Positions 1 through 64,000 of a stretch of DNA of 64,000 nucleotides are shown here, one piece after another. The notes beneath the pieces are model-generated. The model was not told where the DNA came from, ran no database searches, and saw nothing but the letters and a program-made list of their open reading frames with translations. This stretch comes from an uncultured Mycoplasmatota bacterium (GTDB lineage Bacteria > Bacillota_I > Bacilli_A > RF39 > UBA660), in NCBI GenBank assembly GCA_947166445.1, contig CAMVED010000003.1, positions 589 through 64,588 on the forward strand, written 5' to 3'. A program made the position numbers and the translations under genes. Positions within the stretch are counted from its first letter, which is position 1; every line of letters begins with the position of its first letter.

Positions 1-233
1 TATTCTTCTTCATCTAGATAAATAAATGGATTTTTGTATCCCAAAATATATTTTTCCGCATCCTCAACAAGTATAACTCTACCTTGACTAATATCACTAA
101 TAGAGATATCGCATCCCAAACAAGGTTCTACTTCAAACATTTCTATCATCTGCTCATGAGTAAGACCATTAGTATTACTACCTTGTATATTGTAATACTT
201 AGACAAAAACTTTCCTATTTTCATTTTATTCAT
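1..233 (-). CDS. Partial CDS (first 77 codons, continues past window start); product not recognised; lies directly behind a T-box leader
   Basis: ATG is the complement of 231-233 and GGAGG the complement of 241-245. My own translation, MNKMKIGKFLSKYYNIQGSNTNGLTHEQMIEMFEVEPCLGCD..., stays open to base 1. It is absent from the ORF track because it is truncated. Confidence 0.5.
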   Translation of the reverse strand, partial: MNKMKIGKFLSKYYNIQGSNTNGLTHEQMIEMFEVEPCLGCDISISDISQGRVILVEDAEKYILGYKNPFIYLDEEE

Positions 234-253
234 TTATATTCCTCCATTTCCCC

Positions 254-460
254 TAAAAAAATAAAAACACCCCTTATACAAGGAGTGTTCATCACACGGT
301 ACCATCCTACCTTTAACTCTACATTTATAACGGAATTACCCGAAATCCATTTCTAGACAGGCTCAAAGGTAGTAACAAATAACTAACTTATTAGTTCACA
401 GCAACCACTAACTCTCTTAAAAGTATTATTATTTATCGTATCCTTATCTTCGCTTTCATA
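254..460 (-). promoter_or_regulatory. T-box leader (tRNA-sensing transcription attenuator); candidate specifier ACU (Thr)
   Basis: The minus-strand read shows an AGAGAG bay and the T-box sequence GGATGGTACCGTG (complement of 295-307). A terminator AACACTCCTTGTATAAGGGGTGTT (complement of 266-289) is followed by a T-run. ACU-A-CCUUUGAGC (codon is the complement of 371-373) aligns with the GGC-A-CUUCGAGC arrangement of the glyQS leader. Confidence 0.7.
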
Positions 461-481
461 TTTATTTTATGATTATTTTTA

Positions 482-967
482 TTAATTGTCAATATTAAAA
501 ACATTAAGTAATTTTTCTGATATAAATTGAACAATAACTTCTTTATTTTCAATTCTTGTTTGTTTATCAGTTTTTAATTCAAAATCATAATACTTATCAA
601 TATCTTTATCATAAATACTAATAAAGACTTCTCCTACAACGCCAAAAGGATTATTAGGATCTTGCTTGTTTATTTGTCCTGTAACACCTACTCCATAATT
701 TGAATTTGTAAAACTAGATATAGCCTTACTCATTTCTCTGGCAGTTTCTATACTATAAACAGTATACTTATCAATAATATTACTATCTACTCCCATTTTT
801 ATTTTATATTCATTTGAATAAGTTACTGCTCCGAAATGAAACACTTCGCTTGAATTTGGAATACAAGTAATTGAACTAGCAAATGCTCCTCCAGTACATG
901 ATTCCATACAAGATATAGTTTTATCGTTATCTAATAAAAAACTTACTATTCTTTCAAAATTATTCAT
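482..967 (-). CDS. CinA C-terminal-domain protein (PncC-type nicotinamide-nucleotide amidase family)
   Basis: ESCTGG motif (CMESCTGGAFASSI). About 160 aa, single domain. Start moved from 1030 to MNNFERIV (967). Confidence 0.75.
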   Translation of the reverse strand: MNNFERIVSFLLDNDKTISCMESCTGGAFASSITCIPNSSEVFHFGAVTYSNEYKIKMGVDSNIIDKYTVYSIETAREMSKAISSFTNSNYGVGVTGQINKQDPNNPFGVVGEVFISIYDKDIDKYYDFELKTDKQTRIENKEVIVQFISEKLLNVFNIDN

Positions 968-1061
968 TCTATCACAATCCTTTATTAAATTATAACATAG
1001 ATTACCTATAATAAAATAGTACTTTAACAAGAAAAAATCTCAAGTATATTGAGATTATTCT

Positions 1062-1544
1062 TTACACTAACTTTTCTACTTCACTTATAACATAGTTTTT
1101 AGTTTCCTCAAAAGACTTGTTTAAAATAACACCAAGTTCTGTATATAAAAACTTCTCTGCTAGTTTAAAATAAGTATCATCTTTCTCACTTATTTTTTTA
1201 TTACTATCAAGTCTGTTTTTATTTCTTAAATAAGTAGTCTTTATAATTCTAATTAAATCTTCATGTTTTTCTGTTTTTAATAAATTCTTATAAGATGATT
1301 CAAGCATCCTTTCATCAATATCTATTGTCTCAACATTTGGTATATTTTTAATTAATCTATTAACATCCTCTAAAGTAAGTAAATCTCTTAATAAATTACT
1401 ATTAATAGGAACATTTATTATTAAACTTAAATCAGATATAGGATTAAGCACATAATAATCTATATCATTATAATACTTTTCTTTTATCTCTTTTACTATA
1501 CATACATCTCTTTTATATACTACGTAGTCTCCAGTTTTATACAT
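1062..1544 (-). CDS. CarD/CdnL-family transcription factor-like protein
   Basis: The N-terminus YKTGDYVVYKRDVCIVKEI resembles the CarD_CdnL_TRCF RNAP-interacting domain. 160 aa. Confidence 0.6.
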   Translation of the reverse strand: MYKTGDYVVYKRDVCIVKEIKEKYYNDIDYYVLNPISDLSLIINVPINSNLLRDLLTLEDVNRLIKNIPNVETIDIDERMLESSYKNLLKTEKHEDLIRIIKTTYLRNKNRLDSNKKISEKDDTYFKLAEKFLYTELGVILNKSFEETKNYVISEVEKLV

Positions 1545-1616
1545 AAGAAAAACCTCCCAAAAATAAGTATCTCTTTATATATTATAACTTTTTTTGAAAG
1601 ATTTCGTAAGAAAAAA

Positions 1617-2333
1617 TTATTTTAAATTCTTAAAAACATACTCAATATCATCATCTATAACTAAGTCAGCGACATTATCATAACTAGTAGTCATCTTATT
1701 AATTATAACTAAATTTTTACCCCTGAAATAACTTATAAAACCAGAAGCAGGATAAACTGTTAAAGAAGTTCCTGCCACTATTAAAAGATCACAATTTGAT
1801 ATATATTTAATAGTATTATTTATAATCTCACTATCTAAAGGTTCTTCATAAAGAACTACTTCAGGTTTTATCAAACCTCCACAAGAACACTTAGGAATAG
1901 AATCACTATTAAAAACTATCTTTTCATCATAAAACTGATTACAATCCATACATCTATTTCTATATATACTACCATGTAGTTCTAAAACATTTTTACTACC
2001 AGCTTTTTGATGTAATCCATCTATATTTTGGGTAATAATAGCTTTAAGTTTACCTTTTTCTTCAAGTTTAGTTAAATACAAATGACATTCATTAGGTAAT
2101 TTATCTAAACAATTCATCTTATCCCGGTAAAACTTGTAAAATTCTTCTGTTTTACTAATAAAAAAGCTATGAGAAAGTATTTCTTCTGGAGGATAATCAT
2201 ATTTCATATTATAAAGTCCATCTTTACTTCTAAAATCTTTTATTCCACTTGCGGTACTAACTCCTGCTCCTCCAAAAAAAACTATTGTTTTTGAACCATC
2301 TATAAGTTCTTGTAATTTTTCTATTTTATCCAT
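1617..2333 (-). CDS. cobB: NAD-dependent protein deacylase, Sir2 family
   Basis: GAGVSTASGIKDFRS, TQNIDGLHQKAG, HG, and a CxxC...CxC zinc module (CMDC...CSCGG). Confidence 0.9.
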   Translation of the reverse strand: MDKIEKLQELIDGSKTIVFFGGAGVSTASGIKDFRSKDGLYNMKYDYPPEEILSHSFFISKTEEFYKFYRDKMNCLDKLPNECHLYLTKLEEKGKLKAIITQNIDGLHQKAGSKNVLELHGSIYRNRCMDCNQFYDEKIVFNSDSIPKCSCGGLIKPEVVLYEEPLDSEIINNTIKYISNCDLLIVAGTSLTVYPASGFISYFRGKNLVIINKMTTSYDNVADLVIDDDIEYVFKNLK

Positions 2334-2335
2334 AA

Positions 2336-2740
2336 CTACACTCCTAAATATTTAAGAGCATCTTCATATACATGAGTAGTATCTTGATATTTAAAATAAT
2401 CTTTTGCATTCTTGTAATTTACCCACTTTGCATCCATTAACTCTTTAGGATCAATAACCAAATTATCTGAAATAGCTTTTCCAATAAAAAATACTACATC
2501 TTTTGTAACTCCTGCCCTAGGACTATAAGTAATAACTTTTCTAAAATTATCATCAATCTCTACATCGATATTTGTTTCTTCTTTTATCTCTCTTATTGCA
2601 GTATCAATTTCTGTTTCTCCTTCTTCTACATGTCCTTTTGGAAATCCCCAATATCCATCTGTTTGCTTAATTATTAAAAGCTTTAACTCATTGTTTTCTT
2701 TTTTTATAACTACAGCTCCACATGATTTTTCACACTTCAT
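2336..2740 (-). CDS. NUDIX hydrolase
   Basis: Nudix box GHVEEGETEIDTAIREIKEETNI. A 2-nt gap to the Sir2 gene suggests an operon. Confidence 0.85.
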   Translation of the reverse strand: MKCEKSCGAVVIKKENNELKLLIIKQTDGYWGFPKGHVEEGETEIDTAIREIKEETNIDVEIDDNFRKVITYSPRAGVTKDVVFFIGKAISDNLVIDPKELMDAKWVNYKNAKDYFKYQDTTHVYEDALKYLGV

Positions 2741-2780
2741 AACATCACCACTTTCATTTTAACATAAAAAGAAAACAAAA

Positions 2781-3425
2781 TTAATTGTTTTCTATATTAT
2801 TATCAATATAAGACTCTAAATCTTCTTTCCAAGATGATCCTATCGAGTCTTCCTCATACATCATAGAACTAGCTCGTGCTACTGCTCCGAACATTTTAGA
2901 CATCCCTTTTTTATCCTTTACATAATTTGAAATATTACTAGTTTTAATACCTATACTACTTCCTTCACTATAAGAATCTATTCCTGCACCTATATAAATA
3001 AATTCCCAATTACTATGTCCCTTGATAAGTTCTTTTATTTGTTCTTTACTATACTCTCTTGATGCATTCTCATAGCCATCTGTTGTTATAACAAACATTA
3101 CTTTTTTAGCTTTTTTCAAGTCCATAGATTTAATTGTTTTTCCTATTGCATCTAAAAGTGCAGTACACCCTCTTACATAATATTCCTTACTAGTAAGTTT
3201 TTTAACATCATTTATATCCTTTCTATCGTGAAGAACTTCATACTGATCATCAAATAATATAGTAGTTACTTTTGCGTTTTTTCCATTTTGCTTTATTAAA
3301 TAGCTATTATACCCCCCAATTGTATCTGATTCTAATCCACCCATAGAACCACTTCTATCAAGTAAAAAAACTATGTCCATTTCTTTTTCATTTTTATTTT
3401 TGCTTTTTTCTTGCTCTTTTTTCAT
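2781..3425 (-). CDS. von Willebrand factor A (vWA) domain protein
   Basis: MIDAS motif DRSGSM in IVFLLDRSGSMGG, plus TTDGYEN. Confidence 0.8.
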   Translation of the reverse strand: MKKEQEKSKNKNEKEMDIVFLLDRSGSMGGLESDTIGGYNSYLIKQNGKNAKVTTILFDDQYEVLHDRKDINDVKKLTSKEYYVRGCTALLDAIGKTIKSMDLKKAKKVMFVITTDGYENASREYSKEQIKELIKGHSNWEFIYIGAGIDSYSEGSSIGIKTSNISNYVKDKKGMSKMFGAVARASSMMYEEDSIGSSWKEDLESYIDNNIENN

Positions 3426-3497
3426 AAAATATTTCTCCTTTCTGCTATAATAGTACTATAAATAAAACTTTTATTGGTCGCATGAAAGGAGACAATT

Positions 3498-3998
3498 ATG
3501 AATATAAAATTAAAAAAATATATAAAAGAAAACTTAAAAGAATATAATAGAGAAACAAAAGCAAAAAGAATCGCATTTGCTAGAATGGCTAATTCTTTTT
3601 ATGGAGATGAACAAGCATTAGAATCATCAATTAATAATTATATAAATATAAACAAAACCGAAAATAAATTTCAAACTCTTCTTTTTAAATATATTGACAA
3701 AAAAGGTTTAAAAGATAGTGATGTCTACAACAAAGTACATATTGATAGAAGATTGTTTTCTAAAATAAGAAGCGATGTTAATTATCACCCTAGCAAAGAA
3801 ACAGTTATACTACTTGGAATATCCCTTGAACTTAACGAGAATGAAATAGAAGAACTTCTTGAAAGTGCATCATACTCATTGCCCAAAAATAATTATTATG
3901 ATTTAATCATCAGATTTTGTTTTAAAGAAAAAATATATGATTTGAAAACTATAAATGATTTTTTAGATGAATACAAACAAAAAATGTTTAGTTATTAG
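3498..3998 (+). CDS. Hypothetical protein (possible small regulatory or HTH-like domain)
   Basis: RBS GGAGA lies upstream of the ATG. One of the few plus-strand genes. No catalytic motif recognised. Confidence 0.5.
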   Translation: MNIKLKKYIKENLKEYNRETKAKRIAFARMANSFYGDEQALESSINNYININKTENKFQTLLFKYIDKKGLKDSDVYNKVHIDRRLFSKIRSDVNYHPSKETVILLGISLELNENEIEELLESASYSLPKNNYYDLIIRFCFKEKIYDLKTINDFLDEYKQKMFSY

Positions 3999-4008
3999 CT
4001 AAACATTT

Positions 4009-5487
4009 TTATTTTACTACCTCAATAAGTTTTTCATATATTTTTACCATAGCATACGTATCAAGTTTACAATACTTTAACATATTGTTTCTTAACACAT
4101 TTTGTTCTTCTGTACTAAGTGTCGGTAATAACAAATAAGAATTACTTGCTTCATCTCCTTTATGCACTTGCTCTAGATTATGATAGTCTAAACTAGGATC
4201 TTTTGGATATAATGCTGGTAAAACAACTTTAATTGACCACCTACCAGCCATTTCCTTAGTGTAATAATCTTGATTGAAGAATGGTATCATTAAATCAATA
4301 ATGTTATCTCTGATATTTAATAAATGTTCTCTATACTCTGGGAATAATTCTGCCATTTCCTTTAATCGTGCTTTCTCAAAAGATTGATTATAAACAAGTA
4401 CGCAAGAATCCATTGGTATATCCTCACATAACCTTTTACATAGTCCGTACATAGGATTTCCATCATAGTCATCACTTAAAAACTCTTTATGATATAACTT
4501 ACCATTTTCTTCTAAATAATAATGAAGACTATATTGAAAACATATTTGCTGGTAAGGTTTGGTTCCATCAATTGTAGGAATTGGCACTTGATATGATTCG
4601 AAATCCAAAAAATACAAAGGATATGTAAAAGTATCTAATAACTTTTTTATATTATCTTTATTTATTTTAGGTTTAAGATCTTTAAGTTCATAATTCATTT
4701 GCACATCAGCTTTTGGATTAAGTCCACCAGCACTTAAAATATCCTCATAAGAAACCTTATTGTTATAATACATTTCTAATTTTTTATCTGTATGAGTATT
4801 CCAGCCTACATCAAATACATTAGGACTAGGTAAATGCCTAGTACAATACTTAAAAAATGGGCATTTATAAGGCTTAAAGCAATTTAATCCAATATCATCA
4901 TTGGGTTCTTTTGTTTGCTCCATATACTTATTTATATCATCAATATTTTTCTTAACTTCATCAAGTTTACTAATAGCTATATCAGTAATATCATTTTTTA
5001 TAAACAATTTATCTAACTCAAGATCTCCATTTTTTACATATTTATTATTTATTAAAACTACAAAACACTTTTTTACATTTAATCCTAAACTAGTAAGAAC
5101 ATAATATTGATATGATGCATCATTAATAAAAACATCTTTTAAATGAGTAGAACTTTTTACTTCGTATATTTCATAAGAATCTCCTTCTTTTTTCAAAATA
5201 TCTACACTACAGAAATTGTTCTTATAATTAAACGAAGCCTCTGTTACTATTACATTTTCTTTTTTTAAAGCTTCTTCTGTATCCTTTATCATTTCATTTA
5301 AATTTTCATTAAACGAAATATTTATATCTTCTCCGAGAAGCTTTCTAGCTACTTCATGTACAGCATTACCATTTTCAAGTACAGAATCATTATCAAGTTC
5401 TCCTTGTTCTTCAGGTTTATATTTATAAAGCCATAACATTTTTTTACATTGTATTCCATTACAATACTTTGATTTTGATAAATTCAT
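4009..5487 (-). CDS. DUF2779-type protein (RecB-like nuclease fold family)
   Basis: The N-terminus LSKSKYCNGIQCKKMLWLYKY is typical of DUF2779. Start moved to M12, which has an AAGGAAGG RBS. Confidence 0.65.
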   Translation of the reverse strand: MNLSKSKYCNGIQCKKMLWLYKYKPEEQGELDNDSVLENGNAVHEVARKLLGEDINISFNENLNEMIKDTEEALKKENVIVTEASFNYKNNFCSVDILKKEGDSYEIYEVKSSTHLKDVFINDASYQYYVLTSLGLNVKKCFVVLINNKYVKNGDLELDKLFIKNDITDIAISKLDEVKKNIDDINKYMEQTKEPNDDIGLNCFKPYKCPFFKYCTRHLPSPNVFDVGWNTHTDKKLEMYYNNKVSYEDILSAGGLNPKADVQMNYELKDLKPKINKDNIKKLLDTFTYPLYFLDFESYQVPIPTIDGTKPYQQICFQYSLHYYLEENGKLYHKEFLSDDYDGNPMYGLCKRLCEDIPMDSCVLVYNQSFEKARLKEMAELFPEYREHLLNIRDNIIDLMIPFFNQDYYTKEMAGRWSIKVVLPALYPKDPSLDYHNLEQVHKGDEASNSYLLLPTLSTEEQNVLRNNMLKYCKLDTYAMVKIYEKLIEVVK

Positions 5488-5540
5488 ATTACTACCTTCC
5501 TTAAGTTTATTATAGCACAAAAAAAGACACTAAGTGCCTT

Positions 5541-5888
5541 TTATTCATCTTCTGTTTCTTCTGTATCTTCAGATTCATCAGAATTGTCTACATTACTATC
5601 TTCATTATCACTATTATCACTATTATCACTGTTATTACTATTATCTTTGCTTTGTAATTTTATTAATGTTTCTTGAATTTTAGTAGTATCAACATTATCT
5701 ATGTTATACCAACCATATTCTGTCATTTTATCATAAGTATCAGCTTGCATAGACATAGTGTTATCTAAACACTCTTTTAGATGTTCTCTTACATCACTAT
5801 TAGAGCTTTCAAGAGTACCATGCACATATACTTCTACAGTGCTTTTTAAAAGTAATAAATAGTTATCCATTAATACTTGATCAGTCAT
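5541..5888 (-). CDS. Coat F domain (spore coat protein F-like) protein with acidic NSD-repeat tail
   Basis: LLLKSTVEVYVHGTLESSNSDVREHLKECL...MQADTYDKMTEYGWY resembles the Coat_F domain. The C-terminus carries (NSD)n plus a D/E-rich tail. Confidence 0.7.
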   Translation of the reverse strand: MTDQVLMDNYLLLLKSTVEVYVHGTLESSNSDVREHLKECLDNTMSMQADTYDKMTEYGWYNIDNVDTTKIQETLIKLQSKDNSNNSDNSDNSDNEDSNVDNSDESEDTEETEDE

Positions 5889-6072
5889 TTACTTTTTCCT
5901 CCAATAAATTCATTAATCCTTCCTTCATAGAAGTGTGATTTTGTAATTCTTCTTCTATAAAAGAGACCAATTCTTCATCTTGTAATTTTTCTTTAGTGTC
6001 TTCTAAAACTGATATAAGTGTAGATTCATGCCCAATTGCATCTTCTACATAACATAATTCTTTTTGTGTCAT
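5881..6072 (-). CDS. Small hypothetical protein, overlaps the CotF-like gene start
   Basis: Start moved to MTQKELCY, which has a GGAGGA RBS. An 8-nt overlap with the downstream gene suggests coupling. Confidence 0.5.
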   Translation of the reverse strand: MTQKELCYVEDAIGHESTLISVLEDTKEKLQDEELVSFIEEELQNHTSMKEGLMNLLEEKVND

Positions 6073-6138
6073 ATTTTCCTCCTTCTCTATTAATGTAACC
6101 AAAATTAAAAAATATAAACACAAAAAAACCATTTATAT

Positions 6139-7737
6139 TTAAATGGTTCTAATTCTATGTTTTTTAGGTTTTTCTAATAAATCCTCAGTCAACATAACAG
6201 TATCTTCTTTATCAAATTCCTCCATAATTAACTCAAGTAACATTTCATTTTGAATTTCTGACATAAGCGTTTGCAAACCTCTTGCACCAGTATTCATATT
6301 ATAAGCTTCTTCAACTATTTTTTCGATGAACTCATCAGTACATACTACCTTTTTATATCCAAACATTTCAGCAGTTTTTATAAAGTTCTTTAAAGGACTT
6401 ATCTGAGAATTTAATAATATTTTCTTTAAATCTTCTTTAGAATATGATTTCGTACTAGTTATAACTTTAATTCTACCAAAGAATTCACGTAACAATCCAT
6501 AATCTATATAATCTTGTACAGTAACTTCATAACTATTACTTTTCTTTTTTAAGGCATCGTCATCAGAAAAACCAATTGTTCTTTTATTTAATTCTTTTGT
6601 TTTCTTTTCTTTTAAACCAGTAAAAGCTCCACTTAATATAAATGTTAAAAAGCTTGTATCAAATGGTACTACTATACCAAGATTTTCAATCTTCACATCG
6701 TATATTCCGCCACTTATAAATGATAGCAATTCTTCTTGAACACCTTTTTTCATATCTTTTGAGCCATAATTATAATTACTTGCTATTTTATCTATTTCAT
6801 CAAGAACAACAATACCGCGTTCTGCAAGTTCTAAATCTCCATCAGTTTGAACAAATAAATTTGCAAGTATATCAGTTATAGAAGGACCAATATAACCAGT
6901 TTCTGAAAAAGAATTAGCATTTACTATTTCCATTGGAATACTTAATTTATCAGAAATTTCCTTTAATATTGCAGTCTTACCAGTACCAGTAGAACCATCA
7001 AGTAATACCGAAACTTTTCTTCCATCCATTTCAGCCATATCAAATTCTTGTCTTTCAATCATGCTATCTATTAAAGCTTGATTATAATAAATATTAGTAA
7101 CTAATGTTTTAATAGCTTCTTCTTGTCCGATTATTTTACTACTTATTTCAGAAATAACATCTTTTACACTAATTGATTCTTCTAAAATTTCATCTTCAGA
7201 ATTATTATCTTCATCTGATTTAGCTTCTTCAGTATCTTCCTCTGTAATCCTTTCAACTTCTACTTTTTCTTCCTCTATATTTCCAAATAGCATTTGACAT
7301 ATATCCATAGCACCATAAGTAACAGTGCTTTCTCCATTTTTTACAGATATAACACTACCATTTGAATTTAATATACTAGCTCTTTCTTTAAGTTTTATTT
7401 TAGATAGTTTTTTAGCAATATATACATAAGCATTAATTTGATCAATTTTCTTTTCTTCTTCTACTTTTTTTATAAAATCATTATTAAATACATAAATACT
7501 ATATGAAGATGAATCATCTAAAACTTCCATTTCATTAAAATTACCATAGATAAAATCCCCTTCTCCAGTAATTCTATTGAATGCTTTTTGATTAGAGTTT
7601 TCAAATTCTCCGTTTAACACAGTAAAATTACCATTATCTTTACTATAATCTAGTAATGCTACTGTTTCAAAATTAAAATTAGTATTATCACCAGAATTTT
7701 TAAAAATAACGGCCAATCTTTCTTCATGATTTTCCAT
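6139..7737 (-). CDS. ClpX-family AAA+ unfoldase paralog with non-canonical N-terminal region
   Basis: Walker A GSTGTGKT, Walker B VVLDEIDK, a GYIG pore-loop-like motif and a TIGF (IGF-loop-like) motif. The roughly 190-aa N-terminal part has no Cys4 zinc finger. Confidence 0.75.
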   Translation of the reverse strand: MENHEERLAVIFKNSGDNTNFNFETVALLDYSKDNGNFTVLNGEFENSNQKAFNRITGEGDFIYGNFNEMEVLDDSSSYSIYVFNNDFIKKVEEEKKIDQINAYVYIAKKLSKIKLKERASILNSNGSVISVKNGESTVTYGAMDICQMLFGNIEEEKVEVERITEEDTEEAKSDEDNNSEDEILEESISVKDVISEISSKIIGQEEAIKTLVTNIYYNQALIDSMIERQEFDMAEMDGRKVSVLLDGSTGTGKTAILKEISDKLSIPMEIVNANSFSETGYIGPSITDILANLFVQTDGDLELAERGIVVLDEIDKIASNYNYGSKDMKKGVQEELLSFISGGIYDVKIENLGIVVPFDTSFLTFILSGAFTGLKEKKTKELNKRTIGFSDDDALKKKSNSYEVTVQDYIDYGLLREFFGRIKVITSTKSYSKEDLKKILLNSQISPLKNFIKTAEMFGYKKVVCTDEFIEKIVEEAYNMNTGARGLQTLMSEIQNEMLLELIMEEFDKEDTVMLTEDLLEKPKKHRIRTI

Positions 7738-7761
7738 TCAAACACCCCACTTAATTTAGCT

Positions 7762-7790
7762 ATTTTATTGCGTTATTGCAATTTAGTCAA
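7762..7790 (-). promoter_or_regulatory. Candidate sigma-A promoter of the ClpX-like gene
   Basis: Minus strand reads TTGACT (complement of 7785-7790), 17 nt, then TAAAAT (complement of 7762-7767). Confidence 0.45.
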
Positions 7791-7826
7791 GAGTTATATT
7801 GCGTTTTAATTCTTTTGTATTGCGTT
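7766..7826. repeat. Three exact copies of TATTGCGTT (7766, 7797, 7818) plus a TATTGCAAT variant (7774); candidate operator array
   Basis: Direct reading. A CG-containing 9-mer occurs three times within 61 bp of AT-rich intergenic DNA and overlaps the candidate promoter. Confidence 0.5.
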
Positions 7827-7828
7827 TT

Positions 7829-8656
7829 TTATTTTTTATCATAATCATTCAAAAATGACTCATACATACCATCTTTTTTTGTGCCTAAAACACAGTTTAA
7901 ATTAATATTATCATATGCTTTAAAAATGTGTTCGTCTATTTTACTATCAACTTTTTTTAAGTCTTTAATTAAGTTTTTTATCTCTTCACGCTTACTTTCT
8001 ACTTTACTTAAATTATATTCTTCAGTAAACTTGCAAGCACAATTTAGAAATGAAAGATTATTATATTTAGACCATGATATTATATTCTCTTCCTTTATTA
8101 AATACAAAGGTCTTATAAGTTCTAGCCCTGGAAAATTATCACTATGAAGTTTTGGCATCATTGTCTTTATTTCAGAACCATATAAAAGTGATAAAAGACT
8201 AGTTTCTATAACATCATCAAAGTGATGTCCAAGAGCTATTTTATTACAACCAAGTTCTTGTGCTTTACTATATAAATAACCTCTTCTCATTCTAGCACAT
8301 AAATAACAAGGACTTTTCCCTCCAACTCTATCTACTACTTCAAAAATATCACTTTCAAATATTTCAATTGGAATATTTAAAAGAGATGCATTTTCTTTTA
8401 TTTTATTTAAATTTTTATCAGTATATCCAGGATTCATAACTACGTAATGAGCTGTAAAAGGTATTTTACTATGTCTTTCAAGTTCTTGAATACACTTAGC
8501 AAGTAAAAATGAGTCTTTTCCACCACTCATACAAACCATAATATTATCGTTTTCTTCAATTAAAAAAAACTCTTTTATTGCTTTTACAAACTTACTCCAA
8601 ATCTCTTTACGAAATCTTTTTATAATACTTCTTTCAATTTCTTTATACTTTTCCAT
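7829..8656 (-). CDS. ttcA: tRNA 2-thiocytidine biosynthesis TtcA-family PP-loop ATPase
   Basis: PP-loop SGGKDS and CxxC motifs (CYLCARMRRG; NCACKF). Confidence 0.85.
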   Translation of the reverse strand: MEKYKEIERSIIKRFRKEIWSKFVKAIKEFFLIEENDNIMVCMSGGKDSFLLAKCIQELERHSKIPFTAHYVVMNPGYTDKNLNKIKENASLLNIPIEIFESDIFEVVDRVGGKSPCYLCARMRRGYLYSKAQELGCNKIALGHHFDDVIETSLLSLLYGSEIKTMMPKLHSDNFPGLELIRPLYLIKEENIISWSKYNNLSFLNCACKFTEEYNLSKVESKREEIKNLIKDLKKVDSKIDEHIFKAYDNINLNCVLGTKKDGMYESFLNDYDKK

Positions 8657-8693
8657 ATATACTCCTTTTTGACAAGTAAATAAATTATATCAC

Positions 8694-8716
8694 AAAAAAA
8701 GCAGATTTTCATCTGC
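8694..8716 (-). terminator. Rho-independent terminator after the DUF898-like gene
   Basis: Hairpin GCAGAT-GAAA-ATCTGC followed by T7 on the minus strand. Confidence 0.7.
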
Positions 8717-8728
8717 TATATAATAATC

Positions 8729-9853
8729 TTAATATCCAACCCTAACTTCATTAACTGCTTCATGATGTCCAAAACTATTTGATGATCTTTTAATACTGTT
8801 ATCAGTCTTACAAGTAAATGGATTAATACAAATTGAATTTCCACTTGGTAATTCCCAACCTGTTGTAACAGCCGCAAATATTTTTGGAGCAACAAGCAAA
8901 AATAATGCTATTCCAATAACTGCTACAACAGCTGCTATAGCAGTAGAATTATCTTTTTCATCTACTTCTCCAACTGTCCTTATATGGATATTCTTAGTTT
9001 CCCATTTAAGCATTTTTATTCTTAGCCACCAACCATATATACCAAATGTTATTAATGTTAAAAATGCCCATAGTAAATACTTTCCAAATAGATTTAAAGC
9101 TTTACCAGAAAATGCTAATTTCTTCCTATTGATTATTGTATGTCTATTGATCCATCTTAATCTAAAGCATATAGTAAATGGGAATAATAGTCCAAAACTA
9201 AACAAGTTTAATAAATAACATAAAATATTTAAACCTATTAAATGTGATGTTTTACCATCAAAGAAACTTTCACCTTTTATTAAGTTTTCATCTTCAAAAT
9301 GTAAATTCGCAGTTACCCATTGTTGTTTCTTTACTGGTATAAAAAATAAATATATCCCTAGTGTAACAATCGATAAAAAGAACCATTTAAATTTATTAAC
9401 AAATAAGTCCCCACCAGTACCCTCGAATTTAAGTCTCTTTCCATTATAAACAGTATGCTTATATTGATAATTATAAAGCATACATGAAGCCCAAGGACCT
9501 CCAATACCAAGAGTAAAACCTGTAATTAATCCAGCTAAAATACGCCAACCTATAAGTTCTAGTAATCCTCCATCAAAATATGAGTCAGTTCTGACAGGTG
9601 CTTGAGCAACGGCTACTTCTTGGAACTGTGGTTCTGCCTCTTCATACATAGGAGCAGAAACATCAACAGGCTCAAGAACTTCAGTATTACCAGTTACAAC
9701 AGTTTGAGATATTTGATCTGTTTCCATATTACTCACTTCAGGTTGTACTCCATTATTAACCATATCCCCAGATTGCATCCCATTATTTGGAATTTCTATG
9801 TTATTATCATAAGTTGTATTCATCATGTTATCATTATTTTGATTATCATTCAT
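8729..9853 (-). CDS. Multi-pass membrane protein, DUF898 (YjgN)-like, with N/Q/M-rich N-terminal tail
   Basis: FDGGLLELIGWRILAGLITGFTLGIGGPW followed by repeated TM hairpins. The family call is tentative. Confidence 0.55.
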   Translation of the reverse strand: MNDNQNNDNMMNTTYDNNIEIPNNGMQSGDMVNNGVQPEVSNMETDQISQTVVTGNTEVLEPVDVSAPMYEEAEPQFQEVAVAQAPVRTDSYFDGGLLELIGWRILAGLITGFTLGIGGPWASCMLYNYQYKHTVYNGKRLKFEGTGGDLFVNKFKWFFLSIVTLGIYLFFIPVKKQQWVTANLHFEDENLIKGESFFDGKTSHLIGLNILCYLLNLFSFGLLFPFTICFRLRWINRHTIINRKKLAFSGKALNLFGKYLLWAFLTLITFGIYGWWLRIKMLKWETKNIHIRTVGEVDEKDNSTAIAAVVAVIGIALFLLVAPKIFAAVTTGWELPSGNSICINPFTCKTDNSIKRSSNSFGHHEAVNEVRVGY

Positions 9854-9944
9854 AAATACACATCCTTACCTACTAAGCAAACATAGTCTACTTTAATTAC
9901 AGTATAGCATAATTCTATGAATTACAATACAATTTATAAAAAAA

Positions 9945-9974
9945 ATACAAAAAAAAGAGTGTCAAATCACTCTT
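9945..9974 (-). terminator. Rho-independent terminator after the 192-aa gene
   Basis: Hairpin AAGAGTG-ATTTGA-CACTCTT followed by a T-run on the minus strand. It overlaps the stop codon. Confidence 0.7.
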
Positions 9975-10552
9975 TATTTTCTTGTTCTAACCTTTTTATT
10001 ATCATCCCAATATGCATGAACATTTTCCCAATAAGGATAATTTTCATCAGCATAGTCTTGTGCAGCCATTATTAATTCATTAATAGTTTCAAATTGATTT
10101 TCAATTTCTTCTTTAGAAGCATCAAAATCAATAGTAACTCTACCTGCTACAAAAAGTTTTTCATCAGCATTACCGAAATAAATTTCAGTTTCTTTACCTA
10201 TAACTTCTCTTCTTATACCATAACGTTGCCATAATTTCATATGTGCATCCCTATCATAAGTAGATACCCTATAAAACATATCACCTCTTGTAATACCATT
10301 TTCATCGACAACATCATTCCACATAGGTTGATCAGTAGGTTTTATACTCCATCCATCTGGTAAAGTAGCGACACAAAGTACATTATCACCCGGAATATCG
10401 TTAAAAGAAAAGCCTAAGTTTTCCCAGTTTTCTCTACTTGGATGCATATCACGTGGCATCAAAACTCCATCAATAGTTTCAATATTTTGTTTTTTTTCAT
10501 TATTATTTGTAACTAACATAACAATAGTTCCAAAACTTTCATCATCATACAT
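9974..10552 (-). CDS. Hypothetical protein, second gene of a SAM-riboswitch-controlled pair
   Basis: 192-aa ORF with a GGAGGAG RBS. No recognisable motif. Confidence 0.6.
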   Translation of the reverse strand: MYDDESFGTIVMLVTNNNEKKQNIETIDGVLMPRDMHPSRENWENLGFSFNDIPGDNVLCVATLPDGWSIKPTDQPMWNDVVDENGITRGDMFYRVSTYDRDAHMKLWQRYGIRREVIGKETEIYFGNADEKLFVAGRVTIDFDASKEEIENQFETINELIMAAQDYADENYPYWENVHAYWDDNKKVRTRK

Positions 10553-10633
10553 TATGACTCCTCCTTATATATGAAAACTCTATGTGTTAACTATTATATC
10601 ATTAGTAAAAAAGTTGTCAATTTTAAAAAGATT

Positions 10634-10846
10634 TTATTTTCTATTTGCTTCTCGTATTTTTGTATAATGAATTTTTGCTTGAACTATTATAGGTGTCTTC
10701 ATTAAATCACTAAAATCTTCATCATTTAAGTTTACTATCCAATCTATAACATCATATGGATCAGCATTTCCAAAAGGTAAAACCATACATTCCCCTTCCG
10801 GAGTTTTTACTATTTCACGTAATTCCTTTAACATATCTTTTTTCAT
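10634..10846 (-). CDS. Small hypothetical protein, first gene behind the SAM-I riboswitch
   Basis: 70-aa ORF with an AGGAGGA RBS 7 nt upstream of the ATG. Confidence 0.55.
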   Translation of the reverse strand: MKKDMLKELREIVKTPEGECMVLPFGNADPYDVIDWIVNLNDEDFSDLMKTPIIVQAKIHYTKIREANRK

Positions 10847-10884
10847 ATTATCCTCCTTTCTAACATCTTATAAGAAGAATAAAA

Positions 10885-11006
10885 GAAATAAAAAATACCT
10901 AAGAAAACTAGGTATTAGTTATCTTATAGATCTAGCATTACCACCTAACTTAATAGGTTGGTGTGACTTCATTGGGCTAGTCCCTCCATCACTCTTTATA
11001 AGATGT
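10885..11006 (-). promoter_or_regulatory. SAM-I (S-box) riboswitch with terminator expression platform
   Basis: The minus strand reads CATCTTATAAAGAGTGATGGAGGGACTAGCCCAATGAAGTCACACCAACC...GGTGGTAATGCTAGATCTATAAGAT. This matches the S-box core (CTTATCAAGAG..GGAGGGACTGGCCCGATGAA...GCAACC...GGTGCTAA...AGATAAG). It is followed by the hairpin AATACCTAG-TTTTC-TTAGGTATT and a T-run. Confidence 0.8.
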
Positions 11007-11013
11007 TGTATAT

Positions 11014-11022
11014 ATTATAACA
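11014..11022 (-). promoter_or_regulatory. Extended -10 box (TGTTATAAT) upstream of the SAM-I riboswitch
   Basis: The complement of 11014-11022 reads TGTTATAAT, about 8 nt before the P1 stem. Confidence 0.5.
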
Positions 11023-11048
11023 TAAAAATTAAATATTTCCCCAAAAAA

Positions 11049-12611
11049 TTACTCTAAAATTAAATTTTCTATATTAATATCTTTTTTAGTAATTGTTTTA
11101 AGTACTTTCTTTTGTTTTTTGTCCTTTACGTTAGATGCATGTCTTACTACAGTCTTTTCATAAATATTTCTTACAAATCTTGCATTACCAAAATTCTTCA
11201 TATTACGATATTTATCAATTATTTCACGTAAGTAATCTATCGCATCTTCTTCTACTTCGAAGCCTGCTTTTTTAGTCATACCAAGAAATATTTGAATTAA
11301 CTCATCTGTAGTATAATCATCAAAATGAAGAGTATACCCTATCCTTGAGGTTATACCAGAATTTGAATCAAGAAAAGTTTGCATTTCTTTTGTATAACCT
11401 GCGAAAATTACCACTAGCTTGTCTCTATAATTTTCCATGGCTTGAATTAGTGTAGCAATTGCTTCACCATTATAAGAATTATCCCCACGATCTGCTAAAG
11501 CGTACGCTTCATCGATAAATAGTACTCCATTCATTGCCTTTTCGATTACAGACATAGTTTTCGGAGCAGTTTGTCCAACATACTCTGCTACTAAATCTTT
11601 TACTGATACTTCTACTAGTTTATTTTCTTTTACATATTTTAAATTATATAAAATTTCAGAAATCATTCTAGCAATAGTAGTTTTACCAGTACCAGGATTA
11701 CCTAAGAAAACCATATGTAAGTTAATATCTTTTATTTTTAAATCTCCTGCTTTTTCTTTTAATGAGATAACATCTACTAATTCATGAAGAACCTTTTTAA
11801 CTTTTTCAAGACCAACTAATTCATTAAGATCCGCAAATACTTCATCAATAGTTTTTTCTTCTTCAATTTTAGGAACTTCTTTATGAAATGAAATATACTT
11901 AATTAAATCATTTTTATATTCTACATAATCTATATCTTTTTTATATGTAGCAGTAATATAATCAAGTATTTTTACTTTAAAATCATCATCTGCAGATACT
12001 TTTTCTATTACTTCGTTATATATATCTTGTATATCTGGATTAGTACCAACCAAACTAAAATCAAAATAATTATTTTTTAAAGATTCATTTCCTAAAAAGA
12101 AATTACTTATTTCTTCATTTGTACCAGATATAACAGTAATACATTTACTATCTTTATCTAAATATTCTGTTAGATCATGAATAAACTTTTTAGAAGTTTT
12201 ACTCTCTTCAAGATTAATTCCACTTAAATTATTTATAAGAAGAAGTCCTGTATCAGTAATATCTTCAAGTCTATATAAAGATAATTCTTTTTTACCTTTA
12301 TCTATATAATTATAGAAAGACCCTGCAGTAACAAGTATATCAGTTATTTCATCTTCTAAAAGTTTATTATTTGTTTCAAGTATAATCCTAAATGGAATAT
12401 AATTAGTCTCAGTTCCTTCTTCAAAAAGTCTCATATACTCGATTATTCTTTTTATTAATTCTTTAGATTCATCAAGAACATTTAAAGCATTTATTCTATC
12501 AAAAAGAGATGCCATTTCTTCATTTGATGGCATTTCTTCTACTTCTATTTTAGGAATGTTTTCAGTATCAAAAAAGTCTTTGTATATATCTTTTAAATAG
12601 TCTTTATTCAT
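11049..12611 (-). CDS. AAA+ ATPase, SpoVK/CbbX type
   Basis: Walker A GNPGTGKTT and Walker B VLFIDEAYAL, with a long N-terminal non-ATPase region. Confidence 0.8.
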   Translation of the reverse strand: MNKDYLKDIYKDFFDTENIPKIEVEEMPSNEEMASLFDRINALNVLDESKELIKRIIEYMRLFEEGTETNYIPFRIILETNNKLLEDEITDILVTAGSFYNYIDKGKKELSLYRLEDITDTGLLLINNLSGINLEESKTSKKFIHDLTEYLDKDSKCITVISGTNEEISNFFLGNESLKNNYFDFSLVGTNPDIQDIYNEVIEKVSADDDFKVKILDYITATYKKDIDYVEYKNDLIKYISFHKEVPKIEEEKTIDEVFADLNELVGLEKVKKVLHELVDVISLKEKAGDLKIKDINLHMVFLGNPGTGKTTIARMISEILYNLKYVKENKLVEVSVKDLVAEYVGQTAPKTMSVIEKAMNGVLFIDEAYALADRGDNSYNGEAIATLIQAMENYRDKLVVIFAGYTKEMQTFLDSNSGITSRIGYTLHFDDYTTDELIQIFLGMTKKAGFEVEEDAIDYLREIIDKYRNMKNFGNARFVRNIYEKTVVRHASNVKDKKQKKVLKTITKKDINIENLILE

Positions 12612-12618
12612 AAAACCA

Positions 12619-13770
12619 CTACTTTTCTACTTTAATTTCTAACATTTTAGATTTTAATTCTTTTTCAATATCTTCTAAAGTCTTTTCAGCTTCAGCTCTC
12701 TTTATTCTTCCTTCTTCATGAATCTTAATAACTGTATCTAATGTTTCTATTAAATTTTGGTTTGTCTTTTGTAATGTTTCAACATCTACAATAGCTCTTT
12801 CACTTTCTCTAGCTATATCAATAGAACCTTGTTTTAAAGTTTCACTATTCTTTTGTAACATTTCGTTAGTAAGTTTAGATACTTCTTGTTGTGTTTTTAA
12901 AGCACTTTTTGCATTATTTATTCCAAGAGCAAGTACCATTTGGTTCTTCCAAAGTGGAATTGTATTTGTAATAGAACTTTGAATTTTTTCAACTAGTTCT
13001 GCTTCATTATTTTGTAAAAGTCTAATTTGTGGTGCCATTTGAATAGAAATAATTCTAGTAGTTTTTAAATCATATATTTTCTTTTCAAATCTATTAATTA
13101 AAGCTTCCATATCATGAACTTTTTGTACATCTAATTGTTCACCACTTTTTTCTGCAGCTTCTTTTAATTTAGGAAGTTCTTTAGTTCTTAATTCTTCAAG
13201 TTTTCTTTCTCCTGCGATAATATATAAAGATATTTCTTTAAAATATTCAAGATTCTTTTCATACATAGTATCAAAAATAGTAATATCTTTTAACATTTGA
13301 AGTTTATCTTTTTCTAGACCTCCTTCAATAGTATCGATATTCTTTTCAATTTTACTATACTTAGCTACTATAAAATCAAATTCTTTTTTAGCACTTGTAA
13401 ACAACTTAGTAAGAAGTCCCTTCTTAGCACTACCACTTACATCTTTATCAAAAGATTTAATTTGACTGACTAAGTCTGCAAGAAGATCTCCTACTTCACC
13501 TGTATTTTTAGTTTTAACATCTTCCAAAATACTATCAGAAAACTTTGATATTTTTTCTTGAGCTGCAACACCATATTGTAATACTTGAGCAGAATCTGTA
13601 AGATCAATTTTTTTATTAAATTCATCTATTGCTTTTTTTTCTGCTTTAGATAATTCGTCATAGTTAAGTGACTTTTCAATTTGTTTTTCAGTTACTTCTT
13701 TTTCATTAACTAAACTTTCTAATTTTTTTTCATCAACTTTTTGTTCTACTTTTAATTCTAAATTATTCAT
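12619..13770 (-). CDS. telA: TelA-family (toxic anion resistance) protein
   Basis: Coiled, all-helical 383-aa protein with LQYGVAAQEKISKFSD, typical of TelA/YaaN. Confidence 0.8.
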   Translation of the reverse strand: MNNLELKVEQKVDEKKLESLVNEKEVTEKQIEKSLNYDELSKAEKKAIDEFNKKIDLTDSAQVLQYGVAAQEKISKFSDSILEDVKTKNTGEVGDLLADLVSQIKSFDKDVSGSAKKGLLTKLFTSAKKEFDFIVAKYSKIEKNIDTIEGGLEKDKLQMLKDITIFDTMYEKNLEYFKEISLYIIAGERKLEELRTKELPKLKEAAEKSGEQLDVQKVHDMEALINRFEKKIYDLKTTRIISIQMAPQIRLLQNNEAELVEKIQSSITNTIPLWKNQMVLALGINNAKSALKTQQEVSKLTNEMLQKNSETLKQGSIDIARESERAIVDVETLQKTNQNLIETLDTVIKIHEEGRIKRAEAEKTLEDIEKELKSKMLEIKVEK

Positions 13771-13773
13771 ATT

Positions 13774-14985
13774 TTAACTCTCCTTTAAATAATCTATTAA
13801 TTTATTATAAGTGTTCATCTTTAAACTAGAAACTGTACTAGTAATTGACTTAGGAACACCAATACCAAGTCCTGAAACATCATAAGTTCCCCCAGTTACA
13901 CCAGTTCTAAATCCATATTTTTCCCATGCTATTTGACTTATTTCTGGATCATTTATTGCTTTATATACTTTTGCACCATTATCAGAAAATACCATAAAGC
14001 AATGTGAATTCCAAATAGTTGGTGCTGGATAAAGAATTGTAACTTCTTCTTTTACTCTATTAAATGCATCTGGACTAGAGTTTGCAAAATCAATCATACT
14101 CTTTTCATAATCTACAATCATTGGTTCTCCGCCCATACCTGTTTTTAAATATCTTTCAAATAAGTCTGCTGGAGTATTGTTCATATATCCTGATTTAATA
14201 TAAAAATCTTTTAATTTAGGTAAATTCTTTTTAACATTTGTACTATTTACTTGACCTTCACTAAGTACTGATAAAAGAAGTCCATAATATGTAGCACCAG
14301 GTGATGATGATACAGGATCTGTTGATGCTATATTTATAGTACCGTATAAAGATCTAAGTCCAATATCTTTCCATTTTTTACCTTCAAGAATATAATCAAT
14401 TAATTTATTCATATCAGTAATATAGTAAACACCATCATCATTAGTAACAATTTTTTCTTTAATAAGAGCTTCTACTACTTTATCCCAGCTATAAATAACT
14501 ATTGGAGTATTTAAAGTAAGTCCCCCATCAAGAACTGTATATCTATCAGCTTCTCCTGCATCTTTATTTGGAGCAAGTTTATAGTAATCATAAAATCTTT
14601 GATCTGATGTAAATAGTGCATCGTATTTAGTTACTCCTGGAGAATTAATTGAATAAGTTTTACCATTTTCCATACTAGATACTATATCTTGATTACCAAG
14701 ACCTACACTTTCTCTAATAAGTGGTTTAGTAATAGTCTTACCATTACTCCAAGTATCAAATACAACATTTAATTTATATTTTTTTCTTAATATGTTTTTA
14801 ACATCTTTATCGTTTAAGAAATCTTCTTTTCCTCCACCTGTAGCAACATATACTGTAGTAAGCTTACCAATCAAAGGATTTTCCCCATCACTATTAGTAA
14901 AGTTCTTAATGAAAATCATTGCAAGTACTAGTACTACAAATATTATAATACCTACAACCACATTTTTATTCTTCACTTTGATCAC
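13774..14985 (-). CDS. Membrane-anchored extracytoplasmic protein, solute-binding-protein-like
   Basis: N-terminal TM segment VVVGIIIFVVLVLAMIF. The body resembles the N-terminal half of the neighbouring vWA protein. Family not identified. Confidence 0.5.
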   Translation of the reverse strand: MIKVKNKNVVVGIIIFVVLVLAMIFIKNFTNSDGENPLIGKLTTVYVATGGGKEDFLNDKDVKNILRKKYKLNVVFDTWSNGKTITKPLIRESVGLGNQDIVSSMENGKTYSINSPGVTKYDALFTSDQRFYDYYKLAPNKDAGEADRYTVLDGGLTLNTPIVIYSWDKVVEALIKEKIVTNDDGVYYITDMNKLIDYILEGKKWKDIGLRSLYGTINIASTDPVSSSPGATYYGLLLSVLSEGQVNSTNVKKNLPKLKDFYIKSGYMNNTPADLFERYLKTGMGGEPMIVDYEKSMIDFANSSPDAFNRVKEEVTILYPAPTIWNSHCFMVFSDNGAKVYKAINDPEISQIAWEKYGFRTGVTGGTYDVSGLGIGVPKSITSTVSSLKMNTYNKLIDYLKES

Positions 14986-15598
14986 TACCTTTCATAATAA
15001 GATTATCATCCACTATTCCATCTGCTTTTAACATTAAATTATACACTTTCATATCTGCATCTGCATCTATTATATCATTTTGATATAAATTAGATAAAAT
15101 TGTTTCAAAAGCATTATTAGTATCACTAATCATTTTATCAGCTTTAATCATGAAATCTTTTCCTTCAGAAGAGACAAGTTTTTGATTTTCAACTTCATCA
15201 TATTTATTTACTATTTTTATTAAAACTGGTAAATAGTACTCAAAAAAGTTATCAATTTTATTAGCCTTTTTAGGATTACTTTCTACTGTTAAAAGTATTT
15301 TTTCAACAGTATCGTGTATCTCTTTAAGATTCTTTTTAGTTTCAGCAGACTCAACTTTAGGAATTAAACTAAGTATTTCCTTATTCTGTTTCCTTGCTTT
15401 AGTTATTTTCAAATATAAACTTCTATTAGTATCTTTTAATAGTTCTTTTGTCTTAACTCCAGATAAAACTAATTCTGAAGCTCCAAAAGCTGCTGCACCA
15501 ATAGCAAGAGCTGGTGCAAGTGTAATTGATAGTCCTAAGTAAGGAATTGCAAAAAATGTACTCCCTACTACTGCCGATATTATTTCTTTATTCTTCAT
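14966..15598 (-). CDS. XpaC-like (5-bromo-4-chloroindolyl phosphate hydrolysis family) membrane protein
   Basis: Two N-terminal TM helices and a helical C-terminus. Its position next to telA mirrors B. subtilis xpaC-yaaN. TAATG stop/start overlap with the upstream gene. Confidence 0.55.
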   Translation of the reverse strand: MKNKEIISAVVGSTFFAIPYLGLSITLAPALAIGAAAFGASELVLSGVKTKELLKDTNRSLYLKITKARKQNKEILSLIPKVESAETKKNLKEIHDTVEKILLTVESNPKKANKIDNFFEYYLPVLIKIVNKYDEVENQKLVSSEGKDFMIKADKMISDTNNAFETILSNLYQNDIIDADADMKVYNLMLKADGIVDDNLIMKGSDQSEE

Positions 15599-17214
15599 TA
15601 GTTGTAACTCCTTACTTCTGTAAATGCCCTTAGAAGTCCACTTTTACCATCAAATACTTTAGCATTACTAAGTTTTGCTAAATCTTTTAATTGGTAATCA
15701 TCAGAACTACCAAAAGTAATACTGTAAATTGGAACAGTTTCATTATTATTTTTATAATAATTCTCTAAATCATCAAATGAACCACTATTAGAATATCCAT
15801 CAGTCATTAATATTACTGTTTTAGTATATTCATTGTCATTATCTTTCTTTAGAATCTTTAAGGCTTCAATACTTGGATCATATATGTTTGTACCACCCAT
15901 AGCTTCTAAAGAATCTATATCTTTAATTACACTTGAAGTATCATTTCCATATTTAGTATCAAACACTTTATCTACATCACTATTAAATGTAATAACTGTT
16001 ATTTTATCTTTATCAGAAAACTGTAAATTATCTTTACTTGCAGTTTTATAATCAAGTATGTAATTCATAGCATCTTTAAGTTCAGAAAGGCCCCTATTAT
16101 ACATACTACCAGATGTATCTAAGCAAAATACTACATGAGTAGGTTTTCTAAGTGCTTCAATGTATAAATTAATAGCTTCAGTAATAACCTTTTTACTAGG
16201 ATATTTCATATCTTTCAAGTATTTAGTAGTATCAATACCCCAATCAGGATTAAATATTTTTTTATCTGCATCTTTATTAGTACCACCATACCAAGAACGA
16301 TATCCATATTTTTCCATCAAGTTGATTGCTTCATCACTACGTAAATAACTTTGAATCTTAATAAACTTTTCTTTATTTTTAGTATCAGTAGCATCATTAC
16401 TTATATAAGCAAATGGCATATCATTAATAGCAACTCCATCTACTGGATAAACTAAATATAAAGGTTCTTTACCTTTTTTAACTAATGATTGATTAAGTTC
16501 AATTAAAGAACTTTCATAGTTAATCATTGCATCATAATCACCATTTTTAAACATATCTGTAAGATACTCTTCATCACCACTTACACGTTCAACACCCTTA
16601 AAGAATGATTTTAAATCATTTTTTAAAGATTCACTTTTAAGCATATCAGTAGTAAGAACTTCAGGATTACCCGCTAAACTATTTAAGAAACTTAAATAAC
16701 TAGTAGCACCTGTATTAGTCTTAGTAACTGATGCCATAACATATTTTAGTTTTCCGGATTTAATACTTTCAAGTAAATCTTTGTTATATACACGATTACC
16801 TACAAAACCTAATTCTTTAGCTTTACTTTTTGTAATTCCCATAACAACTGGATCAATTACAATAGATTTACTATCAGTAGTCAAATAAGAATTGTTAAGT
16901 TGATATAACCAAATAGAATTAGATATCCAAACAGCATCATAATGACTACTATCAGAATTAAGCATATCAACAATTTCTAAATCACCATAATGTTCAATTT
17001 CGACTTTAATGTGATTCTTCTTACCATATTTAATTATATGATCATCCATCTTCTTAGTAGATGTCGAAGCAATAATACGAAAAACACTATCTTCGCTATA
17101 ATTATCATCAAGAACATTATCACAAGAACAAGATGAAATCATAGAATAAATAACGATAAAAATAATAGTACAAAAAAGCCAATGTTTTTTCAAAAAATCA
17201 TCCACACTATTCAC
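15598..17214 (-). CDS. Secreted or anchored solute-binding-like plus vWA domain protein
   Basis: N-terminal TM or signal segment. MIDAS DTSGSM in VVFCLDTSGSM, plus MTDGYSN. Confidence 0.75.
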   Translation of the reverse strand: MNSVDDFLKKHWLFCTIIFIVIYSMISSCSCDNVLDDNYSEDSVFRIIASTSTKKMDDHIIKYGKKNHIKVEIEHYGDLEIVDMLNSDSSHYDAVWISNSIWLYQLNNSYLTTDSKSIVIDPVVMGITKSKAKELGFVGNRVYNKDLLESIKSGKLKYVMASVTKTNTGATSYLSFLNSLAGNPEVLTTDMLKSESLKNDLKSFFKGVERVSGDEEYLTDMFKNGDYDAMINYESSLIELNQSLVKKGKEPLYLVYPVDGVAINDMPFAYISNDATDTKNKEKFIKIQSYLRSDEAINLMEKYGYRSWYGGTNKDADKKIFNPDWGIDTTKYLKDMKYPSKKVITEAINLYIEALRKPTHVVFCLDTSGSMYNRGLSELKDAMNYILDYKTASKDNLQFSDKDKITVITFNSDVDKVFDTKYGNDTSSVIKDIDSLEAMGGTNIYDPSIEALKILKKDNDNEYTKTVILMTDGYSNSGSFDDLENYYKNNNETVPIYSITFGSSDDYQLKDLAKLSNAKVFDGKSGLLRAFTEVRSYN

Positions 17215-17252
17215 CTCTATCTACTAATAAATATACCATAATTACGCAAAAT

Positions 17253-17283
17253 AAAAAAGAGAAAAACAAATTTTTCTCTTTTT
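17253..17283. terminator. Bidirectional-looking rho-independent terminator
   Basis: Hairpin AGAGAAAAA-CAAA-TTTTTCTCT flanked by A-run and T-run. Confidence 0.6.
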
Positions 17284-17297
17284 AAAAATATAAATAA

Positions 17298-17990
17298 TTA
17301 ACCATTAAAATCTGCAAGATCTACATAAGCAACAGATGTAAGCTTAACATCTCCATTTAAATCCTTATAAATAGTAAGAACATTTATTGAATATATACTT
17401 TCCTTTGTTACAGTTTTAGCAAGTGATAAAACTGCATAATTAGTTCCTGAAACTACTTGATTACCTAAATAAGCAATTGGTGTATATTCTACTCCTACTA
17501 TTGAAGTAGCTTTAGTAAATGCTTCTTTTACATCGTTGCTTAAAGTAGCACTTTTTGTATCTTGATAAATTGTCCATCCTCCCGATAATTGTTCAGTATT
17601 AGTAGGAATATCTTTGCTTACATACTTAGTATAGTCAAAGTCTTTAACTGATGTAACAGATGATTTATTATCTAAATCATTATATACTACTACTATTTTT
17701 AAACCTGTAACAGGATTTGCAGTAACAGTTGTTCCTTTACATAAGAACATATAATTAGTACCTGAAACTACTTGTGTTCCTAAAAGAGCAAGTGGTTCAA
17801 AAGTCATACCAGCATATTCTGCAGTAGCTTTAGTAAATGCTTTAGAAGCATCTTCTGATATATTTACTGCCTTAATATCTGTATTAGCAGTCCAACCTCC
17901 TACTATTTCTCCTTTATTAGGACTAGTTTTTTTGCCACAACCTACCAAACAAAGACACACTATTAAACAAAATATAATTGTTTTTCTCAT
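17298..17990 (-). CDS. Lipoprotein with two tandem cystatin/stefin-like domains
   Basis: Lipobox LVGC. There are two internal repeats, each with GGW...QVVSGTNY (cystatin QxVxG motif; compare stefin QVVAGTNY) and a following beta-hairpin region. Confidence 0.6.
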   Translation of the reverse strand: MRKTIIFCLIVCLCLVGCGKKTSPNKGEIVGGWTANTDIKAVNISEDASKAFTKATAEYAGMTFEPLALLGTQVVSGTNYMFLCKGTTVTANPVTGLKIVVVYNDLDNKSSVTSVKDFDYTKYVSKDIPTNTEQLSGGWTIYQDTKSATLSNDVKEAFTKATSIVGVEYTPIAYLGNQVVSGTNYAVLSLAKTVTKESIYSINVLTIYKDLNGDVKLTSVAYVDLADFNG

Positions 17991-18033
17991 ATTATTACCT
18001 CCAATTACTATTATACAACTTTTACAGACTTTT

Positions 18034-19035
18034 TCAATGGTAGATATAATTATTTATTACTTCAATTATTTTATTACCATGAACATTCACTTTAACACTG
18101 GGTAAAACAGTATTTAACTCTTCAATAGTTTTAGGTAAAGCTTCAACTATTGTATCTAATTCTTCATTAGTAAATATATAATACGCTGGTATATTCATCT
18201 TTTTAGATCTTTCTTTTCTAAAAGAAATAAGTTTTTCCTTTAAAGAAACATTATCATCCTTTTGATAATTATCCAAAACCAGTTTATTTTTATAATAATA
18301 GTAATAATTAGTTTTATCTTCAACATTAGAGTTCAAAAATGTTTTGGCCCATACTTCAGTAGAACTTTTACTACCCCATAATGATTTATCAGATAGTTTT
18401 AAATCAGTTTCTATTTTCCTTATAAGACCATCTGCTCTAACAACTTTATCTTTTACATCATCAGGTGCATATCTATCATTAATAATTGTTTCATCGTTTG
18501 CAGCACATACTAATACTCTATGAATATTAGTAAAATTATCCTCATTTATCAATCTTCTTACGTAGTTAAGAACTTTATTAGAACTTAAACTTGTATTCCA
18601 AAGCTTCTTATAAACATCTCTTTGTGCTTCAACTTGTCTTAAAGGTGAATACATACCTTTTAAAATCTTTTTACCATTGTAGTTGTTTTCTCTTAAAAAA
18701 TCTCCTTTATTATTAATAGTAATGTTTCCATATAAATTTTTACATTCGATAAAGTAACAACAATATCTAGTAACTACAACAAAATCTATTTGAGCTTTTA
18801 AATTCTCATACTCTATATTTATATCGTGTAAAACATACATACCTATATTTGCTTTAGATAATTGATATCTTATTTCTTTTTCTCCTTTAATACCCTTTTT
18901 TACAACATATAACTCTTCTTTTATCTTTTTATTATTTGGATATTCTTCTAATAACTTTTCAAGAGCATCAAGTCTTTTATTTAAACTAGAAGATTCCTTT
19001 AAAAAAATTGTATCTTTAAATGTATCAAACAACAT
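18034..19035 (-). CDS. NERD domain protein with C-terminal HRDC-like module
   Basis: GEKEIRYQL...DFVVVTRYCCYFIECKNL is NERD-like. The C-terminal NIPAYYIFTNEELDTIVEALP is HRDC-like. Start moved to M14. Confidence 0.7.
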   Translation of the reverse strand: MLFDTFKDTIFLKESSSLNKRLDALEKLLEEYPNNKKIKEELYVVKKGIKGEKEIRYQLSKANIGMYVLHDINIEYENLKAQIDFVVVTRYCCYFIECKNLYGNITINNKGDFLRENNYNGKKILKGMYSPLRQVEAQRDVYKKLWNTSLSSNKVLNYVRRLINEDNFTNIHRVLVCAANDETIINDRYAPDDVKDKVVRADGLIRKIETDLKLSDKSLWGSKSSTEVWAKTFLNSNVEDKTNYYYYYKNKLVLDNYQKDDNVSLKEKLISFRKERSKKMNIPAYYIFTNEELDTIVEALPKTIEELNTVLPSVKVNVHGNKIIEVINNYIYH

Positions 19036-19190
19036 ATTTTTCGCCCCAATCCTATTACATTTACATTTTATCATAAAACAAAATATTTTGTAGAAAAAAA
19101 TATGTTTTTGCGCAAAAAAGAGTTTTTCCTTTGATCCTTTTATTATGTGGTTTCAAACATATTCAATACACATAACGATTCCATTTGATT

Positions 19191-19874
19191 TTAATTATTA
19201 TTATTTTTACTCACTATTACACACATAGATAAATTAAATCCTGGTATATCTTTAGAGATCCATTTTTTATTAAGTAAAAGTCCAGCCTTTTTAATTTCTT
19301 CTTCTAATGTATTCCAACCTACTATATTACAAGAAGTTTCAGGTACATTTACCACTTCATCAGTGTTTTGATATTTTCTTTCAACAATATTAAAAGCATC
19401 TTCAATATTAGTACATTTATTAAAAGAGCCATCTCCTAAAACTGTTATTAAAGCTTTACCATTTTCTTTTAAATGATCTTTTATAAACTTTAAATATTTA
19501 ATTCTATGTTCTTTTAAAACTAACATATGTAATACTGATACCGAATATATATAATCATACTTATTATTTAATTCTTCAGTTAAAAAATCTAATGTTTTAA
19601 AATTCTTAATATATTGATTATTACTTAGTTCATTACATTTATTAATTGCTTCTTTTGAATAATCAGTGGCAAGTAAGTTATAACCTTTATTTAAAAGATT
19701 AATAGCATCTCTTCCTTCACCACATCCTAATTCTAATACTGAATCTCCTTTGTTATAATCTTCTAAAAAATCTAATACTTCCTTTGTAGGCTCTTCAAAT
19801 TCCCACAGTTTACCTAAACTATGTACTTGTTTATATCTTAAATCATATGCTTTATAATAATCATTTTTATCCAT
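19191..19874 (-). CDS. Class I SAM-dependent methyltransferase
   Basis: Motif I VLELGCGEGRD. Start moved to MDKNDYY (GGTGG RBS), which removes the overlap with the upstream gene. Confidence 0.8.
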   Translation of the reverse strand: MDKNDYYKAYDLRYKQVHSLGKLWEFEEPTKEVLDFLEDYNKGDSVLELGCGEGRDAINLLNKGYNLLATDYSKEAINKCNELSNNQYIKNFKTLDFLTEELNNKYDYIYSVSVLHMLVLKEHRIKYLKFIKDHLKENGKALITVLGDGSFNKCTNIEDAFNIVERKYQNTDEVVNVPETSCNIVGWNTLEEEIKKAGLLLNKKWISKDIPGFNLSMCVIVSKNNNN

Positions 19875-19950
19875 AAAACCACCAATTAAATTATAACACA
19901 TCACTACACAAAAAAAGAAACTATTAACTAGTTTCTTAATATTTAAATTA

Positions 19951-20637
19951 TTATGCAACTGAAGAATATAGTAATGTAATATCTCCAAATGCTACATCAA
20001 AATCACCATCTGCTTGATCAGATCCAGCTTCATAAGCAATTCTAACTTTTACAGGTTCAGAGCCATCTTTAGCTAAGTCATGAGCAGTAGCAGAAGTAAA
20101 TGCATTTCTTAATGTAGTTTGAGTGAATGATTCAGTTCCTACAGTAAGAGTTAATGTAATACCATTACAAGCAGCATTAACTAAATTTTGAGTTGTACCA
20201 GTTTTAGCAGTACATTTTTTTGTAGCAGATTCACCAGATACATTAGAGAATGTTACACTTTTTAAATATGCTGCTAATTCTCCAGCGTTTTTAGTATAAA
20301 AATTATAAGTTACTTCTTGACCTGGTTTAGTAAATACAGCATGTAAATTTTTAATTACTGCATCTCCATTATCATTATCAATTTCTGCGTTTGTCGCACT
20401 AAATCCTGCATCAGTAGTTGGATTTAATACTGGTACTATATCACTATCATCAACACTATCTGAACTTTTTGAGAAGTCAACATTAAATATACTTTCATCA
20501 ACTTGAACTTCAGCTGAAGATTTAATTGTAAGTGTATTTGAGAATGCTGCGAAACCTAGTGATAAACCTACAACACCTAAAAGAAGCCCTATTATTGCTA
20601 TTACTCTAGCTCTGTTATCTCTTACATTATTTTCCAT
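19951..20637 (-). CDS. Secreted or signal-anchored protein of unknown function
   Basis: The N-terminal hydrophobic segment IAIIGLLLGVVGLSLGFAAF is followed by a T/S/A-rich beta-type sequence. Confidence 0.55.
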   Translation of the reverse strand: MENNVRDNRARVIAIIGLLLGVVGLSLGFAAFSNTLTIKSSAEVQVDESIFNVDFSKSSDSVDDSDIVPVLNPTTDAGFSATNAEIDNDNGDAVIKNLHAVFTKPGQEVTYNFYTKNAGELAAYLKSVTFSNVSGESATKKCTAKTGTTQNLVNAACNGITLTLTVGTESFTQTTLRNAFTSATAHDLAKDGSEPVKVRIAYEAGSDQADGDFDVAFGDITLLYSSVA

Positions 20638-20714
20638 ATATACCTCCTTATATTACAATACAATTATAAAACATAAATAAAAATATTTCAATTCTATTTA
20701 CACCATTTATTGAT

Positions 20715-21146
20715 TTAGTTTACACAAGAAAGTAGATTTAAAGTCTTGGAATCTTTCTTTCCATTGTAAAACTTATCAATAATTTTTGAAAAAATATCTA
20801 TCGAAGGATCAATATAATTAAATAAAGTCATACAAGAGTTTAGTTTCAAAGCATCTATATATCCAAGAATATCATAAATGCTATCATTCAGCTTATATAA
20901 TTCTTCAGATATTTCTATTAAATGTTTTCTTAATATATCATTATTTAAATATTCTTTAGCTTCATCTATACTTTTAATAGAATAATAATTAGAGGTGGAA
21001 CTATGTCCTAAACCATTAATTTGAGGAAATATATACCATATCCAATGCGACCATTTTCTTCCGCTTTTTATTTCATATAATGCTTTATCATAATTACCTT
21101 CTTGTGCATCTATAAATCTTTGTAAGTTGTAAGGATCTGTTTTCAT
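20715..21146 (-). CDS. DUF1810 family protein
   Basis: DPYNLQRFIDAQ...YDKALYEIKSGRKWSHWIWYIFPQ matches the conserved DUF1810 N-terminus. Confidence 0.7.
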   Translation of the reverse strand: MKTDPYNLQRFIDAQEGNYDKALYEIKSGRKWSHWIWYIFPQINGLGHSSTSNYYSIKSIDEAKEYLNNDILRKHLIEISEELYKLNDSIYDILGYIDALKLNSCMTLFNYIDPSIDIFSKIIDKFYNGKKDSKTLNLLSCVN

Positions 21147-21148
21147 AA

Positions 21149-22081
21149 TTACTTCCCTACTTTCTCTTCAAACTTAGTTGCTAAGTCAATTAAGTAATTC
21201 TTTCTTAATAATTTATCTAACCAAGTTTTAGGAATGCTTTCAATTCCATATATAATACCAGCCATAGATCCTGTAACAGCACCAATAGTATCAGTATCAT
21301 TTCCAATATTTGTAGAAGCAATAATGGCATCTTTATAATTATTAGAATTCATTATTATCCATAAAGAAGCTTCTAAAGTATCAACTACATATCCTGTAGA
21401 CTTAATATCATCTAATGATAAATCTTTAATATTATTTTTAAGTACTCTATCATAACAATTAATAGCTTCTTCTCCATAAGAACTATAATCTAAAAACTGG
21501 ATATTTTTATACGCCTCTTCTTTAGATAAACCTTCGAGTAAATAAATAACAAACCTTACATATAGATAACAACCAAGTTTACTTATATTATGAGAATGAG
21601 TTAGAGATGATATATCATTTGTTAAACTAATAATCTCTTCTTCTTTTAGTTTTTTAGAATAAGAGTAAAGTGCTACAGGCAAAATCCTCATTAATGAGCC
21701 GTTACCGTTAAGGTTAATGTTATTAGTAGCACATTCTAATGGACTAATACCATAACTAAAATTATGTATAGCTTTTAAACAAGTTCTACCTACGTCAAAT
21801 ACTTCATTATTTGCAGTATATTCTGCATAATTAATCCAATTTAACCATTTATTCATAATATCGTAATAATCAAAACATCCTTTTTCTATAAAAGAATCAA
21901 TTGTAGCTATTTCCATAGAAGTATCATCAGACCAAGATCCTGCGGGAACAGAATGTGATCCATATCCTTTCATTTCAGTTACAGGATTCATTAATAGTTT
22001 TTCTCTTATACAAAATTCAGTAGGAACACCCATAGCATCTCCAATAGCATGTCCTATTATAGAATCAATATATTTACTCAT
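21149..22081 (-). CDS. ADP-ribosylglycohydrolase family protein
   Basis: IGDAMGVPTEF and GNDTDTIGAVTGSMAGIIYG. Start moved to MSKYIDS. The gap to the DUF1810 gene is 2 nt. Confidence 0.85.
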   Translation of the reverse strand: MSKYIDSIIGHAIGDAMGVPTEFCIREKLLMNPVTEMKGYGSHSVPAGSWSDDTSMEIATIDSFIEKGCFDYYDIMNKWLNWINYAEYTANNEVFDVGRTCLKAIHNFSYGISPLECATNNINLNGNGSLMRILPVALYSYSKKLKEEEIISLTNDISSLTHSHNISKLGCYLYVRFVIYLLEGLSKEEAYKNIQFLDYSSYGEEAINCYDRVLKNNIKDLSLDDIKSTGYVVDTLEASLWIIMNSNNYKDAIIASTNIGNDTDTIGAVTGSMAGIIYGIESIPKTWLDKLLRKNYLIDLATKFEEKVGK

Positions 22082-22157
22082 AATATCACCTAGAGATATT
22101 ATAACACACAAAAATAAAAAGAAAGGATTTGGTAACTAAAACAAATCCTCCTTAAAA

Positions 22158-23216
22158 TTATCTTACAATCATTCTATCTATTTTATTAGATATTTCATCA
22201 TCTAGTTCTCTTATTTTTTTAGTTATAGACTTATTATAATCAATTAGTCTCAATACTTTATTTTGATCTATATCAATACCTTTTGTATAATTAGTAAAAC
22301 CTATTCTATGATTGTTATTTTTAATATTTTCTAAAGACACTAAAACACTTATATTATTTATTTCTTCATTTGACTTTATAATTTTTTTAAGATTATTATC
22401 ATTAACTTTTGACAATTCTTTTATGCTTATTTTTAAATCATTCAAATCTTTATTCTTATATGGATTCTTTTTACAAAATTTAATATAAGTTTTATCTTTA
22501 TCAATCATTATAGTTTCAATTGTTTCAAACGTATCACTATAATTAGAAATATCACTATATTTACATATCATAAATATATCTGAAACAATCTTATGTTTTT
22601 TTACAACATATTCTTTAGCATCAATATATTTCTTCCCATCGTTAATATAAATAATAGAATCATATTTTTTTATATTTATTTCATTTGATATATTAAAATA
22701 TTCTCTTTTAATACCTAATATTTCATCTAATAATTGATTTTTAAAAAGTTTGTATTTAGTACTATTAATATCACATATATCAACATTTGGATGATTGATA
22801 TATGGAATATCATAATTAGATATAAGCAAGTATTTTTTATTATTCTCTATATATGCATCAAGGACTCTATCCTTATAAATACTAATTTCATAATCTTCGA
22901 AAGCTATTTTTCTTATAATTTCATATATTTTATACTTAACAAAACAACTAACTAATCCTCTTCCAATAATTATTTCAGAATATTTTTCTTTAAGAAAAGG
23001 AATTAACTCTTCTACTTGACCATTAATTATTTTAGAATAATCTAGTTTTTCTCTTTCTATAATATATTTAGAGTATAATAATAATTCATAAAAGAATGAA
23101 GCACCAATAGTTACATTATCAGTTTTATATTTATTAATATGCTTTTTAATTAATTCAAGTAATTCTTTTTTCTGTATATTATCTTTATTATTAACATATC
23201 TAATATTACTTTTCAT
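22158..23216 (-). CDS. Hypothetical 352-aa protein (no catalytic motif recognised; C-terminal helix resembles HsdS conserved region)
   Basis: ORF with an 11-nt overlap onto the HsdS-like gene. The C-terminus reads ...VLRLIDYNKSITKKIRELDDEISNKIDRMI. Confidence 0.55.
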   Translation of the reverse strand: MKSNIRYVNNKDNIQKKELLELIKKHINKYKTDNVTIGASFFYELLLYSKYIIEREKLDYSKIINGQVEELIPFLKEKYSEIIIGRGLVSCFVKYKIYEIIRKIAFEDYEISIYKDRVLDAYIENNKKYLLISNYDIPYINHPNVDICDINSTKYKLFKNQLLDEILGIKREYFNISNEINIKKYDSIIYINDGKKYIDAKEYVVKKHKIVSDIFMICKYSDISNYSDTFETIETIMIDKDKTYIKFCKKNPYKNKDLNDLKISIKELSKVNDNNLKKIIKSNEEINNISVLVSLENIKNNNHRIGFTNYTKGIDIDQNKVLRLIDYNKSITKKIRELDDEISNKIDRMIVR

Positions 23217-23784
23217 CTTTAATTACCTCGTTTATCATATATTTTTTTATTGATTCATCATTTTTAATAAGTTTTTGATAAAGTCTATTTCTTTCATTTA
23301 TAGGGCGAATAATATCAATTAACTCATTTTGTTTATCTATTGGAACTAAAGGTATTTCTATTTCTTCTATATCCCAAAGAACTAATCCTTCTTCTCTACT
23401 TTTTCTTTCCATAATTTGATTTATCCCAAAGTATTCTAAATATTCTGCAATAAACTCAAGATTATAAAGATTATTATCATAAGGATTTCTTAAAACAAAG
23501 AAATTCTTTTTTATTATTACTTTATCATTATTAAGTGATGAACAATACCCAACATGATTTGTATTTTTCGAAGGTATTGAGGCTATTATAATGTCATTAG
23601 GTTTTAATAAGTACTTATCCTTTATATTCATTTTAATTTTTTGAACACCTGAATTTGAATAATTAATGACACAATTTTCAACATCTTTAGTATCAATTAG
23701 ATAAGCATCCATTGCTTCAAGACTGTTATCATTTTCTATACGTAGGCCTTTATAAATATCTTTAAAAATATCTTTTAATTTCAT
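23206..23784 (-). CDS. Type I restriction S-subunit-like protein (single target-recognition domain)
   Basis: LKDIFKDIYKG..., NDIIIASIPS..., FFVLRNP...EFIAEYL, IEIPLVPIDKQNELIDII follows the HsdS TRD plus conserved-helix pattern. Start moved to M6 (GAGGTGG RBS). Confidence 0.55.
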   Translation of the reverse strand: MKLKDIFKDIYKGLRIENDNSLEAMDAYLIDTKDVENCVINYSNSGVQKIKMNIKDKYLLKPNDIIIASIPSKNTNHVGYCSSLNNDKVIIKKNFFVLRNPYDNNLYNLEFIAEYLEYFGINQIMERKSREEGLVLWDIEEIEIPLVPIDKQNELIDIIRPINERNRLYQKLIKNDESIKKYMINEVIKDEK

Positions 23785-23837
23785 ACCAATCCACCTCATT
23801 AATTAAAATTATGCTATATTATATCACACTTTTTCAT

Positions 23838-23860
23838 TTTTGACTAATTTTTAGTCAAAA
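23838..23860. promoter_or_regulatory. Perfect palindrome TTTTGACTA-ATTTT-TAGTCAAAA between the macro-like and HsdS-like genes
   Basis: Direct reading. It contains TTGACT on both strands. On the minus strand a TGTGATATAAT extended -10 follows. Confidence 0.4.
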
Positions 23861-23862
23861 GT

Positions 23863-24366
23863 TTATATATAATTCTTTTTTTCACTTTTCTTATTAAAAA
23901 TAATATCAATATTAATATCTTTTTTTATAATATAATCTTTAAATAATTTATATATTTTAGGACATATTTCATTTGATTTGTAATCATATATCTTGTTTTC
24001 GATACTAAAGCACAAAACATTTTTATATTCATTTTTATTTATAATATCAAGCATAGTGCTATAAGTATTTAATAATAATTTATTACATTCATTATTATTA
24101 AAATATGGATATCTTATAAACATTAGATCAGATTTCAATTTAAAACTTGGTGTGATTCTAATATCTCCTACTTTCATTCTTTTAATTAAAGTATACTTTT
24201 TATTAATATATTTTTTTAGAAGTTTTATATTTACTTTATTAAAAATAATAAATGATGCTTTATTAGTATTTTCCATTGTAGAAGTACATGGAATAACAAT
24301 TAAATCATAATTAGATAAAAGTTCTGTATATAAAACTTTTTTGGATACCAATCTAAGCCTACCCAT
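23863..24366 (-). CDS. Hypothetical protein, possibly a macro-domain-like fold
   Basis: DLIVIPCTS...GDIRITPSF...LMFIRYP...NVLCFSIENKIYDY loosely follows the macro pattern (IVNAAN / G.a.iT / viH..gP / siafP). Start M13 lies 1 nt after the upstream stop. Confidence 0.4.
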   Translation of the reverse strand: MGRLRLVSKKVLYTELLSNYDLIVIPCTSTMENTNKASFIIFNKVNIKLLKKYINKKYTLIKRMKVGDIRITPSFKLKSDLMFIRYPYFNNNECNKLLLNTYSTMLDIINKNEYKNVLCFSIENKIYDYKSNEICPKIYKLFKDYIIKKDINIDIIFNKKSEKKNYI

Positions 24367-24367
24367 T

Positions 24368-25675
24368 TTAAATGTCCTTTTTTTCTTTATTAAAACTATC
24401 AATTATTTCTTTTATTTCATTTTCAAACAATATTTTTTTATCCTTTAGTTCATTTGCTAAAGCATCTAATATATGTCTGTTTTCTATTAACATTGTTTTT
24501 ACTTCACTATAATAATCAGTTATAGTTCTATTAGCATTATCTTCTTTTGACATCTTTGCTTTTTCTGATGCTCCATAGAAATTACATGAATTAAAATCAT
24601 TCATACAATAGTCATCTACAAGTCTTCTTACAATAGTATAAGCTCTATCTAAATCTGAAGATGTACCAACATCACATGAATTAAAAACTACTTCTGTTGC
24701 AGCTTTTCCTGCAAGTAAAGTTTTAACTCTATTTGTCATAAATTTAATATCTGAGAAATAATCATCATTATTATGAAATGTTGTAAATCCTCTTGTATTG
24801 CTATCACTTTTAGCTATAGTAATGAATGATACTGAACCAGGTTCTAAAAGTTCTCCAATTAAAGCATGTCCAGCTTCATGATAAGCAACATTAATAGCAT
24901 AGTTATCTTCTTGGTTAATATCATTAATAACTGCTTCATATTTTAATTCAAGAGCAGCTCTAACTAAGTCTTCCATATATATTTTCTTTTTATTATCGTA
25001 TGCTGCATATATACCAGCTTGATTACATACATTTTCAAGTTCAGCACATGATGTATTTGATAATATACAAGAAATATTTTTAATATTTACATTATCATCT
25101 ATTTTTTTTGATTTTAAATAATGAGTAAATACTTTTACCATATCTTTTTCTTTAGGAATATCTATTAAAAGTCTATTATCAAGTCTACCTGCCCTTTTAA
25201 GTGATTTTGGTAAAGAACTTATATCGTTAGCAGTAGCAATTACATATATATCTTCATCTTTTATACTGTCTATAAACGATTGAACAGCAACATATTCTTC
25301 ATTATTATTAATAAAACCTCCATTTTCTGAAAACTTATCTATATCATCTAATAGAATGATTGAGGGTTGATTCTTCTTAGCTTTATCAAATATTCCATTC
25401 ATATAATTAATAAAACTTCCATCAGATTTTACCTTTCTAATAACATATTTTGTCCTTTGAACATTATTCATAATTTCATTAGCTATACTAGTTTTTCCAG
25501 TTCCGGGAGGACCATATAGTAATAAACCATGTGACATAGCACATCCCATTTTTTTATATTTTTTTCCATTGTTTAACATATCAACAATAGTTTTCAATGT
25601 TTTTTTGATATCATCATAACCTATAATGTTATCAAATATTTCTTTTTCTTTTTTTAATTCTTTTTCTTTTTCCAT
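24368..25675 (-). CDS. Soluble FtsH-like AAA+ ATPase fused to an M41-type zinc metalloprotease domain (no TM segments)
   Basis: Walker A GPPGTGKT, Walker B IILLDDID (Asp where FtsH has the catalytic Glu), RAGRLD, HEAGH zinc motif and a downstream SSDLDRA. Start at M7 with an AAGGAG RBS. Confidence 0.8.
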   Translation of the reverse strand: MEKEKELKKEKEIFDNIIGYDDIKKTLKTIVDMLNNGKKYKKMGCAMSHGLLLYGPPGTGKTSIANEIMNNVQRTKYVIRKVKSDGSFINYMNGIFDKAKKNQPSIILLDDIDKFSENGGFINNNEEYVAVQSFIDSIKDEDIYVIATANDISSLPKSLKRAGRLDNRLLIDIPKEKDMVKVFTHYLKSKKIDDNVNIKNISCILSNTSCAELENVCNQAGIYAAYDNKKKIYMEDLVRAALELKYEAVINDINQEDNYAINVAYHEAGHALIGELLEPGSVSFITIAKSDSNTRGFTTFHNNDDYFSDIKFMTNRVKTLLAGKAATEVVFNSCDVGTSSDLDRAYTIVRRLVDDYCMNDFNSCNFYGASEKAKMSKEDNANRTITDYYSEVKTMLIENRHILDALANELKDKKILFENEIKEIIDSFNKEKKDI

Positions 25676-25764
25676 AATATCTCCTTCTTTCAAATTCGAT
25701 ATTACTATTAATTCTTTGATATAGAAATGAATTATTTTGACTAAGGATTTAGTTAAATGATTAC

Positions 25765-25795
25765 ATAAAAAAAGTCATAGCTACAATTTGCTATG
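25765..25795 (-). terminator. Rho-independent terminator after the DUF262-DUF1524 gene
   Basis: Hairpin CATAGC-AAATTGTA-GCTATG followed by ACTTTTTTT on the minus strand. It overlaps the stop codon. Confidence 0.6.
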
Positions 25796-27439
25796 CTCTT
25801 TATTATAATCCTCTATTAGAACTGTATACAATTTGTCCCTTAAGTATTTACATTTATTTTCATCCCAAACTTCATCCTTCAAAGTAAGCTTTGTCATCAA
25901 TTGAAGTTTAATACTATATCTATCTATATTATTCTTAAAATAATTTGCCTTGTTCGAAGGAGTAGCATTCTGCATCTTTGTATTTGTACCGTATGCCAAT
26001 AATGCCAGATTGCCAAAATCGTGTACCCAATGTGAATTCTTTTCTTTATCATCATTCTCTCTTGAAAGAAAATGTTCAATTGAATTTCTAAATTTAAATT
26101 GAAAATTAGATAAATCCAATTCCTTTAGTAGCGGTATTGTTTTACTGATATTATCTTTATTAATTAATATTAAATAATCCAAATAATTTAGTACTATTCT
26201 TTGCGTTTCAAATCCTGTTTGGCACTTTTCTTTTTCATATAGTGAAATAAAATCTCTAATGTATTCGTTTCTTATAAATGATCTTATATAATTAACATAA
26301 TCTTGATTTTTTCCATTATTGTGGAAAAACTTAAGTGTTTCAAATAACCATTTCATTTGTTTTCTATCAGTAAATGATACTCTTAAACAAGATTGAATAC
26401 GTATTATATCTTTATTTACATCTTTATTATTTAATATCCATTTGTCATCCTCAGAACTAGATTCATTATCTCTTCTTATTATTTTTTCATCATAAATATT
26501 TTTAGTTTTGATTAAAAAATCTAGAAAATCTAACACTTCTTGTTCATTTGATTGTTTAAAAGTCTCATCGTACTCTCCTACTAAATCTTTTAATTCAAAT
26601 AATTTATTATCATTTTCTTTATGCAGAATTATACTTCTATATAGTCTTATTGTATATAACAGAAAGTATTCAAAATCTAATATAGAGTTTTCGTTTTCAA
26701 TTTCTTCGTTTTTATTATTTTCAACTATACTATTCTTCTGATTAAGCATTTGATTAATAGTTAATTCTTTATATTCATTCTTATAAGGAACAGACTTAAA
26801 TTTATCAAATCCTTTTATACTCATTTTTTCATATTCATTCCATAAATTATTTATTCTTTTTTTATATGCATTATTGTTTTCATTTATTTTTGATATTAAT
26901 TTAGCTTTTATCATATCGCTTCTACTTAATTGAACGCCTCTAGAATTCATAACTTCAAAATAATGATTTAAGTCTTTTTCATCTTTATCAATATTTATTT
27001 CATAAAAATAAACATTTTCTAATTTGGAACGCATTTTCTCTACTCCGTATTTTTCAATTGTATTCTCGATTAGTCTATATTTATCATATAAAATATTCTC
27101 ATCTTTTTGATTATTTTGTTTTAGGAGTTCTTTAAGACTATTTTTTTTGTTTGTAATTTCATCAACTTCATATGTTAAGTTGATTTGGTTTTCATTTTTT
27201 ATAAAACCACATGCTATTGCAATCATATAAATCGTTGTTAATCTTTGCTGGCCATCAATTAAAACATATTTATCGTTATTTTGATTTACAGTAGTGACTC
27301 CTATACAATATTTATCTTTACTATTATAAATATCATCGATTAACTCTTCTATTTCTTTTACTTCCCAAGAGTATTCTCTTTGAAAGCAAGGAATAAAGTA
27401 TTCTTTTTCAAATGACTTAATTACTTTAACTGTTCCCAT
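25781..27439 (-). CDS. DUF262 + DUF1524 protein (GmrSD-like type IV restriction family)
   Basis: N-terminal FQREYSWE and DGQQRLTT (DUF262/ParB-like). C-terminal IEHFLSRE...NLALLAYGTNTKMQN (His-Me finger, DUF1524). Confidence 0.8.
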   Translation of the reverse strand: MGTVKVIKSFEKEYFIPCFQREYSWEVKEIEELIDDIYNSKDKYCIGVTTVNQNNDKYVLIDGQQRLTTIYMIAIACGFIKNENQINLTYEVDEITNKKNSLKELLKQNNQKDENILYDKYRLIENTIEKYGVEKMRSKLENVYFYEINIDKDEKDLNHYFEVMNSRGVQLSRSDMIKAKLISKINENNNAYKKRINNLWNEYEKMSIKGFDKFKSVPYKNEYKELTINQMLNQKNSIVENNKNEEIENENSILDFEYFLLYTIRLYRSIILHKENDNKLFELKDLVGEYDETFKQSNEQEVLDFLDFLIKTKNIYDEKIIRRDNESSSEDDKWILNNKDVNKDIIRIQSCLRVSFTDRKQMKWLFETLKFFHNNGKNQDYVNYIRSFIRNEYIRDFISLYEKEKCQTGFETQRIVLNYLDYLILINKDNISKTIPLLKELDLSNFQFKFRNSIEHFLSRENDDKEKNSHWVHDFGNLALLAYGTNTKMQNATPSNKANYFKNNIDRYSIKLQLMTKLTLKDEVWDENKCKYLRDKLYTVLIEDYNKEHSKL

Positions 27440-28710
27440 AATCTCCTCCTTGTCTCTGCTAATCCAGTACCGGTTTTTTTAGGCTCAACTCCAATTTCTG
27501 GATAATTTAGTTTATATAACTCTTCAATACTTAAAGAGTTTGTACATTCAAAAAAGAAATTATCATTATTAAGAATATAATTATTTATAGTTAAATACTT
27601 TACTTGTTCATTATTTATACGATGAATTATTACCCATTTATATAGAAAATCTTTAATTATTTCCATTTCATAGTCCTTAACAGTGCCATATTTATTTATA
27701 AACATAAATAATGCATCATAATATACTATATTTATAAACTTATAATCATAATTAAACCATTTTTCTGGATAATCATTTATTTGGGTATCTTTTAAAACTT
27801 TATTATACAAATTGTACTTTTCAATTATGTTATCATATGATTCTATCAGATTTTCAACCATAAGAAAGAATGAAATTCCTTTTTTAAAAGGTTTATTTAA
27901 TAAAAATATACTATCTGATACAGATTTATAATATTTAACATAATTATACTCATAATTTTCACTATTGCTATATCCCTTATATAAATATATATCATTCTTT
28001 GAAAAATCTTTCCTTTCTTTATTTAATGACCAATTGTATATATTAAACAAAACATCATCAAACAAAAATTGAATTTTATTTTTCCTTGAAATTAGTTTAG
28101 AAGGTTCTTTTATATATTTGTCCCATATTTCTAATGCTTGTTTTTTTTCAGATTTACTATTTATTGCACCCAAGTGATAGGCTTTTAATAAATCAATTGG
28201 ATCTAATTGCTTAAACTTTGAATTTCTTCCATCAAATAATTGAAACGCTTCATTTTCATCACTTGCTGTTAATATAAAAAACTTAATTTTGTATTTAACA
28301 TATTTAACAAATTTATTAATATCAAATTGATCATCTTTAGTTAATCTTTTTATATATTCTTTTATTTCATTATTATTTGAAATTATTCTATTTACAGTAT
28401 TTGAAACACATTGTATTTTCTCATTAAGTATTTTCATTCCATCATCTAAACCTAACTCTTTGCATAGTAATGCTAAAGATATTATTCTTTGTTGACCATC
28501 TACAATATCATAATTATTCTTATTTTTTAATAAGATAATTGTTCCTAAATTTATTTCTTTATCACATATAAATTCGTTATATATATCATTTAATAATATC
28601 AATATATTAGACCTTTCCCATTCATATGGACGTTGATATAAAGGAATTTGTAAATTCATTTGTAAAAGTCTAAATAAACTATCCGTTTTTATTCTTTTCA
28701 ATATGATCAC
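27421..28710 (-). CDS. DUF262 domain protein (partner of the GmrSD-like gene)
   Basis: LYQRPYEWE and DGQQRIISL. 19-nt overlap with the downstream gene. No clear DUF1524 motif. Confidence 0.75.
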   Translation of the reverse strand: MIILKRIKTDSLFRLLQMNLQIPLYQRPYEWERSNILILLNDIYNEFICDKEINLGTIILLKNKNNYDIVDGQQRIISLALLCKELGLDDGMKILNEKIQCVSNTVNRIISNNNEIKEYIKRLTKDDQFDINKFVKYVKYKIKFFILTASDENEAFQLFDGRNSKFKQLDPIDLLKAYHLGAINSKSEKKQALEIWDKYIKEPSKLISRKNKIQFLFDDVLFNIYNWSLNKERKDFSKNDIYLYKGYSNSENYEYNYVKYYKSVSDSIFLLNKPFKKGISFFLMVENLIESYDNIIEKYNLYNKVLKDTQINDYPEKWFNYDYKFINIVYYDALFMFINKYGTVKDYEMEIIKDFLYKWVIIHRINNEQVKYLTINNYILNNDNFFFECTNSLSIEELYKLNYPEIGVEPKKTGTGLAETRRRLWEQLK

Positions 28711-28817
28711 CTACGATAAAATTATATCATAAAAAGTATTAATAGTTAATTATAAAAAAGATGTTAATTAAACATCTTAATAAACTAATACCTATAAATA
28801 ATTTTAGAAAAATATTT

Positions 28818-30059
28818 TTATTTTTTTAAGCTATGTATTGTTTTTGATCCTTTGTGACTAGAACCCCTTAATAGGCTTGATACTATTGGCTCCCATTCAT
28901 GTCCACATATTTTACATTTTGCTTTAACAGGATAATGCCTTCCCTTATACTTACCTATTATTTCTACATTTGGATTCTTAATTTTTAGTTCTTCAATTAG
29001 CTTTTTTTCATCTTTTAAGAATTTCTCATGAGCTTTTATCGTTCCACATTTTTTACAGCCATCACCTCTTATTAAATTTGCTGGTATTCCCCTCCACTGA
29101 AAACCACACTTTTTACATTTGACAAGAATTCTTCTGTTAGCGTTTTCGTATTTTCCAATCACTTTTACAGAAGGTAAAATCTTATACATTTCTTTTAAAA
29201 AATCTTCGTGAGTTTTACATTTAGCTAAAGAATACGCTTGTGTTTCAATATCGTTCCACTCGTTTTCATTAAAATCACATTCTATGCCGCATACCTTAAA
29301 TAAATCTGCTACCAATTTTTTTATTTCTTTTCTATCAGATTTATTATAATCATCTTCAAACACAATACAGTTATCTTTGAATGGTTTTATCTCATTTTTT
29401 GGGAACTTATCATATACTGTTATCAATTTAAATCCTTTATTATTACAAAGCTCTCTTTTTTTCTCATCTCTTTTTATATATTTTCTATGTAAAAACCAAT
29501 TTCCGGGTTCTATAGCTATTTTTAATTTTGGTATTAAAATATCAAGTTCCATACCAATTAGTTTCCTATCTCTAGAAATAACTTCAGCTTCTGATAGTTT
29601 CTTTATAAAAGAAATCCTAATAAATTGTTCCATAAAACTTGTGCCTGATTTAGCACACCTAGGACATCCGTGTCCTTGTAATAGAGAATAAGCTCTTGCT
29701 TCCCATTCATTATTACATCTATTACATTTACATTTTATCATACTTTTATTATTGCTATAATTTGATTTTACAAGTATATCTTTATTAATTTTATACAATT
29801 CATTTATAAAGTCGTCCTGACTTTTTCTGGCTGTTAAGCCTTTATTATTATTTAATCCTCTAATCGTTTTACATTTTGGACAAGCTCTTCCAGATAATAA
29901 GGAATAGGCTTTAGCATCCCATTCAAATCCACATTTATTACATTTAGCTTTTATGTAATCTGTTGCTTTTGTATATTTACCAACAATAGTAACTTTATTA
30001 TTTCTATTTTTTATTTCTTTAATAAATTGCTCATGAGTTTTTGTCAAAGATATCACCAT
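28818..30059 (-). CDS. Four-fold zinc-ribbon repeat protein with central Vsr/DUF559-like endonuclease core
   Basis: Four modules of the form KC.KCG.EW.....SLL.G.GCP.C; the last has lost its second Cys pair. The central MELDILIP...IAIEPGNWFLH...KGFKLITVYD resembles a Vsr-type PD-(D/E)xK fold. Confidence 0.55.
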   Translation of the reverse strand: MVISLTKTHEQFIKEIKNRNNKVTIVGKYTKATDYIKAKCNKCGFEWDAKAYSLLSGRACPKCKTIRGLNNNKGLTARKSQDDFINELYKINKDILVKSNYSNNKSMIKCKCNRCNNEWEARAYSLLQGHGCPRCAKSGTSFMEQFIRISFIKKLSEAEVISRDRKLIGMELDILIPKLKIAIEPGNWFLHRKYIKRDEKKRELCNNKGFKLITVYDKFPKNEIKPFKDNCIVFEDDYNKSDRKEIKKLVADLFKVCGIECDFNENEWNDIETQAYSLAKCKTHEDFLKEMYKILPSVKVIGKYENANRRILVKCKKCGFQWRGIPANLIRGDGCKKCGTIKAHEKFLKDEKKLIEELKIKNPNVEIIGKYKGRHYPVKAKCKICGHEWEPIVSSLLRGSSHKGSKTIHSLKK

Positions 30060-30189
30060 ACTTATATAATATATTATACTATATTATATCATATATTTGT
30101 TTAAGCTAAACTAGTTAAATTTGATATTATAGTTCCTACTTAAATCAAATATTAAAACCATTTATAACTACTGTATAAGTTAATTACTC

Positions 30190-30200
30190 TCTTCAGGGGG
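30190..30200 (+). repeat. Island junction core TCTTCAGGGGG, copy 1 (putative attL of island A)
   Basis: Exact 11-mer, identical to 41335-41345 and 52738-52748. Confidence 0.6.
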
Positions 30201-30450
30201 CGGTTTAGATTTTTAAGAATATTTCGCAAAATGTCAAATCTTTTTCAAAGCCATTTTTGCCTTAAAAATACTTTGCTTTGAACGGTTTTTTCCTGTATGA
30301 ATACCTTTGGTGAGACGTAACATTTTTTATTTCAATTTCTTATAAGATGCTATATTTTACATTTTAAGTACCACTTTTTAAGCCAAAAATACTTGACTTT
30401 AATCAATAAAAGAGTGATTAATACAATACCTTTTGAAGGGAGGTATTATA

Positions 30451-30708
30451 TTGAAAGCTAAAGAAATATTAGAAATAATTTCTATGCCCTGGTGTTCTAA
30501 TCAAGATATCATGAAAATTGGTAATGTATCCACTTCTACTGCAAGTAAAATAAAGAAAGTAATAGAAAGTGAATTCAGAAAAAAAGAGCCAAACAAATTC
30601 ATGCCTGCTCACTGTGTTCCAACTAAAGAAGTAATCAAATATTTTGATCTTGATATTGAGTTTTTAAAATCTGTTATTTATCTAGATAAAGAAGAAAGAG
30701 TTGAATAA
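30451..30708 (+). CDS. Small DNA-binding-like protein (HTH/excisionase-like?)
   Basis: TTG start 6 nt after GGGAGG. NQDIMKIGNVSTSTASKIKK is HTH-like. Start codon uncertain. Confidence 0.45.
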   Translation: MKAKEILEIISMPWCSNQDIMKIGNVSTSTASKIKKVIESEFRKKEPNKFMPAHCVPTKEVIKYFDLDIEFLKSVIYLDKEERVE

Positions 30709-30719
30709 TTTTTCGACTC

Positions 30720-31769
30720 TTATTTTATTTCATTTGCTATAACAATTCTTAATTTTTCAAGATCAATTTTTTCTTCGTTCACATATTCATTTTTTCTAGC
30801 AATTATTTTATTCCAAATACTCAGTATTTTTTTATTATTTATAATTTTATCGTCAAGTTTATAATCCTTTTGTAGTAATTCTTTGTGTACAAATAAAGAT
30901 ACAATAGTATTATCTATTATTGTATGAATTTTTTCTTCACTTCTATCAAAATTACTACTAATTAAGTTTAGATAGTAAACAACTTCTTCTCTAAAAACAA
31001 ATAAATCCAAATTTAAAATATCAGATAAATATATTAAATCAATAGCTTGACAAAATCTTCCATATAAGAATTCATATAAAGCTTCCATAATATCCATTGG
31101 ATTAGATGAGTCTATAATTCTTCCACTGCTTTTACAAAAATTAACAATTTTTTCTGTTATATTTTTACTTATATCTTTTTGGTGAGTAAATATGTAATCG
31201 GCTTTAACAAGCTTATTTAGTTCTTCTACATCATTAACACTTTTAGAATAATTTATCAAATCTTCATTACTTTGAATTGGATAATTAGTAAATTCAGTCA
31301 ATGATTGATATGTAAATCTGTTACTAATATAGTTTATATCATCTGAAATATCTGGATAATACAACCTCATTGGAACTATCAATATGTTATTTTTATTGAT
31401 TAATTTTTTATTATCTATAATATTATCAACAATACATATCAAGATTTCTATAATTCTATTTTCATCTATTACATCGTTCAATCTAAACATATTAATCATT
31501 TTACAAATAGGTTCATCCATTATTACCGCATTATTAATGCATAAAGGCAACTTGTGCTCATATTCACTAAAATGAATATACATAGCACCACCAATATATG
31601 AACACTTTTGATATTTTAAAAATTCACAAATAAACTGTTTTTTCTTCATCCAAAATAATTCTATTTCATCCAAAACATCCAAAAACTCATCTTGATTACT
31701 TAATCTTAGTTTTAATTTTTCTATTAACATCAAATATTGCTTATTAATATTTATTATTCTATGATCCAT
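30720..31769 (-). CDS. Hypothetical 349-aa protein (island A cargo, gene 2 of an unknown pair)
   Basis: Long ORF with an 11-nt overlap onto the upstream gene. No motif recognised. Confidence 0.6.
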   Translation of the reverse strand: MDHRIININKQYLMLIEKLKLRLSNQDEFLDVLDEIELFWMKKKQFICEFLKYQKCSYIGGAMYIHFSEYEHKLPLCINNAVIMDEPICKMINMFRLNDVIDENRIIEILICIVDNIIDNKKLINKNNILIVPMRLYYPDISDDINYISNRFTYQSLTEFTNYPIQSNEDLINYSKSVNDVEELNKLVKADYIFTHQKDISKNITEKIVNFCKSSGRIIDSSNPMDIMEALYEFLYGRFCQAIDLIYLSDILNLDLFVFREEVVYYLNLISSNFDRSEEKIHTIIDNTIVSLFVHKELLQKDYKLDDKIINNKKILSIWNKIIARKNEYVNEEKIDLEKLRIVIANEIK

Positions 31770-33195
31770 ACTTTCTCAATTCCTCTATTTTGAAATTTTC
31801 ATACTGTGAATTCAATAATTCTATAAATTTATTGGAAATCTTTATCATATCTGATTTTATACTTGAACACTTAACTTCAAAATTAATGTCTGACTGAAAA
31901 TGACTTTTATGCAATGGATTAGAACAAGAAACAGTAGCACTTTCTCTTATAGCACCCCAATGACCATGTGAAAACTGCACATCATAATCATACAATAAAT
32001 CATACAATTCTTTCTCGCCTATTTCTTTAAATCTATCTTTAATACTTTTTTTATCAAAATAACCCAAGTTAACATCAAGATATTCCTCAGATTTCAGTTC
32101 ATTGGAAAGAGCTTCCAACACTAAAGGTAACATATGTCCATATTCTTTTATTTTGTTATCACGTGCTTTAACATTGATAAGTTTATAATGTCCTAATCCA
32201 TCCTCAATATAATCTATGTATATATTTGGATTGGTCTTTTCTTCAACAACTAAAAATTTAGCAATCACGTAGCAATCCATTAACGTTCTCATTAGAATTC
32301 TACCTGATATTTTAAAGTATAAATCGTTCTCATCAATTTCGTTCATTATTTTTAAAAAATAATTAAAAATTGAAGTTAAAACATTGAATTTTGTATTGTC
32401 AAAATCTTTAGAATTTTCACAAACTAATAATGATAACTGTTTTTTTGCTTCTTGAATATATTCTTTCATATTTACATTACACCTTTCTTTATAATCTATA
32501 TAAAAGTTATCACAATCACTTACTTTACCAAGAACATCCCAAAAATATAAATAATAGTTTCTTGGTTCATATATAGGCTCAGCAGCTATTTCTGTACTTC
32601 TAATCAAGGATCTATATAATTTCATTCTTTCATCTGTATGATCTAAATAGCAATATTCTTTAATTGCATCCATTGTTTCCATTTCCTCAATAAAATGAAG
32701 CTTACCCTGCGCAAATAAAAAATAAACTATAATAAATCTTACATCAGTAGATACTTCTGAATGATCATCAATTAAATTTTTAATATTTTCTTTTATTTGA
32801 TTTATTCTATACTTGTTTGGCATCTTAAAATCATAAAATTTTTTTCTATACAATTCATTATTATCACAAACACAACAAAAAACATCCATTATAGTTTTGT
32901 CAATTGTTAATGCAATAAAATCATATAATTCACAATTGTTCAATTCTAACAAAGAAGAAAATCTTAAATCATTTATTTCAAGCTTATTATTTACTATGTA
33001 TTCAATAATACTATATACTTTCTTAAATCCTTCTTTGCGACCATACTTATTAAGTATACATCCAAGCCATAAATATTCAGGGACTCTTTCCTTATACCAA
33101 GATCTCAGAGTAAATTTATCGCCTATTACTGCATTCCATGGAGTTAACAATTGCTTCTTGACCAGTTTATGTTCTTTTAGTGTGCTATTACGCAT
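31759..33195 (-). CDS. Hypothetical 478-aa protein (island A cargo, gene 1 of an unknown pair)
   Basis: Start moved to MRNSTLKEH (AGGAGG RBS). All-helical looking, with a FSHGHWGAIRE motif near the C-terminus. No family recognised. Confidence 0.6.
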   Translation of the reverse strand: MRNSTLKEHKLVKKQLLTPWNAVIGDKFTLRSWYKERVPEYLWLGCILNKYGRKEGFKKVYSIIEYIVNNKLEINDLRFSSLLELNNCELYDFIALTIDKTIMDVFCCVCDNNELYRKKFYDFKMPNKYRINQIKENIKNLIDDHSEVSTDVRFIIVYFLFAQGKLHFIEEMETMDAIKEYCYLDHTDERMKLYRSLIRSTEIAAEPIYEPRNYYLYFWDVLGKVSDCDNFYIDYKERCNVNMKEYIQEAKKQLSLLVCENSKDFDNTKFNVLTSIFNYFLKIMNEIDENDLYFKISGRILMRTLMDCYVIAKFLVVEEKTNPNIYIDYIEDGLGHYKLINVKARDNKIKEYGHMLPLVLEALSNELKSEEYLDVNLGYFDKKSIKDRFKEIGEKELYDLLYDYDVQFSHGHWGAIRESATVSCSNPLHKSHFQSDINFEVKCSSIKSDMIKISNKFIELLNSQYENFKIEELRKYGS

Positions 33196-33302
33196 ATTTA
33201 ACCTCCTATCAAAAAAGTAGAGCATACCCCATTATTAAAATGAAATATTCTCTACTATCTGTAATTATATTATACCACTATTTCAATAAATATTAAACAC
33301 TT

Positions 33303-34238
33303 TTATAAAAAATAATCTTTTAATACTTCATCTAACATACCATATTTAGCTAAATGATAATTCATTAAATAATCCAGATTTCTAAACCCTTTTTGTAATT
33401 GATTCTTATCTTTATTATCCCAACACATTCCATCTGTTAATAAAATAAATCCTATATTAAGTTTCTTTAAATCATTTTGTCTATTTATGTAACTATCTAT
33501 AATTTCTTCCGGTTTTGAACCACCTCTAAAGAAATAGTCAACTTCTATATTTAATACTTTATTTTCTTTTACTAAAATAAAATCTGCTTTTCTATTTGCG
33601 ACATCCGAAGACACTTTAAATCCATAATCTTTCAATACTTTAAATTGTTTTTGAGATATCAAAGATATATCATATTTTTTACATACTTCAGAGATAATTG
33701 GCTCACATGCATCTTCAAATGCAGTTCCTCCTCTATTCTTTCTGCCATTTGAATCTAAGCCAACTAAAACTCCTATAACATAATCAATAACACTTTTTTC
33801 TAACAGGTTTTCAAACAAATCTTTTAATCCCATTTTTTCGAAAAAGATATAGTATATTTCAATCGTTTCATCAGATAGTCCACCACTTATTTCATTTACA
33901 TTAAAATTATATGAATAAAAATCATCTTCATCTAAATCTTCATTTACTACTTGTAGATCATTTTTACCTTTCCAAACATCTTTGCGTTCACTTTTAGAAA
34001 GGGCAAATAATAATGGAAAAGTTGCTATTACTGTAGGAATCTTTCTTGCTAATTCAACAAATTTCTTATGAATATCATCACATCTTATTAAAACATTCAT
34101 AGCATTTAATTCTATCTCAAAATTTCTATAATCAAGTACATTGCCCCAATTAACATAGAAGTTAAATCCTCTATTAGTTGCAACTAAATTATCAACGAAT
34201 AATTCAGCTAATTCATCATTACTCATATTTTTATACAT
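33303..34238 (-). CDS. dpnB: Type II restriction endonuclease, DpnII/MboI family (GATC)
   Basis: DYVIGVLVGLDSNGRKNRGGTAFE and NIEVDYFFRGGSK closely parallel S. pneumoniae DpnII (DYVTGVEVGMDTNGRKNRTGDAME; IEVNFYSGSGSK). Confidence 0.85.
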   Translation of the reverse strand: MYKNMSNDELAELFVDNLVATNRGFNFYVNWGNVLDYRNFEIELNAMNVLIRCDDIHKKFVELARKIPTVIATFPLLFALSKSERKDVWKGKNDLQVVNEDLDEDDFYSYNFNVNEISGGLSDETIEIYYIFFEKMGLKDLFENLLEKSVIDYVIGVLVGLDSNGRKNRGGTAFEDACEPIISEVCKKYDISLISQKQFKVLKDYGFKVSSDVANRKADFILVKENKVLNIEVDYFFRGGSKPEEIIDSYINRQNDLKKLNIGFILLTDGMCWDNKDKNQLQKGFRNLDYLMNYHLAKYGMLDEVLKDYFL

Positions 34239-34995
34239 TTTCTTCTAACCTCCTAATTGTAAGATCTAAATAATCTTTTTCTTTATCAATTCCTATATAT
34301 TTTCTTTTTAGCCTACTGGCAACAATGCCTGTAGTTCCACTACCATTGAATGGATCAAGTATTAAATCCTTTTCATCTGTAGATGCAAGTATTATTTTTT
34401 CTAGAAGTGCTATTGGTTTTTGTGTAGGATGTTTACCACACTTTTTTTCACTCGGTTTAGTTAATGATGTTTCCCATACATCTTTCATTTGTTTACCATC
34501 ATTTAATTCTTTCATCACATCATAGTTAAATTTATGTTTAGCTTTTTTTATGTCTTTTTTAGCCCATAAAATCGTTTCTGTTGAGTGAACAAAGGCACGA
34601 CAGCTAATATTAGGAGGCGGATTTAATTTCTTCCATGTGATGTTATTTATAACCTTAAATCCCTCTTCTTCAAGTGCCATACCAATTGAATAAATATTAT
34701 GCATCGTTCCACTTATCCATATTGTTCCATCATCTTTTAAAACTCGCTTACAGGCTCTTATCCATTTCTTATTGAAGTTATGCTTTTCTTTGATGCCTAT
34801 CTTCTCATCCCATTCCCCTTTTTTAACTGATACCATTTTACCTGCACTACAAGTTATTCCATCTCCTGACAAAAAATATGGAGGATCTGCAAATATCATA
34901 TCAATAGTTTGTGGCTTGATTTTTTTCAATAATAAAAGGGCATCGCCATGCAATAATTTAAAATCATCTTTTTCGTAGTAATAATCCTCACTCAT
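34231..34995 (-). CDS. dpnA: N6-adenine DNA methyltransferase, N4/N6 (DpnA-like) family
   Basis: FADPPYFL motif IV precedes DPFNGSGTTG motif I. Start moved to M4 (AGGAGGTG RBS). Confidence 0.85.
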   Translation of the reverse strand: MSEDYYYEKDDFKLLHGDALLLLKKIKPQTIDMIFADPPYFLSGDGITCSAGKMVSVKKGEWDEKIGIKEKHNFNKKWIRACKRVLKDDGTIWISGTMHNIYSIGMALEEEGFKVINNITWKKLNPPPNISCRAFVHSTETILWAKKDIKKAKHKFNYDVMKELNDGKQMKDVWETSLTKPSEKKCGKHPTQKPIALLEKIILASTDEKDLILDPFNGSGTTGIVASRLKRKYIGIDKEKDYLDLTIRRLEENV

Positions 34996-35029
34996 GTAAT
35001 GCACCTCCTATATATATTATTACCTTAAA

Positions 35030-35881
35030 TTATGAAAACTCCTTACTATTTTCGTAATTTGTTATAATTACTTCTTCAACTTTACCTCTTTTTTTCCCAT
35101 TGGAATTTATATTTCTTTTAGCTTCAATAATATAGATATTATAGTCTTTATATAATTCATTGATTAATACTGTATTATGATTAGAAAGCATTACATAACA
35201 TCCTTTGTCAGATAATTCTTTATAAACTTTAGCTAATCTTTTTTGTTGTTCTTTTCCAAATCCATCTTCAGTATAACTATTAAATGTTGAGGTATCTGAA
35301 TCATATGGTGGATCAAAATATATAAAATCACCTTTTTTAGCATCTTTCACTGCTTCTTCAAAATCCACACTCAATATTTTAATATCATTCATTGTTAAAT
35401 AATTGCTAACTGTTATTAGATTACCACCCTCGTAAGTATTAACTTTTAATTTCTTACCAAATGGAACATTAAATTCATTCTTGCTATTTACTCTATATAA
35501 TCCATTAAAACAAGCTTTATTTAAATAAATTGTTCTTCCTGCTCTTGTATAATCTGATAGTCTATTAAATGATGCTTTATTTCTATCTTTATTTCTTATT
35601 TCATAAAAGAAATCTTCACTATGATTTGCTTCATAATTATTCAAAACATTACACATTTTTTTAAATTTATCTTCATCACATAAAACTTTGTAAACATTTA
35701 TAAGTTCTTCATTCGAATCATTGATAACTGCTTTTTTTGGAGATAATTCAAACAATAATGCGCCACCACCGACGAATGGTTCATAATAAGTATTAAACTC
35801 ATCAGGCACATATTGTAATAATTTATCAATTATTTGTCTTTTTCCTCCAACCCATTTAACAAATGGTTTTGCTTTTATCAT
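35030..35881 (-). CDS. dpnM: Dam-type (D12 class) N6-adenine DNA methyltransferase (DpnM-like)
   Basis: KPFVKWVGGKRQ, EPFVGGGA and FIYFDPPY. Start moved to M6. Confidence 0.9.
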   Translation of the reverse strand: MIKAKPFVKWVGGKRQIIDKLLQYVPDEFNTYYEPFVGGGALLFELSPKKAVINDSNEELINVYKVLCDEDKFKKMCNVLNNYEANHSEDFFYEIRNKDRNKASFNRLSDYTRAGRTIYLNKACFNGLYRVNSKNEFNVPFGKKLKVNTYEGGNLITVSNYLTMNDIKILSVDFEEAVKDAKKGDFIYFDPPYDSDTSTFNSYTEDGFGKEQQKRLAKVYKELSDKGCYVMLSNHNTVLINELYKDYNIYIIEAKRNINSNGKKRGKVEEVIITNYENSKEFS

Positions 35882-36024
35882 GTTATCTACCTCCAATTAA
35901 GTACATATTAATTATACCATTAAAATAATATTTTTCCTATAAAACTAATTATTAATTACACAATTTTTAATAATACTTGCAATATCTTTTAATTTAAGTG
36001 ATTAATACAACAGGAGGTATATTT

Positions 36025-36348
36025 ATGATCAGAAAATCTAATGGAAAAGATATTAGTGAAGAAGAATGGAACAATGTATTAAATCCTTTTTATGATAATT
36101 ATACTAATTTTATGGAAAGTTATGTTATGCCAGAAGTTATTGCTTTTTATATAGCAAGTTCCTTTTACAGAAATGCTATGTGGGAATCTACTTTTAAACA
36201 ACATTATAATTCTGGAAAGGAATATTTAAATATTTTTGATGAGAACTATAGAAAAGTAAAATCTGAAGTTATTAAATTATTAAGAATTAAATATTCCTTA
36301 GAAATCACTAATGAAAATCCTTTAGAACTTAAAAAAATAGAGTATTAG
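36025..36348 (+). CDS. Conserved island protein (paralog of 46573-46896), function unknown
   Basis: AGGAGG RBS. Clearly homologous to the island B copy (shared PEVIAFYIASSFYRNAMWE and KLLR.KYSLEI.NE.PL), and the upstream DNA is also conserved. Confidence 0.65.
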   Translation: MIRKSNGKDISEEEWNNVLNPFYDNYTNFMESYVMPEVIAFYIASSFYRNAMWESTFKQHYNSGKEYLNIFDENYRKVKSEVIKLLRIKYSLEITNENPLELKKIEY

Positions 36349-36463
36349 TATTTGCTAATCTCTTTTCTATTACAAAAAAAGAACAAGAGTACGGGTAAAA
36401 TCCCGCAGTCAAGTTCCTATTTACTTCTATCATTCTTTTTGTTTATTGTCAAGAAAATTCAAT

Positions 36464-36643
36464 TTATTCAACATCTTCACTAAGCTCAACATAATCTTCT
36501 AATGTTCCTATACGTCTTAAATAGTCATGTCCTCCATCAACTGCAATTGCCCCACATTTGCAATACTTGAAATCATGTCTATGTTTAGATTCAATTACAT
36601 CTCCACATTTTTTACATTTAACTTTATTGGTTATTATACTCAT
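36464..36643 (-). CDS. Small zinc-ribbon protein
   Basis: CKKCG...CKCG Cys4 pattern. Start moved to M23 (AGGAGG RBS). Confidence 0.5.
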   Translation of the reverse strand: MSIITNKVKCKKCGDVIESKHRHDFKYCKCGAIAVDGGHDYLRRIGTLEDYVELSEDVE

Positions 36644-36696
36644 TATTCTTACCTCCTGAAGCAACAATACTACAACAATTCTAATAAGTCTATATA

Positions 36697-36805
36697 ATTT
36701 ATTTTCCAAAAAACTCAGGGAAAATATAAAATTGTGTGAATGGAGGTGGCTGGTCGGTCTAGAAATTTACCAAATTAAAAAGAGTTATCCCTGGGGGGGT
36801 ACTCT
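36697..36805. repeat. Conserved non-coding block shared by islands A and B (copy A), ending in a GC hairpin terminator
   Basis: ATTTATTTTCCAAAAAACTCA.GGAAAATATAAA.TTGTGTGAAT..AGGTGGC... aligns with 47088-47195. The hairpin plus T-run on the minus strand follows the replisome-organizer stop. Confidence 0.7.
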
Positions 36806-36820
36806 TCGTTGGTTATATTT

Positions 36821-37648
36821 TTAGTAATAATTTTCTATGAATTTAGAACGCCAATCTGTTTCAATTCTTGCAGGTGTTTCATGTAAATAAGATTTAAAAG
36901 AATTACCAAATAATGTTATAGGTCTTAAGTATTCTTCATAATCATCATTACCTATCCACTCATATACTTTATTATCTATAACCTTATAAAAATCTTCTAA
37001 CTTATATCCATCATTTAATCTTTGTTTGATCAAACTAACTGTTTTTTTAGAATCAGGTTTGAAGTTTTTATAAGCTTTTTTATTTAAGTAATTAATTACA
37101 CTACTACATATATCCTGCAAAGCAGGATTTTCTACAACTTCTAGTTGTTCAAAAGAACAATTATAATTTTCTTCTTTTATATTTCTTTCTTCTAATATCT
37201 GATTTCTAATATCTAAGTTCTGATTTCTAGTTTCTTCTTCTGGTGGACAATCAGGTGGACATTTGTCCACTTTTCTTTTTCTTTGTTTTTGTTTCTTTTC
37301 AGCACTAACAGTTTGATTAGTATAGTTAAGAGCTTTCTCGATATATAACATACCATCTTTTGAATCTATAAGGCCTACTTCATGTAATCGATCAATTCTT
37401 CTTACTAAATCTCCCACATCAGTATTAGTCTTTTTGGCTAAAACTTCTATTGTATATGGTTTTAATTCTCCTGATATTAACCTACATAAATATCCACATT
37501 TGTTCATAGCTATTGTTATTAATTTTAAGTATAAAATAATTGTACTATCCCCATCATAATCATTTGATAACTCCTCAATTTCATCAGTATCAAAAAAAGA
37601 ATCAGGGAACTTAAAAAAGTACATCTCTGTTTTATTATACTTGGCCAT
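36821..37648 (-). CDS. Phage replisome organizer / conserved phage C-terminal domain protein (DnaD-like)
   Basis: The N-terminus YFFKFPDSFFDTDEIEEL is typical of the phage replisome-organizer N-terminal region. The C-terminus VINYLNKKAYKNFKPDSKKTVSLIKQRLNDGY is typical of the conserved phage C-terminal domain. Confidence 0.7.
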   Translation of the reverse strand: MAKYNKTEMYFFKFPDSFFDTDEIEELSNDYDGDSTIILYLKLITIAMNKCGYLCRLISGELKPYTIEVLAKKTNTDVGDLVRRIDRLHEVGLIDSKDGMLYIEKALNYTNQTVSAEKKQKQRKRKVDKCPPDCPPEEETRNQNLDIRNQILEERNIKEENYNCSFEQLEVVENPALQDICSSVINYLNKKAYKNFKPDSKKTVSLIKQRLNDGYKLEDFYKVIDNKVYEWIGNDDYEEYLRPITLFGNSFKSYLHETPARIETDWRSKFIENYY

Positions 37649-37907
37649 TTTTTTCTAATATTCTTTGTCTTTCTGCAATAGCATACGGTTCTATATCTTT
37701 CCAATTAACAGAATTTTTTATTTCGTTTCTTGGTGTTATACCTAAAAATATATAGTTACATACTGCATAATAGAATTTATTTATCTCATAATTACTAGCA
37801 TTTTCTATTTCATAATACACTTTCATAAATTCTGGAATCGTTGTAACACTTTCTTGTTTTTTATATTCTTGGCGAATATAATTATAATACTGCTTTTGAT
37901 CTTTCAT
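37635..37907 (-). CDS. Hypothetical protein of the island A early operon
   Basis: 90-aa ORF with a GAGGTAAAG RBS. 14-nt overlap with the replisome-organizer gene. Confidence 0.5.
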   Translation of the reverse strand: MKDQKQYYNYIRQEYKKQESVTTIPEFMKVYYEIENASNYEINKFYYAVCNYIFLGITPRNEIKNSVNWKDIEPYAIAERQRILEKNGQV

Positions 37908-37919
37908 TTTCTTTACCTC

Positions 37920-37956
37920 TTTCTTTATAATTATTTGTTCTTTAGTTTGTCAGACT
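37920..37956. repeat. Left arm of a 37/38-bp inverted repeat bracketing the cro/cI module
   Basis: The reverse complement AGTCTGACAAACTAAAGAACAAATAATTATAAAGAAA matches 39048-39085 with one mismatch and one indel. Confidence 0.8.
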
Positions 37957-38180
37957 ATTTTTTGATTACCTATGACTAATTCTTTGCAATCCGCTGAATA
38001 TACAACATCACCATATTTAACATTGTATAAACTTAATATTTCACTTAATCTTTTAAAGTCAGGATGCGTTTTATTATTCTCATAGCTTCTTAATGTTTCA
38101 GTACTTATATTTAACTTACTACATGCTTGTTTAAGAGTTAATCCTGCATTTATTCTAAGTGCTCTTAAAGATATTTTCAT
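37950..38180 (-). CDS. XRE-family HTH regulator (Cro-like)
   Basis: LRINAGLTLKQACSKLNISTETLRSYENNK HTH. Divergent from the cI-like gene. Confidence 0.8.
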   Translation of the reverse strand: MKISLRALRINAGLTLKQACSKLNISTETLRSYENNKTHPDFKRLSEILSLYNVKYGDVVYSADCKELVIGNQKIV

Positions 38181-38326
38181 ATGTCTACCTCCTTTCTATT
38201 TTCAATTCAATTATATCGCACACTTTTGTATTTGTAAATACTTTTTATGAGATATTTAACATTTGTTTTGTTTTATACTTGACAAATATTACATTTTACT
38301 TTATTATCTTAGTAGGAGGTAAAAAT

Positions 38327-38998
38327 ATGATTAAGCGTGAAGAAAGACAAATCATATCTGATAATCTTAAAGTTCTACTTAGTCAAAGTAAAAAGAAAAG
38401 GACTGAGGTTGCTAAAGATCTAAATGTTAAGTATTCAACATTTTGTGATTGGGTTCGTGCTAGAACTGCTCCTGATGCTAATCAAGTAAAAAAACTAGCA
38501 GATTATTTCAAAGTGAGTGTTGGAGAAATAACTAATCGTAATGAGGATCACAATAATATATCTGATTCTGAGATACTAGATAGTAAAGTTAGAGTAACGA
38601 TATTCAAAACAGTTGAATGTGCAGATGGTAGCACTGCTTATGATACTGACTACGAGTACATTGACAAATATCTTCCTGGAGTTCAAGAAAGCATAGGATT
38701 TAGATTAAATGATGATTCTATGGAACCCGAATATCATAAAGGAGATATTATCATCGCTAGAAAAGTAAAATATTTAAATAGTTGTGGTGACTATATCTTA
38801 GATACTAATTCATCAAGTGAGTGGTTTCCTGATCTTAGATTAGTAAGAGTTATTCCTAAAGGTCAAGAAGTAATTATTACTCCACTTAACATTGATAATG
38901 AAAAAGGATTAATGCCTGAACGATTGAATGAAATGGAATATATGAAAAAATATCATAGCATTTATTCTGTTATTCGTTTAATAAGGAATTATAAATAA
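38327..38998 (+). CDS. CI/LexA-like repressor (XRE HTH + S24 peptidase domain)
   Basis: N-terminal HTH (KKKRTEVAKDLNVKYSTFCDW). C-terminal LNDDSMEPEY...GDIIIARK (S24 Ser/Lys dyad pattern). ATG follows a GGAGGT RBS. The track ORF start at 38159 was rejected. Confidence 0.8.
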   Translation: MIKREERQIISDNLKVLLSQSKKKRTEVAKDLNVKYSTFCDWVRARTAPDANQVKKLADYFKVSVGEITNRNEDHNNISDSEILDSKVRVTIFKTVECADGSTAYDTDYEYIDKYLPGVQESIGFRLNDDSMEPEYHKGDIIIARKVKYLNSCGDYILDTNSSSEWFPDLRLVRVIPKGQEVIITPLNIDNEKGLMPERLNEMEYMKKYHSIYSVIRLIRNYK

Positions 38999-39047
38999 AA
39001 AAATCTCGTACTGCGAATACGAGATAGGAACTACCAAAATATGTTTC

Positions 39048-39085
39048 AGTCTGACAAACTAAAAAACAAATACATTATAAAGAAA
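39048..39085. repeat. Right arm of the inverted repeat, upstream of integrase 1
   Basis: AGTCTGACAAACTAAAAAACAAATACATTATAAAGAAA. See 37920-37956. Confidence 0.8.
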
Positions 39086-39182
39086 TAATGTTACATCGGC
39101 TTTCCATATATAAATTATAACACAAATGTAAAATTTTACAAGTTTTTAGGCATATTTTGGTATTTTTCAGAAAGGAAAAGTT

Positions 39183-40298
39183 ATGCCTGTATATAAAGAT
39201 AAAGTCACCACTAAAGATGGAAGATGCTGGTACTTTAGATCCAGATATCAAAAATTAGATGGCACTCGTACTCAATATCACTCTAAAAGATACATGACCA
39301 GAAAAGAAGCACAAGAAGCTGAAGCAGAGTTTCTAATTAAATCTAAAGAAGCCGCTAATGTCAGTACTCTTAATTTTAAACAGCTTATTAACTTATTTAT
39401 TGAAAATAGATCTACAATTGTGAAAGGTACAACCATGTACAATTACAAAAATAAAAAAGTTTATTTGGAACCATTATATAATGTAAAATTAAAAAACTTT
39501 AATATTGATATTTACGAACGCTGGAGAAAATATATAATTACTTGTAATCTTTCTACTCGTTATAAAAATGATATATATAAGTTTTTAAAATCATTACTTA
39601 ATTATGCTTCTGATTGGTATGGATTTAGTTTTGCACATGTATATAGAAAAATGCGTAATTTTAACGATCCTAATGAAATACCCAAGGAAATGCAATTTTT
39701 TACTTATGATGAATTTCAAAAGTTTTTATCTGTAGAAGAAGATATCAAATTTAGATGTGCTTGGCAACTACTCTACTACTGTGGATTAAGAATTGGTGAA
39801 TTAAAAGGTATTACATGGAAGGATATTGATTTTGAAAATAGAAAAGTTACTATTAACAAACAAATCACTCAACAATCATGTCGTACTAGATGGCAATTTG
39901 CACCACCTAAAACTGCTAAAAGTAATCGAGTGTTACCACTTACTAAAGTTCTTGTTAATGACCTTAAAAAACTAAAAGAAAGCGATTCAGATATACTATT
40001 TGGATTCAATGATTCATATTTTGTCATTGGTGATGTGGCTCCACAAATAAGTAGTACTATTACCTCTAGAAAAAATCGTAATTGTGAACTTGCTGGTGTT
40101 AAGCAAATCAGGATCCACGATTTCAGGCATTCGTGTGCTTCACTACTTATTTATAAAGGTGCTACTATAAATACTGTATCAAAGTTCTTAGGTCATTCTA
40201 AAATTGAAGAAACTTTGAATACTTATACTCACTTATATAAAAATGCTTTGACTGATATAACAGCTTTAATTGATGAAATGAATGAAGGCCAGGATTAA
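39183..40298 (+). CDS. int: Tyrosine recombinase (phage integrase family), island A
   Basis: LRIGEL...(R), HDFRHSCASLL and LGHSKIEETLNTYTHLY (R-H-R-Y catalytic pattern). Confidence 0.9.
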   Translation: MPVYKDKVTTKDGRCWYFRSRYQKLDGTRTQYHSKRYMTRKEAQEAEAEFLIKSKEAANVSTLNFKQLINLFIENRSTIVKGTTMYNYKNKKVYLEPLYNVKLKNFNIDIYERWRKYIITCNLSTRYKNDIYKFLKSLLNYASDWYGFSFAHVYRKMRNFNDPNEIPKEMQFFTYDEFQKFLSVEEDIKFRCAWQLLYYCGLRIGELKGITWKDIDFENRKVTINKQITQQSCRTRWQFAPPKTAKSNRVLPLTKVLVNDLKKLKESDSDILFGFNDSYFVIGDVAPQISSTITSRKNRNCELAGVKQIRIHDFRHSCASLLIYKGATINTVSKFLGHSKIEETLNTYTHLYKNALTDITALIDEMNEGQD

Positions 40299-40309
40299 CT
40301 CCCGGCCTT

Positions 40310-41137
40310 TTAGCTATTTATATTTTCTACAAATGTTGAATTTGTTTTAATTACACTTATACCATGAAAATTTTGTAGCCACATCTTATAATGCATTTTT
40401 GTACTAATTTCATTAAAATTTTCTATTGTCAATTCAAACATTAAGCATAAATCTGCATCATTGTTGATCATACTATCAAAACATTTGTCTGGTTCACAAT
40501 ATACTTTTATTTGAATGAAAAACTCATCTTCACTAATCCAATTTAAATAAGCTTTATTACTTATATTTATATCTAAACCTAAAGGAATTGGATCATTTGA
40601 ATTATCTTCCCATTTTAATCCAACTTCTGATGGATCTTGAACACATAAAATATTATCAATTGTGATTTTTTTAATATTGCTACATTTCCCAGAACACTTA
40701 AAATATAAATTCATCAAATATTGATTAAATCTTTTTGCGTTTTTGTCAAATGGTTCAGTAACAATTATTGATCCATAATCGACTTTATGATGTGTAGACA
40801 TAGTAATTTTTGTATCTCTGTTTTCCTTAAAATCAATATCAAATTTATTTTGTAATTGTGGTATTGATATAGATTCTAATAAAGAGTTTTTTAAAACTCT
40901 TTCACTTAAATCATTTGCTTTCTTTGTTTGCCATACGCTTATAGTTCCTAGTATTATAGTTCCTACAAATGATAGAACAGATCCATAAAAGTTAAGTGCA
41001 TCTCCAGCACTCCATTCACTCTGCAACAAAGATATATTGAAATTAGTTTTAAAGGCTATATTAATTAAAAAAGGAACAAAAAAAATAATAAAACAAAAAA
41101 CAAAAAATATTAAACAAATATTTATTATCTTTTTCAT
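40310..41137 (-). CDS. Membrane protein of unknown function (island A, between int and the junction)
   Basis: Two N-terminal TM helices and a roughly 190-aa soluble C-terminus. No motif recognised. Confidence 0.55.
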   Translation of the reverse strand: MKKIINICLIFFVFCFIIFFVPFLINIAFKTNFNISLLQSEWSAGDALNFYGSVLSFVGTIILGTISVWQTKKANDLSERVLKNSLLESISIPQLQNKFDIDFKENRDTKITMSTHHKVDYGSIIVTEPFDKNAKRFNQYLMNLYFKCSGKCSNIKKITIDNILCVQDPSEVGLKWEDNSNDPIPLGLDINISNKAYLNWISEDEFFIQIKVYCEPDKCFDSMINNDADLCLMFELTIENFNEISTKMHYKMWLQNFHGISVIKTNSTFVENINS

Positions 41138-41240
41138 TATGCTGCCTCCTGAATAGTTATTATATCACAACTATTTACATATTTAAAATAACTATAATAT
41201 TCTTTTTATTTAGAAGAAAATCCGGTAAATGCTAAATATA

Positions 41241-41262
41241 ATTGGGCCTAAATTGGGCCTAA
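41241..41262 (+). repeat. Tandem 11-mer ATTGGGCCTAA x2 (candidate arm-type integrase site)
   Basis: Exact tandem duplication about 75 bp left of junction core 2. Confidence 0.45.
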
Positions 41263-41311
41263 AATTTTAATATTCAAAACTTGCAAACCCTTACAAACAT
41301 TGACTAAAAGC

Positions 41312-41336
41312 AAAAAGTGAGCCGATTTCTCGGCTC
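41312..41336 (-). terminator. Hairpin + CACTTTTTG terminator abutting junction core 2
   Basis: The minus strand reads GAGCCGA-GAAA-TCGGCTC then ACTTTTT. It has the same architecture as 52713-52738 but a different stem sequence. Confidence 0.6.
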
Positions 41337-41345
41337 TTCAGGGGG
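41335..41345 (+). repeat. Island junction core TCTTCAGGGGG, copy 2 (A/B boundary)
   Basis: Exact 11-mer. Confidence 0.6.
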
Positions 41346-41448
41346 AAAAATTATAACCTAATTTTTTGTCATATTTTTCATTATTATTGATTTATCACTT
41401 GCTATATTTCTCGTAAACAGCCCTATTTTACCTATCTTGCTCTATATA

Positions 41449-41470
41449 GTTGTTCCCCATTTGTTCCCAA
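41449..41470 (+). repeat. Tandem 11-mers GTTGTTCCCCA / TTTGTTCCCAA (candidate arm-type sites, left arm of island B)
   Basis: Matches the pair at 50861-50882. TTGTTCCCAAGAA is shared exactly. Confidence 0.45.
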
Positions 41471-41503
41471 GAAAAAGGATGAGCTATAAAACCAATCCAG
41501 TAA

Positions 41504-42091
41504 TTATTTCCATATATAATTAAACATTTTTATCATTTGTTCTTTATCTTCATTAAATCTTTTCTCATCAATATTTTTTAATATATTTTCTATTTCTTTT
41601 ATAAATGGTTCAATACTTTTATCAACTGATTTTTCATTAAACCATTTAACCAATGTCTTTATCATTTTTTCTGCTTTATAGTTTTCACCCATATTAATCT
41701 GTGGATTCATTATCATATACATTGAATCGTTCTTCTTGAAAAATCCATGATATTCAGATAAAGAATCTTTAATCTTTGAAGAAAGTTCTGTAAGTTTATT
41801 AAAGAATACAAGGGTATTGATATGATGTAGAAACTCTTTATTTCTAGCAGTATAATATGTAGTATATAATTCAAAATATAGACTATACACAGAATTTATA
41901 ATACGTCTTTTAGCCATAAAGTATTGACATATAGCTGTAACTAAACCAACTATAACACCACACTCTAAATTAGTAATAATATTAATGCTTAATTCTTGAT
42001 TTATTCCAAACAACTGCAATAAATATAACATTGGTATTAATACTACCATCATTATCATTGAAATAATTATAATAATTCTTGATTCTTTCAT
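41504..42091 (-). CDS. Membrane protein of unknown function (island B)
   Basis: Two N-terminal TM helices and a helical cytoplasmic C-terminus. No motif recognised. Confidence 0.55.
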   Translation of the reverse strand: MKESRIIIIISMIMMVVLIPMLYLLQLFGINQELSINIITNLECGVIVGLVTAICQYFMAKRRIINSVYSLYFELYTTYYTARNKEFLHHINTLVFFNKLTELSSKIKDSLSEYHGFFKKNDSMYMIMNPQINMGENYKAEKMIKTLVKWFNEKSVDKSIEPFIKEIENILKNIDEKRFNEDKEQMIKMFNYIWK

Positions 42092-42155
42092 GTAATCACC
42101 TCATTTATTAATTTTATATTATACCACAAAAAAAGCCTAAATTTCTTAGACTCTT

Positions 42156-44813
42156 TTATTCACACACAAATTGTTCACACAAATGTTTAAATGTTGAATT
42201 TTCAGTTATTTTGCTTGCAGGAATTAGAACATAGTTCCATTTTTTCATTCCATTATTGCCTTCCCAGCTTGATACAAGTTTACAATATGATATAGCTCTT
42301 TCCTTTTTAGCTAAAACATCAGCATCATCAAGATCTTTATCTGCTTTTACTTCAACAATAAAAACATTTGATTTGGTTTCAACAACGAAATCAGGTTCAT
42401 ATTTTTTGCCATTATTATATGTAATGTTAAATTCATTAGGGCTAGGTCTTAACCATGTTTTTATAAAATTATTTTCTCTTTCCAATAATCTTGCTAATAC
42501 TAATTCTGGAACACTATCAAATTTTGCTGAAGAAAAAACTCCAATTTTTATTCCGTCAAATAATATTGATGTTATTTTTCCATCTCGTTCAGAATCATAT
42601 TTTTCAAAAATATTTTTTATAATAGAATATGTATAATTAGATTGAATGTTAGTTTTCCTATCAGAGAATACTTCTTCCTTTATTATTCCCTCATTTCTAA
42701 CAAAGTGTTTTAACATTTGCGAATATATTTCATTTACTAACTCAATTTTATACATCATAACTACATTTTTCATGGCTTCAATTCCATATTTATCTGAAAG
42801 ATAAGTTGTTAAAGAATTAATTAATTTAAATAGCAACTCACTATTTTCTTCATAATTAATTTCAGCTTTTTTTCTAAGTTCATCAACAAGTGTTTTATTT
42901 GGATTCACTGCATCAAAATTAATGTACCCACCATCTAATATTTGTTGATCAGACGCATCAATTAGATTTCTAATAAGTATCTCATTATCAGTTGGTTTTT
43001 GATTAAACACACTCAAATTTAAATCAAAATCCTCAAAAAAGTATTCTCCTTCTTCTCTTTCGGTCTTAATTTTAGGTATCATAATAAATTTTTCTAACAT
43101 TTCATCGTGAGCTTTAGATAAATTTTCCTTTATCCAATGTTCAATTGGTTCTTTATTTGATTCATAAATTTTACCTAAATCAACATCTTTCTTAATTTCT
43201 TCTTCTATATTTTGTTTTATTATTTCTTTTTTTTCAGAAGTTAATCCATCGTCGCCATTATTATTGAAAACAAAGTTTTCGACATTTTTAATTAGCAAAT
43301 CATTCATTTTTGAAGAAAAACCATATTTTTCAGATTCTTCTTTTACAACTAATATATCTGTTAGGCTATCATCTGTTGGATAATTAATGGATAACTGTGT
43401 GAATACCTCTTTTTGATTTTCAATTTCTTCTACCTTAATTACATTTCCAGCATTAAAAATTGAATTACCTTTTTGTGCTTCTTCTATTATTTCATTAAAT
43501 TTATCATGTGCTGTTAACATTACAGCATCAATTTCCTTATTTCCTGTTCTTTCCCCATAAGGAAGTCTTAATCCTCTTCCAACCATTTGCTCTCTTAGTA
43601 TTTTAGATGTCGCCGTTCTCAATGGAACTATTGTATATAAATTATTGACATCCCAGCCTTCTTTTAGCATGTTAACATGAATTACTATTTCAACAGGATT
43701 ATCCGGATGTTCAACTTCTAATAATTGTTTAGTATTATATTCTGATTCTGCACCTTTTTGCTTTGAATTAATTGTAATTGTTTTATATTTATAAAAACCA
43801 TTTTCAAATTCATCAGATTTAATATAATTTTCAATTTTTTTAGCATGTTCTGTGTCTTTACAAACTACTAACATAAATGGCTTTACTAATTTTTGCTGCG
43901 TTGATTTGGAATAATATCTCAGCTTTTCTTTTATCATCTTATGGCATGTTATTCCATCATTTAGCATAAGTTTGTCTAATTCTTCATCACCGAATTTATA
44001 ATAACTAAAGTCTGTTCTGGTTACTGCAAAAGGAACACGTGTATAACCATCTTTAATGGCAGCAGATAGTGGATACTCAAAGACAACATTTTTAAATGAT
44101 ATTTGTTTATTACCAATATTAACTAAAGGCGTAGCTGTTAATTCTATCCCCAAAATTGGTTTCAAATTATTAATAGCTTCCATCCCTTTTTCAGCTCTAT
44201 AATGATGTGATTCATCCATTATAATTACTAAATCGTCCATGGCGGATAGTTTTTCATAAAATGACATCCCTAAATTTTCATTAAAAGCTTTCATTTTTGT
44301 GTTTTCTTTATCAAATTTACTAATATTATATACATAAATAGACACATCAGAATCATATATAGAAATATTTCTATTTAGATAATCATCATCTGCTATAACT
44401 TTAGGTAATTGATGAAAACAATTTAAACCTTTAAACACATATTTTGGACTTTCCTGATATCCTAAATCTGATCTTAATTTATCGTAAATCGTTGTACTTG
44501 GTGCAACAACTAAAAAGTTCTTTATTCCATAATTTGAATATAAATATGCAATAAAAGCACCCATCAATCTTGTTTTCCCTACACCAGTAGCTAAAGCAAA
44601 TGTAATAGATGTAAATTTTCTTTCAAAATCAGTAAATATAGGGTATTCACTGTTTATATCTTTTATTATTTTTTCATTGCTATCTTGATTTAAAATATCA
44701 TATTTTTTAGTTATATTGTCTAATATTTCTAAAGATTTTTTTTGTGGAATCCTAAGAGACATTGCTCCTGAAATATAATCTGTATCAAATCTAGAATCTA
44801 ATTTCTTAATCAT
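42156..44813 (-). CDS. res: Type III restriction enzyme, Res subunit (SF2 helicase + PD-(D/E)xK nuclease)
   Basis: ATGVGKTR motif I and MDESHH motif II. C-terminal EPDFVVE...IVEVK nuclease motif. ATGA overlap with mod. Confidence 0.85.
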   Translation of the reverse strand: MIKKLDSRFDTDYISGAMSLRIPQKKSLEILDNITKKYDILNQDSNEKIIKDINSEYPIFTDFERKFTSITFALATGVGKTRLMGAFIAYLYSNYGIKNFLVVAPSTTIYDKLRSDLGYQESPKYVFKGLNCFHQLPKVIADDDYLNRNISIYDSDVSIYVYNISKFDKENTKMKAFNENLGMSFYEKLSAMDDLVIIMDESHHYRAEKGMEAINNLKPILGIELTATPLVNIGNKQISFKNVVFEYPLSAAIKDGYTRVPFAVTRTDFSYYKFGDEELDKLMLNDGITCHKMIKEKLRYYSKSTQQKLVKPFMLVVCKDTEHAKKIENYIKSDEFENGFYKYKTITINSKQKGAESEYNTKQLLEVEHPDNPVEIVIHVNMLKEGWDVNNLYTIVPLRTATSKILREQMVGRGLRLPYGERTGNKEIDAVMLTAHDKFNEIIEEAQKGNSIFNAGNVIKVEEIENQKEVFTQLSINYPTDDSLTDILVVKEESEKYGFSSKMNDLLIKNVENFVFNNNGDDGLTSEKKEIIKQNIEEEIKKDVDLGKIYESNKEPIEHWIKENLSKAHDEMLEKFIMIPKIKTEREEGEYFFEDFDLNLSVFNQKPTDNEILIRNLIDASDQQILDGGYINFDAVNPNKTLVDELRKKAEINYEENSELLFKLINSLTTYLSDKYGIEAMKNVVMMYKIELVNEIYSQMLKHFVRNEGIIKEEVFSDRKTNIQSNYTYSIIKNIFEKYDSERDGKITSILFDGIKIGVFSSAKFDSVPELVLARLLERENNFIKTWLRPSPNEFNITYNNGKKYEPDFVVETKSNVFIVEVKADKDLDDADVLAKKERAISYCKLVSSWEGNNGMKKWNYVLIPASKITENSTFKHLCEQFVCE

Positions 44814-46423
44814 TATTCTTCCTCACTTTCTAACGATTGAATAATATTTAAATTATAATTGTCAACATCATATTTACATTTATCTAATAAAATTTCAGGA
44901 ATTTTTCTTATAACAATATTTTTATATTTCTTCACAATATTGGTGTCATATGAAGTACAAGCAATTATTAAAAATTCATTTTCTTTCATGCTTTGATATA
45001 TACTATCTAACAGGTTTTCATTAACAAAATTTGTAGTTGTATATAAATAACTATTTTCTGTCCCTATGGATTGTTTCCAAAATATTTCAGGAGAAGGATT
45101 ATAAGTATAATTCTCATGAAGAGCAACTGCAGAAGCAAGCATCTCAGCATTATATTGTTTATTGATAACTTGAATTCCAAAACAATCTTCTTTTATTAGA
45201 GTTGGCGCTAGTTCATAGAATTTGTAGCCTCCGCCACCTTTCCAATTTACAAGTTCACTTATACCCTTCGTATCTTTTCCAGTAATAACATCATTTATTC
45301 TAGGAATACAATGTGTATAACAATGATCTCTCATTTCTATTCCTATCCATTTTCTATTCATTTTGTGTGCTACCGCACATGTAGAACCACTTCCTAAAAA
45401 AGAATCTAAAACATAATCACCTTCATCTGTAGACATACTTATAACTCTTTTAATTAATCTCTCAGGTTTTTTCCCAGCCTTAAAATCACCATTTCCTTCT
45501 TGAAATAAGTTGTTAAATCCAATATCTGTCCATAAGTCACACACCAATCTAGCAAGCACAAATCCATCATTCGTTTCTTTGATACTATTGTCAATTAATT
45601 GAACCTGTCTACCTTTATATGCAAAATAACCTGGCATTTCATCAATTGGCACAACACAATCTTTGTTATATTTTTCAACATCTTTAATTCTTGCTAATCC
45701 GACCGGCTGAAAAATTCTATTTTTATTTTCATAAACCCATTTATTAAATGCATTATTATTAATATCTGCAATAAGATTTTTTTCTTTTAAAACATCACTA
45801 ATCGAAACCACTTCACAAGATGATAAATCATTTAGATTTCCTTTTATATACTTATTGTAATGAGAATCCCATGAATCAGCCTTAATATATTCTCGATTAA
45901 ATCTTACACATTCTCTTTTTTTAGAATATACAAGAATATATTCTTTCTCTTTTAATATTTTTTTCTCTGCATGTTGAATTTTAACGCCATTAGGTGGACT
46001 GACTTTTATTGAGATTGTGTTAATAAAATTATTTCTACCAAAAATTTCATCGCAAAGAACCTTTAAGTATGCCATCTCTCCATCATCAATTTGAATCCAT
46101 ATTAATCCATCATCAGTCAACAATTCTCTTAAAAGTTCAAGTCTTTGTCTCATTAAATTTAACCAAATTGAATGTTCTAAATTATCATCATAATGTTCAA
46201 ATGCACTACCAGTATTATACGGAGGATCAATGTAAATACATTTGATTTTGCCTGTAAAATCTTTTTGCAATGCTTTAAGTGCTAGCAAGTTATCTCCATG
46301 TATCAACTTATTATCAGTATTACTATCACCAAAAGATTTCGACTTTTCTTCCAATAATATTCTTGGTTCTATTGATTCTCTTTTTTCTTTTCCAATCCAC
46401 ATAAGTTCTAATTTGTTCTTCAT
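44813..46423 (-). CDS. mod: Type III DNA methyltransferase, Mod subunit (beta-class N6-adenine)
   Basis: IYIDPPYNTGS (motif IV) precedes DSFLGSGSTC (motif I). Start moved to M9 (GAGGGTGG RBS). Confidence 0.85.
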   Translation of the reverse strand: MKNKLELMWIGKEKRESIEPRILLEEKSKSFGDSNTDNKLIHGDNLLALKALQKDFTGKIKCIYIDPPYNTGSAFEHYDDNLEHSIWLNLMRQRLELLRELLTDDGLIWIQIDDGEMAYLKVLCDEIFGRNNFINTISIKVSPPNGVKIQHAEKKILKEKEYILVYSKKRECVRFNREYIKADSWDSHYNKYIKGNLNDLSSCEVVSISDVLKEKNLIADINNNAFNKWVYENKNRIFQPVGLARIKDVEKYNKDCVVPIDEMPGYFAYKGRQVQLIDNSIKETNDGFVLARLVCDLWTDIGFNNLFQEGNGDFKAGKKPERLIKRVISMSTDEGDYVLDSFLGSGSTCAVAHKMNRKWIGIEMRDHCYTHCIPRINDVITGKDTKGISELVNWKGGGGYKFYELAPTLIKEDCFGIQVINKQYNAEMLASAVALHENYTYNPSPEIFWKQSIGTENSYLYTTTNFVNENLLDSIYQSMKENEFLIIACTSYDTNIVKKYKNIVIRKIPEILLDKCKYDVDNYNLNIIQSLESEEE

Positions 46424-46572
46424 ATTACCACCCTCATCGCTTAGCAATTCTCTTAACTAAAATTATATCACAAAAATGCAGTTTTTTATTACATATACAC
46501 ATTAATTATTAAAAATTGTTTAAATCTTGCATTATTTTTAATTTAGAGTAATTAATACATACGGAGGTGTTT

Positions 46573-46896
46573 ATGTTAAGGAAATGTACTGATGAAGATA
46601 TAAGTGATGAGGAATGTGAAAAGGTTATTGATCCTTTTTATGATAACTATGATAGTTATTTGGAAGAATATGTTATTCCTGAAGTTATAGCATTTTATAT
46701 TGCTAGTTCTTTTTATAGAAATGCTATGTGGGAAGCAACTTTTGAACAACATTTTAATTCTGCTTTTGATACATTTAATCTGATGTGTAAAAATTATAAA
46801 AAAATGAAAGCTGAGGTTATTAAATTACTCAGATTAAAATATTCTTTAGAAATTATCAACGAGGATCCTTTAGACTTCAAAATAATTGAGTATTAG
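46573..46896 (+). CDS. Conserved island protein (paralog of 36025-36348)
   Basis: GGAGGTG RBS. High similarity to the island A copy. Same position, divergent from the RM methylase gene. Confidence 0.65.
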   Translation: MLRKCTDEDISDEECEKVIDPFYDNYDSYLEEYVIPEVIAFYIASSFYRNAMWEATFEQHFNSAFDTFNLMCKNYKKMKAEVIKLLRLKYSLEIINEDPLDFKIIEY

Positions 46897-46950
46897 TGAT
46901 TACTAATCTCTTTTTTTTATTGTAGTAGTAATACAATAAAAATATATATT

Positions 46951-46999
46951 CTTTTCTTATTCTTTCCTTATCCTTATCCTTATTCTTATCCTTATCCTA
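46951..46999. repeat. Tandem hexamer array (CTTATC/CTTATT-type, about 8 units)
   Basis: CTTTTCTTATTCTTTCCTTATCCTTATCCTTATTCTTATCCTTATCC, read directly. Confidence 0.75.
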
Positions 47000-47008
47000 G
47001 GAGGTCAT

Positions 47009-47090
47009 TGATTATTATTTGATTTCAATTTGATTATATTTTGATTTTTGTTTGATTTGTTTTTGATTTTGTTTTGGTTGATAAATGATT
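47009..47090. repeat. Iteron-like array: TGATT repeated with strict 11-bp phasing (8 positions, one degenerate)
   Basis: TGATT occurs at 47009, 47020, 47031, 47042, 47053, 47064 and 47086, with TGGTT at 47075. Candidate replication origin. Confidence 0.7.
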
Positions 47091-47195
47091 TATTTTCCAA
47101 AAAACTCACGGAAAATATAAATTTGTGTGAATTTAGGTGGCAGATCGGTGTTGATTTTTTTACCAAATAAAAAGAGCTATCCCCCGGGGGATGCT
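47088..47195. repeat. Conserved non-coding block (copy B), ending in the palindrome ATCCCCCGGGGGAT terminator
   Basis: Aligns with 36697-36805. The hairpin plus T-run on the minus strand follows the rep-remnant stop. Confidence 0.7.
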
Positions 47196-47499
47196 AAAAT
47201 GGAAAGTCAATGTTGTGGTAATTCACTTCATATTCATCATTCAAACATTCATTCTTAACCCAATTAGAACCGTATTTTATATGAATATCAGGAGTGTCAT
47301 CATTTTTTAAAAATTCTATATAATTATCCAAGCCTTGTTCTATAATTTCAAACGATTCTCCATTTTTTATTGCTTGATTATAATAATATAAAGCTTCTTT
47401 TTTACCAACTCTTTTAGGATATTTATCCCATAATAGTTCAAACTGATTTATTGTTTTTGGATCAATGTCAGAAACATCAAAAGTGCTACACAACCTCAT
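47194..47499 (-). pseudogene. Probable remnant of a phage replication-associated gene (C-terminal domain only)
   Basis: It retains FELLWDKYPKRVGKKEALYYYNQAI... There is no convincing RBS. The 5' part of the track ORF (47500-47559) runs into DNA homologous to the non-coding int leader of island A. Confidence 0.4.
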
Positions 47500-47711
47500 A
47501 AGGCTATAAGAGTTTCTAAAAATATATAAAAAAAATCTCGTACTGGAATACGGGATCAATCAGAAATACCGTTTTGTTAGAGTCTGAAAAACTTTAAACA
47601 AATAAACATTATATAAATACAATGTAATGGGATTTCCTAAATTAATTATACCATTTTTATATAATATTACAAGTTTTTAACGGTATTTCCTTTGTAGAAA
47701 GGAATTTTTAT

Positions 47712-48836
47712 ATGGATGTGTATAAAGATAATAGGCCTACCAAAGATGGTAAGATATGGTTTTATAAGACTCAATATGAAGATATTGATGGTACTCATAA
47801 GATTAAAAAATTAGGTAGATATGCAACTAAAAAAGAAGCAGAAGATGCTGAATTTGAATTTAAATTAAAACTAAGAGAATATGAGAATACTAATAATGTG
47901 ACTTTTGAAGAAATGATTAGGATGTTTATTGATTTTAGAAAAGATAAAGTTAAGGAAAATACGTTATATGGTTATAACAATAAATTACCTTATTTAAAAT
48001 CACTATATAAAGTTAAGCTTAAAGATTTTAACTACCCTACTTTTGAAAGATGGCATGATGAAATAAATAGTACTCATCTTGCTACAAGAACTAAAAATGA
48101 CATTTATAAATTATTAAAAACTATTTTGAATTATGCTACTGCTTGGCATGAGTTTAACTTTGCTAAGGTATATCCTAAAATGTATAACTTTAATGATCCG
48201 AATGAATTTCCAAAAGAACAATTATTTTTTACTTATGAAGAATTTAAGCAATTTCTTTCTGTTGAAACTGATATCAAATGGATTGGTATTTTTGAAATAT
48301 TATACTATTGTGGATTAAGACGTGGTGAGCTTAGAGGATTACAATGGAAAGATATCAATTTTAAAGATAGAACTTTAAGTATATCTAAGCAAATTAATGA
48401 TCGTTGTGGATCCGTTAAAAATTGGCGATTCTCGGTTCCAAAAACTAAAAGTAGTATAAGAATATTAAAGATGCCACAATTCCTTACAAACGACCTTAAA
48501 ATGATGAAAAACGAGGCAGAAAAGATACCTGGATTTAATGATAACTTCTTTATAGCTGGAGATATGCTTCCTGTATGTAGTAATACACTTACTAATCATA
48601 AAAATGTTAATTGTAAATTAGCTAATGTTAAGCAAATTAGATTACACGATTTTAGACATTCATGTGCATCTCTTTTAGTTAATAAAGGAGCTAATGTTCA
48701 AGTAGTAGCAAAATACTTAGGTCATACAAAAGTTGAAGAAACTCTAAAGACTTATTCACACCTATTTACAAGCACTTTAGATGAAGTAGTTGCTGTAATA
48801 GATAATTTAGATAATAATAAAACCGATGATGTTTAG
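47712..48836 (+). CDS. int: Tyrosine recombinase (phage integrase family), island B
   Basis: Homologous along its length to 39183-40298. HDFRHSCASLL and LGHTKVEETLKTYSHLF. Confidence 0.9.
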   Translation: MDVYKDNRPTKDGKIWFYKTQYEDIDGTHKIKKLGRYATKKEAEDAEFEFKLKLREYENTNNVTFEEMIRMFIDFRKDKVKENTLYGYNNKLPYLKSLYKVKLKDFNYPTFERWHDEINSTHLATRTKNDIYKLLKTILNYATAWHEFNFAKVYPKMYNFNDPNEFPKEQLFFTYEEFKQFLSVETDIKWIGIFEILYYCGLRRGELRGLQWKDINFKDRTLSISKQINDRCGSVKNWRFSVPKTKSSIRILKMPQFLTNDLKMMKNEAEKIPGFNDNFFIAGDMLPVCSNTLTNHKNVNCKLANVKQIRLHDFRHSCASLLVNKGANVQVVAKYLGHTKVEETLKTYSHLFTSTLDEVVAVIDNLDNNKTDDV

Positions 48837-48850
48837 TCACCGGTTATTTT

Positions 48851-50746
48851 TTATAGTAATTCAAGTTTTTCAGATAATACACTCTCTAGATAATTTACAG
48901 CTTCCTTTTTTGTAACACCATACTTATCTTTTTCCAATTTAGAAATACCATTAATAAGTTCTTCAAATGCTTCTCTATCGCTGTCATAATATTCTTTTAT
49001 ATTTCCAAAACTATACATTCTATCTATGCAATACTTAAAATGATATATATTTCTATTATTGCTTTTATCAATATTATTTATTATCTTTCCGATATTTAAT
49101 TTTGATAAAAATCCTTTACCATTAAAAAAGTAATTGTAATTCTCACTTTCATGGATATAATTATATAATTTAATTCCCCAATCATCATCATTTAATATAT
49201 TTTCAACAGAATCATTATTAATGATAGTATTCTTATTTTTACTTGCTATTTTTAATCTTTCTATATTCTTATTATAAATATTTAATACTTTCTCATTTCT
49301 AATTATTTGATCATAATTTATGTAGTATTTTCTATCGAGGTTCTTATCTATTTTGTCTTCCATAATAGTTATTATTTCATCAATAAGTTTAGGTTCAAAA
49401 TTTAAATTTTGTAATGCTGATAAAGTTACTACTATTTTTGGAAAAATACTACACGGATATAAATCATCATTTAATTCATCTTTTAATGCATTTAATAATT
49501 CACGCAGTTTATCATCTTCTAATTCCCAATAACACTTTAATTCAGAAAATGCATTATCGGAATTTTCAAAATCATTTTCATTACTATTAACATATTCATC
49601 TATAGTACTCTCTATTTCTTTTACATCTATATTTTTATTTAAAATATAATCATCAACAAATTTAAATGCTAAAAAGTACATAAAAGTACTCTGATGTTCA
49701 TCATCACCAAAACAAGTTGTTTGATATTTTATACCACCTGACCAATTCAACATTTTATTGCCTGCTTTAATATTGATAACGTCAATAATGAAATTAATAT
49801 AAATTTTTGAATACATTTCTTTTTCTAATTTTAAATTTGCTTTCTTTATTTTTAAATATAACTCATAGAAATCTTCAAATATACATTTTACTGTTCTTAG
49901 ATTTCCACAAGTATATAAGTTTATTTCATTCATCAATGTTTTTTTATGTTCTTTTAAAAACAAATAATAAGCATTATCATATTTATAAATATCTATTAAT
50001 TTATCGATTATTGTATCCAAATTAGGAATATACTTATAAGTTTTACCAATAAGCTTTTCTTTAATAAGCCTATAGTTATAGTTCATTTCATATAAACGAT
50101 CTACTCTTTCTTTAATAATAGAAATACTTGGTACTGTAGTATCAACTTTTTTTCCAAAAAAATCTTTCTTTTCTGGATCTTCATAATTAATATTTGATTG
50201 CATTGTAGATAAAAGTTTCAATTCATAATTTTTATTAAAATCTATTTTGCCAACTTCATTTTCATTAGCTATTATAATTACTTTAATTCCATGATGTTCA
50301 ACAAATGAATTAATGTATGCTAAACACATATTAATATCTAAATTTGCTCTTTCTAAATCATCAAATATTAGTACATAATTTTTCAAATTACTATTTTCAT
50401 TAAGTGTTCCAAATATTTCTGAATAATTCAAGTCTGGTTTTATTATTTTTATTACACTTAAGCCAAGCGAAGCTATTTTAGAATATTTACCAGTGATTTG
50501 TAAATATATTTGTGCAGAAACAGAATCTAAAGAGTCTACACCGTATAGTGATATATATAAAGGCTTTTTGTTTTTTAAAGTTGGCTTATTACCATTATTT
50601 GCAATATCTTCATTTAATTTTGGAATCAGTTCTTCTTTTATAAAATATGTTTTACCGGATCCCCATTCTCCATCTATTAATACTGCATAATTAATTCTAT
50701 CGTTCTTAATATATTTTTTTAGTTCTTCTATCAATTCTACATTCAT
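48851..50746 (-). CDS. KAP-family P-loop NTPase
   Basis: IDGEWGSGKTYF Walker A and LIFDDLER Walker B, with a long helical C-terminal region. Confidence 0.75.
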   Translation of the reverse strand: MNVELIEELKKYIKNDRINYAVLIDGEWGSGKTYFIKEELIPKLNEDIANNGNKPTLKNKKPLYISLYGVDSLDSVSAQIYLQITGKYSKIASLGLSVIKIIKPDLNYSEIFGTLNENSNLKNYVLIFDDLERANLDINMCLAYINSFVEHHGIKVIIIANENEVGKIDFNKNYELKLLSTMQSNINYEDPEKKDFFGKKVDTTVPSISIIKERVDRLYEMNYNYRLIKEKLIGKTYKYIPNLDTIIDKLIDIYKYDNAYYLFLKEHKKTLMNEINLYTCGNLRTVKCIFEDFYELYLKIKKANLKLEKEMYSKIYINFIIDVINIKAGNKMLNWSGGIKYQTTCFGDDEHQSTFMYFLAFKFVDDYILNKNIDVKEIESTIDEYVNSNENDFENSDNAFSELKCYWELEDDKLRELLNALKDELNDDLYPCSIFPKIVVTLSALQNLNFEPKLIDEIITIMEDKIDKNLDRKYYINYDQIIRNEKVLNIYNKNIERLKIASKNKNTIINNDSVENILNDDDWGIKLYNYIHESENYNYFFNGKGFLSKLNIGKIINNIDKSNNRNIYHFKYCIDRMYSFGNIKEYYDSDREAFEELINGISKLEKDKYGVTKKEAVNYLESVLSEKLELL

Positions 50747-50760
50747 AATATCCTCCTTAT

Positions 50761-50794
50761 AAAAGAAAAAATTCTATACTATAATTGTATAGAA
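50761..50794 (-). terminator. Rho-independent terminator of the Fic operon
   Basis: The minus strand reads TTCTATAC-AATTATA-GTATAGAA followed by TTTTTTCTTTT, just upstream of the KAP gene RBS. Confidence 0.55.
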
Positions 50795-50860
50795 CTTTAT
50801 GATTCAATTATACTACTTTATTTTTTAATTGTCTGCAATAATCATGCAATTTTAATAAAA

Positions 50861-50882
50861 CTTGTTTCCAAGTTGTTCCCAA
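50861..50882 (+). repeat. Tandem 11-mers CTTGTTTCCAA / GTTGTTCCCAA (candidate arm-type sites)
   Basis: Matches 41449-41470. Lies about 80 bp left of the degenerate core CAAGGGGG (50964-50971). Confidence 0.45.
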
Positions 50883-51034
50883 GAATTATTTATTATTACC
50901 CATATGCTCGTAAGTCCTTATAAATACTGGCTTAAATTAATTTCAATTTTTTGTTGGATGTGGCAAGGGGGAAAAGAGCAAATTTTATAATTATTTTTGT
51001 GTAAACTATTTACACGAAAAAAGAAGATTATTAT

Positions 51035-51283
51035 TTAATCTTCTCCCTTTTCATATAAATCATCATCTTCTAGTTCATCCTCTTCTTCCTCTAATTGATA
51101 TGGTTCATATCCTTCTACTTTTGTTTCTTCTCCTGAACCCCAAAAATCATATTTAGTTTTATTTGTATTAGAGTCTCCTAATAAATCATTAACATCTGTT
51201 AAAAACTTATTTAATTTCATTTTTCTTTGAATCTTCTTTTCTAATTTTTCTATCTTTCTTTGTTCTTTTTCTTCTCTAGTCAT
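51035..51283 (-). CDS. Small protein with basic N-terminus and highly acidic C-terminus
   Basis: Start moved to MTREEKEQ. C-terminus LEEEEDELEDDDLYEKGED. Follows the DUF3592-like gene. Confidence 0.45.
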   Translation of the reverse strand: MTREEKEQRKIEKLEKKIQRKMKLNKFLTDVNDLLGDSNTNKTKYDFWGSGEETKVEGYEPYQLEEEEDELEDDDLYEKGED

Positions 51284-51296
51284 ATTATCACCTATA

Positions 51297-51758
51297 TTAA
51301 TCACTCTTCATAGCGCTTTTAAATCCTTTATAAAAACCAATTAAATTCATACTAGATAGTACTAAAAGCATAGTTCCAAAAAGAAACGAAGGAACTGTTG
51401 ATTGTTTTGAACCAATATCAAACTGTTTATAGTTCTTAGGATTATAACTAATCTTTTGTGTACTTCCTATTATGATTTCATTGCTATTAGTTGTTGGAAA
51501 TCCATTTGCTCTTACAATTTGCCCATTATAATTATATTCATAAACTGGTTTATATACATTTATTTCTCTATTATATTCAATATCTACTACAGTAGCTGTT
51601 GCATCTTTATAAGTTATTAAATGAACTGCAGATACAAGATTAGCTACTGTCATAAGAACTCCTATTAAAAAAGCAATTATTAGACCAATAATTTTTGGTG
51701 TCATTAACGTTGCCCCTACTCCAACAGCAACTTTTTTCACTACTTCTTCATTATCCAT
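51297..51758 (-). CDS. DUF3592-like membrane protein
   Basis: TM helix, then a roughly 80-aa beta-rich segment, then a TM helix, as in DUF3592. Confidence 0.55.
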   Translation of the reverse strand: MDNEEVVKKVAVGVGATLMTPKIIGLIIAFLIGVLMTVANLVSAVHLITYKDATATVVDIEYNREINVYKPVYEYNYNGQIVRANGFPTTNSNEIIIGSTQKISYNPKNYKQFDIGSKQSTVPSFLFGTMLLVLSSMNLIGFYKGFKSAMKSD

Positions 51759-51843
51759 ACTATATACTCCTTTTTATAATATCAATTCTTTTTATCATTA
51801 TAACATATTTATAAAAAAAGCGACACTCGTAGGTGCCTATTTT

Positions 51844-52686
51844 TTATTTATTAACTAGTTCTTTAACTATTAAATCTTCTGAATGTAGATTATTAGTTTT
51901 TCCTAATAATAAATTTTCATAAAATTTAACAAGATATTTAGAATCTGTTTTAATATTTAAATCACTATTAGAATAATTACTTCTCACTAAAGCATTTCTA
52001 AAATAAACTGATTTATCTTTAAATAATGTATTATCTACTTCATAGCCTAAGCTTCTTAAATATTTTTCTATAAATACAGCAGTTGTTCTAGTATTTCCTT
52101 CTCTAAAAGGATGTACTTGCCATATTCTTGATGTAAAATCTGTAATACTACTTATTATATCTACTATATTCATATTTTTATAATCTTTATCTTTTTCTAA
52201 TCTTAAATCATATTCTAAAGAATCTTCTATCACTTTATAATCTGTATAAGGTACTGAATCTCCATTTAATATTATTTCATGTTTTGAAAAGTTTCTATCT
52301 CTTAATGTTCCTGCGAAATCATATATATCTTTAAATAAAAATTTGTGAATATCTTTTATACAATTAACAGATAACTCAAAATAATCATTTTGTAAAAATT
52401 CTACTATTCTAGTAGAAACAAGATCACACTCAAATTCATCCATGTTTATACTTTGTTTTTTATTTTTTTCTATGTAATAGTTTCTTAATTCTTGTTCTAC
52501 TTCTTTTATTGTTTTTTTACCAATTATATTTTCTTCAGTAAGATTTTCTAAATATTTAGAGGGCTTTAAGTTGTCTACTTTTTGAAGTCCAATAGCCATA
52601 TCCCAATATGTTTGTCTTTTATAACTTTCAGTTTCTTCTTTTATAATATATTCATTTACACTAGAATCATAATACTCTTCGCTCAT
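51844..52686 (-). CDS. Fic family protein (AMPylase-type fold)
   Basis: Fic motif HPFREGNTRT. Confidence 0.85.
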   Translation of the reverse strand: MSEEYYDSSVNEYIIKEETESYKRQTYWDMAIGLQKVDNLKPSKYLENLTEENIIGKKTIKEVEQELRNYYIEKNKKQSINMDEFECDLVSTRIVEFLQNDYFELSVNCIKDIHKFLFKDIYDFAGTLRDRNFSKHEIILNGDSVPYTDYKVIEDSLEYDLRLEKDKDYKNMNIVDIISSITDFTSRIWQVHPFREGNTRTTAVFIEKYLRSLGYEVDNTLFKDKSVYFRNALVRSNYSNSDLNIKTDSKYLVKFYENLLLGKTNNLHSEDLIVKELVNK

Positions 52687-52712
52687 ACAAGTCCTCCATT
52701 TACATTATATAC

Positions 52713-52814
52713 AAAAAGTGATAGGCCTTTCGGCCTATCTTCAGGGGGTTTTGGTTGAATACCACTTTTTACCTTTGTTCGTAAAAAGTAGACAAGGTTT
52801 TTTACTTACCTTGT
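52713..52814 (-). ncRNA. Candidate small RNA or cis-leader (two hairpins, C-rich single strand, terminator) containing the island junction core
   Basis: Its own TTGACA-17-TATTAT promoter. Hairpins at 52792-52814 and 52765-52788. CAACCAAAACCCCCUGAAGA, then hairpin ATAGGCC-GAAA-GGCCTAT plus CACTTTTT. Not matched to any RNA family I know. Confidence 0.4.
52738..52748 (+). repeat. Island junction core TCTTCAGGGGG, copy 3 (putative attR, recG side)
   Basis: Exact 11-mer. Confidence 0.6.
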
Positions 52815-52820
52815 AATTTC

Positions 52821-52849
52821 ATAATAATATATTTTTTTTTGATTGTCAA
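52821..52849 (-). promoter_or_regulatory. Candidate sigma-A promoter (TTGACA-17 nt-TATTAT) of the RNA unit / Fic gene
   Basis: TTGACA is the complement of 52844-52849 and TATTAT the complement of 52821-52826, with a 17-nt spacer. Confidence 0.55.
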
Positions 52850-52872
52850 TCTTTTTTTATTTTGTTCTGTTT

Positions 52873-54924
52873 TTAAGCATCTTTTATATTACTTATTATT
52901 TGATATCTCAATTTTATATCTTCTTCTTTTGTACTTTCTAAGAACTTTAAACTATCCTTTTTAGCTTGTAAAAGTATTTTATAATCTTCTTTTATATCTG
53001 CTATTTTAAAAGTCATATCCCCACTTTGTTTTGTACCAAATAGATCTCCATGACCTCTTAGTTTAAAGTCTTCTTCACTTATTTCAAAACCATTATTAGT
53101 CTTAGTCATTACTTTAAGACGTTCTGCATCTATATCACTAATAAGTATACAAGATGATTCTAGATTACTTCTTCCTACTCTACCTCTAAGTTGGTGAAGT
53201 GTGGAAAGTCCAAATCTATTTGCATCAAATATAACTATCATTGTTGTATTAGGTACATCTACTCCAACTTCTATTACTGTTGTACTAATTAGTATTTGAA
53301 TTTTATTTTCTTGAAAACTATTCATTATTTTATCTTTATCTTTTCCAGATAGTTTTCCATGAACAACACCAATATTATATTTAGAGCCAAATGCACCTTC
53401 CATTTTATCTTTAAGTTCATTTACAGTAGTTAGATCTAATGTTTCAGATTCTTCAATTAAAGGTGCAATAACATATATTTGATGACCTTCTTCTAACTCT
53501 TTATACATCATCTCCGCTACTTCTTTTGTATCTTTATAACCTTTTAAATAAGTTTTAATAGGTTTTCTTCCTTTTGGTAAAGATTCTATTATAGATATAT
53601 CCATATCACCATATATAGTAAGTGCATATGTTCTAGGAATAGGAGTTGCACTCATATAAAGTACATCTGGCATTAAACCTTTATCTTTTAAACTTGTTCT
53701 TTGAAGAACTCCAAATCTATGTTGTTCATCTGTTATTACAAGTCCTAAATTGTCGTACTCAACATCATCTTGTATTAAAGCATGAGTACCTATTACTATA
53801 TCAACTTCATGTTCTTTTATTTTTCTATGTATTTCATCTTTTTCTTTTTTTGTTAAAGAGCCAATTAATAACTCTATTTTACAATCAGTATCTTTTAATA
53901 TATTAGTAACTGTTTCCATATGTTGATTAGCTAAAATTTCAGTAGGAACCATTAAAGCTCCTTGATAACCACTTAAATAGTTTACATAAAGTGCTATGAT
54001 AGAAATTATAGTTTTACCGGACCCAACGTCACCTTGTAATAATCTGTTCATTCGTTTTGGTGATTTTAAATCTTCAAGTATTTCATCTAATACTTTATTT
54101 TGATCTTCTGTTAGTTTAAATGGTAGACTTTTTAATAATTTATTTAAATCTTCTTTTTTATATTTTCTTTCTATTCCATTTTTAACATTTTGATTCTTTA
54201 TTTTTAAATAATTTATTTTAGTCATATAAAGAAACAATTCTTCATATTTTAGTCTAATAGTAGCTTGTTTTAACTTTTCATATGTAGAAGGATTATGTAC
54301 TATATTTAAAGCTGTTTTTTTATTTAAAAAATCATATTTTTCTATTATATTCTTTGGTATATAATCTGTTATATCATTACCGTATTGCATAAGCGCATTA
54401 TTAATAAACACTGCTACATTTTTTGAAGATAACCCTGCAGTACCATGATAAACACTTTCTATTTTTGCACCCTTTGGTAAAAGTCCCATTCTTATTTCAG
54501 ATGCAAGTATTATATTTTTAGATCTTTCGTATTTACCTATTACAGTAATACTAGTTCCTACAGTAAGTTGACTTTTTAAAAATGCTCTATTAAAGATAGA
54601 AACACCAACAACTTTTCCTGTAGAAGTTACTACTCTAACATTCATTTTATTAAGATTACCTTTTAATCTTATTAATATTGGAGCACTATCTACTTTACCA
54701 TCTATAATTACTCTATCAAGCTCTTCAGCTTTATTTAAATCACTTCTTACAATCTTTTCATATCTAAATGGATAATGTGATACTAGAGTTTCAACATCCT
54801 CAATTCCAAGTTTTCCAAGTAGCATTTTTGACTTTGGTCCAACACCTTTTACTTTGTCTAAAGCTATCACAAACACCACGTCCTTTTTCTTACAAATTAT
54901 ACCATAAATTGACATATTTTTCAA
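52873..54924 (-). CDS. recG: ATP-dependent DNA helicase RecG
   Basis: LDKVKGVGPKS, wedge/OB region, GDVGSGKT and TDEQHRFG. The start is probably a GTG near 54870-54879 rather than 54924. Confidence 0.9.
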   Translation of the reverse strand: MKNMSIYGIICKKKDVVFVIALDKVKGVGPKSKMLLGKLGIEDVETLVSHYPFRYEKIVRSDLNKAEELDRVIIDGKVDSAPILIRLKGNLNKMNVRVVTSTGKVVGVSIFNRAFLKSQLTVGTSITVIGKYERSKNIILASEIRMGLLPKGAKIESVYHGTAGLSSKNVAVFINNALMQYGNDITDYIPKNIIEKYDFLNKKTALNIVHNPSTYEKLKQATIRLKYEELFLYMTKINYLKIKNQNVKNGIERKYKKEDLNKLLKSLPFKLTEDQNKVLDEILEDLKSPKRMNRLLQGDVGSGKTIISIIALYVNYLSGYQGALMVPTEILANQHMETVTNILKDTDCKIELLIGSLTKKEKDEIHRKIKEHEVDIVIGTHALIQDDVEYDNLGLVITDEQHRFGVLQRTSLKDKGLMPDVLYMSATPIPRTYALTIYGDMDISIIESLPKGRKPIKTYLKGYKDTKEVAEMMYKELEEGHQIYVIAPLIEESETLDLTTVNELKDKMEGAFGSKYNIGVVHGKLSGKDKDKIMNSFQENKIQILISTTVIEVGVDVPNTTMIVIFDANRFGLSTLHQLRGRVGRSNLESSCILISDIDAERLKVMTKTNNGFEISEEDFKLRGHGDLFGTKQSGDMTFKIADIKEDYKILLQAKKDSLKFLESTKEEDIKLRYQIISNIKDA

Positions 54925-54981
54925 AGAATATTTTAAGTTTTTTTAAGGTTAAAAAAAATGTAATTTTTTGTCTAAAATTGC

Positions 54982-55010
54982 TTGACAAACTACCTCTTTA
55001 CAATTATTAT
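54982..55010 (+). promoter_or_regulatory. Candidate sigma-A promoter (TTGACA-17 nt-TATTAT)
   Basis: TTGACA at 54982-54987 and TATTAT at 55005-55010. Confidence 0.55.
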
Positions 55011-55016
55011 ATATAT

Positions 55017-55120
55017 TACCAATTCGGTTTAGGCGAATTGGATGCTAGTATCACACTAGCCAACCCCTTTTTATTCTTTTTATTGAAGCCGTCCTCAGGG
55101 GGAACGGCTTCTTTTATTTT
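55017..55120 (+). ncRNA. Candidate small RNA or cis-leader upstream of the CPBP protease gene
   Basis: Hairpins CCAATTCG/CGAATTGG and GCTAGT/ACTAGC, then single-stranded CCAACCCCTTTTT. The terminator GAAGCCGT-CCTCAGGGGGA-ACGGCTTC plus T-run follows. Not matched to a known family. Confidence 0.4.
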
Positions 55121-55191
55121 ACACTTTATATTTATTTACTGTTTTTTTACTATATTTTTATGATATACTATATAAGAATAGAGATGATGAT

Positions 55192-55881
55192 ATGAATAAA
55201 AAAATAAACAACTTTTTATTTTTTATAGCCCTATTTATTTTATATGCCATATATTCAAGTTTAATAATATTTATATTACAAAAACTAGGACTTAATATTA
55301 ATAAACTAAATACACATACAAAAAACATATTTCTTATTTTAATAGATGTAAGTTTAATGATAATAGTTTATTTGTTCTATAGAAAAGAAAATAATAGAGA
55401 GCTAAGTAAATATGGGAGAAACTTTGGGAAGTATTTCTCATTTGGACTTAAAATGTGGATATTAGGTTTAATTCTTATGATAACTTCTAATCTATTAATA
55501 AACCTAATTTATCCAAACGCTACTGCTCAAAATGAAAACGCAGTACAAGCACTTCTCAAAACATCACCTGTTTATGTATCATTCACAGCCTGTGTGTTTG
55601 CACCATTTATGGAAGAAATGATGTTTAGGAAAAGTTTAGAGAAAGTTTTTAGTAGTAAAACAATATTTATTGTAGTATCAGGTCTTTTATTTGGTTTAGC
55701 TCACAATATTGGAGTAAGTAAAATTGATATGATATATATTATTCCTTATGCTTTATTTGGATGTGTTTTTGCTTATACTTATGTAAAAACAAATGATATA
55801 TTTGTACCTATTACATTTCATATGATTCATAATACAATGCTTATTATAGTATCTCTATATAATACGGGGGTGTTATTCTAA
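55192..55881 (+). CDS. CPBP-family intramembrane glutamic endopeptidase (CAAX protease/Abi family)
   Basis: FAPFMEEMMFRKSL (EExxxR), GLAHN and FHMIHN motifs. Multi-pass membrane protein. Confidence 0.8.
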   Translation: MNKKINNFLFFIALFILYAIYSSLIIFILQKLGLNINKLNTHTKNIFLILIDVSLMIIVYLFYRKENNRELSKYGRNFGKYFSFGLKMWILGLILMITSNLLINLIYPNATAQNENAVQALLKTSPVYVSFTACVFAPFMEEMMFRKSLEKVFSSKTIFIVVSGLLFGLAHNIGVSKIDMIYIIPYALFGCVFAYTYVKTNDIFVPITFHMIHNTMLIIVSLYNTGVLF

Positions 55882-56769
55882 ATGAAATCTAGATATGAAC
55901 AAAATGAAAAGAAAAGAAAAATAGAAAGAAAAGAAAAAAACAAAACAAGAATAAAAAAATTATTAATATTTTTAAGCATTATATTAACAATATTAATAAT
56001 ATGGGGTAAATTTGGAGAACCTAACTTACTTTTAATTAATGACTATAAAATAGAAAATAGTTCTTTACCAGAAAGTTTTGATGGCACAAGAATAGTTCAT
56101 TTCTCTGATTTACATTATGGCATGATAAAAGAACATAAATTAGAAAAAATAGTAGACACTATAAATAGTTTAAAACCAGATATAGTAATATTTACTGGAG
56201 ATTTAGTAGAACAAGGTTATGATCTTACTGATAACGACATAAAAGTATTAATTAAAAACTTAGGTAATATAAACGCCAAACTTGGAAAGTATGCTATATA
56301 TGGTAATCATGATACTAGTAATGAAAGTCTAAATGACATTATGTATGATTCAAAATTTTCACTATTAAAAAACAATTATGATACTGTTTATACTAAACAA
56401 AATGAAGCAATACTATTATATGGATTAGATGATACACTTAACGGAGAACCAAAAATAAATAATATTAAAGGAAAAAATATAAATAATATAAATTATAAAA
56501 TAGTATTAGTTCATGAACCAGATTACATAAATGACTTTATATATGATTATGATATATCTTTAGTTTTAGCAGGTCACTCTCATGGAAGTCAAATAAATAT
56601 TCCAGGTTCACAATTGTTCTTACCTAAAGGAAGTAAAAAGTATTACAAAAAATATTATGAAGTAAATAACACACCATTATATATATCAAATGGTGTTGGA
56701 AACTCAAGTATTAATTTCAGATTATTTTCAGCACCAAGTATAAATATTTATAGATTATATACAAAATAA
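55882..56769 (+). CDS. Membrane-anchored metallophosphoesterase (YkuE-like)
   Basis: HFSDLHYG, GDLV, GNHD and GHSHG motifs. Confidence 0.85.
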   Translation: MKSRYEQNEKKRKIERKEKNKTRIKKLLIFLSIILTILIIWGKFGEPNLLLINDYKIENSSLPESFDGTRIVHFSDLHYGMIKEHKLEKIVDTINSLKPDIVIFTGDLVEQGYDLTDNDIKVLIKNLGNINAKLGKYAIYGNHDTSNESLNDIMYDSKFSLLKNNYDTVYTKQNEAILLYGLDDTLNGEPKINNIKGKNINNINYKIVLVHEPDYINDFIYDYDISLVLAGHSHGSQINIPGSQLFLPKGSKKYYKKYYEVNNTPLYISNGVGNSSINFRLFSAPSINIYRLYTK

Positions 56770-56805
56770 AACTAGTATAAGTTTTAAACTTAAACTAGTT
56801 TTTTA

Positions 56806-57759
56806 TTAATTTAGAAAATTAATTGTTAAATCAACAATAGTATCTTTTTCTTTAGGATTAGATTCTGCAATTAAAATAGTAAGAACCGCCAAAAGTTTAT
56901 TATCTATTACTAGTTCATTATCTTTGTATAAAATATTATAAAAAGATAAGAAATATATAAAAAGAGTTGCTCCTATTCTTTTGTTACCATCTATAAAAAC
57001 ATGATTCTTTACTATTAAATATAAAAAGTTAGCAGCTTTTTCTTCTACTGTTTTATATAAAGCAGTACTATCATAAGTTTGATATATATTATTTATAACA
57101 GATTCAAGTCCTTTATTTCTCTCTAAACCAAAGATATTACTCTTTTCTTTAAACTTTAACTTAGAAACAATGTCTATACATGAATCATATGTAACTTTCT
57201 TATTAGATAAATTGCCTTTTACACTTGATAATTTTTTATTATCATAATCATCTAATATATCTAAACCTTTTGAATACTTATCTAAAACTTTTAATATTTC
57301 TTTAGCAGAATCTCCATCTATTCTATCTATAGCACGATTTCCTATTTCTATTAATTTAACTGTTTTTTCTAATTGTTTTAACCTTTTTTCATTAATTGAA
57401 TATCCTTTTATAAGATAATCTTTTAAAATACTATTAGCCCATCTTCTAAAAATAATACCATTTTTAGACTTAACACGATATCCTACGCTTATTATTACAT
57501 CTAAACTGTAGTATTCAACCATTCTAGTAATATTTCTATTACCTTCTTTTTGAACTGTCTCAAATTTTGCGACAGTTGTATTATCATTTAACAATTCTTC
57601 AACTAAAGCATTATTTATATGCTTTCTAATTGTCTTAGAATCTCTGTCAAATAGTTTTGCCATCTGATTAGCATTAAGCCAAACAGTATCATCATGCATA
57701 TTAACCTCAAGTTTAATGTTTTGATTTTCAAATAAAATAATTCCTTTTTTGTCTACCAT
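56806..57759 (-). CDS. RhuM-like N-terminal domain fused to a Fic/Doc domain
   Basis: VWLNANQMAKLFDRDSKTIRKHI...VISVGYRVKSKNGIIFRRWA is RhuM-like. HVFIDGNKRIG is the Fic/Doc core motif. Start moved to M5. Confidence 0.7.
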   Translation of the reverse strand: MVDKKGIILFENQNIKLEVNMHDDTVWLNANQMAKLFDRDSKTIRKHINNALVEELLNDNTTVAKFETVQKEGNRNITRMVEYYSLDVIISVGYRVKSKNGIIFRRWANSILKDYLIKGYSINEKRLKQLEKTVKLIEIGNRAIDRIDGDSAKEILKVLDKYSKGLDILDDYDNKKLSSVKGNLSNKKVTYDSCIDIVSKLKFKEKSNIFGLERNKGLESVINNIYQTYDSTALYKTVEEKAANFLYLIVKNHVFIDGNKRIGATLFIYFLSFYNILYKDNELVIDNKLLAVLTILIAESNPKEKDTIVDLTINFLN

Positions 57760-57864
57760 ACATTCCTCCACTCAAAAAGGAATAGTAAAAAAGCAAACTA
57801 TTCCCTTCATATATACAAGAGACATAAAAATAGAATTGCACCTAAGTTTTCATAAATTTATATT

Positions 57865-57890
57865 AAAAAAGCAAGGATAACCTTGCTTTT
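57865..57890 (-). terminator. Rho-independent terminator after obg
   Basis: Hairpin GCAAGG-TTAT-CCTTGC followed by a T-run on the minus strand. Confidence 0.7.
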
Positions 57891-57893
57891 TAA

Positions 57894-59168
57894 CTAGTTT
57901 CTAAATTCAAATTCAAAATCAAGTATTTTAACTATATCTCCTTGTTTTGCACCCATTTGTTCTAAACGTTCATCTACACCAAGTTTAGTTAATTTCTTAG
58001 CAAATTTCATAATAGCTTCATCTGAATTAAATTTATTCATTCTAAATAATTTTTCTATTTGTTTACCTTTTAATATATAAGTATCTCCATCTTTTTCTAT
58101 TTCGAATGGTTCTTCTTTTTTATACTTATATAAAACATAATCTTCAAAATCTTCTTCATCTTCAAGTGGAGTTACTTCTATTCTATCAAGAAGATCTGCT
58201 ATATGGATTAATACTTTATCTAATCCTTCGTTGTTTAAGGCAGATACTTCAAACACTTCTTTATCTTTTACTTTTTCTTTAAATTTCTTCAAGTTTTCTT
58301 TTGAAGATTCCATATCCATTTTATTAGCAATAATTAAACTTTCTTTTTTAAGTAGTTTTTCATCAAAGTCTTTTAACTCTTTACATATTTTTACATAATC
58401 ATCATATGGATCTCTTCCTTCGAAACCTGACATATCTATTACATGTGCTATTACTCTAGTTCTTTCAATATGTTTTAAAAACTTATCACCAAGACCCTCT
58501 CCAAGTGAAGCACCTTCAATTAATCCAGGAAGATCTGCTACTGTAAAACTTCTACCATCTTTAGTTTTGACTACCCCAAGATTTGGATTAAGTGTTGTAA
58601 AGTGATATGCTGCAATCTTTGGCTTAGAGTTTGATATTTTTGATATTATTGTACTTTTACCAACACTAGGCATACCAACAAGACCTACATCTGCTAAAAG
58701 TTTTAATTCAACTTTTAAATATCTTTCTTCACCAGGTTCACCACGTTCAGAAAAGTTTGGAGCAGGATTGCTTTGAGTTCTAAAAGCAGTATTACCTCTA
58801 CCACCTCTACCACCTTTTGCTACAATACATTCTTCTCCATGTTCTTTTAAATCACATATTAAAAGATTTGTATCATTATCTTTTACCACTGTCCCAGGAG
58901 GTACTTTTATAACTATATCTTTAGCACCTTTACCATTCTTATTTTTACCTTCTCCGTTTTGCCCTCTTTCACCTTTTATTATTTTGTTATAGCGAAGATC
59001 AACAAGAGTTCTTAATCCTTCATCGACTTTAAATATAATATTTGAACCTCTTCCACCATTTCCTCCGAATGGTCCACCAAGTTCTACATACTTTTCTCTA
59101 CGAAAGGCAGTGCACCCATCTCCACCAGAACCTGCAGTTACTTTTATATTTACTTCATCTACGAACAT
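57894..59168 (-). CDS. obg: GTPase Obg/CgtA
   Basis: MFVDEVNIKVTAGSGGDGCTAFRREKY, G1 GMPSVGKST, DLPGLIEGA, and a C-terminal OCT-like domain. Confidence 0.95.
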   Translation of the reverse strand: MFVDEVNIKVTAGSGGDGCTAFRREKYVELGGPFGGNGGRGSNIIFKVDEGLRTLVDLRYNKIIKGERGQNGEGKNKNGKGAKDIVIKVPPGTVVKDNDTNLLICDLKEHGEECIVAKGGRGGRGNTAFRTQSNPAPNFSERGEPGEERYLKVELKLLADVGLVGMPSVGKSTIISKISNSKPKIAAYHFTTLNPNLGVVKTKDGRSFTVADLPGLIEGASLGEGLGDKFLKHIERTRVIAHVIDMSGFEGRDPYDDYVKICKELKDFDEKLLKKESLIIANKMDMESSKENLKKFKEKVKDKEVFEVSALNNEGLDKVLIHIADLLDRIEVTPLEDEEDFEDYVLYKYKKEEPFEIEKDGDTYILKGKQIEKLFRMNKFNSDEAIMKFAKKLTKLGVDERLEQMGAKQGDIVKILDFEFEFRN

Positions 59169-59216
59169 AATATCACCTCAAATTCAGTAAAATTATATCA
59201 AAAAAAAAGAAAACAA

Positions 59217-59438
59217 TCAATTGTTTTCCTGATTTGCAATAATTCCAAATATTCTTTTAATCAAAGCTTCATCTCTAACGCTTTCTACGGTATCTTCCCC
59301 ATTTTCAATTGTTCTTATTAATAAAGAATACTTTTTGCCATCTAATGAGGCAACATATAAATAATTAACATTATCTACAACTATATCATTACATATGAGA
59401 TAATCTTCTCCGCTTAGTGTTATTAATCTTTCTTTCAT
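59217..59438 (-). CDS. Small hypothetical protein (possibly DUF1292-like)
   Basis: 73-aa ORF with a 4-nt overlap onto the upstream gene. Family call tentative. Confidence 0.45.
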   Translation of the reverse strand: MKERLITLSGEDYLICNDIVVDNVNYLYVASLDGKKYSLLIRTIENGEDTVESVRDEALIKRIFGIIANQENN

Positions 59439-60214
59439 AGAGATCTTCCTCCTTGAGACGCTTCATCAACATATCCAACTACATGTTCATTCCCGTTCAT
59501 TTCTATGTTTTGTTGTTGTTGATCTTTTATCAATTGCATACGTTCTTCAAAATTTAAACCATCTTGTTGTAGTTCTTCTTCAAATTGTTCAGTTGCTTTA
59601 TCGGGCTGTGGAGTATGATATTTGGATTGTTCGATTCTATCGGCAACTACTTTTCCTCCAATTATTGATGAAATAAAAATTGCTCCTCCCACTACATATG
59701 GTGCTATCTTCCATGCTACTTCTTTTACTTTTTGAAGAGTTCCTTTTTCATCTATTACTTCTTTTTCTTTAACCCTTTGTTTTTCTATCACTGCATACCA
59801 GTCTATCTTATTAATTTGTGTTAGCAAATCATTAAAACCATCATTTTCTTTTTCAGAATAATAATTGCTTACATTGCTAGATTCTTGATATTCTTTGGAT
59901 CCAACTTCTACTGATGATTGAGGAGTATTAGTTTTTTCATTCTCACCAAAGTTACTTCTAGTACTACTCATTATTGATTTAACTCTTCTTCTTTCAGAGT
60001 CTTTAGCTTCTGTATCTATTGCTATACCAAGTGCTTGTGATCTTTCATAATCATACTTTTCTTTTTCTTCAGGTTTAATTTCAGGAATAACTGGAGCATC
60101 AAAAGGACTTATTTCAGAATCATATCCTTGATTCTGATTTTCTGTTATTTGATGATAATATTCATAATCATTCCCATCATATCCTAAACCTTTATTAGTT
60201 TCATTACTATCCAT
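59435..60214 (-). CDS. Hypothetical protein with one TM segment
   Basis: Polar Q/E/N-rich sequence with a hydrophobic segment IAPYVVGGAIFISSIIGG. Confidence 0.5.
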   Translation of the reverse strand: MDSNETNKGLGYDGNDYEYYHQITENQNQGYDSEISPFDAPVIPEIKPEEKEKYDYERSQALGIAIDTEAKDSERRRVKSIMSSTRSNFGENEKTNTPQSSVEVGSKEYQESSNVSNYYSEKENDGFNDLLTQINKIDWYAVIEKQRVKEKEVIDEKGTLQKVKEVAWKIAPYVVGGAIFISSIIGGKVVADRIEQSKYHTPQPDKATEQFEEELQQDGLNFEERMQLIKDQQQQNIEMNGNEHVVGYVDEASQGGRSL

Positions 60215-60270
60215 AATATAGCCTCCCTATCTAATAATATCATACCACATTTAATATTTTTTGCAAATTT

Positions 60271-61536
60271 TTATAATTCTATTTTACTATTATCTGTAAA
60301 CATATTCTTATTTATTTTTATATCATATATTTCATTTTCTTTATAATTACCTTTTACTTTTAAATATAAATAATTTGAAGTATGGCCATAATAGTAACCA
60401 TCTTTTTTTGTTTCTATTAGTAATTGTTCATTTTTGCCAATATTGCTTTCATAATACTTCTTTTCTAATTCTTCAGATAATTTAAGTAATCTTTTAGTTC
60501 TTTCTTTTTTAGTAATGCCATCTACATGACCACTCATTCTAGCTGCTTTAGTACCATTTCTTTTAGAATAAGGAAATACATGTATTTTAGCAAAGTCTAT
60601 TTCTTTACAAAAATCTAAACATTCTTCAAAATCACTTTCTGTTTCATTAGGAAATCCTACGATTACATCTGTAGTAATTGATATATTAGGTCTTGCTTTT
60701 CTTATTTTATCTATTTGTTTTTTATACTCTTCCTTTGTATATTTTCTGTTCATTAATTTTAAAATTTTTTCACTTCCACTTTGAAGTGGTACATGTAAAT
60801 GATTACATAGTTTTTTATTTTCTAAAAGTTTAAAAAACTTATCATCAAGCTCAGTTATTTCAATTGAAGATATTCTAAGTCTTTCAAGTCCAGGTATTTC
60901 AAGTAATTCCTCAATTAAATCAGAAAACTTTATTCCTAAATCTATTCCATAACTGCCTGTATGAATACCTGTTAAGACTATTTCTTTATAACCATTATTA
61001 ACTAGACTTGTTATTTCCTTTACTACTTTGTCTTTTTCTTTAGATCTACATCTTCCTCTTACAAAAGGAATAATACAGTAAGCACAGTAATTTTCGCAAC
61101 CATCTTGTATTTTTACAAAAGCTCTTGTTCTTGATTCTAAATGATTTATTTCCATATCTTCGAAAGAAACTGTCATTATATTATCATTTGTAATTATTTG
61201 TTTTTTTGTTTTTAGATATTCTTCAACATAATCTACAATATTAGATTTATTATAATTACCAATAACTACATCTATATCTGAAAAATCATAATCTTTAGCA
61301 CTTTCTACAAAACAACCACATACTACAATACAAGCATCTTTATTTTTAACACTATTTATTATTTTTCTATCTTTTCTATCACTATTATTAGTTACAGTAC
61401 ATGTATTAATTATATATATATCACATTCATCATTAAAATCGCATATAGTATAACCTCTATTTTTAAATAAACTAATTATAAACTCACTTTCATATGTATT
61501 TACTTTACATCCTAAAGTATATATACCTACCTTCAT
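60271..61536 (-). CDS. mtaB: Radical-SAM methylthiotransferase, MtaB-type (MiaB family)
   Basis: TLGCKVNTYESE, CENYCAYC (CxxxCxxC) and a C-terminal TRAM-like region. Start moved to M7. Confidence 0.8.
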   Translation of the reverse strand: MKVGIYTLGCKVNTYESEFIISLFKNRGYTICDFNDECDIYIINTCTVTNNSDRKDRKIINSVKNKDACIVVCGCFVESAKDYDFSDIDVVIGNYNKSNIVDYVEEYLKTKKQIITNDNIMTVSFEDMEINHLESRTRAFVKIQDGCENYCAYCIIPFVRGRCRSKEKDKVVKEITSLVNNGYKEIVLTGIHTGSYGIDLGIKFSDLIEELLEIPGLERLRISSIEITELDDKFFKLLENKKLCNHLHVPLQSGSEKILKLMNRKYTKEEYKKQIDKIRKARPNISITTDVIVGFPNETESDFEECLDFCKEIDFAKIHVFPYSKRNGTKAARMSGHVDGITKKERTKRLLKLSEELEKKYYESNIGKNEQLLIETKKDGYYYGHTSNYLYLKVKGNYKENEIYDIKINKNMFTDNSKIEL

Positions 61537-61601
61537 AGTACTACTCCCTTCCAAACGCCATAATTATACCACAAAAAAAGAAAAAATAAAAATAAACTAG
61601 A

Positions 61602-62399
61602 CTAGTCTAATTTATTTTTTAGTTTTTTTAATTCAGATAAAAAGTCTTCAGTTCTTTGAATTTCATCTTCTAAATCCTTTGGTCCTACCTGCTTATCCAT
61701 TTCTTTTAAAGCATTTTTTGGTTTTATTTTACCAGTATAAATTCCAAATACTGGTGAAATTACTTCAGAATTTTTAAATTTCTTTTCTTCTTCAAAAACA
61801 GGATTACTAACCTTTACTTTTTCATTTATAGCATCTATATTATCAATAATACTTTGTTCTTCTTGATGCTTTTTATAAAGTTCTTCTAAAGTAATAGCAG
61901 CTTCTCCTTCATCTTCCAAAAGTTTATCATTTTTATCATCTATATCATGAGAAGCTTTAACAAGTTCTTCATAACTTATTATTGATTTTTCTTCTTGTTC
62001 TACTTCAAAATTAGTATGATCTATTAAATCTGAAGGATTATCATCTATTAATCTTTTAGTAACCTCTTCTAGTTTTTCTTTTGCTTCTTCAACAGTAGTA
62101 TCATTTGATGCATAATAAACCTTATCTTCATTAAAATTATCTAATAGTTCAACACTACTATCATCATTTACATGTTTATCAATTGGTTCAACTTTTGTTT
62201 CATTAACAATCCTAGTGTTACTAACATTATTATGAATATTATTATTCTTATTAATATTATCAATTTCTTTTCTTATCAATTTCCTTGAATTTCTTTTTTC
62301 TATAATAACAATTACTGCTAAAACTAAAATAATTACTCCTACTATTGCAAGCATTATAATAAAATTATCTTTTCCAAATTCCTTAATGAATTCACTCAT
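61602..62399 (-). CDS. N-terminally membrane-anchored acidic coiled protein, unknown function
   Basis: TM segment FIIMLAIVGVIILVLAVIVII followed by an E/D/K-rich sequence. Confidence 0.5.
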   Translation of the reverse strand: MSEFIKEFGKDNFIIMLAIVGVIILVLAVIVIIEKRNSRKLIRKEIDNINKNNNIHNNVSNTRIVNETKVEPIDKHVNDDSSVELLDNFNEDKVYYASNDTTVEEAKEKLEEVTKRLIDDNPSDLIDHTNFEVEQEEKSIISYEELVKASHDIDDKNDKLLEDEGEAAITLEELYKKHQEEQSIIDNIDAINEKVKVSNPVFEEEKKFKNSEVISPVFGIYTGKIKPKNALKEMDKQVGPKDLEDEIQRTEDFLSELKKLKNKLD

Positions 62400-62489
62400 T
62401 TACTTCACCTTTTTTCATAAAAATATTCTACCATGAAAAAAAGTGTTTTGACAATAATTCTTATATAAAATATTAAAAAAAATATGTCA

Positions 62490-63119
62490 TTATAATGACA
62501 TACTTTTGATTTTATCAATATTATCTAAATCATCCAATATAAAGGATGCACTTACTATTATATCAGCATCACTAACTAAAGGTAATACTTCTTCACATAC
62601 TCCACCATCCACTGATATTTTAGTATTAAGACTTCTTTTATTTATTTCTTCTTTAAGTTCTTTTATTTTTAAAGAAACATCATCTATAAATTTTTGTCCA
62701 CTTTTTCCAGGATATACTCCCATCACAAGCACTAAATCAACTCTATCTAATATATCAAATACTTCTTTTACATCTGTATCAGGATTAATAGCTATTCCTG
62801 CTTTTATACCATAACTTCTTATTAAATTTATCATCTCTAAATAGTTTTTAATTTCTCTATGAATAGTTATATTATTAACATTATATAAAGATAGCGCATC
62901 AATATATTTTTTAGGATTATCCACCATCAAATGAATATCTATTTTTTTACTACTAAGTTTAATGTACTTTTCAAGTTCACTTAAAGTTTTCAAATTAACA
63001 TTATCTACAAACTTACCATCCATTACATCATAATGAATATAATCAGTATTTGAATTGTTTAGTTTTTTTATAAAATCACTATAATTTCCTTCTTTTAGAA
63101 ATGAAGTTGATACAATCAT
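62490..63119 (-). CDS. rpe: Ribulose-phosphate 3-epimerase
   Basis: HYDVMDGKFVDN, HLMV, GQKF and SVDGGV motifs. Conserved position beside rsgA. Confidence 0.85.
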   Translation of the reverse strand: MIVSTSFLKEGNYSDFIKKLNNSNTDYIHYDVMDGKFVDNVNLKTLSELEKYIKLSSKKIDIHLMVDNPKKYIDALSLYNVNNITIHREIKNYLEMINLIRSYGIKAGIAINPDTDVKEVFDILDRVDLVLVMGVYPGKSGQKFIDDVSLKIKELKEEINKRSLNTKISVDGGVCEEVLPLVSDADIIVSASFILDDLDNIDKIKSMSL

Positions 63120-63122
63120 AAA

Positions 63123-63947
63123 CTACCTCTTTTCTATAAACTTAATATAATTATTATATCTAGATTTAAGTATACCATTATTTATATGTTTCTTTACTTC
63201 ACACTCTTTTTCTTTAGTATGAGTACAATCCTTATAAGGACATTTATACTTATCAAATTCTACAAATGCTTTCTTTATTTGATCGTTACTATAAACCGAT
63301 AAATCAACTGCTGAAAAACCAGGCGTATCTACAACTTTTCCTTTACCAATACTTACTAATGTAACATATCTAGTTGTATGCTTACCTCTTCCTAAAGCTT
63401 CTGATATTTCATTAGTTTCAAAATCTAAATTTTTATCAAGTTTGTTTATTAAACTACTCTTACCTGCACCAGTCTGTCCTGTAAAAACTACTGTTTTATT
63501 TTTAAACATTTTCTTAATCTTTCTTATTTTATTATTATAAATAACAGCATATCCTAATTTTTTATAATATTTTAAAATGTTCTTTAAAGAAGCAAATTCA
63601 TCTTTACTAAGTAAATCCTTTTTAGTAATACATATAACAGGTTTAATATTATTTATTTCACATACTACTAAAAGTTTATCTAATAAATTATCAGAAAAAT
63701 CAGGCTTTTTTAAACTTGTAACAATAAATGCTTCATCTATATTACTAACTAGTGGTCTATCAAGTTCATTTTTTCTAGATAATATTTTTTCAATAACTTT
63801 TTTATCAATATCAAAGATAACATAGTCCCCAACTTTAGGACTTATGTTATCTTTTCTAAACTTTCCTCTTGCTTTACAGACAAACTCTCCAAGAGTACTA
63901 TCTATAAAATAATCATCACTAACTATTTTTATAATTTGACCTTTCAT
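63123..63947 (-). CDS. rsgA: Ribosome small-subunit-dependent GTPase A (RsgA/YloQ)
   Basis: OB-fold N-terminus, circularly permuted GTPase (NKIDL-type then GQTGAGKSSLINKL), RGKHTT, DTPGF, and a C-terminal C..C.H....C zinc knuckle. Confidence 0.9.
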   Translation of the reverse strand: MKGQIIKIVSDDYFIDSTLGEFVCKARGKFRKDNISPKVGDYVIFDIDKKVIEKILSRKNELDRPLVSNIDEAFIVTSLKKPDFSDNLLDKLLVVCEINNIKPVICITKKDLLSKDEFASLKNILKYYKKLGYAVIYNNKIRKIKKMFKNKTVVFTGQTGAGKSSLINKLDKNLDFETNEISEALGRGKHTTRYVTLVSIGKGKVVDTPGFSAVDLSVYSNDQIKKAFVEFDKYKCPYKDCTHTKEKECEVKKHINNGILKSRYNNYIKFIEKR

Positions 63948-63958
63948 TCAAAACTCCC

Positions 63959-64000
63959 TTATTCAGTTTCAGTATTAGTTTTATTATCTGTATCCGTCTT
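63959..64000 (-). CDS. 3' end of an upstream gene (only 13 codons visible)
   Basis: The minus-strand frame ...KTDTDNKTNTETE-stop ends at 63959. Too short to identify. Confidence 0.3.
   Translation of the reverse strand, partial: KTDTDNKTNTETE

Follow-up and report, generated by a model that had tools for sequence, protein, structure and literature searches.

The pairing of a restriction-type target-recognition module with a soluble AAA-M41 protease is genuine, recurs across loci and seems not to have been described before. In the DNA analysed here, a 64,000-nucleotide stretch referred to as the window, it is formed by genes A, B, C and D on the minus strand (22158-25675), written A-(B)-C-D because B is optional. 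Together these genes probably constitute a module for defence or conflict that has not yet been described. Our preferred reading, to which we give a little less than an even chance, is that the four genes are a self-contained cassette that regulates itself and travels on mobile defence islands, acting by decoy or guard logic with a protease as its output.

The initial annotation had grouped six co-oriented genes, A to F, as one run with tiny gaps or overlaps. All six open reading frames lie on the minus strand at the coordinates first given, and their close spacing was verified: the stop of A (24368) and the ATG of B (24366) are 1 nt apart, and E and F are separated by 2 nt. The six genes are not one system, being the A-D cassette and a separate E/F unit, and E and F accompany none of the 15 other cassettes.

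Genes of the cassette and its surroundings

Gene A (24368-25675, minus strand) encodes a soluble FtsH-like AAA+/M41 zinc protease, recognised by domain profiles (AAA, 3.8e-21; Peptidase_M41, 1.8e-21) and family alignment. The earlier domain call stands, while the length of 436 aa becomes 435 aa, counted from the ATG at 25675. An N-terminal membrane portion is missing: the protein aligns to TIGR01241 from profile position 153 onward, scoring 205 bits where the cut-off is 600. The whole length of the A-family profile aligns with structures of FtsH and YME1. In a 35-sequence family alignment, the arginine fingers are invariant, as are the features noticed at the outset, namely Walker A, HEAGH, the downstream Asp and the Walker B sequence LLDDID, in which Asp replaces the catalytic Glu. 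By its motifs, the FtsH-type metalloprotease site of A is intact, and the DD Walker B may leave A weak as an ATPase. PADLOC IetA models match its AAA domain (E 9e-24), and for NCBIfam IteA the score, 66.6 bits, falls short of the cut-off, which is 510.

Gene B (23863-24366, minus strand) encodes a divergent macro-fold protein of 167 aa. The macro assignment, at first a loose resemblance, held up, with a Pfam Macro score of 23.4 bits (cut-off 22) and a predicted model that matches macro domains at TM 0.72-0.76. It is a degenerate macro domain: Gly-rich loop 1 is missing, and loop 2 reads YDY at the window locus and YG[YF] in most homologues.

Gene C (23206-23784, minus strand) encodes a half-size HsdS-like protein of 192 aa with one target-recognition domain (TRD) and a conserved helix, as indicated by profiles and homologue lengths. 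Its reading frame reaches 23799, and the most likely start is the ATG at 23784, since a GAGGTG ribosome-binding site lies upstream and homologues measure 190-192 aa. The HsdS-like call survives sensitive comparison (Methylase_S, 1.5e-5; PADLOC Specificity_I, 3.4e-11).

Gene D (22158-23216, minus strand) overlaps C by the 11 nt originally reported (23206-23216), and seven loci share exactly this overlap. Wherever they occur, the two genes are neighbours with overlapping frames, which points to translational coupling. The 352-aa product of D had been described as a protein of unknown kind without methyltransferase motifs. The lack of motifs is borne out, with the SAM motif I glycines and NPPF missing in 20 of 20 aligned members; the unknown kind gives way to a predicted HsdM-like fold, composed of an N-terminal helical domain, a Rossmann-like domain and C-terminal helices. 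The model has a pLDDT of 81 and a pTM of 0.77, and its eight best PDB fold matches are all HsdM subunits (7vs4_B, E 2.7e-8). On this prediction, D would be a partner of C that resembles HsdM and has lost catalysis. The suggested relationship with HsdM comes solely from predicted structure. D has no match in Pfam, NCBIfam, PADLOC or PHROGs, the D-family profile found no HsdM among PDB sequences, and hhalign against EcoKI HsdM was negative. Among 1.84 billion representatives, sequence relatives of D are confined to the 88 clusters that make up its family; an exhaustive HMM search returned only proteins of at most 370 aa, most of them 320-370 aa and the rest shorter pieces, with none of HsdM size.

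Beyond D, a terminator-like hairpin with a 10-bp stem and a U-rich tract closes the cassette (22109-22151, minus strand; MFE -10.7 kcal/mol, z-score -1.65, weak taken alone). E (21149-22081, minus strand) is a bona fide ADP-ribosylglycohydrolase (ARH) with the metal-binding motifs (ADP_ribosyl_GH, 4.8e-71), and F (20715-21146, minus strand) is a DUF1810 protein (4.8e-52). E has its own promoter-like element, an extended -10 of the form TGnTATAAT at 22098-22106, so that this element and the hairpin set E and F apart from D. On the other side, the GmrSD-like pair named as a neighbour is indeed present, one gene with GmrSD_N and GmrSD_C and the other with GmrSD_N and DUF7834. It is a transcription unit of its own, closed, where the upstream GmrSD gene ends, by an intrinsic-terminator-like hairpin (25776-25795, minus strand) that splits the pair from the cassette. 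The defence-type setting proposed for the run is likewise confirmed, as the surrounding island carries an integrase, a DpnII restriction-modification system, DitA/DitB and the GmrSD pair.

Recurrence of the cassette and the wider protease family

The cassette is rare and conserved, and was found at 16 distinct metagenomic loci in gut and rumen bacteria. A, C and D stand in a row in all six D-anchored contexts, five of which have a gene in the position of B; the further ten cassettes come from an A-anchored metagenome sample. In that sample, C and D occur only with an A at least 46% identical to that of the window, and they are absent from all of the approximately 95 loci with a more distant A. 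Gene orders are A-B-C-D, A-C-D, B-A-C-D and C-D-A, and B is missing from about 6 of the 16 cassettes. Gene neighbourhoods uphold the linkage of A with C/D and not that with E/F. No named system of such composition is present in PADLOC, in keeping with what had been stated.

Restriction or defence genes flank the cassette at six of nine long-flank loci (7-10 kb fetched; flanks on the metagenome contigs are shorter). The cassette occurs as a unit in unrelated neighbourhoods, with housekeeping genes around it in L004, and DnaA-fragment or DnaB genes lie within the operator-bounded operon in L001, L002 and L213. Over 66 cassette pairs, identities are 55% for A, 50% for C, 36% for D and 31% for B, and C is better conserved than D in every pair. 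As far as is known, the trend in classical type I systems is the opposite. The conservation of C above D fits one constant target.

The wider A family adjoins diverse, unrelated partners, including phosphatases, SNF2, MoxR/vWA and pieces of DnaA, DnaB and DnaG. WYL regulators are the commonest neighbours (32 loci), MoxR and vWA genes are present at some distant loci, and writers and erasers of modifications (phosphatases, GNAT, a PAD-like enzyme) recur. Such variety suggests that the role of A may be more general than the cassette. On mobile islands, A-type genes occur at times in two copies per locus and at times as a DnaA_N fusion, and the nearest annotated relative of A lies among replication genes of a Butyrivibrio megaplasmid. 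The exact A-family motif was not found in 2.9 million viral contigs, a profile scan of which gave only two closer relatives (42% and 36%). The neighbours of the one that was examined closely are GmrSD- and WYL-like genes and not phage genes. The D family was not found in viral contigs, and PLSDB holds a single closer relative of A (38%).

Operator-like palindromes at the cassette promoters

The motif TTGACTAA-N3/4-TTAGTCAA is present in two copies, one at the promoter that precedes the operon and one at the promoter of C. Palindrome 1 (25737-25756, 8-N4-8), between the GmrSD terminator and A, reads TTAACTAAATCCTTAGTCAA on the minus strand, with one mismatch to TTGACTAA-N4-TTAGTCAA; the same 8-N4-8 site also precedes the first operon gene in L001, L002, L109, L118, L128, L211 and L212. 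Palindrome 2 (23840-23858, 8-N3-8; TTGACTAAAAATTAGTCAA on the minus strand) lies directly upstream of the internal C-D promoter, whose extended -10 element TGATATAAT (23818-23826, minus strand) is conserved in other cassettes. It is the sole exact TTGAC-N9-GTCAA in the window, and its position is shared with 10 further cassette loci. Allowing up to two mismatches, the palindrome occurs 22 times in the 3.0 Mb of DNA retrieved, each time in a cassette locus and at one of the two fixed positions, against a mean of 5 in shuffled sequence. The arms are conserved, the spacing is fixed and the centre is variable. In L004 and L213, the region ahead of A yielded no palindromic operator.

At the two equivalent positions, TAATC-N5-GATTA takes the place of this palindrome in a second C/D subgroup. 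Its A proteins are nearer to the A of the window (63-64% versus 55-56%), yet the operator differs, so that operator type tracks the C/D subgroup and not A. This co-variation, together with the absence of any other DNA-recognition protein, suggests that C/D bind the operators. Alternatively, an unlinked host regulator may read the palindromes, or they may act as an RNA hairpin, in which the only arm substitution observed (T to G, in L213) would preserve a G-U pair.

Possible mode of action, alternatives and known systems

In the proposed mechanism, C, with one TRD and expected to dimerise, and the dead HsdM-like scaffold D would form an M2S-like, non-methylating complex. This complex would hold a fixed symmetric site, the operators of the cassette itself, and thereby keep the operon low. 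An invader that strips the complex off DNA would be sensed by that act; the likeliest agents would be anti-restriction proteins that mimic DNA, like Ocr and ArdA, and dock in the groove where M.S complexes hold DNA, and competing foreign DNA would be an alternative. Loss of C/D from the operators would derepress the unfoldase-protease A, plus B where present, and A might then degrade the invader protein held on the decoy, or another host or invader target. The scheme would amount to decoy or guard immunity in the manner of Ronin and PrrC, with proteolysis as the output, and no toxic effector is evident.

HsdM is the subunit on which HsdR docks. A dead M/S-like pair might mimic the type I core and capture host HsdR or other restriction subunits for A, an element-encoded counterpart of ClpXP restriction alleviation; ClpXP-dependent degradation of HsdR is a known control (PMC11109961). 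This counter-defence reading, which we consider unlikely, draws on the integrase-bearing element, on the DnaA/DnaB genes in the operon, typical of mobile-element modules, and on the megaplasmid relative of A. The near absence of A and absence of D from viral contigs and the single PLSDB relative speak against it, the element's own DpnII and GmrSD would need sparing, and a pure adaptor would require neither a conserved TRD nor dedicated operators. Less probable again is an ImmR/ImmA-like switch controlling element genes and not cell defence, with C/D as an unusual repressor and A destroying C/D or another regulator on a signal. The overlap of both promoters by operators, the metalloprotease gene in the same operon, the DnaA/DnaB genes at some loci and the prominence of WYL neighbours would suit a switch. 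However, within the fetched flanks no operators lie anywhere but at the promoters of the cassette, making the cassette itself the visible regulon; the cassette moves as a unit between unrelated neighbourhoods, even amid housekeeping genes; and neither an HTH repressor nor a COG2856-type protease is involved.

The ADP-ribose theme first suggested, in which macro, ARH and DUF1810 proteins would reverse modification by an unrecognised transferase, now seems very improbable. Beyond the genuine ARH and the modification enzymes recurring near the A family, its support has shrunk to a degenerate, optional macro protein and three distant A-family loci (L158, L174, L181) with an ARH of the same cluster as E, because E and F are absent from other cassettes and set apart by the hairpin and promoter-like element. 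There is no cassette operator at E/F, B is the fastest-evolving member, and the one DUF1810 homologue inspected in a plasmid context has no ARH beside it. No ADP-ribosyltransferase, SIR2 or TIR emerged in any family search. The remaining reading, a decaying type I remnant beside an unrelated FtsH paralogue, would account for the lost methyltransferase motifs and absent hsdR, and is scarcely credible. It is already contradicted by the conservation data: full-length frames at 16 loci with D identities of 23-56%, the conserved overlap and operators, and a linkage to A that persists through four gene orders point to purifying selection on the unit.

The closest concept to the preferred decoy or guard cassette is Ronin, which consists of HsdS, HsdM and the 61-aa RonA without HsdR and confers decoy immunity; its methyltransferase activity is dispensable, its triggers are Ocr, ArdA and Aop1, and it cannot do without a non-coding region upstream (Silas et al., bioRxiv 10.1101/2023.04.06.535777). 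Both have a type I-derived M/S pair without HsdR tied to a non-nuclease effector, and both adjoin an integrase. In contrast, Ronin HsdM is normal and of active type whereas D is devoid of any of the sequence motifs, its HsdS is full-size whereas C has one TRD, and its effector is a small membrane toxin, the proposed one here being the 435-aa AAA-M41 protease with or without the macro protein; no RonA-like frame fits the gaps of the cassette.

Type I restriction-modification systems (HsdM2-HsdS1 core with an HsdR motor-nuclease) share with C/D the HsdS-type TRD and conserved helix, the predicted three-part HsdM-like fold and a translationally coupled gene pair, and the palindromes are shaped like a symmetric bipartite type I target (GACT-N7-AGTC). 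Unlike them, the cassette lacks the SAM and NPPF motifs and HsdR, conservation is higher in its TRD than in its M-like subunit, and its own promoters are the only conserved target sites. With FtsH and YME1 (peptidase family M41), A shares full-length AAA and M41 matches and intact Walker A, arginine fingers, HEXXH and Asp ligand; it differs in lacking the transmembrane/periplasmic part, in Walker B DD for DE and in a shortened pore-loop region. FtsH-type AAA modules also characterise IetAS (Gao et al. 2020) and the MoxR-vWA-FtsH ternary conflict systems, but the cassette has no subtilisin-like IetS, MoxR or vWA; where Kaur et al. (2020, PMC7159879) describe the ternary FtsH component, it has two AAA copies and M41 is not mentioned. 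PrrC-EcoprrI, a type I complex acting as a sensor that releases another activity, and ClpXP restriction alleviation, with a type I complex as AAA+ protease substrate, are akin to the proposed mechanism, but involve complete, active type I enzymes and an anticodon nuclease or unlinked host proteases.

Gene order, recurrence and palindromes of the cassette

The six co-oriented open reading frames of the run are present with the spacing previously described, on the minus strand of a window of about 25% G+C in which that strand holds nearly all genes. Gene A (24368-25675, 435 aa) encodes a soluble FtsH-like protein with AAA and Peptidase_M41 domains, and the start of gene B (23863-24366, 167 aa) lies 1 nt past its stop. 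Gene C (23206-23799, likely start 23784; 192-197 aa) overlaps by 11 nt gene D (22158-23216, 352 aa), whose product is unmatched in Pfam, NCBIfam, PADLOC and PHROGs. The last two genes are E (21149-22081, 310 aa) and F (20715-21146, 143 aa; DUF1810, 176 bits). E is an ADP-ribosylglycohydrolase (ARH) matched over its full length by Pfam ADP_ribosyl_GH (240 bits, cut-off 26.2), with SDDT and DxDT metal motifs in its translation and scores below the Tri1 and DraG equivalog cut-offs.

Upstream of A, a GmrSD gene closes with a terminator-like hairpin (25776-25795). Past D, a 10-bp hairpin with a U-tract (22109-22151) is followed by TGTTATAAT and then by the ribosome-binding site of E; because of this succession, E and F look like a transcriptional unit of their own.

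D anchors six independent contexts, each of which has A and C as well (L001, L002, L004, L211, L212 and L213). The order runs from A, through a gene usually present in the position of B (about 142-165 aa) and a C of 190-200 aa, to D; in L004 the B position is empty. A wider sample was obtained by a metagenome DNA-pattern search for the Walker B stretch IILLDD[LI]DKF, followed by open reading frame calling and neighbour clustering, which gave at least 120 A loci, all selected through that one motif. Overall, C and D accompany A in at least 16 distinct cassettes, in the orders A-B-C-D, A-C-D, B-A-C-D and C-D-A. B is found in about 10 of them, and the slot between A and C is otherwise empty or, in L167, holds a DnaB-C-terminal-like gene. 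Among the matches listed, C and D are confined to loci whose A shares at least 46% identity with that of the window, and are absent from all of the approximately 95 loci with a more distant A. The grouping of six genes in the initial annotation is therefore borne out for A-(B)-C-D, but ARH and DUF1810 trail none of the other cassettes, whose downstream genes encode a small protein (106-113 aa), DUF2779, GIY-YIG or an MBL-fold protein, or are unrelated.

The cassette is also marked by palindromes. Between B and C, the perfect palindrome TTGACTAA-AAA-TTAGTCAA (23840-23858) lies directly upstream of TGATATAAT, and the same 8-N3-8 site stands 20-44 nt ahead of C in ten other cassette loci, with arms kept, spacing fixed and centre variable. 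An 8-N4-8 palindrome (25737-25756 in the window) precedes the first gene of the operon, usually straight after the preceding terminator. In L001 it lies ahead of a gene for a DnaA ATPase fragment and in L002 ahead of a DnaB gene, so both were counted as operon members. In 3.0 Mb of fetched DNA, all 22 palindrome matches with at most two mismatches fall inside cassette loci, against a mean of about 5 in shuffles.

A second C/D subgroup (L006, L008, L095, L146, L167 and L192), with C sharing about 30% and D about 25% identity with their window counterparts, has another palindrome, TAATC-N5-GATTA, at the same positions upstream of C and/or A, doubled upstream of C in the C-D-A order. The A proteins of L006 and L008 are 63-64% identical to that of the window, and those of L001 and L002 55-56%. 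On these comparisons, operator type tracks C/D and not A. A plain terminator was rejected as an explanation of the palindrome between B and C, which has no U-tract after it and overlaps a conserved promoter; searches found no tRNA and matched no Rfam family. Regardless of their function, the palindromes offer a defined candidate DNA target for a type I-like target-recognition domain (TRD).

Domain assignments of the four proteins

Protein A combines an AAA module, including Walker A and arginine fingers, with the HEXXH and Asp zinc ligand of M41 peptidases; an alignment of 35 sequences shows no variation in Walker A, the arginine fingers, HEAGH or the Asp ligand. In profile comparison with structures, the full-length protein aligns with the cytosolic portion of FtsH and YME1. 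It nevertheless differs from FtsH proper: it lacks an N-terminal transmembrane anchor, starting about 20 residues ahead of the AAA domain, and reaches only 205 bits with TIGR01241 (cut-off 600), in a match beginning at profile position 153. The unusual Walker B LLDDID noticed earlier is real, and LLDD replaces the canonical hhhhDE across the aligned family.

The macro assignment of B was upheld. Pfam Macro matches above its cut-off (23.4 bits against 22), all nine weak sequence matches in the PDB are macro domains, and Foldseek aligns the predicted model with macroH2A, YmdB and MacroD at TM 0.72-0.76. The model is of moderate quality (pLDDT 66), having been built from a three-sequence alignment. 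The ADP-ribose-binding loops N-x6-GG[VLI]D and G[VIA][YF]G are absent from B; loop 1, in a region modelled at low confidence, has no glycines, and loop 2 reads YDY in the window protein and YG[YF] in most homologues.

C was likewise correctly described as HsdS-like, being matched by PADLOC Specificity_I and carrying one Methylase_S domain in 192-197 aa in place of the HsdS layout of two TRDs and two conserved regions. It is a half-size HsdS with a single TRD and a conserved helix, and weakly matches one half of 1yf2.

For D, the reported lack of methyltransferase motifs holds, but the protein is not featureless, since its predicted model resembles HsdM. This model (pLDDT 81, pTM 0.77) has the three-part HsdM fold, in which a helical domain at the N terminus is followed by a Rossmann-like domain and by helices at the C terminus. 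Its eight best Foldseek matches are type I HsdM subunits (PacII, 3lkd and 3khk; E 2.7e-8 to 1.9e-5, TMq 0.39-0.55), followed by 3ufb, other N6-adenine methyltransferases and generic Rossmann-fold methyltransferases. By sequence, in contrast, D does not belong to N6_Mtase or HsdM_N, and hhalign against EcoKI HsdM gives a probability of 0.03. In a 20-sequence alignment, the glycines of SAM motif I are absent and 'YD-IIYIN[DN]' stands at the position expected for NPPF/Y. Because of the predicted fold and the motifs missing from the alignment, we concluded that D is probably a catalytically dead HsdM-like protein. A match of the D profile to SpoIIIAF among PDB sequences (E 4e-4) was regarded as compositional.

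The D family is rare, with 21 proteins found by word-indexed search and 88 by exhaustive profile search of 1.84 billion representatives. None of the 88 is of HsdM size; none exceeds 372 aa, and most have 320-370 aa, the remainder being shorter pieces. A profile scan of genome contigs with the D alignment gave no match and makes no claim on absence from GTDB representatives; D was also absent from the IMG/VR contigs. Iterated HMM searches from the C, D and B clusters added no remote members among A-family neighbours. Whatever its function, the D family would exemplify an HsdM fold, as predicted, that has diverged past sequence recognition.

In classical type I systems, TRDs are hypervariable and HsdM is conserved. 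Over 66 pairs of complete cassettes, mean identity is 55% for A, 50% for C, 36% for D and 31% for B, and C is more conserved than D in every pair. This order, opposite to the classical one, argues that C may read one constant target.

A candidate sensor and the competing readings

Taken together, a conserved, operator-bounded operon joins an FtsH-type protease, apparently active, to a pair of M/S-like proteins predicted to be unable to methylate. We infer that the cassette may be a sensor module derived from restriction-modification (R-M) with a non-nuclease effector, a reading that includes both the HsdM assignment of D and operator binding by C/D. A C2D2 complex would sit on the palindromes, whose core GACT-N7-AGTC is shaped like a symmetric type I target, and its binding would repress the operon. 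Invader factors that lodge in the DNA groove of M.S complexes could then free C2D2, as could competing DNA, with protease A as the output.

The closest concept, by analogy, is Ronin, in which HsdMS without HsdR, linked to the toxin RonA, answers Ocr, ArdA and Aop1 independently of methylation (bioRxiv 10.1101/2023.04.06.535777). Both have M- and S-like genes without R, but the small membrane toxin of Ronin has no counterpart here: a 61-aa RonA-like reading frame is missing because the gaps between the cassette genes (1 nt, 63 nt and one overlap) leave no room for it. PADLOC IetA matches the AAA domain of A only (E 9e-24), NCBIfam IteA scores 66.6 bits against 510, and the subtilisin-like IetS protease is absent from the cassette, which sets it apart from IetAS. 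The MoxR-vWA-FtsH ternary systems of Kaur 2020 (PMC7159879) combine MoxR and vWA genes with an FtsH-type protein bearing two AAA copies; the cassette differs in lacking linked MoxR and vWA, which were found only near some distant A-family members. By the membership features tested, the cassette is outside Ronin, FtsH proper, HsdM, HsdS, IetAS and MoxR-vWA-FtsH. The initial annotation knew of no named system of this make-up; PADLOC v2 contains none either, and no description of A-(B)-C-D was found in the literature on FtsH/M41 with HsdS or defence.

Several other readings were weighed against the sensor module. No helicase or nuclease gene lies within any cassette, so the linked HsdR of type I R-M is missing. 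An element-encoded anti-restriction adaptor, passing HsdR to protease A, is a doubtful explanation. An ImmR/ImmA-like switch of the mobile element is somewhat less likely still. The ADP-ribose system of all six genes, suggested initially, is improbable: B is macro-like and E an intact-looking ARH, while E and F stand apart. Least credible of all is a decayed R-M remnant, a reading very hard to maintain beside the conservation seen across cassettes, even with D devoid of methylation motifs.

A broader proposal makes the soluble family with the Walker B DD the hub effector of an integrated-decoy immunity, in which co-operonic disabled copies or fragments of host machines bait invader proteins for unfolding and degradation; the M/S decoy would be the operator-bound repressor, and a DNA-mimic anti-restriction protein both trigger and substrate. 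The proposed decoys are the dead HsdM/HsdS pair, the DnaA ATPase fragment with its degenerate Walker A, the DnaA C-terminal domain, DnaA_N fusions, DnaB and the DnaG zinc finger. This idea is entertained tentatively, as an unlikely one, and is less likely than the R-M-derived sensor module with a non-nuclease effector. If the sensor model is true, the cassette would be the second known R-M core turned sensor, after Ronin, and, as far as is known, the first with an inactivated methyltransferase subunit, a sequence-specific operator role and an ATP-dependent protease output. It would also provide handles on the bacterial detection of anti-restriction proteins and on the role of soluble FtsH in immunity.

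The wider A family and the surrounding island

Beyond the cassette, A belongs to a large family, with more than 120 clusters at least 55% identical to the window protein, two of the homologue clusters bearing the source name 'Bacilli bacterium'. IMG/VR holds a closer relative in two contigs only; a genome-contig scan with the A alignment returned mostly housekeeping FtsH, only L009 (38%) being closer, with no claim on GTDB representatives. Among the matches listed, WYL-WCX regulators neighbour the family at 32 loci, DUF2779 at 12 and GmrSD pairs at about 10. Mrr is a further neighbour, as are a metallophosphatase upstream, an SNF2 helicase downstream, MoxR with DUF2201/vWA, an MBL-fold protein, GNAT, a PAD-like enzyme and DnaA, DnaB and DnaG pieces, and some members are fused to DnaA_N. 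With members on hundreds of contigs from gut and rumen, and with a wide variety of partner sets, the family forms a large unexplored group of island-borne proteases.

The idea that A is a housekeeping gene beside an integration hotspot was rejected, as gene order is permuted yet tightly coupled, neighbourhoods are unrelated, and some loci carry two A paralogues. Such paralogues were seen at L164, L178, L191, L206 and L214.

Replication-protein pieces accompany A at L001 (7179-7655), L213 (5281-5574), L002 (6313-7671) and L108, and in the proteins P0029, P0032 and P0050. They comprise a DnaA ATPase fragment whose Walker A is degenerate, the C-terminal domain of DnaA, a full DnaB and a DnaG zinc finger, in addition to DnaA_N fused to A. 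The Butyrivibrio plasmid pCY186 (L209) carries an A relative with dnaX on one side and DnaA/Hda and PolC genes on the other. A distant A subgroup (L094, L104, L134, L185, L189, L203 and others) has its own recurrent layout of PAD-like protein, WYL regulator, sometimes Mrr, metallophosphatase, A, SNF2 helicase (900-1169 aa), MoxR and DUF2201/vWA. In close A relatives without C/D (L007, L125 and L160, also L093, L177 and L148), the genes flanking A encode a 207-aa protein, weakly matched to an HTH in its C-terminal part, and an MBL/RMMBL-fold protein of 411 aa; L148 has D upstream together with the MBL protein downstream. ARHs of the same cluster as E lie near distant A-family genes in L158, L174 and L181, directly upstream of A in L181, a weak recurrence that could be chance. 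For DUF1810, the literature gave nothing useful, and the one Rhizobium homologue inspected in a plasmid context has no adjoining ARH.

The stretch of the window around the cassette looks like an integrated mobile defence island. It contains a tyrosine integrase (39183-40298) with a Cro/C1-type HTH gene, a phage replisome organiser (36821-37648) and a DpnII R-M system with an endonuclease and two methylases, N6_N4 and D12 (33303-35896). Just upstream of the studied region lies the recognised defence pair DitA/DitB (30720-33225), two overlapping genes encoding 349 aa (DitB, PADLOC E 5.7e-31) and a 488-aa DUF5677 protein (DitA, 4.8e-129). A CapR-like zinc-ribbon protein, the GmrSD pair, the cassette, ARH/DUF1810 and a NERD-HRDC protein complete the set.

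The CapR-like protein (28818-30059, 413 aa), unmatched in PADLOC, has a central domain surrounded by four zinc-ribbon repeats of the CapR/DUF4379 type. A 24-nt direct repeat, exact in both copies and encoding MIKCKCNR, occurs inside its gene (29719-29742) and at the start of the NERD-HRDC reading frame (19052-19075). The two copies enclose 10.7 kb with a methyltransferase, ARH/DUF1810, the cassette and the GmrSD pair, and may be a recombination scar or insertion boundary. NERD-HRDC proteins near the cassette in the window (18034-19074) and in L002 (5192-6208) are 52% identical and lie on opposite sides of it. The island is flanked at 11049-17214 by what looks like a tellurite- or stress-resistance-like module, a cluster of genes for TelA, a protein of the 5-bromo-4-chloroindolyl-phosphate-hydrolysis type, an SBP-vWA protein and an AAA ATPase.

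Follow-up and report, generated by a model that had tools for sequence, protein, structure and literature searches.

When integrative elements enter tRNA or tmRNA genes, crossover takes place in the 3′ part of the RNA gene, and the element's own copy of the displaced part keeps the gene functional. In Dehalococcoides, ssrA-specific islands lie in tandem downstream of the tmRNA gene, where they are associated with a 20 bp repeat and the CcrB-like serine recombinase DsiB, and integrase-less units between the repeats have been interpreted as mobilisable in cis (PMC3146451). Accretion of ICEs, IMEs and CIMEs in streptococci produces tandems of functional and decayed elements whose distantly related integrases have the same specificity, and integrase-less elements that keep their att sites stay in the array (PMC5704250). 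The StCI satellites of Streptococcus thermophilus are 7-20 kb elements bounded by attL and attR, which carry integrase, regulation and replication genes, contain no virion structural genes and provide an anti-phage benefit (PMC13376191).

In the 64-kb stretch of DNA analysed here (the window), the 11-mer TCTTCAGGGGG occurs in three exact copies, all on the + strand (c1 to c3, Table 1), with spacings of 11,145 bp and 11,403 bp. Read on the minus strand it is CCCCCTGAAGA, the final conserved stretch of a small RNA gene downstream of recG (sRNA-1); the junctions are not merely 11 bp of anonymous sequence, as the core is a piece of this gene. In all probability, the 11-mer is the crossover core of site-specific recombination in the 3′ end of the RNA gene, and elements have accreted there in tandem. 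As in Dehalococcoides, several tandem islands follow a small stable RNA gene and are separated by short direct repeats of its 3′ end, integration genes adjoin one junction, integrase-less units lie between repeats, and an accessory-rich variable region extends beyond the last repeat. Unlike the Dehalococcoides islands, those described here use an uncatalogued ~106-nt RNA, an 11 bp core and tyrosine integrases with arm-binding domains, and the part replaced is an intrinsic terminator. The array, in which an apparently complete island is joined to decayed elements and the integrases are distantly related but appear to share one specificity, resembles streptococcal accretion, although the streptococcal targets are the 3′ ends of tRNA or protein genes and, in contrast to streptococcal ICEs and IMEs, the window islands have no relaxase or conjugation genes; a Mob_Pre relaxase is carried by a neighbouring element at the same site in a related locus (L026). 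Island A fits the StCI/PICI-like description, but neither a helper phage nor any gene for packaging or capsid redirection was identified here, unlike for PICI-like satellites, and Island B has no regulatory switch. As in tRNA and tmRNA integration, the crossover lies towards the 3′ end within an RNA gene and the element resupplies what is displaced, whereas the part restored here is mainly a rho-independent terminator, which is free to differ between elements instead of reproducing the original.

We propose that the ~106-nt RNA is transcribed from its own promoter and that its C-rich tail ends in CCCCCUGAAGA, followed by an intrinsic terminator. A circular element, carrying a tyrosine integrase and an attP composed of the same core and its own terminator hairpin, would recombine with the chromosomal core, such that the RNA body is retained and the element's terminator is acquired. 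The earlier terminator, displaced by the whole length of the insert, would then be free to decay. Repeated rounds would yield the array, which outward from the RNA gene consists of the Fic module, Island B and Island A.

Comparison across loci established the RNA gene, its structure and the position of the core within it. sRNA-1 is composed of hairpin 1, hairpin 2, a single-stranded tail (GUAUUCAACCAAAACCCCCUGAAGA), a terminator hairpin and a U-run, and folds at -34.1 kcal/mol (z = -5.5). More than 120 contigs from gut and rumen metagenomes, representing uncultured Bacilli/Mollicutes-like bacteria, contain it, and in these the core has a fixed place in this one RNA gene. Relatives keep the promoter, RNA and core downstream of recG, which precedes the RNA gene in 68 of the 106 loci with enough upstream sequence, and the -35 and -10 boxes are kept in the alignment of recG-downstream regions. 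A covariance model seeded with five close sequences found sRNA-1 in 95 loci. In an alignment fitted to the model itself, 95.3% of the cells were paired, versus 60.8% in shuffles and 28-56% in slid controls, and compensatory (double) changes were seen at 18 of 18 pairs. MAFFT combined with RNAalifold predicted zero pairs among 58 RNA sequences because the plain alignment misaligned the hairpins, and the covariance model was therefore needed. The best Rfam match at the locus (E = 0.49) was well under threshold and eight diverse homologous loci gave nothing at E ≤ 0.5; the sole gathering-level Rfam match in the window is a SAM riboswitch located elsewhere. According to ARAGORN, the target is neither a tRNA nor a tmRNA. 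We consider sRNA-1 a candidate for a new RNA family, being widespread, structured and strongly covarying and having no Rfam entry, and from its conserved C-rich tail it may be a regulator that acts by base pairing.

A preliminary description of the window had correctly reported the positions, shared orientation and spacing (~11.2 and ~11.4 kb) of the three 11-mers, and its judgement that three chance copies were implausible is borne out by dinucleotide shuffles, which contained a mean of 0.19 matches at ≤1 mismatch and never reached 4 (0 of 100). Runs of five G, which it had considered very rare elsewhere, occur 15 times on both strands versus 8.4 expected; on the + strand, the run at 50967 belongs to a decayed fourth junction and that at 55098 to a second conserved RNA-like unit, where it forms the tip of the terminator. 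Directly after c3 and c2, on the minus strand, stand two strong terminators that differ from each other (-15.1 kcal/mol after c3; -13.1 kcal/mol and intact after c2). The minus-strand terminator at c1 is half-decayed, of the type found in L001 and L084 and without a U-run, and that at 50961-50971 has decayed, its hairpin gone (-0.2 kcal/mol). This pattern of strong and decayed terminators is what the replacement-terminator model predicts. The flank of the degenerate core has homologues at the intact junctions of L026 (at its second core) and L031, where arm-type repeats of the Island B kind likewise follow the junction.

Table 1. Features of the integration locus, in window coordinates.
Feature	Position	Strand	Basis or remark
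Core copy c1	30190-30200	.	Exact match; Island A distal end
DitB + DitA (DUF5677), candidate defence pair, Island A cargo	30720-33225	-	
DpnII-type cassette (endonuclease, N6_N4 methyltransferase, D12 methyltransferase), Island A cargo	33303-35896	-	
Hallmark ~109-aa protein, Island A copy	35998-36348	+	
Phage-type replisome organiser / DnaD-like loader, Island A	36821-37648	-	Pfam Phage_rep_org_N, Phg_2220_C; PHROG replication families
Cro-like HTH, Island A	37950-38180	-	Divergent from cI-like gene
cI-like HTH/S24 repressor, Island A	38159-38998	+	Divergent from Cro-like gene
IntA tyrosine integrase	39183-40298	+	Pfam Phage_integrase, Arm-DNA-bind_4
275-aa protein, Island A cargo between integrase and junction	40310-41137	-	No family match
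Island A arm-type repeats, TAGGCCCAAT twice	41241-41261	-	Preceded by TAAGGGTTTGCAAG at 41280-41293
Core copy c2	41335-41345	.	Exact match; Island A/Island B junction
Island B distal arm-type repeats, TGGGGAACAA and TTGGGAACAA	41450-41470	-	Integrase-distal end
Type III Res, Island B cargo	42156-44813	-	
Type III Mod, Island B cargo	44813-46447	-	
Hallmark ~109-aa protein, Island B copy	46567-46896	+	
Truncated replication-initiator remnant, Island B	47194-47559	-	Matches only positions 169-253 of 383-position PHROG 270 profile
IntB tyrosine integrase	47712-48836	+	Pfam Phage_integrase, Arm-DNA-bind_4
KAP-family NTPase, Island B cargo	48851-50746	-	PADLOC PDC-S49
Island B arm-type repeats beside degenerate core, TTGGGAACAA twice	50862-50882	-	
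Degenerate core TGGCAAGGGGG, 7/11	50961-50971	.	Island B's own integrase-side junction
Integrase-less Fic module	50972-52737	-	Pfam and PADLOC matches
89-aa protein, Fic module	51035-51304	-	
153-aa protein, Fic module	51297-51758	-	
Fic protein	51844-52686	-	PADLOC PDC-S72
sRNA-1, ~106 nt, integration target	52713-52818	-	Fold, covariance model
Core copy c3	52738-52748	.	Exact match; junction forming working 3′ end of RNA gene
RNA-gene promoter: TTGACA, 17-nt spacer, TATTAT	52821-52849	-	Read from sequence
recG	52873-54924	-	Pfam RecG_wedge, DEAD, Helicase_C, RecG_dom3_C; conserved chromosomal gene upstream of RNA gene

Judged from related loci, the core is a genuine attachment site and the point of exchange. 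Islands with a tyrosine integrase insert directly after CCCCCTGAA, each supplying a replacement terminator, and in 14 cases identical RNA genes from different samples bear 2-5 different tails that diverge immediately after it. The same terminators recur behind different RNA bodies and travel with the elements. Presence/absence polymorphism lies exactly at the core in related loci, as in the occupied/empty pair L047/L121, which is identical upstream (89/89) and again after a 2745-bp insert (40/40). A convergent integrase homologue is found downstream of the core in ~33 independent loci, starting 100-350 nt after it in 24 of them, and the usual order of the tail is terminator, TATAAGGGnTTG, tandem 9-10-nt repeats and convergent integrase. 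In ~18 loci a second core copy with its own terminator bounds an insert, and throughout the more than 120 loci any additional core has the same orientation, bounds an insert and is confined to the region downstream of the RNA gene. Tails after second cores match first tails of other loci (L080 with L117, 95%; L007 with L054, 92.5%; L122 with L107, 89%).

The site polymorphism, the L047/L121 pair and the close relative L214, in which one 16.5-kb island of the same family lies between two cores, support the earlier proposal that related elements bearing different restriction systems occupy the same att core in tandem. Of the arrangements that it had anticipated among relatives, single occupancy is thus represented by L214, whereas the exact empty site, with the sequence left of 30190 joined to that right of 52748, was not found. 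Neither attP nor an empty site of this genome was recovered by exact-protein look-ups and a viral-contig junction scan: no record matched the proteins of recG or of the gene left of c1, and scans of viral contigs with a pattern for the Island A junction and for the RNA tail were also negative. The core was absent from all 74 viral contigs bearing integrase relatives (74/74), and hence no phage using the site was identified.

Both islands encode a recombinase, a full-length Phage_integrase protein with an Arm-DNA-binding domain, and their end repeats are part of the target gene, the three exact 11-mers representing the terminal segment of the covarying RNA. Island A (30201-41334, 11.1 kb) is, by its gene content, an apparently complete phage-satellite-like element: an att-flanked unit within the 7-20 kb size range, with an integrase, divergent Cro/cI-S24 genes and a replisome organiser. 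A homologue of its 275-aa protein adjoins the core in L068, and its arm likewise follows the RNA gene in L020; no arm repeat was detected at its c1 end. Scans of 30190-52748 against Pfam (coding-frame ORFs ≥70 aa) and PHROGs (ten ORFs, largely proteins lacking a Pfam match, together with the replication and repressor genes) revealed no capsid, tail, portal or terminase gene. No helper-hijack genes (small terminase, capsid-size redirection, packaging interference) were recognised in the islands, where several small proteins, the conserved 109-aa protein included, matched no assigned function, nor was an excisionase or relaxase, even at E ≤ 1; a relaxase domain, as sought for an IME, was found in neither window island. 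Because relaxase and structural genes are absent, our best guess is that transfer between cells would depend on a helper phage or on competence, as for phage satellites.

Island B proper extends from 41346 to the decayed core at 50961-50971 and is a degraded relative of Island A. It has arm-type repeats at both ends, the distal arm being homologous to that of the L214 island. The cI/Cro regulators are absent from Island B, which does not have the satellite layout, and because of this and its truncated replication gene, it may not be autonomous. Because its own junction is the decayed core, the Fic segment forms a separate module that lacks an integrase; the right interval, which the preliminary description had treated as one island, contains a real Island B but is composite. 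A lone Fic gene lies between two cores 1358 bp apart in L029 and L074.

The repeats might also be fixed relics, marking past integrations at a site where excision has ceased. We regard this explanation as less likely than not, though Island B, which has no cI/Cro genes, a truncated replication gene and a junction that has degenerated, may indeed be fixed. It is also consistent with the lack of a recognisable distal arm repeat or excisionase in Island A and with the failure to recover attP or an empty site. On the other hand, IntA and IntB have full-length reading frames, whose alignment shows the catalytic motifs R, HxxR and Y, c1, c2 and c3 match exactly, Island A retains a complete switch and replication module, and strain-level polymorphism at the site is common in related populations. 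We infer that both integrases are probably active and that the islands may still excise.

It is unlikely that the islands are decayed prophages, that is, complete temperate phages that integrated here and later lost their structural genes. The cI/Cro pair, replisome organiser and integrase are phage-like modules, and the integrase has relatives among IMG/VR viral contigs (identity up to 46%) as well as in Clostridioides and Staphylococcus phages (identity ~33%). However, a compact layout of cargo, hallmark 109-aa gene, replication/regulation, integrase and cargo, without structural genes, recurs with different cargo in independent loci (L214, L218), the hallmark family, which has no Pfam domain, comprises more than 600 clusters, and the core is missing from every viral contig with integrase relatives.

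Integron-like exchange of defence genes on a regulatory RNA gene, in which integrases acting in trans would shuffle integrase-less units of 0.2-3 kb, each ending in core and terminator, behind a strongly transcribed small RNA gene, is in our estimation decidedly improbable. Integrase-less short units between cores do exist in related loci and, if such exchange took place, unit order and the strength of the swapped terminator would set the 3′ end of the RNA and the expression of the first cassette by read-through. An integron-type cassette array was rejected, because the integrases sit within the elements and have arm-binding domains, and the arm-type repeats differ from element to element.

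The colinearity of the two intervals noted in the preliminary description was confirmed by alignment of the integrases, the ~110-aa plus-strand proteins and the DNA, and its assignment of a DpnII-type GATC cassette to one interval and a type III system to the other was right. IntA and IntB are 51% identical over 371 aa, the ~110-aa proteins are 64% identical, and DNA similarity is confined to three short blocks of 66-84% identity (35910-36366/46461-46914, 36691-36798/47082-47190 and 38987-40242/47520-48771). From sequence comparison, the L214 island is a mosaic of A and B modules: its integrase is 73% identical to IntB, which is closer to it than to IntA, and the methyltransferase genes of Island A (34250-35896) are 86% identical to L214 at the nucleotide level; the L214 DpnII endonuclease gene gave no DNA match. 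The c3 terminator is nearly the same as the one after the outermost L214 core; the simple model makes the latter the native, displaced copy, and at least one extra exchange is therefore needed. A tandem duplication, in which the right interval arose as a copy of the left and then diverged, would explain the similar size and gene order but is scarcely credible and was rejected, as it is contradicted by the divergence of the integrases, including the greater proximity of IntB to the L214 integrase, by the shortness of the DNA blocks and by the differing arm repeats (TAGGCCCAAT in A versus TTGGGAACAA in B).

Although a one-mismatch copy lies in a terminator loop at 55092 and c2 and c3 adjoin terminators, the idea that the 11-mer is a dispersed motif, such as part of a common terminator, unrelated to the boundaries, has next to no likelihood and was rejected on the fixed position of the core in the RNA gene and the insert-bounding location of extra copies; the copy at 55092 is part of another conserved unit, and a scan of the 64 kb at ≤2 mismatches found no other copies in plausible positions besides 50961-50971.

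Tandem accretion at the end of sRNA-1 would be a known process based on conventional recombination, acting on a target of a new kind. Because the replaced part need only fold, each element can carry its own version, and the rule of replacing what is displaced at an RNA 3′ end would be widened beyond tRNA and tmRNA to include an ordinary small RNA that ends in a terminator. The site would constitute a new integration hot spot at which uncultured low-GC gut and rumen Bacilli (Mollicutes-like) gather restriction-modification and other anti-phage systems and, as the exact crossover point is defined, automated delimitation of such islands in metagenomes would be feasible.

The second conserved RNA-like unit, across recG from sRNA-1, has a terminator tip complementary to the core, and the two RNA units might interact for this reason; the duplex energy between the target RNA and this unit was no better than that of shuffles (z -0.1 to -2.0).

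The DNA left of 30190 is accessory and defence-like and is not demonstrably conserved chromosome. No further integrase remnants or core-like or arm-like sites were found there. The gene left of c1 is accessory, since its homologues elsewhere belong to an ICE or adjoin transposases. The genes found at 4009-6132 follow the RNA gene at a distance of 0.5-1.6 kb in the distant loci L014, L043 and L061; between such distant loci, this synteny hints only weakly that much of the region from 6 to 52 kb may have accreted.

The 11-mer TCTTCAGGGGG is present in the window in exactly three perfect copies, all on the plus strand (cores c1, c2 and c3 in the table), along with a one-mismatch copy at 55092. 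Shuffled sequences gave a mean of 0.19 core matches and 0 of 100 shuffles reached four, which bears out the judgement of the preliminary description that three exact copies in one orientation are implausible by chance. The core-to-core intervals of 11,145 and 11,403 bp, in a window of ~25% G+C where almost every gene lies on the minus strand, are colinear: their integrases (39183-40298 and 47712-48836) are 51% identical, their ~110-aa plus-strand proteins are 64% identical, and their DNA similarity is confined to three blocks of 66-84% identity. That the related intervals deliver different restriction cargo, as had also been proposed, held as well (DpnII and two methyltransferases on the left, type III Res and Mod on the right). 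The window contains no tRNA or tmRNA gene, and the gene right of 52748 is recG.

The core is part of a conserved unit that emerged when the DNA downstream of recG was aligned among 13 related genomes (uncultured Bacilli, 'Mycoplasma' or Erysipelotrichaceae MAGs from gut and rumen). This unit consists of a TTGACA-17-TATTAT promoter, two hairpins with stems that vary among species yet remain complementary, an invariant single-stranded stretch, GTATTCAACCAAAACCCCCTGAAG, whose end is the reverse complement of the 11-mer, and a terminator hairpin that varies and leads into a T-run. At least 120 metagenome contigs, sampled from humans, ruminants, rabbits and chickens, match 20 nt of the invariant stretch, and a covariance model seeded with five close sequences recovered the RNA in 95 loci. 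In the resulting alignment, which is fitted to the model and therefore inflates counts of pairing and covariation, standard pairs occupied 95.3% of cells, versus 60.8% in shuffled and 28-56% in slid-partner controls, and 18 of 18 pairs were changed on both sides; the margin over the controls is large, and compensatory stems are evident in the raw sequences. Folding of the window copy gave the predicted structure (-34.1 kcal/mol, z = -5.5). Searches of the window and of eight diverse homologous loci yielded no Rfam match for this RNA. Because of its conservation, covariation, fold and lack of an Rfam match, the region 52713-52818 is treated here as a putative, uncatalogued small RNA gene.

Comparison of homologous loci (L-numbers) supports the use of the core, CCCCCTGAAGA with its predicted crossover, as an attachment site. 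For 14 RNA bodies (70 nt plus core) that were found unchanged in different samples, between two and five unrelated tails follow, all diverging directly after CCCCCTGAA, and identical terminator sequences recur behind differing RNA bodies. A tail usually begins with a terminator and a TATAAGGGnTTG-like motif, continues with tandem repeats of 9-10 nt, two or three in number, and leads to a convergent integrase gene. These repeats differ from element to element, and resemble what would be expected of arm-type sites for Arm-DNA-binding integrases. A convergent-strand integrase homologue was found in ~33 loci, starting 100-350 nt past the core in 24 of them. In ~18 loci an insert is bounded by another core, which lies 0.2-10 kb onward and has a terminator of its own. 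Other loci possess neither arm nor integrase and run straight into ordinary genes (e.g. L014, L043), and many contigs stop only a few dozen bases or less from the core, as expected for strain differences at the site. Locus L047 shares 89 of 89 upstream bases with L121 and carries a 2745-bp insert between two cores, past which its sequence matches the L121 tail at 40 of 40 positions. Similarly, second-core tails resemble first tails of other loci (L080 and L117, 95%; L007 and L054, 92.5%; L122 and L107, 89%). A further core-like motif, imperfect in sequence (AACTCCCTGAAG or AACTCCTTGAAG), occurs in the arms of L018, L065, L214 and L218, where it lies 70-80 nt past the core, between a TAAGGGTTTG motif and GGGAACAA arm repeats.

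The most economical explanation is that elements enter the 3′ end of the RNA gene by standard site-specific integration. An attP consisting of the core, the element's terminator and its arms would recombine with the chromosomal core, such that the RNA would retain a working terminator while the previous one would be shifted to the distal junction and decay there. Repeated integration at the RNA-proximal core would build a tandem array, and exchange between cores that are not adjacent could mobilise neighbouring units jointly. Exact-protein look-ups of recG and of the gene left of c1, and a scan of viral contigs for the Island A junction, recovered no attP or empty site for the window genome. 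The same scheme of accretion and cis-mobilisation has been described for streptococcal ICEs and IMEs (PMC5704250), and the tandem ssrA islands of Dehalococcoides (PMC3146451) conform to it as well. The process is already known; what is new is the target RNA, the family of elements and the detail that terminators are replaced.

Features of the tandem array and its surroundings (window positions unless a locus is named)
Feature	Position	Strand	Content
Core c1	30190-30200	+	Followed on the minus strand by half of an L001/L084-type terminator, without U-run
Island A	30201-41334		From c2: 275-aa protein beside the junction (also adjoins the core in L068); IntA (integrase), cI-like repressor facing Cro-like HTH gene, 90-aa protein (integration/regulation); phage-type replisome organiser, DUF7695 (replication); 109-aa gene (hallmark); DpnII cassette, DitA/DitB, 91-aa protein (cargo)
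Core c2	41335-41345	+	Followed on the minus strand by intact terminator (-13.1 kcal/mol), TAAGGGTTTGCAAG, TAGGCCCAAT twice
Island B proper	41346-50960		KAP NTPase (PADLOC PDC-S49), type III RM, 195-aa protein (cargo); IntB (integrase), truncated replication gene, 109-aa gene (backbone)
Decayed-core flank	50862-50882		Repeats TTGGGAACAA/TTGGAAACAA at these positions; TATAAGGACTTACGAG comes before them, after the decayed core
Decayed core	50961-50971	-	CCCCCTTGCCA
Fic segment	50972-52737		No integrase
Core c3	52738-52748	+	Followed on the minus strand by strong terminator (-15.1 kcal/mol), then directly by Fic gene
Small RNA gene (putative)	52713-52818	-	Alignment, covariance model and fold; no Rfam match
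Second conserved RNA-like unit	54985-55120	+	Far side of recG
~90-nt non-coding block	36700-36800; 47082-47190; L214 10353-10436; L218 4639-4721		Adjoins 109-aa or replication gene

Between c2 and c3, a decayed core separates Island B from a Fic segment. Because L026 and L031 have intact junctions homologous to the stretch around this core, and the repeats beside it recur at 41450-41470, ~105 bp from c2, Island B proper spans 41346-50960. It contains no cI/Cro pair. In L029 and L074, a lone Fic gene lies between two cores 1358 bp apart. Elsewhere, too, units of 0.2-3.1 kb that lack an integrase lie between a pair of perfect cores, each equipped with a terminator (L047 versus L121, L029/L074, L122, L015 and L214 71-3219), with contents such as a single Fic gene, a methyltransferase-like and DUF262-like pair, or a signal peptidase and Flg_new protein. 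Presumably, these units rely on an integrase provided in trans, or else they are what is left of larger elements.

The arm that follows c2 also follows the RNA gene in L020. Within Island A, no distal arm repeat was recognisable and no excisionase was found. By their working definition, phage satellites are att-flanked elements of 7-20 kb that carry genes for integrase, regulation and replication but none for structural proteins (PMC13376191). This island agrees with that definition, but it is not filed as a satellite because no packaging or hijacking genes were recognised. At least one further occupant of the site, that of L026, is an IME encoding a Mob_Pre relaxase, and the site is therefore common to different element types. 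The ~109-aa protein shared by both islands (35998-36348 and 46567-46896, plus strand) belongs to a family of >600 sequence clusters without a Pfam domain or PHROG match; in the relatives L214 and L218, its gene always lies between restriction/defence cargo and replication/regulation genes. Four elements share a conserved non-coding block of ~90 nt, TTTATTTTCCAAAAAACTCACGGAAAATAT..GTGTGAAT..GGTGGCTGGTCGGT..AAAAAGAGTTATCCC..GGGGG, which might serve as an origin or as a site for packaging or transfer, or might specify an RNA encoded by the element.

A close relative, L214 (a 115-kb contig with an RNA body close to that of the window), provides the single-island occupancy that had been suggested as a check. 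Its order is recG, RNA gene, core, a 16.5-kb island, core, a 3.1-kb integrase-less unit and core. The island is a mosaic, with an integrase 73% identical to IntB, a distal arm homologous to window 41346-41471, and methyltransferases and a 109-aa gene 86% identical at the nucleotide level to Island A. The terminator now on the window RNA gene (52720-52739, GATAGGCCGAAAGGCCTATC) differs at a single base from its counterpart at L214 45-80, which follows the outermost (third) core there. The simple model does not explain why one terminator is proximal in the window and distal in L214; therefore, an additional exchange is implied. Overall, the preliminary observation of the three cores is confirmed, and its interpretation as two related elements in tandem at one att core is supported, with refinements such as the RNA-gene target and the composite right-hand interval.

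The DNA left of c1, at positions ~17-30 kb, is rich in defence-type genes. A minus-strand run at 17298-30059 includes NERD-HRDC, a methyltransferase, DUF1810 with ADP-ribosylglycohydrolase, a type I S fragment, a macro domain with an AAA-M41 protease, two GmrSD proteins and a CapR/DUF4379 zinc-finger protein; it contains no integrase or core, and no further cores or integrase remnants were detectable left of c1. Some of its genes have homologues inside islands at the same RNA gene (L124, L104), and those of CapR are located in an ICE (L213) or next to NERD-HRDC and transposases (L208-L212). Homologues of the gene adjoining c1 are at most 72% identical and are located in an ICE or beside transposases. 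The DNA left of c1 may be older accreted material. Farther left, 83-aa, 115-aa and DUF2779 genes (4009-6132, minus strand) have homologues 0.5-1.6 kb downstream of the RNA gene in L014, L043 and L061. These are distant, apparently unoccupied relatives, and the same genes are 46 kb from the RNA gene in the window, which hints at an accreted zone much larger than both islands.

The second RNA-like unit, 93% identical at the nucleotide level in distant relatives and without an Rfam match, has a TTGACA-17-TATTAT promoter, a covarying hairpin, an invariant hairpin (GCTAGT..ACTAGC), single-stranded CAACCCCUUUUUAUUC and a terminator with a variable stem and a conserved tip, CCUYCAGGGGG. The tip and the target RNA's att core are complementary in sequence; duplex energies between the two RNAs were no better than those of shuffles. 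Finally, a 192-aa gene without a Pfam match (9974-10552) is preceded upstream by a SAM riboswitch (Rfam RF00162, 66 bits) at 10921-11004 on the minus strand.

Follow-up and report, generated by a model that had tools for sequence, protein, structure and literature searches.

How should one read two overlapping genes of no evident function that lie directly downstream of a DpnII-type restriction-modification (RM) cassette, and what might they do for the cell that carries them? The initial annotation of the 64-kb stretch of DNA analysed here (hereafter the window) had proposed the pair as an undescribed two-gene defence module. The arrangement of the two genes next to the cassette was confirmed from the open reading frame (ORF) list and Pfam, and the relevant features are as follows.

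39183-40298: integrase.
36821-37648: phage replisome-organiser gene.
35030-35896, minus strand: Dam methylase, D12-class (Pfam).
34231-35004, minus strand: N6_N4 methylase (Pfam).
33303-34238, minus strand: DpnII endonuclease (PF04556, 2.1e-73).
33303..35896, minus strand: the co-travelling DpnII-type RM cassette as a whole (Pfam, PADLOC), adjoining cargo outside Aditi proper.
33196..33302, minus strand: 107-nt spacer between DpnII and ditA, with the Shine-Dalgarno sequence AGGAGG 7 nt before the ATG at 33195.
33296-33269, minus strand: promoter-like site TTAATA-16-(TG)TATAAT with an extended -10 (consensus scan, pattern match only).
31759..33195, minus strand: ditA, 478 aa, all-alpha (PADLOC DitA, Pfam DUF5677).
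30720..31769, minus strand: ditB, 349 aa, mixed alpha/beta (PADLOC DitB).
30696-30721, no strand assigned: terminator-like hairpin with a 10-bp stem, directly 3' of the ditB stop.
30433-30708, plus strand: convergent ORF of 91 aa, which has the hairpin in common with ditB.

In the ORF list, the larger gene occupies a minus-strand ORF (31759..33225) that would encode 488 aa if read from its first ATG, or 478 aa if started at the ATG of 33195. We take the latter start as right because of the AGGAGG in front of it and because homologues, 477-480 aa long, share the initial residue of the 478-aa form. The two products have masses of 57 kDa (DitA) and 42 kDa (DitB). Judged by sequence, 33195..31759 (478 aa) and 31769..30720 (349 aa) very probably constitute an Aditi pair, ditA followed by ditB. 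DitA matched the PADLOC model PDLC03826 at 4.6e-129 (aa 2-466 on model positions 2-473 of 486) and DitB matched PDLC03827 at 5.7e-31 (aa 2-349 on model positions 6-355 of 361), whilst BLASTP against the verified proteins of Saccharibacillus kuerlensis returned 31.5% identity over 476 aa for DitA (E 2e-79) and 24.5% over 273 aa for DitB (E 2e-10). The gene order is also that of Aditi, with ditA directly 5' of ditB on the same strand and an 11-nt overlap between the two (31759-31769, ORF list).

Aditi, a system of two proteins of unknown function, received its name and its experimental validation in Millman et al. 2022 (bioRxiv 10.1101/2022.05.11.491447). In Table S24 of that study, DitA/DitB from S. 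kuerlensis DSM 22868 scaffold00011.11 are marked “Verified” (construct SG143, in Bacillus subtilis), the 3.1-kb insert listing DitA and DitB only, and a second operon tested, from B. simplex (SG144), is marked “x”, not verified, so that homology to Aditi is no guarantee of activity. Locus L050 in our set is the same contig as the verified S. kuerlensis pair, and three related loci appear under Aditi in the same table (L073, Butyrivibrio LB2008; L079, E. uniforme; L063, C. jeddahense). The paper also states that all of its systems were added to DefenseFinder. The window Aditi is a divergent copy of an anti-phage system already described in 2022: the proposal of a two-gene defence module stands, through homology to a verified system, but the pair is not undescribed, and a claim of discovery fails because Aditi is included in PADLOC-DB v2.0.0, whose models label the window pair as such. 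Our literature search on how Aditi works returned catalogues and reviews only, with no mechanistic paper and no abortive-infection mechanism found.

The resemblance to DUF5677 that had been suggested was found in the larger protein, where PF18928 matched aa 271-419 (1.3e-16), and all 45 aligned DitA family members matched it as well. The model covers about one third of DitA, leaving the N-terminal 270 aa and a C-terminal Cys/His hairpin outside, and the NCBI label “DUF5677 domain-containing protein” is also carried by plasmid-borne DitA homologues. One ORF known only as a DUF5677 ORF has been tested in E. faecalis and was not among the five giving defence (PMC12632615). The sequence FSHGHWGAIRE, singled out earlier near the C-terminus, falls at aa 406-418 and proved to be the best-conserved motif of the family, with H410, W413, G414, R417, and E418 conserved within HGxWGAIRE (aa 410-418). 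The 45-sequence alignment, which reaches down to ~30% identity, contains 24 invariant residues, among them five His, two Cys, five Asp/Glu, and five Arg/Lys, most of the invariants staying at 95% or above in an alignment of 76 pairs. Judged by their conservation, C228, C424, H429, and H432 form a candidate C2H2 zinc site.

The helical character assigned to DitA was reproduced in a confident AF2 model (pLDDT 90.8, pTM 0.81), which is nearly all helix; the corresponding DitB model reached pLDDT 88.8 and pTM 0.86. No Pfam domain was found in DitB and no known catalytic motif in DitA, no Pfam family besides DUF5677 recurred in the DitA/DitB family, and NCBIfam and PHROGs gave nothing useful for either protein. 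Profile searches of PDB sequences produced no match for DitA and a single chance match for DitB (E 1.3). Whole-chain Foldseek searches of the two AF2 models (PDB copy of 2026) gave best E-values of 2.6 for DitA and 0.18 for DitB against the PDB and 0.83 for DitA against BFVD, with TM-scores of at most 0.4, and of 0.1-0.15 for the best-ranked matches, which we treated as noise. We rejected the idea that DitA and DitB are distant paralogues (hhalign probability 0.1%).

To place the pair in a wider context, we considered 80 species-representative genomes in which an alignment-based scan had detected a DitA homologue, a single-sequence scan of species genomes having returned nothing. The co-occurrence of the pair in other genomes, raised as a check by the initial annotation, turned out to be constant: ditB lies directly downstream of ditA on the same strand at all 76 evaluable loci. 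At 75 of the 80, an ORF of 349-383 aa overlaps ditA by 0-59 nt or follows it within 23 nt, and every one of these 75 ORFs was DitB by jackhmmer; the other five comprise four contig ends and one locus (L008) at which both genes are present and fragmented. The two proteins co-diverge (r = 0.94), and DitB is the more divergent in 99.8% of pairs. No DitA homologue was found in phage genomes, which suggests that DitA is not a typical phage-borne gene. Defence or mobile neighbours of ditA were seen at three of four sampled distant loci, a small sample and not a statistical one: CBASS-like genes with an integrase (L091), a type I RM system (L092), and a DUF2075/GIY-YIG gene (L089), the fourth (L090) lying among housekeeping genes.

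Further hints come from long DitA variants, as four of the 150 best family representatives exceed 600 aa. P0173 (701 aa) joins DitA to a C-terminal HEPN_AbiV domain (PF18728, 9.2e-11) with the motif RRFKDH (Rx4H) and occurs without DitB, and no DitB was found within 5 kb of loci L084-L088. Two others (P0237 and P0229) have lost E418 and G414 and retain the Cys/His set. P0181 carries an uncharacterised C-terminal tail containing “SDIVIID...TIVEIK”; a PD-(D/E)xK reading of this tail is a motif-level remark only, as no Pfam profile supports it. P0162, a type IIG N-terminus with a DitA C-terminus, was set aside as an apparent chimera or truncation. HEPN was absent from the Pfam searches of both window proteins and of 85 family members, and a HEPN-like nature of DitB or of the DUF5677 region of DitA was rejected at the sensitivity of hhalign against the HEPN tail of P0173 (<1%).

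We propose, tentatively and with considerable reservation, a sensor-plus-output model. DitA and DitB, produced by coupled translation, would function together in a stoichiometric complex. DitA would provide a conserved all-alpha core that senses infection or regulates the output; this core would have a conserved charged surface and, probably, a structural zinc site of the Cys2His2 type. DitB, as the faster-evolving partner, would deliver or gate that output. In the rare DitB-less, single-gene relatives, the C-terminus of DitA would bear the output instead, as a HEPN_AbiV RNase domain or the uncharacterised tail. A bolder version, in which DitA is a new-fold, zinc-stapled sensor with swappable outputs, DitB is an effector of a fold absent from the PDB, and the window and L004 form a distinct subtype, we regard as unlikely. 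The roles may also be reversed: it is possible, though doubtful, that DitA is itself the enzyme or effector, a metal-dependent hydrolase or a nucleic-acid-modifying protein with H186, H354, H410, E418, D449, and the Arg/Lys cluster as putative residues, and that DitB is a specificity or phage-sensing subunit or an antitoxin-like inhibitor. The abundance of invariant polar residues in DitA is no less suited to an enzyme than to a sensor. In the DitB family, just two residues are invariant and no conserved set resembles a catalytic one, and the faster divergence of DitB is as expected for the part that contacts phage proteins. However, DitA lacks a known catalytic motif or fold match, the loss of E418 and G414 in two long variants that keep the Cys/His set speaks against this reading, and the fusion of a HEPN effector with an intact Rx4H to a DitB-less DitA is more simply explained if DitA itself is not the effector.

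By analogy with the verified homologue in B. subtilis, we consider it fairly likely that the pair protects its native host against some phages. Purifying selection acts on ditA (dN/dS 0.09) and on ditB (dN/dS 0.16), and no close relative has a broken copy of either ORF. DitB of the window departs from 74 of 76 DitB sequences at four near-invariant positions (D66 to H, H82 to V, P256 to L, and R259 to F), which places it with L004 in a rare sub-clade of two; with these residues replaced, it may behave differently, and the two members may represent a subtype whose DitB has a different activity or trigger. These changes could also be read as signs of an inactive or diverged copy, and the tight two-gene coupling and mobile-island location would suit a selfish, toxin-antitoxin (TA)-like addiction module with no phage role in this host, as would the one tested Aditi operon that was not verified. 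We find this improbable: selection and intact ORFs argue against it, no similarity to TA families was detected for either protein in Pfam, NCBIfam, or PADLOC, and the homologous verified system does defend, although addiction and defence roles are not mutually exclusive.

As for the island itself, the pair had been placed at the distal cargo end of an integrase-bearing island, and this agrees with the synteny, which breaks in close relatives 2 nt past the ditB stop. Besides the integrase and replisome-organiser, the island contains an HTH gene. The block 36366..30718 is 85-86% identical in three relatives (L001-L003), and the end of synteny 2 nt beyond the DitB stop indicates that DpnII and Aditi make up a discrete 5.6-kb cargo block. 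The left boundary of the island was set by the synteny break only; no convincing att repeat was found at the integrase junctions, no tRNA gene in the 64-kb window, and no Rfam match in a scan of 28-37 kb. Within the window, Aditi is flanked by the DpnII RM system, GmrSD-like genes, and an IetA-like AAA protease, and the neighbouring islands hold a type III RM system, in island B as reported earlier, and a PDC-S49 candidate. We observed that these tandem, related integrase islands swap defence cargo (DpnII with Aditi, type III RM, and PDC-S49).

The suggestion that the pair shares an operon with the DpnII genes holds in part, as the genes are on the same strand and no terminator-like site was found in the 107-nt spacer, but the spacer does contain the promoter-like site. 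This AT-rich region yielded 45 promoter-like sites against 52 expected from shuffles, and the call is weak, since such sites are no commoner than in shuffled sequence. From these patterns, ditA-ditB is probably transcribed from a promoter of its own, perhaps with read-through in addition, and the hairpin at 30696-30721 is likely a bidirectional terminator that closes the ditA-ditB unit. At the 80 distant loci, no DpnII homologue was found near DitA, and a relative of either cassette methylase occurred at two each; the linkage to DpnII is lineage-specific, being found only in relatives at 84% identity. That the pair is a non-autonomous accessory of the DpnII cassette (a controller, methylation-state sensor, or back-up nuclease), as the shared strand, the short spacer free of terminator-like sites, and the conservation of the whole block in three relatives might suggest, is therefore highly improbable, given a distribution that largely refutes it, a verified insert that lists DitA and DitB only, the promoter-like site in the spacer, and dS values (0.46 for DpnII, 1.05 for DitA, 0.80 for DitB) whose roughly two-fold gap suggests separate histories.

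Aditi itself is already known, and it belongs to the small number of validated systems reported to have no recognisable domain. The present low-GC copy and its relatives offer several handles on its mechanism: the list of invariant DitA residues with the candidate Cys2His2 site, the constant pairing and co-divergence of DitA and DitB, the rare DitB-less DitA fusions (one with a HEPN RNase), and the divergent DitB sub-clade. Clearly illustrated here, too, is the exchange of defence cargo between tandem, related integrase islands.

Among known systems, the AbiV/HEPN abortive-infection (Abi) proteins are tied to the DitA module through P0173, which links it to an Abi-type RNase output; the window DitA and DitB themselves have no HEPN similarity, and the relation is one of functional analogy, not membership. 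Lamassu, one of the modular systems that pair a sensor with exchangeable effectors, here LmuB with variable LmuA effector domains (Millman 2022), offers a likeness in that a conserved core, DitA, appears with alternative outputs (DitB, the HEPN domain, or another C-terminal tail). Unlike Lamassu, DitA/DitB lacks an NTPase motif and any SMC or ATPase component; its alternative outputs occur only rarely, and the two systems are unrelated in sequence. The closest comparison is the S. kuerlensis Aditi, from which the window pair differs in its DitB, a member of the rare sub-clade without the consensus D66, H82, P256, and R259, and in being joined to a DpnII cassette inside an integrase island, an arrangement that Aditi systems do not share in general. 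The two nevertheless agree in having both families end to end, in the ditA-ditB order on one strand with abutting or overlapping genes, and in size (483/372 aa in S. kuerlensis vs. 478/349 aa in the window), and the window DitA, like that of S. kuerlensis, retains all family-invariant residues, including HGxWGAIRE and the Cys/His set.

The two overlapping reading frames that the initial annotation had marked at 30720-33195 are borne out by the ORF table, and we refer to them as ditA and ditB. They follow a DpnII cassette, whose three members were recognized by profile matches, on the same strand:

35030-35896, minus strand: D12-class Dam methylase
34231-35004, minus strand: N6_N4 methylase
33303-34238, minus strand: DpnII endonuclease (PF04556, 2.1e-73)
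31759-33195, minus strand: ditA, 478 aa from the ATG at 33195 (the frame extends to 33225, giving 488 aa from its first ATG)
30720-31769, minus strand: ditB, 349 aa, overlapping ditA by 11 nt (31759-31769)

Since an AGGAGG lies at 7-nt spacing 5′ of the ATG at 33195, and since DitA homologues are 477-480 aa long with the same first residue as the 478-aa form, both this length and the coordinates 30720-33195 are correct; no AGGAGG-type motif was seen in the sequence preceding the upstream ATG. The FSHGHWGAIRE motif that had been reported for the larger protein is likewise present, at aa 406-418 of DitA. By pattern matching only, the 107-nt spacer between DpnII and ditA contains an extended -10 promoter-like site and no terminator-like site, and a hairpin with a 10-bp stem was found 3′ of ditB (30696-30721). 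This putative terminator hairpin is common to ditB and a convergent 91-aa ORF (30433-30708, plus strand), which has no match in Pfam, NCBIfam or PHROGs and falls just beyond the block conserved in the three closest contigs (L001-L003).

The 478-aa protein matched the PADLOC model DitA (PDLC03826, E 4.6e-129; residues 2-466 on model positions 2-473 of 486) and the 349-aa protein matched DitB (PDLC03827, E 5.7e-31; residues 2-349 on positions 6-355 of 361), which are the two genes of the anti-phage system Aditi (Millman et al. 2022, 10.1101/2022.05.11.491447). Pfam placed DUF5677 at aa 271-419 of DitA (1.3e-16), a resemblance at which the initial annotation had guessed, and returned no domain for DitB.

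That the two genes form a module, as originally proposed, agrees with their pairing in other genomes. Scanning one genome per species with an alignment-based search yielded 141 DitA relatives, and 75 of the best 80 have a same-strand ORF of 349-383 aa whose start lies at -59 to +23 nt relative to the end of DitA; iterative searches identified every one of these 75 ORFs as a DitB homologue (weakest E ~1e-56). The remaining five comprise four contig ends and one locus, L008, where both genes are present but each is fragmented, so that, of these best 80 relatives, all 76 that can be evaluated carry DitB alongside DitA. Pairwise identities of DitA and DitB are correlated across loci (r = 0.94), with DitB the more divergent partner in 99.8% of pairs (mean identity 0.27 vs 0.44 for DitA). 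Comparison with the closest relatives (84% and 76% amino acid identity) gave dN/dS of 0.09 for ditA and 0.16 for ditB; both genes are maintained by selection.

In L001-L003 the same five genes (Dam, methylase, DpnII, DitA and DitB) form a block that is syntenic with window positions 36366 to 30718 at 85-86% nucleotide identity; the synteny ends 2 nt past the ditB stop codon, after which L001 and L002 carry different genes. Near DitA, no DpnII homologue was found in any of the 80 distant loci (best 80 of 141 relatives), and between the window and L001 the dS of DpnII (0.46) is about half that of ditB (0.80) and ditA (1.05). Because of this absence and the lower DpnII dS, we regard the linkage as a lineage-specific cargo combination and not as part of Aditi. 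The uneven dS inside the 5.6-kb block shared with L001 (30718-36366) suggests a mosaic history or recombination.

The block is the cargo of an integrase island (island A), whose backbone sits on the higher-coordinate side. A second, related island (island B) comes next, with backbone segments of 79-85% identity to island A:

39183-40298: tyrosine integrase, island A
38159-38998: HTH protein, island A
Cro-like ORF, island A backbone
36821-37648: phage replisome-organiser gene, island A
42156-46447: type III RM, island B cargo
47712-48836: integrase, island B
48851-50746: PDC-S49 candidate, next cargo gene (631 aa, 5.5e-53)

The two backbones share segments of 71-85% identity (36022-36768 vs 46570-47159; 39102-39157 vs 47633-47688); these related integrase islands stand in tandem and differ in their defence cargo, namely DpnII plus Aditi, type III RM and the PDC-S49 candidate. 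No att repeats were found in the att-site search, so the placement of the pair at the distal cargo end rests on the synteny break. Past DitB, the L001 sequence matches window positions 50924-50708 and the 3′ end of the island B integrase.

Several other minus-strand genes lie at lower coordinates of the window. Just past the end of the DpnII-Aditi block, a 413-aa protein of repeated CapR/DUF4379 treble-clef zinc fingers (28818-30059) strongly matched PHROG 559 'HNH endonuclease' (4.7e-51) and gave no match in the PADLOC search. At 25781-28710, two adjacent GmrSD-type genes with a 19-nt overlap (GmrSD_N plus DUF7834, 429 aa; GmrSD_N plus GmrSD_C, 552 aa) both matched the PADLOC HEC-06, Orf5 and SspE-like models; they resemble a paired module of the type IV restriction kind. 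A 441-aa soluble AAA+ plus Peptidase_M41 (FtsH-like) protein at 23863-25693 matched PADLOC IetA (8.9e-24); an IetS partner is absent. Its gene is overlapped by 35 nt by a 179-aa ORF with weak macro-domain (ADP-ribose-binding or hydrolase) matches (E ~1e-3, far below curated cut-offs), and the two may constitute an unlisted two-gene defence module. Further genes within 18034-23799 have a defence flavour or are orphans: a NERD plus HRDC protein (18034-19074), a DUF1810 gene (20715-21146) preceded by an ADP-ribosylglycohydrolase (21149-22111), a 352-aa ORF without database matches (22158-23216) and an orphan half-size type I HsdS-like gene (23206-23799).

Four loci of distant DitA homologues were sampled for context: one adjoins a CBASS-like E2/E1/JAB gene accompanied by a patatin gene and by an integrase, one adjoins a complete type I RM, one is close to a GIY-YIG/DUF2075 gene and one is surrounded by housekeeping genes. 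In Streptococcus suis, Aditi is reported to be found together with several PDC candidates and type IV RM (PMC12813430). Two plasmids encode DitA (annotated 'DUF5677 domain-containing protein'), and none was found in the phage genomes of the searched collection.

AlphaFold2 models, predicted from alignments of 45 (DitA) and 44 (DitB) sequences, are confident. DitA (pLDDT 90.8, pTM 0.81) is modelled as nearly all helices with a small hairpin at 421-435, and DitB (pLDDT 88.8, pTM 0.86) as helices with short strands at 56-59, 82-85, 129-132 and 254-257. Foldseek returned nothing significant against the PDB (best E 2.6 for DitA, 0.18 for DitB) or, for DitA, against BFVD (best E 0.83), and profile searches of PDB sequences with both proteins were empty. 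DitA and DitB have no detectable relation to each other, and neither has transmembrane-like segments.

In the 45-sequence alignment DitA has 24 invariant residues, including D151, H186, R199, C228, R299, R303, K313, K338, H354, E394, Y402, H410, W413, G414, R417, E418, C424, H429, H432 and D449; in the 76-pair alignment 21 of the 24 are retained at ≥95%, the exceptions being H186, H354 and R195. C228, C424, H429 and H432 persist even in the four family members of unusual length, two of which lack E418 and G414. By their conservation, these four residues form a probable structural zinc site of Cys2His2 type, which would anchor the C-terminal hairpin on the helical part of the protein. DitB has two invariant residues, Y12 and F39, and near-invariant W40, E/D86-P87, D119, P133, Q241, P256 and R259. 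The window and L004 (Bacillales UBA5026, 11448-12539) are the only two of the 76 loci whose DitB lacks near-invariant D66, H82, P256 and R259 (replaced by H, V/L, L and F), which by sequence places the window DitB in a rare sub-clade.

An exhaustive profile search gave 1,568 DitA-family clusters at 50% identity (E up to 1e-3), and among the best 150 nearly all are full-length (~480 aa) and four exceed 600 aa. P0173 (701 aa) carries an extra C-terminal HEPN_AbiV domain (PF18728, 9.2e-11) and, read by eye, an RRFKDH (Rx4H) motif, while P0181 (681 aa) has an extra 190-aa C-terminal tail. Both are single-gene DitA variants: in the contigs that encode P0173 (L084-L086) and P0181 (L087-L088), the 5 kb on either side contain no DitB homologue. 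On the simplest reading, a fused nuclease-type domain can replace DitB; DitA would then be a core that senses or regulates, with DitB as the output, a model that we consider doubtful. The opposite roles, possible although still unlikely, with DitA as the enzyme and DitB as a fast-evolving sensor or inhibitor, match the pattern of conservation no less well. A PD-(D/E)xK-like 'D...ExK' reading of the P0181 tail was without profile support. The surroundings of P0173 look archaeal (PF01941 AdoMet synthase, TrmB) and do not make an obvious defence island, and P0181 adjoins HigB, Peptidase_M78 and integrase genes.

According to the DefenseFinder knowledge base, the verified Aditi system restricts phages phi105, rho14 and SPP1. 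One of the two Aditi operons tested by Millman et al. 2022 was not verified, and their Table S24 lists the Saccharibacillus kuerlensis DSM 22868 pair (F456DRAFT_scaffold00011.11; DitA 483 aa, DitB 372 aa) as 'Verified'. This contig is locus L050 of our species-genome scan, and its proteins share 31.5% identity over 476 aa with the window DitA (E 2e-79) and 24.5% over 273 aa with the window DitB (E 2e-10); three further scan loci, in Butyrivibrio sp. LB2008, Eubacterium uniforme and C. jeddahense JCD, are entered as Aditi in the same table. The window pair has all the defining features of Aditi that are based on sequence and synteny. The defence function guessed in the initial annotation was a good prediction, but the module is not undescribed, having already been reported as DitA/DitB. 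What remains of value is a set of concrete leads toward the mechanism of Aditi, of which the window pair is very probably a divergent member in a new cargo combination.
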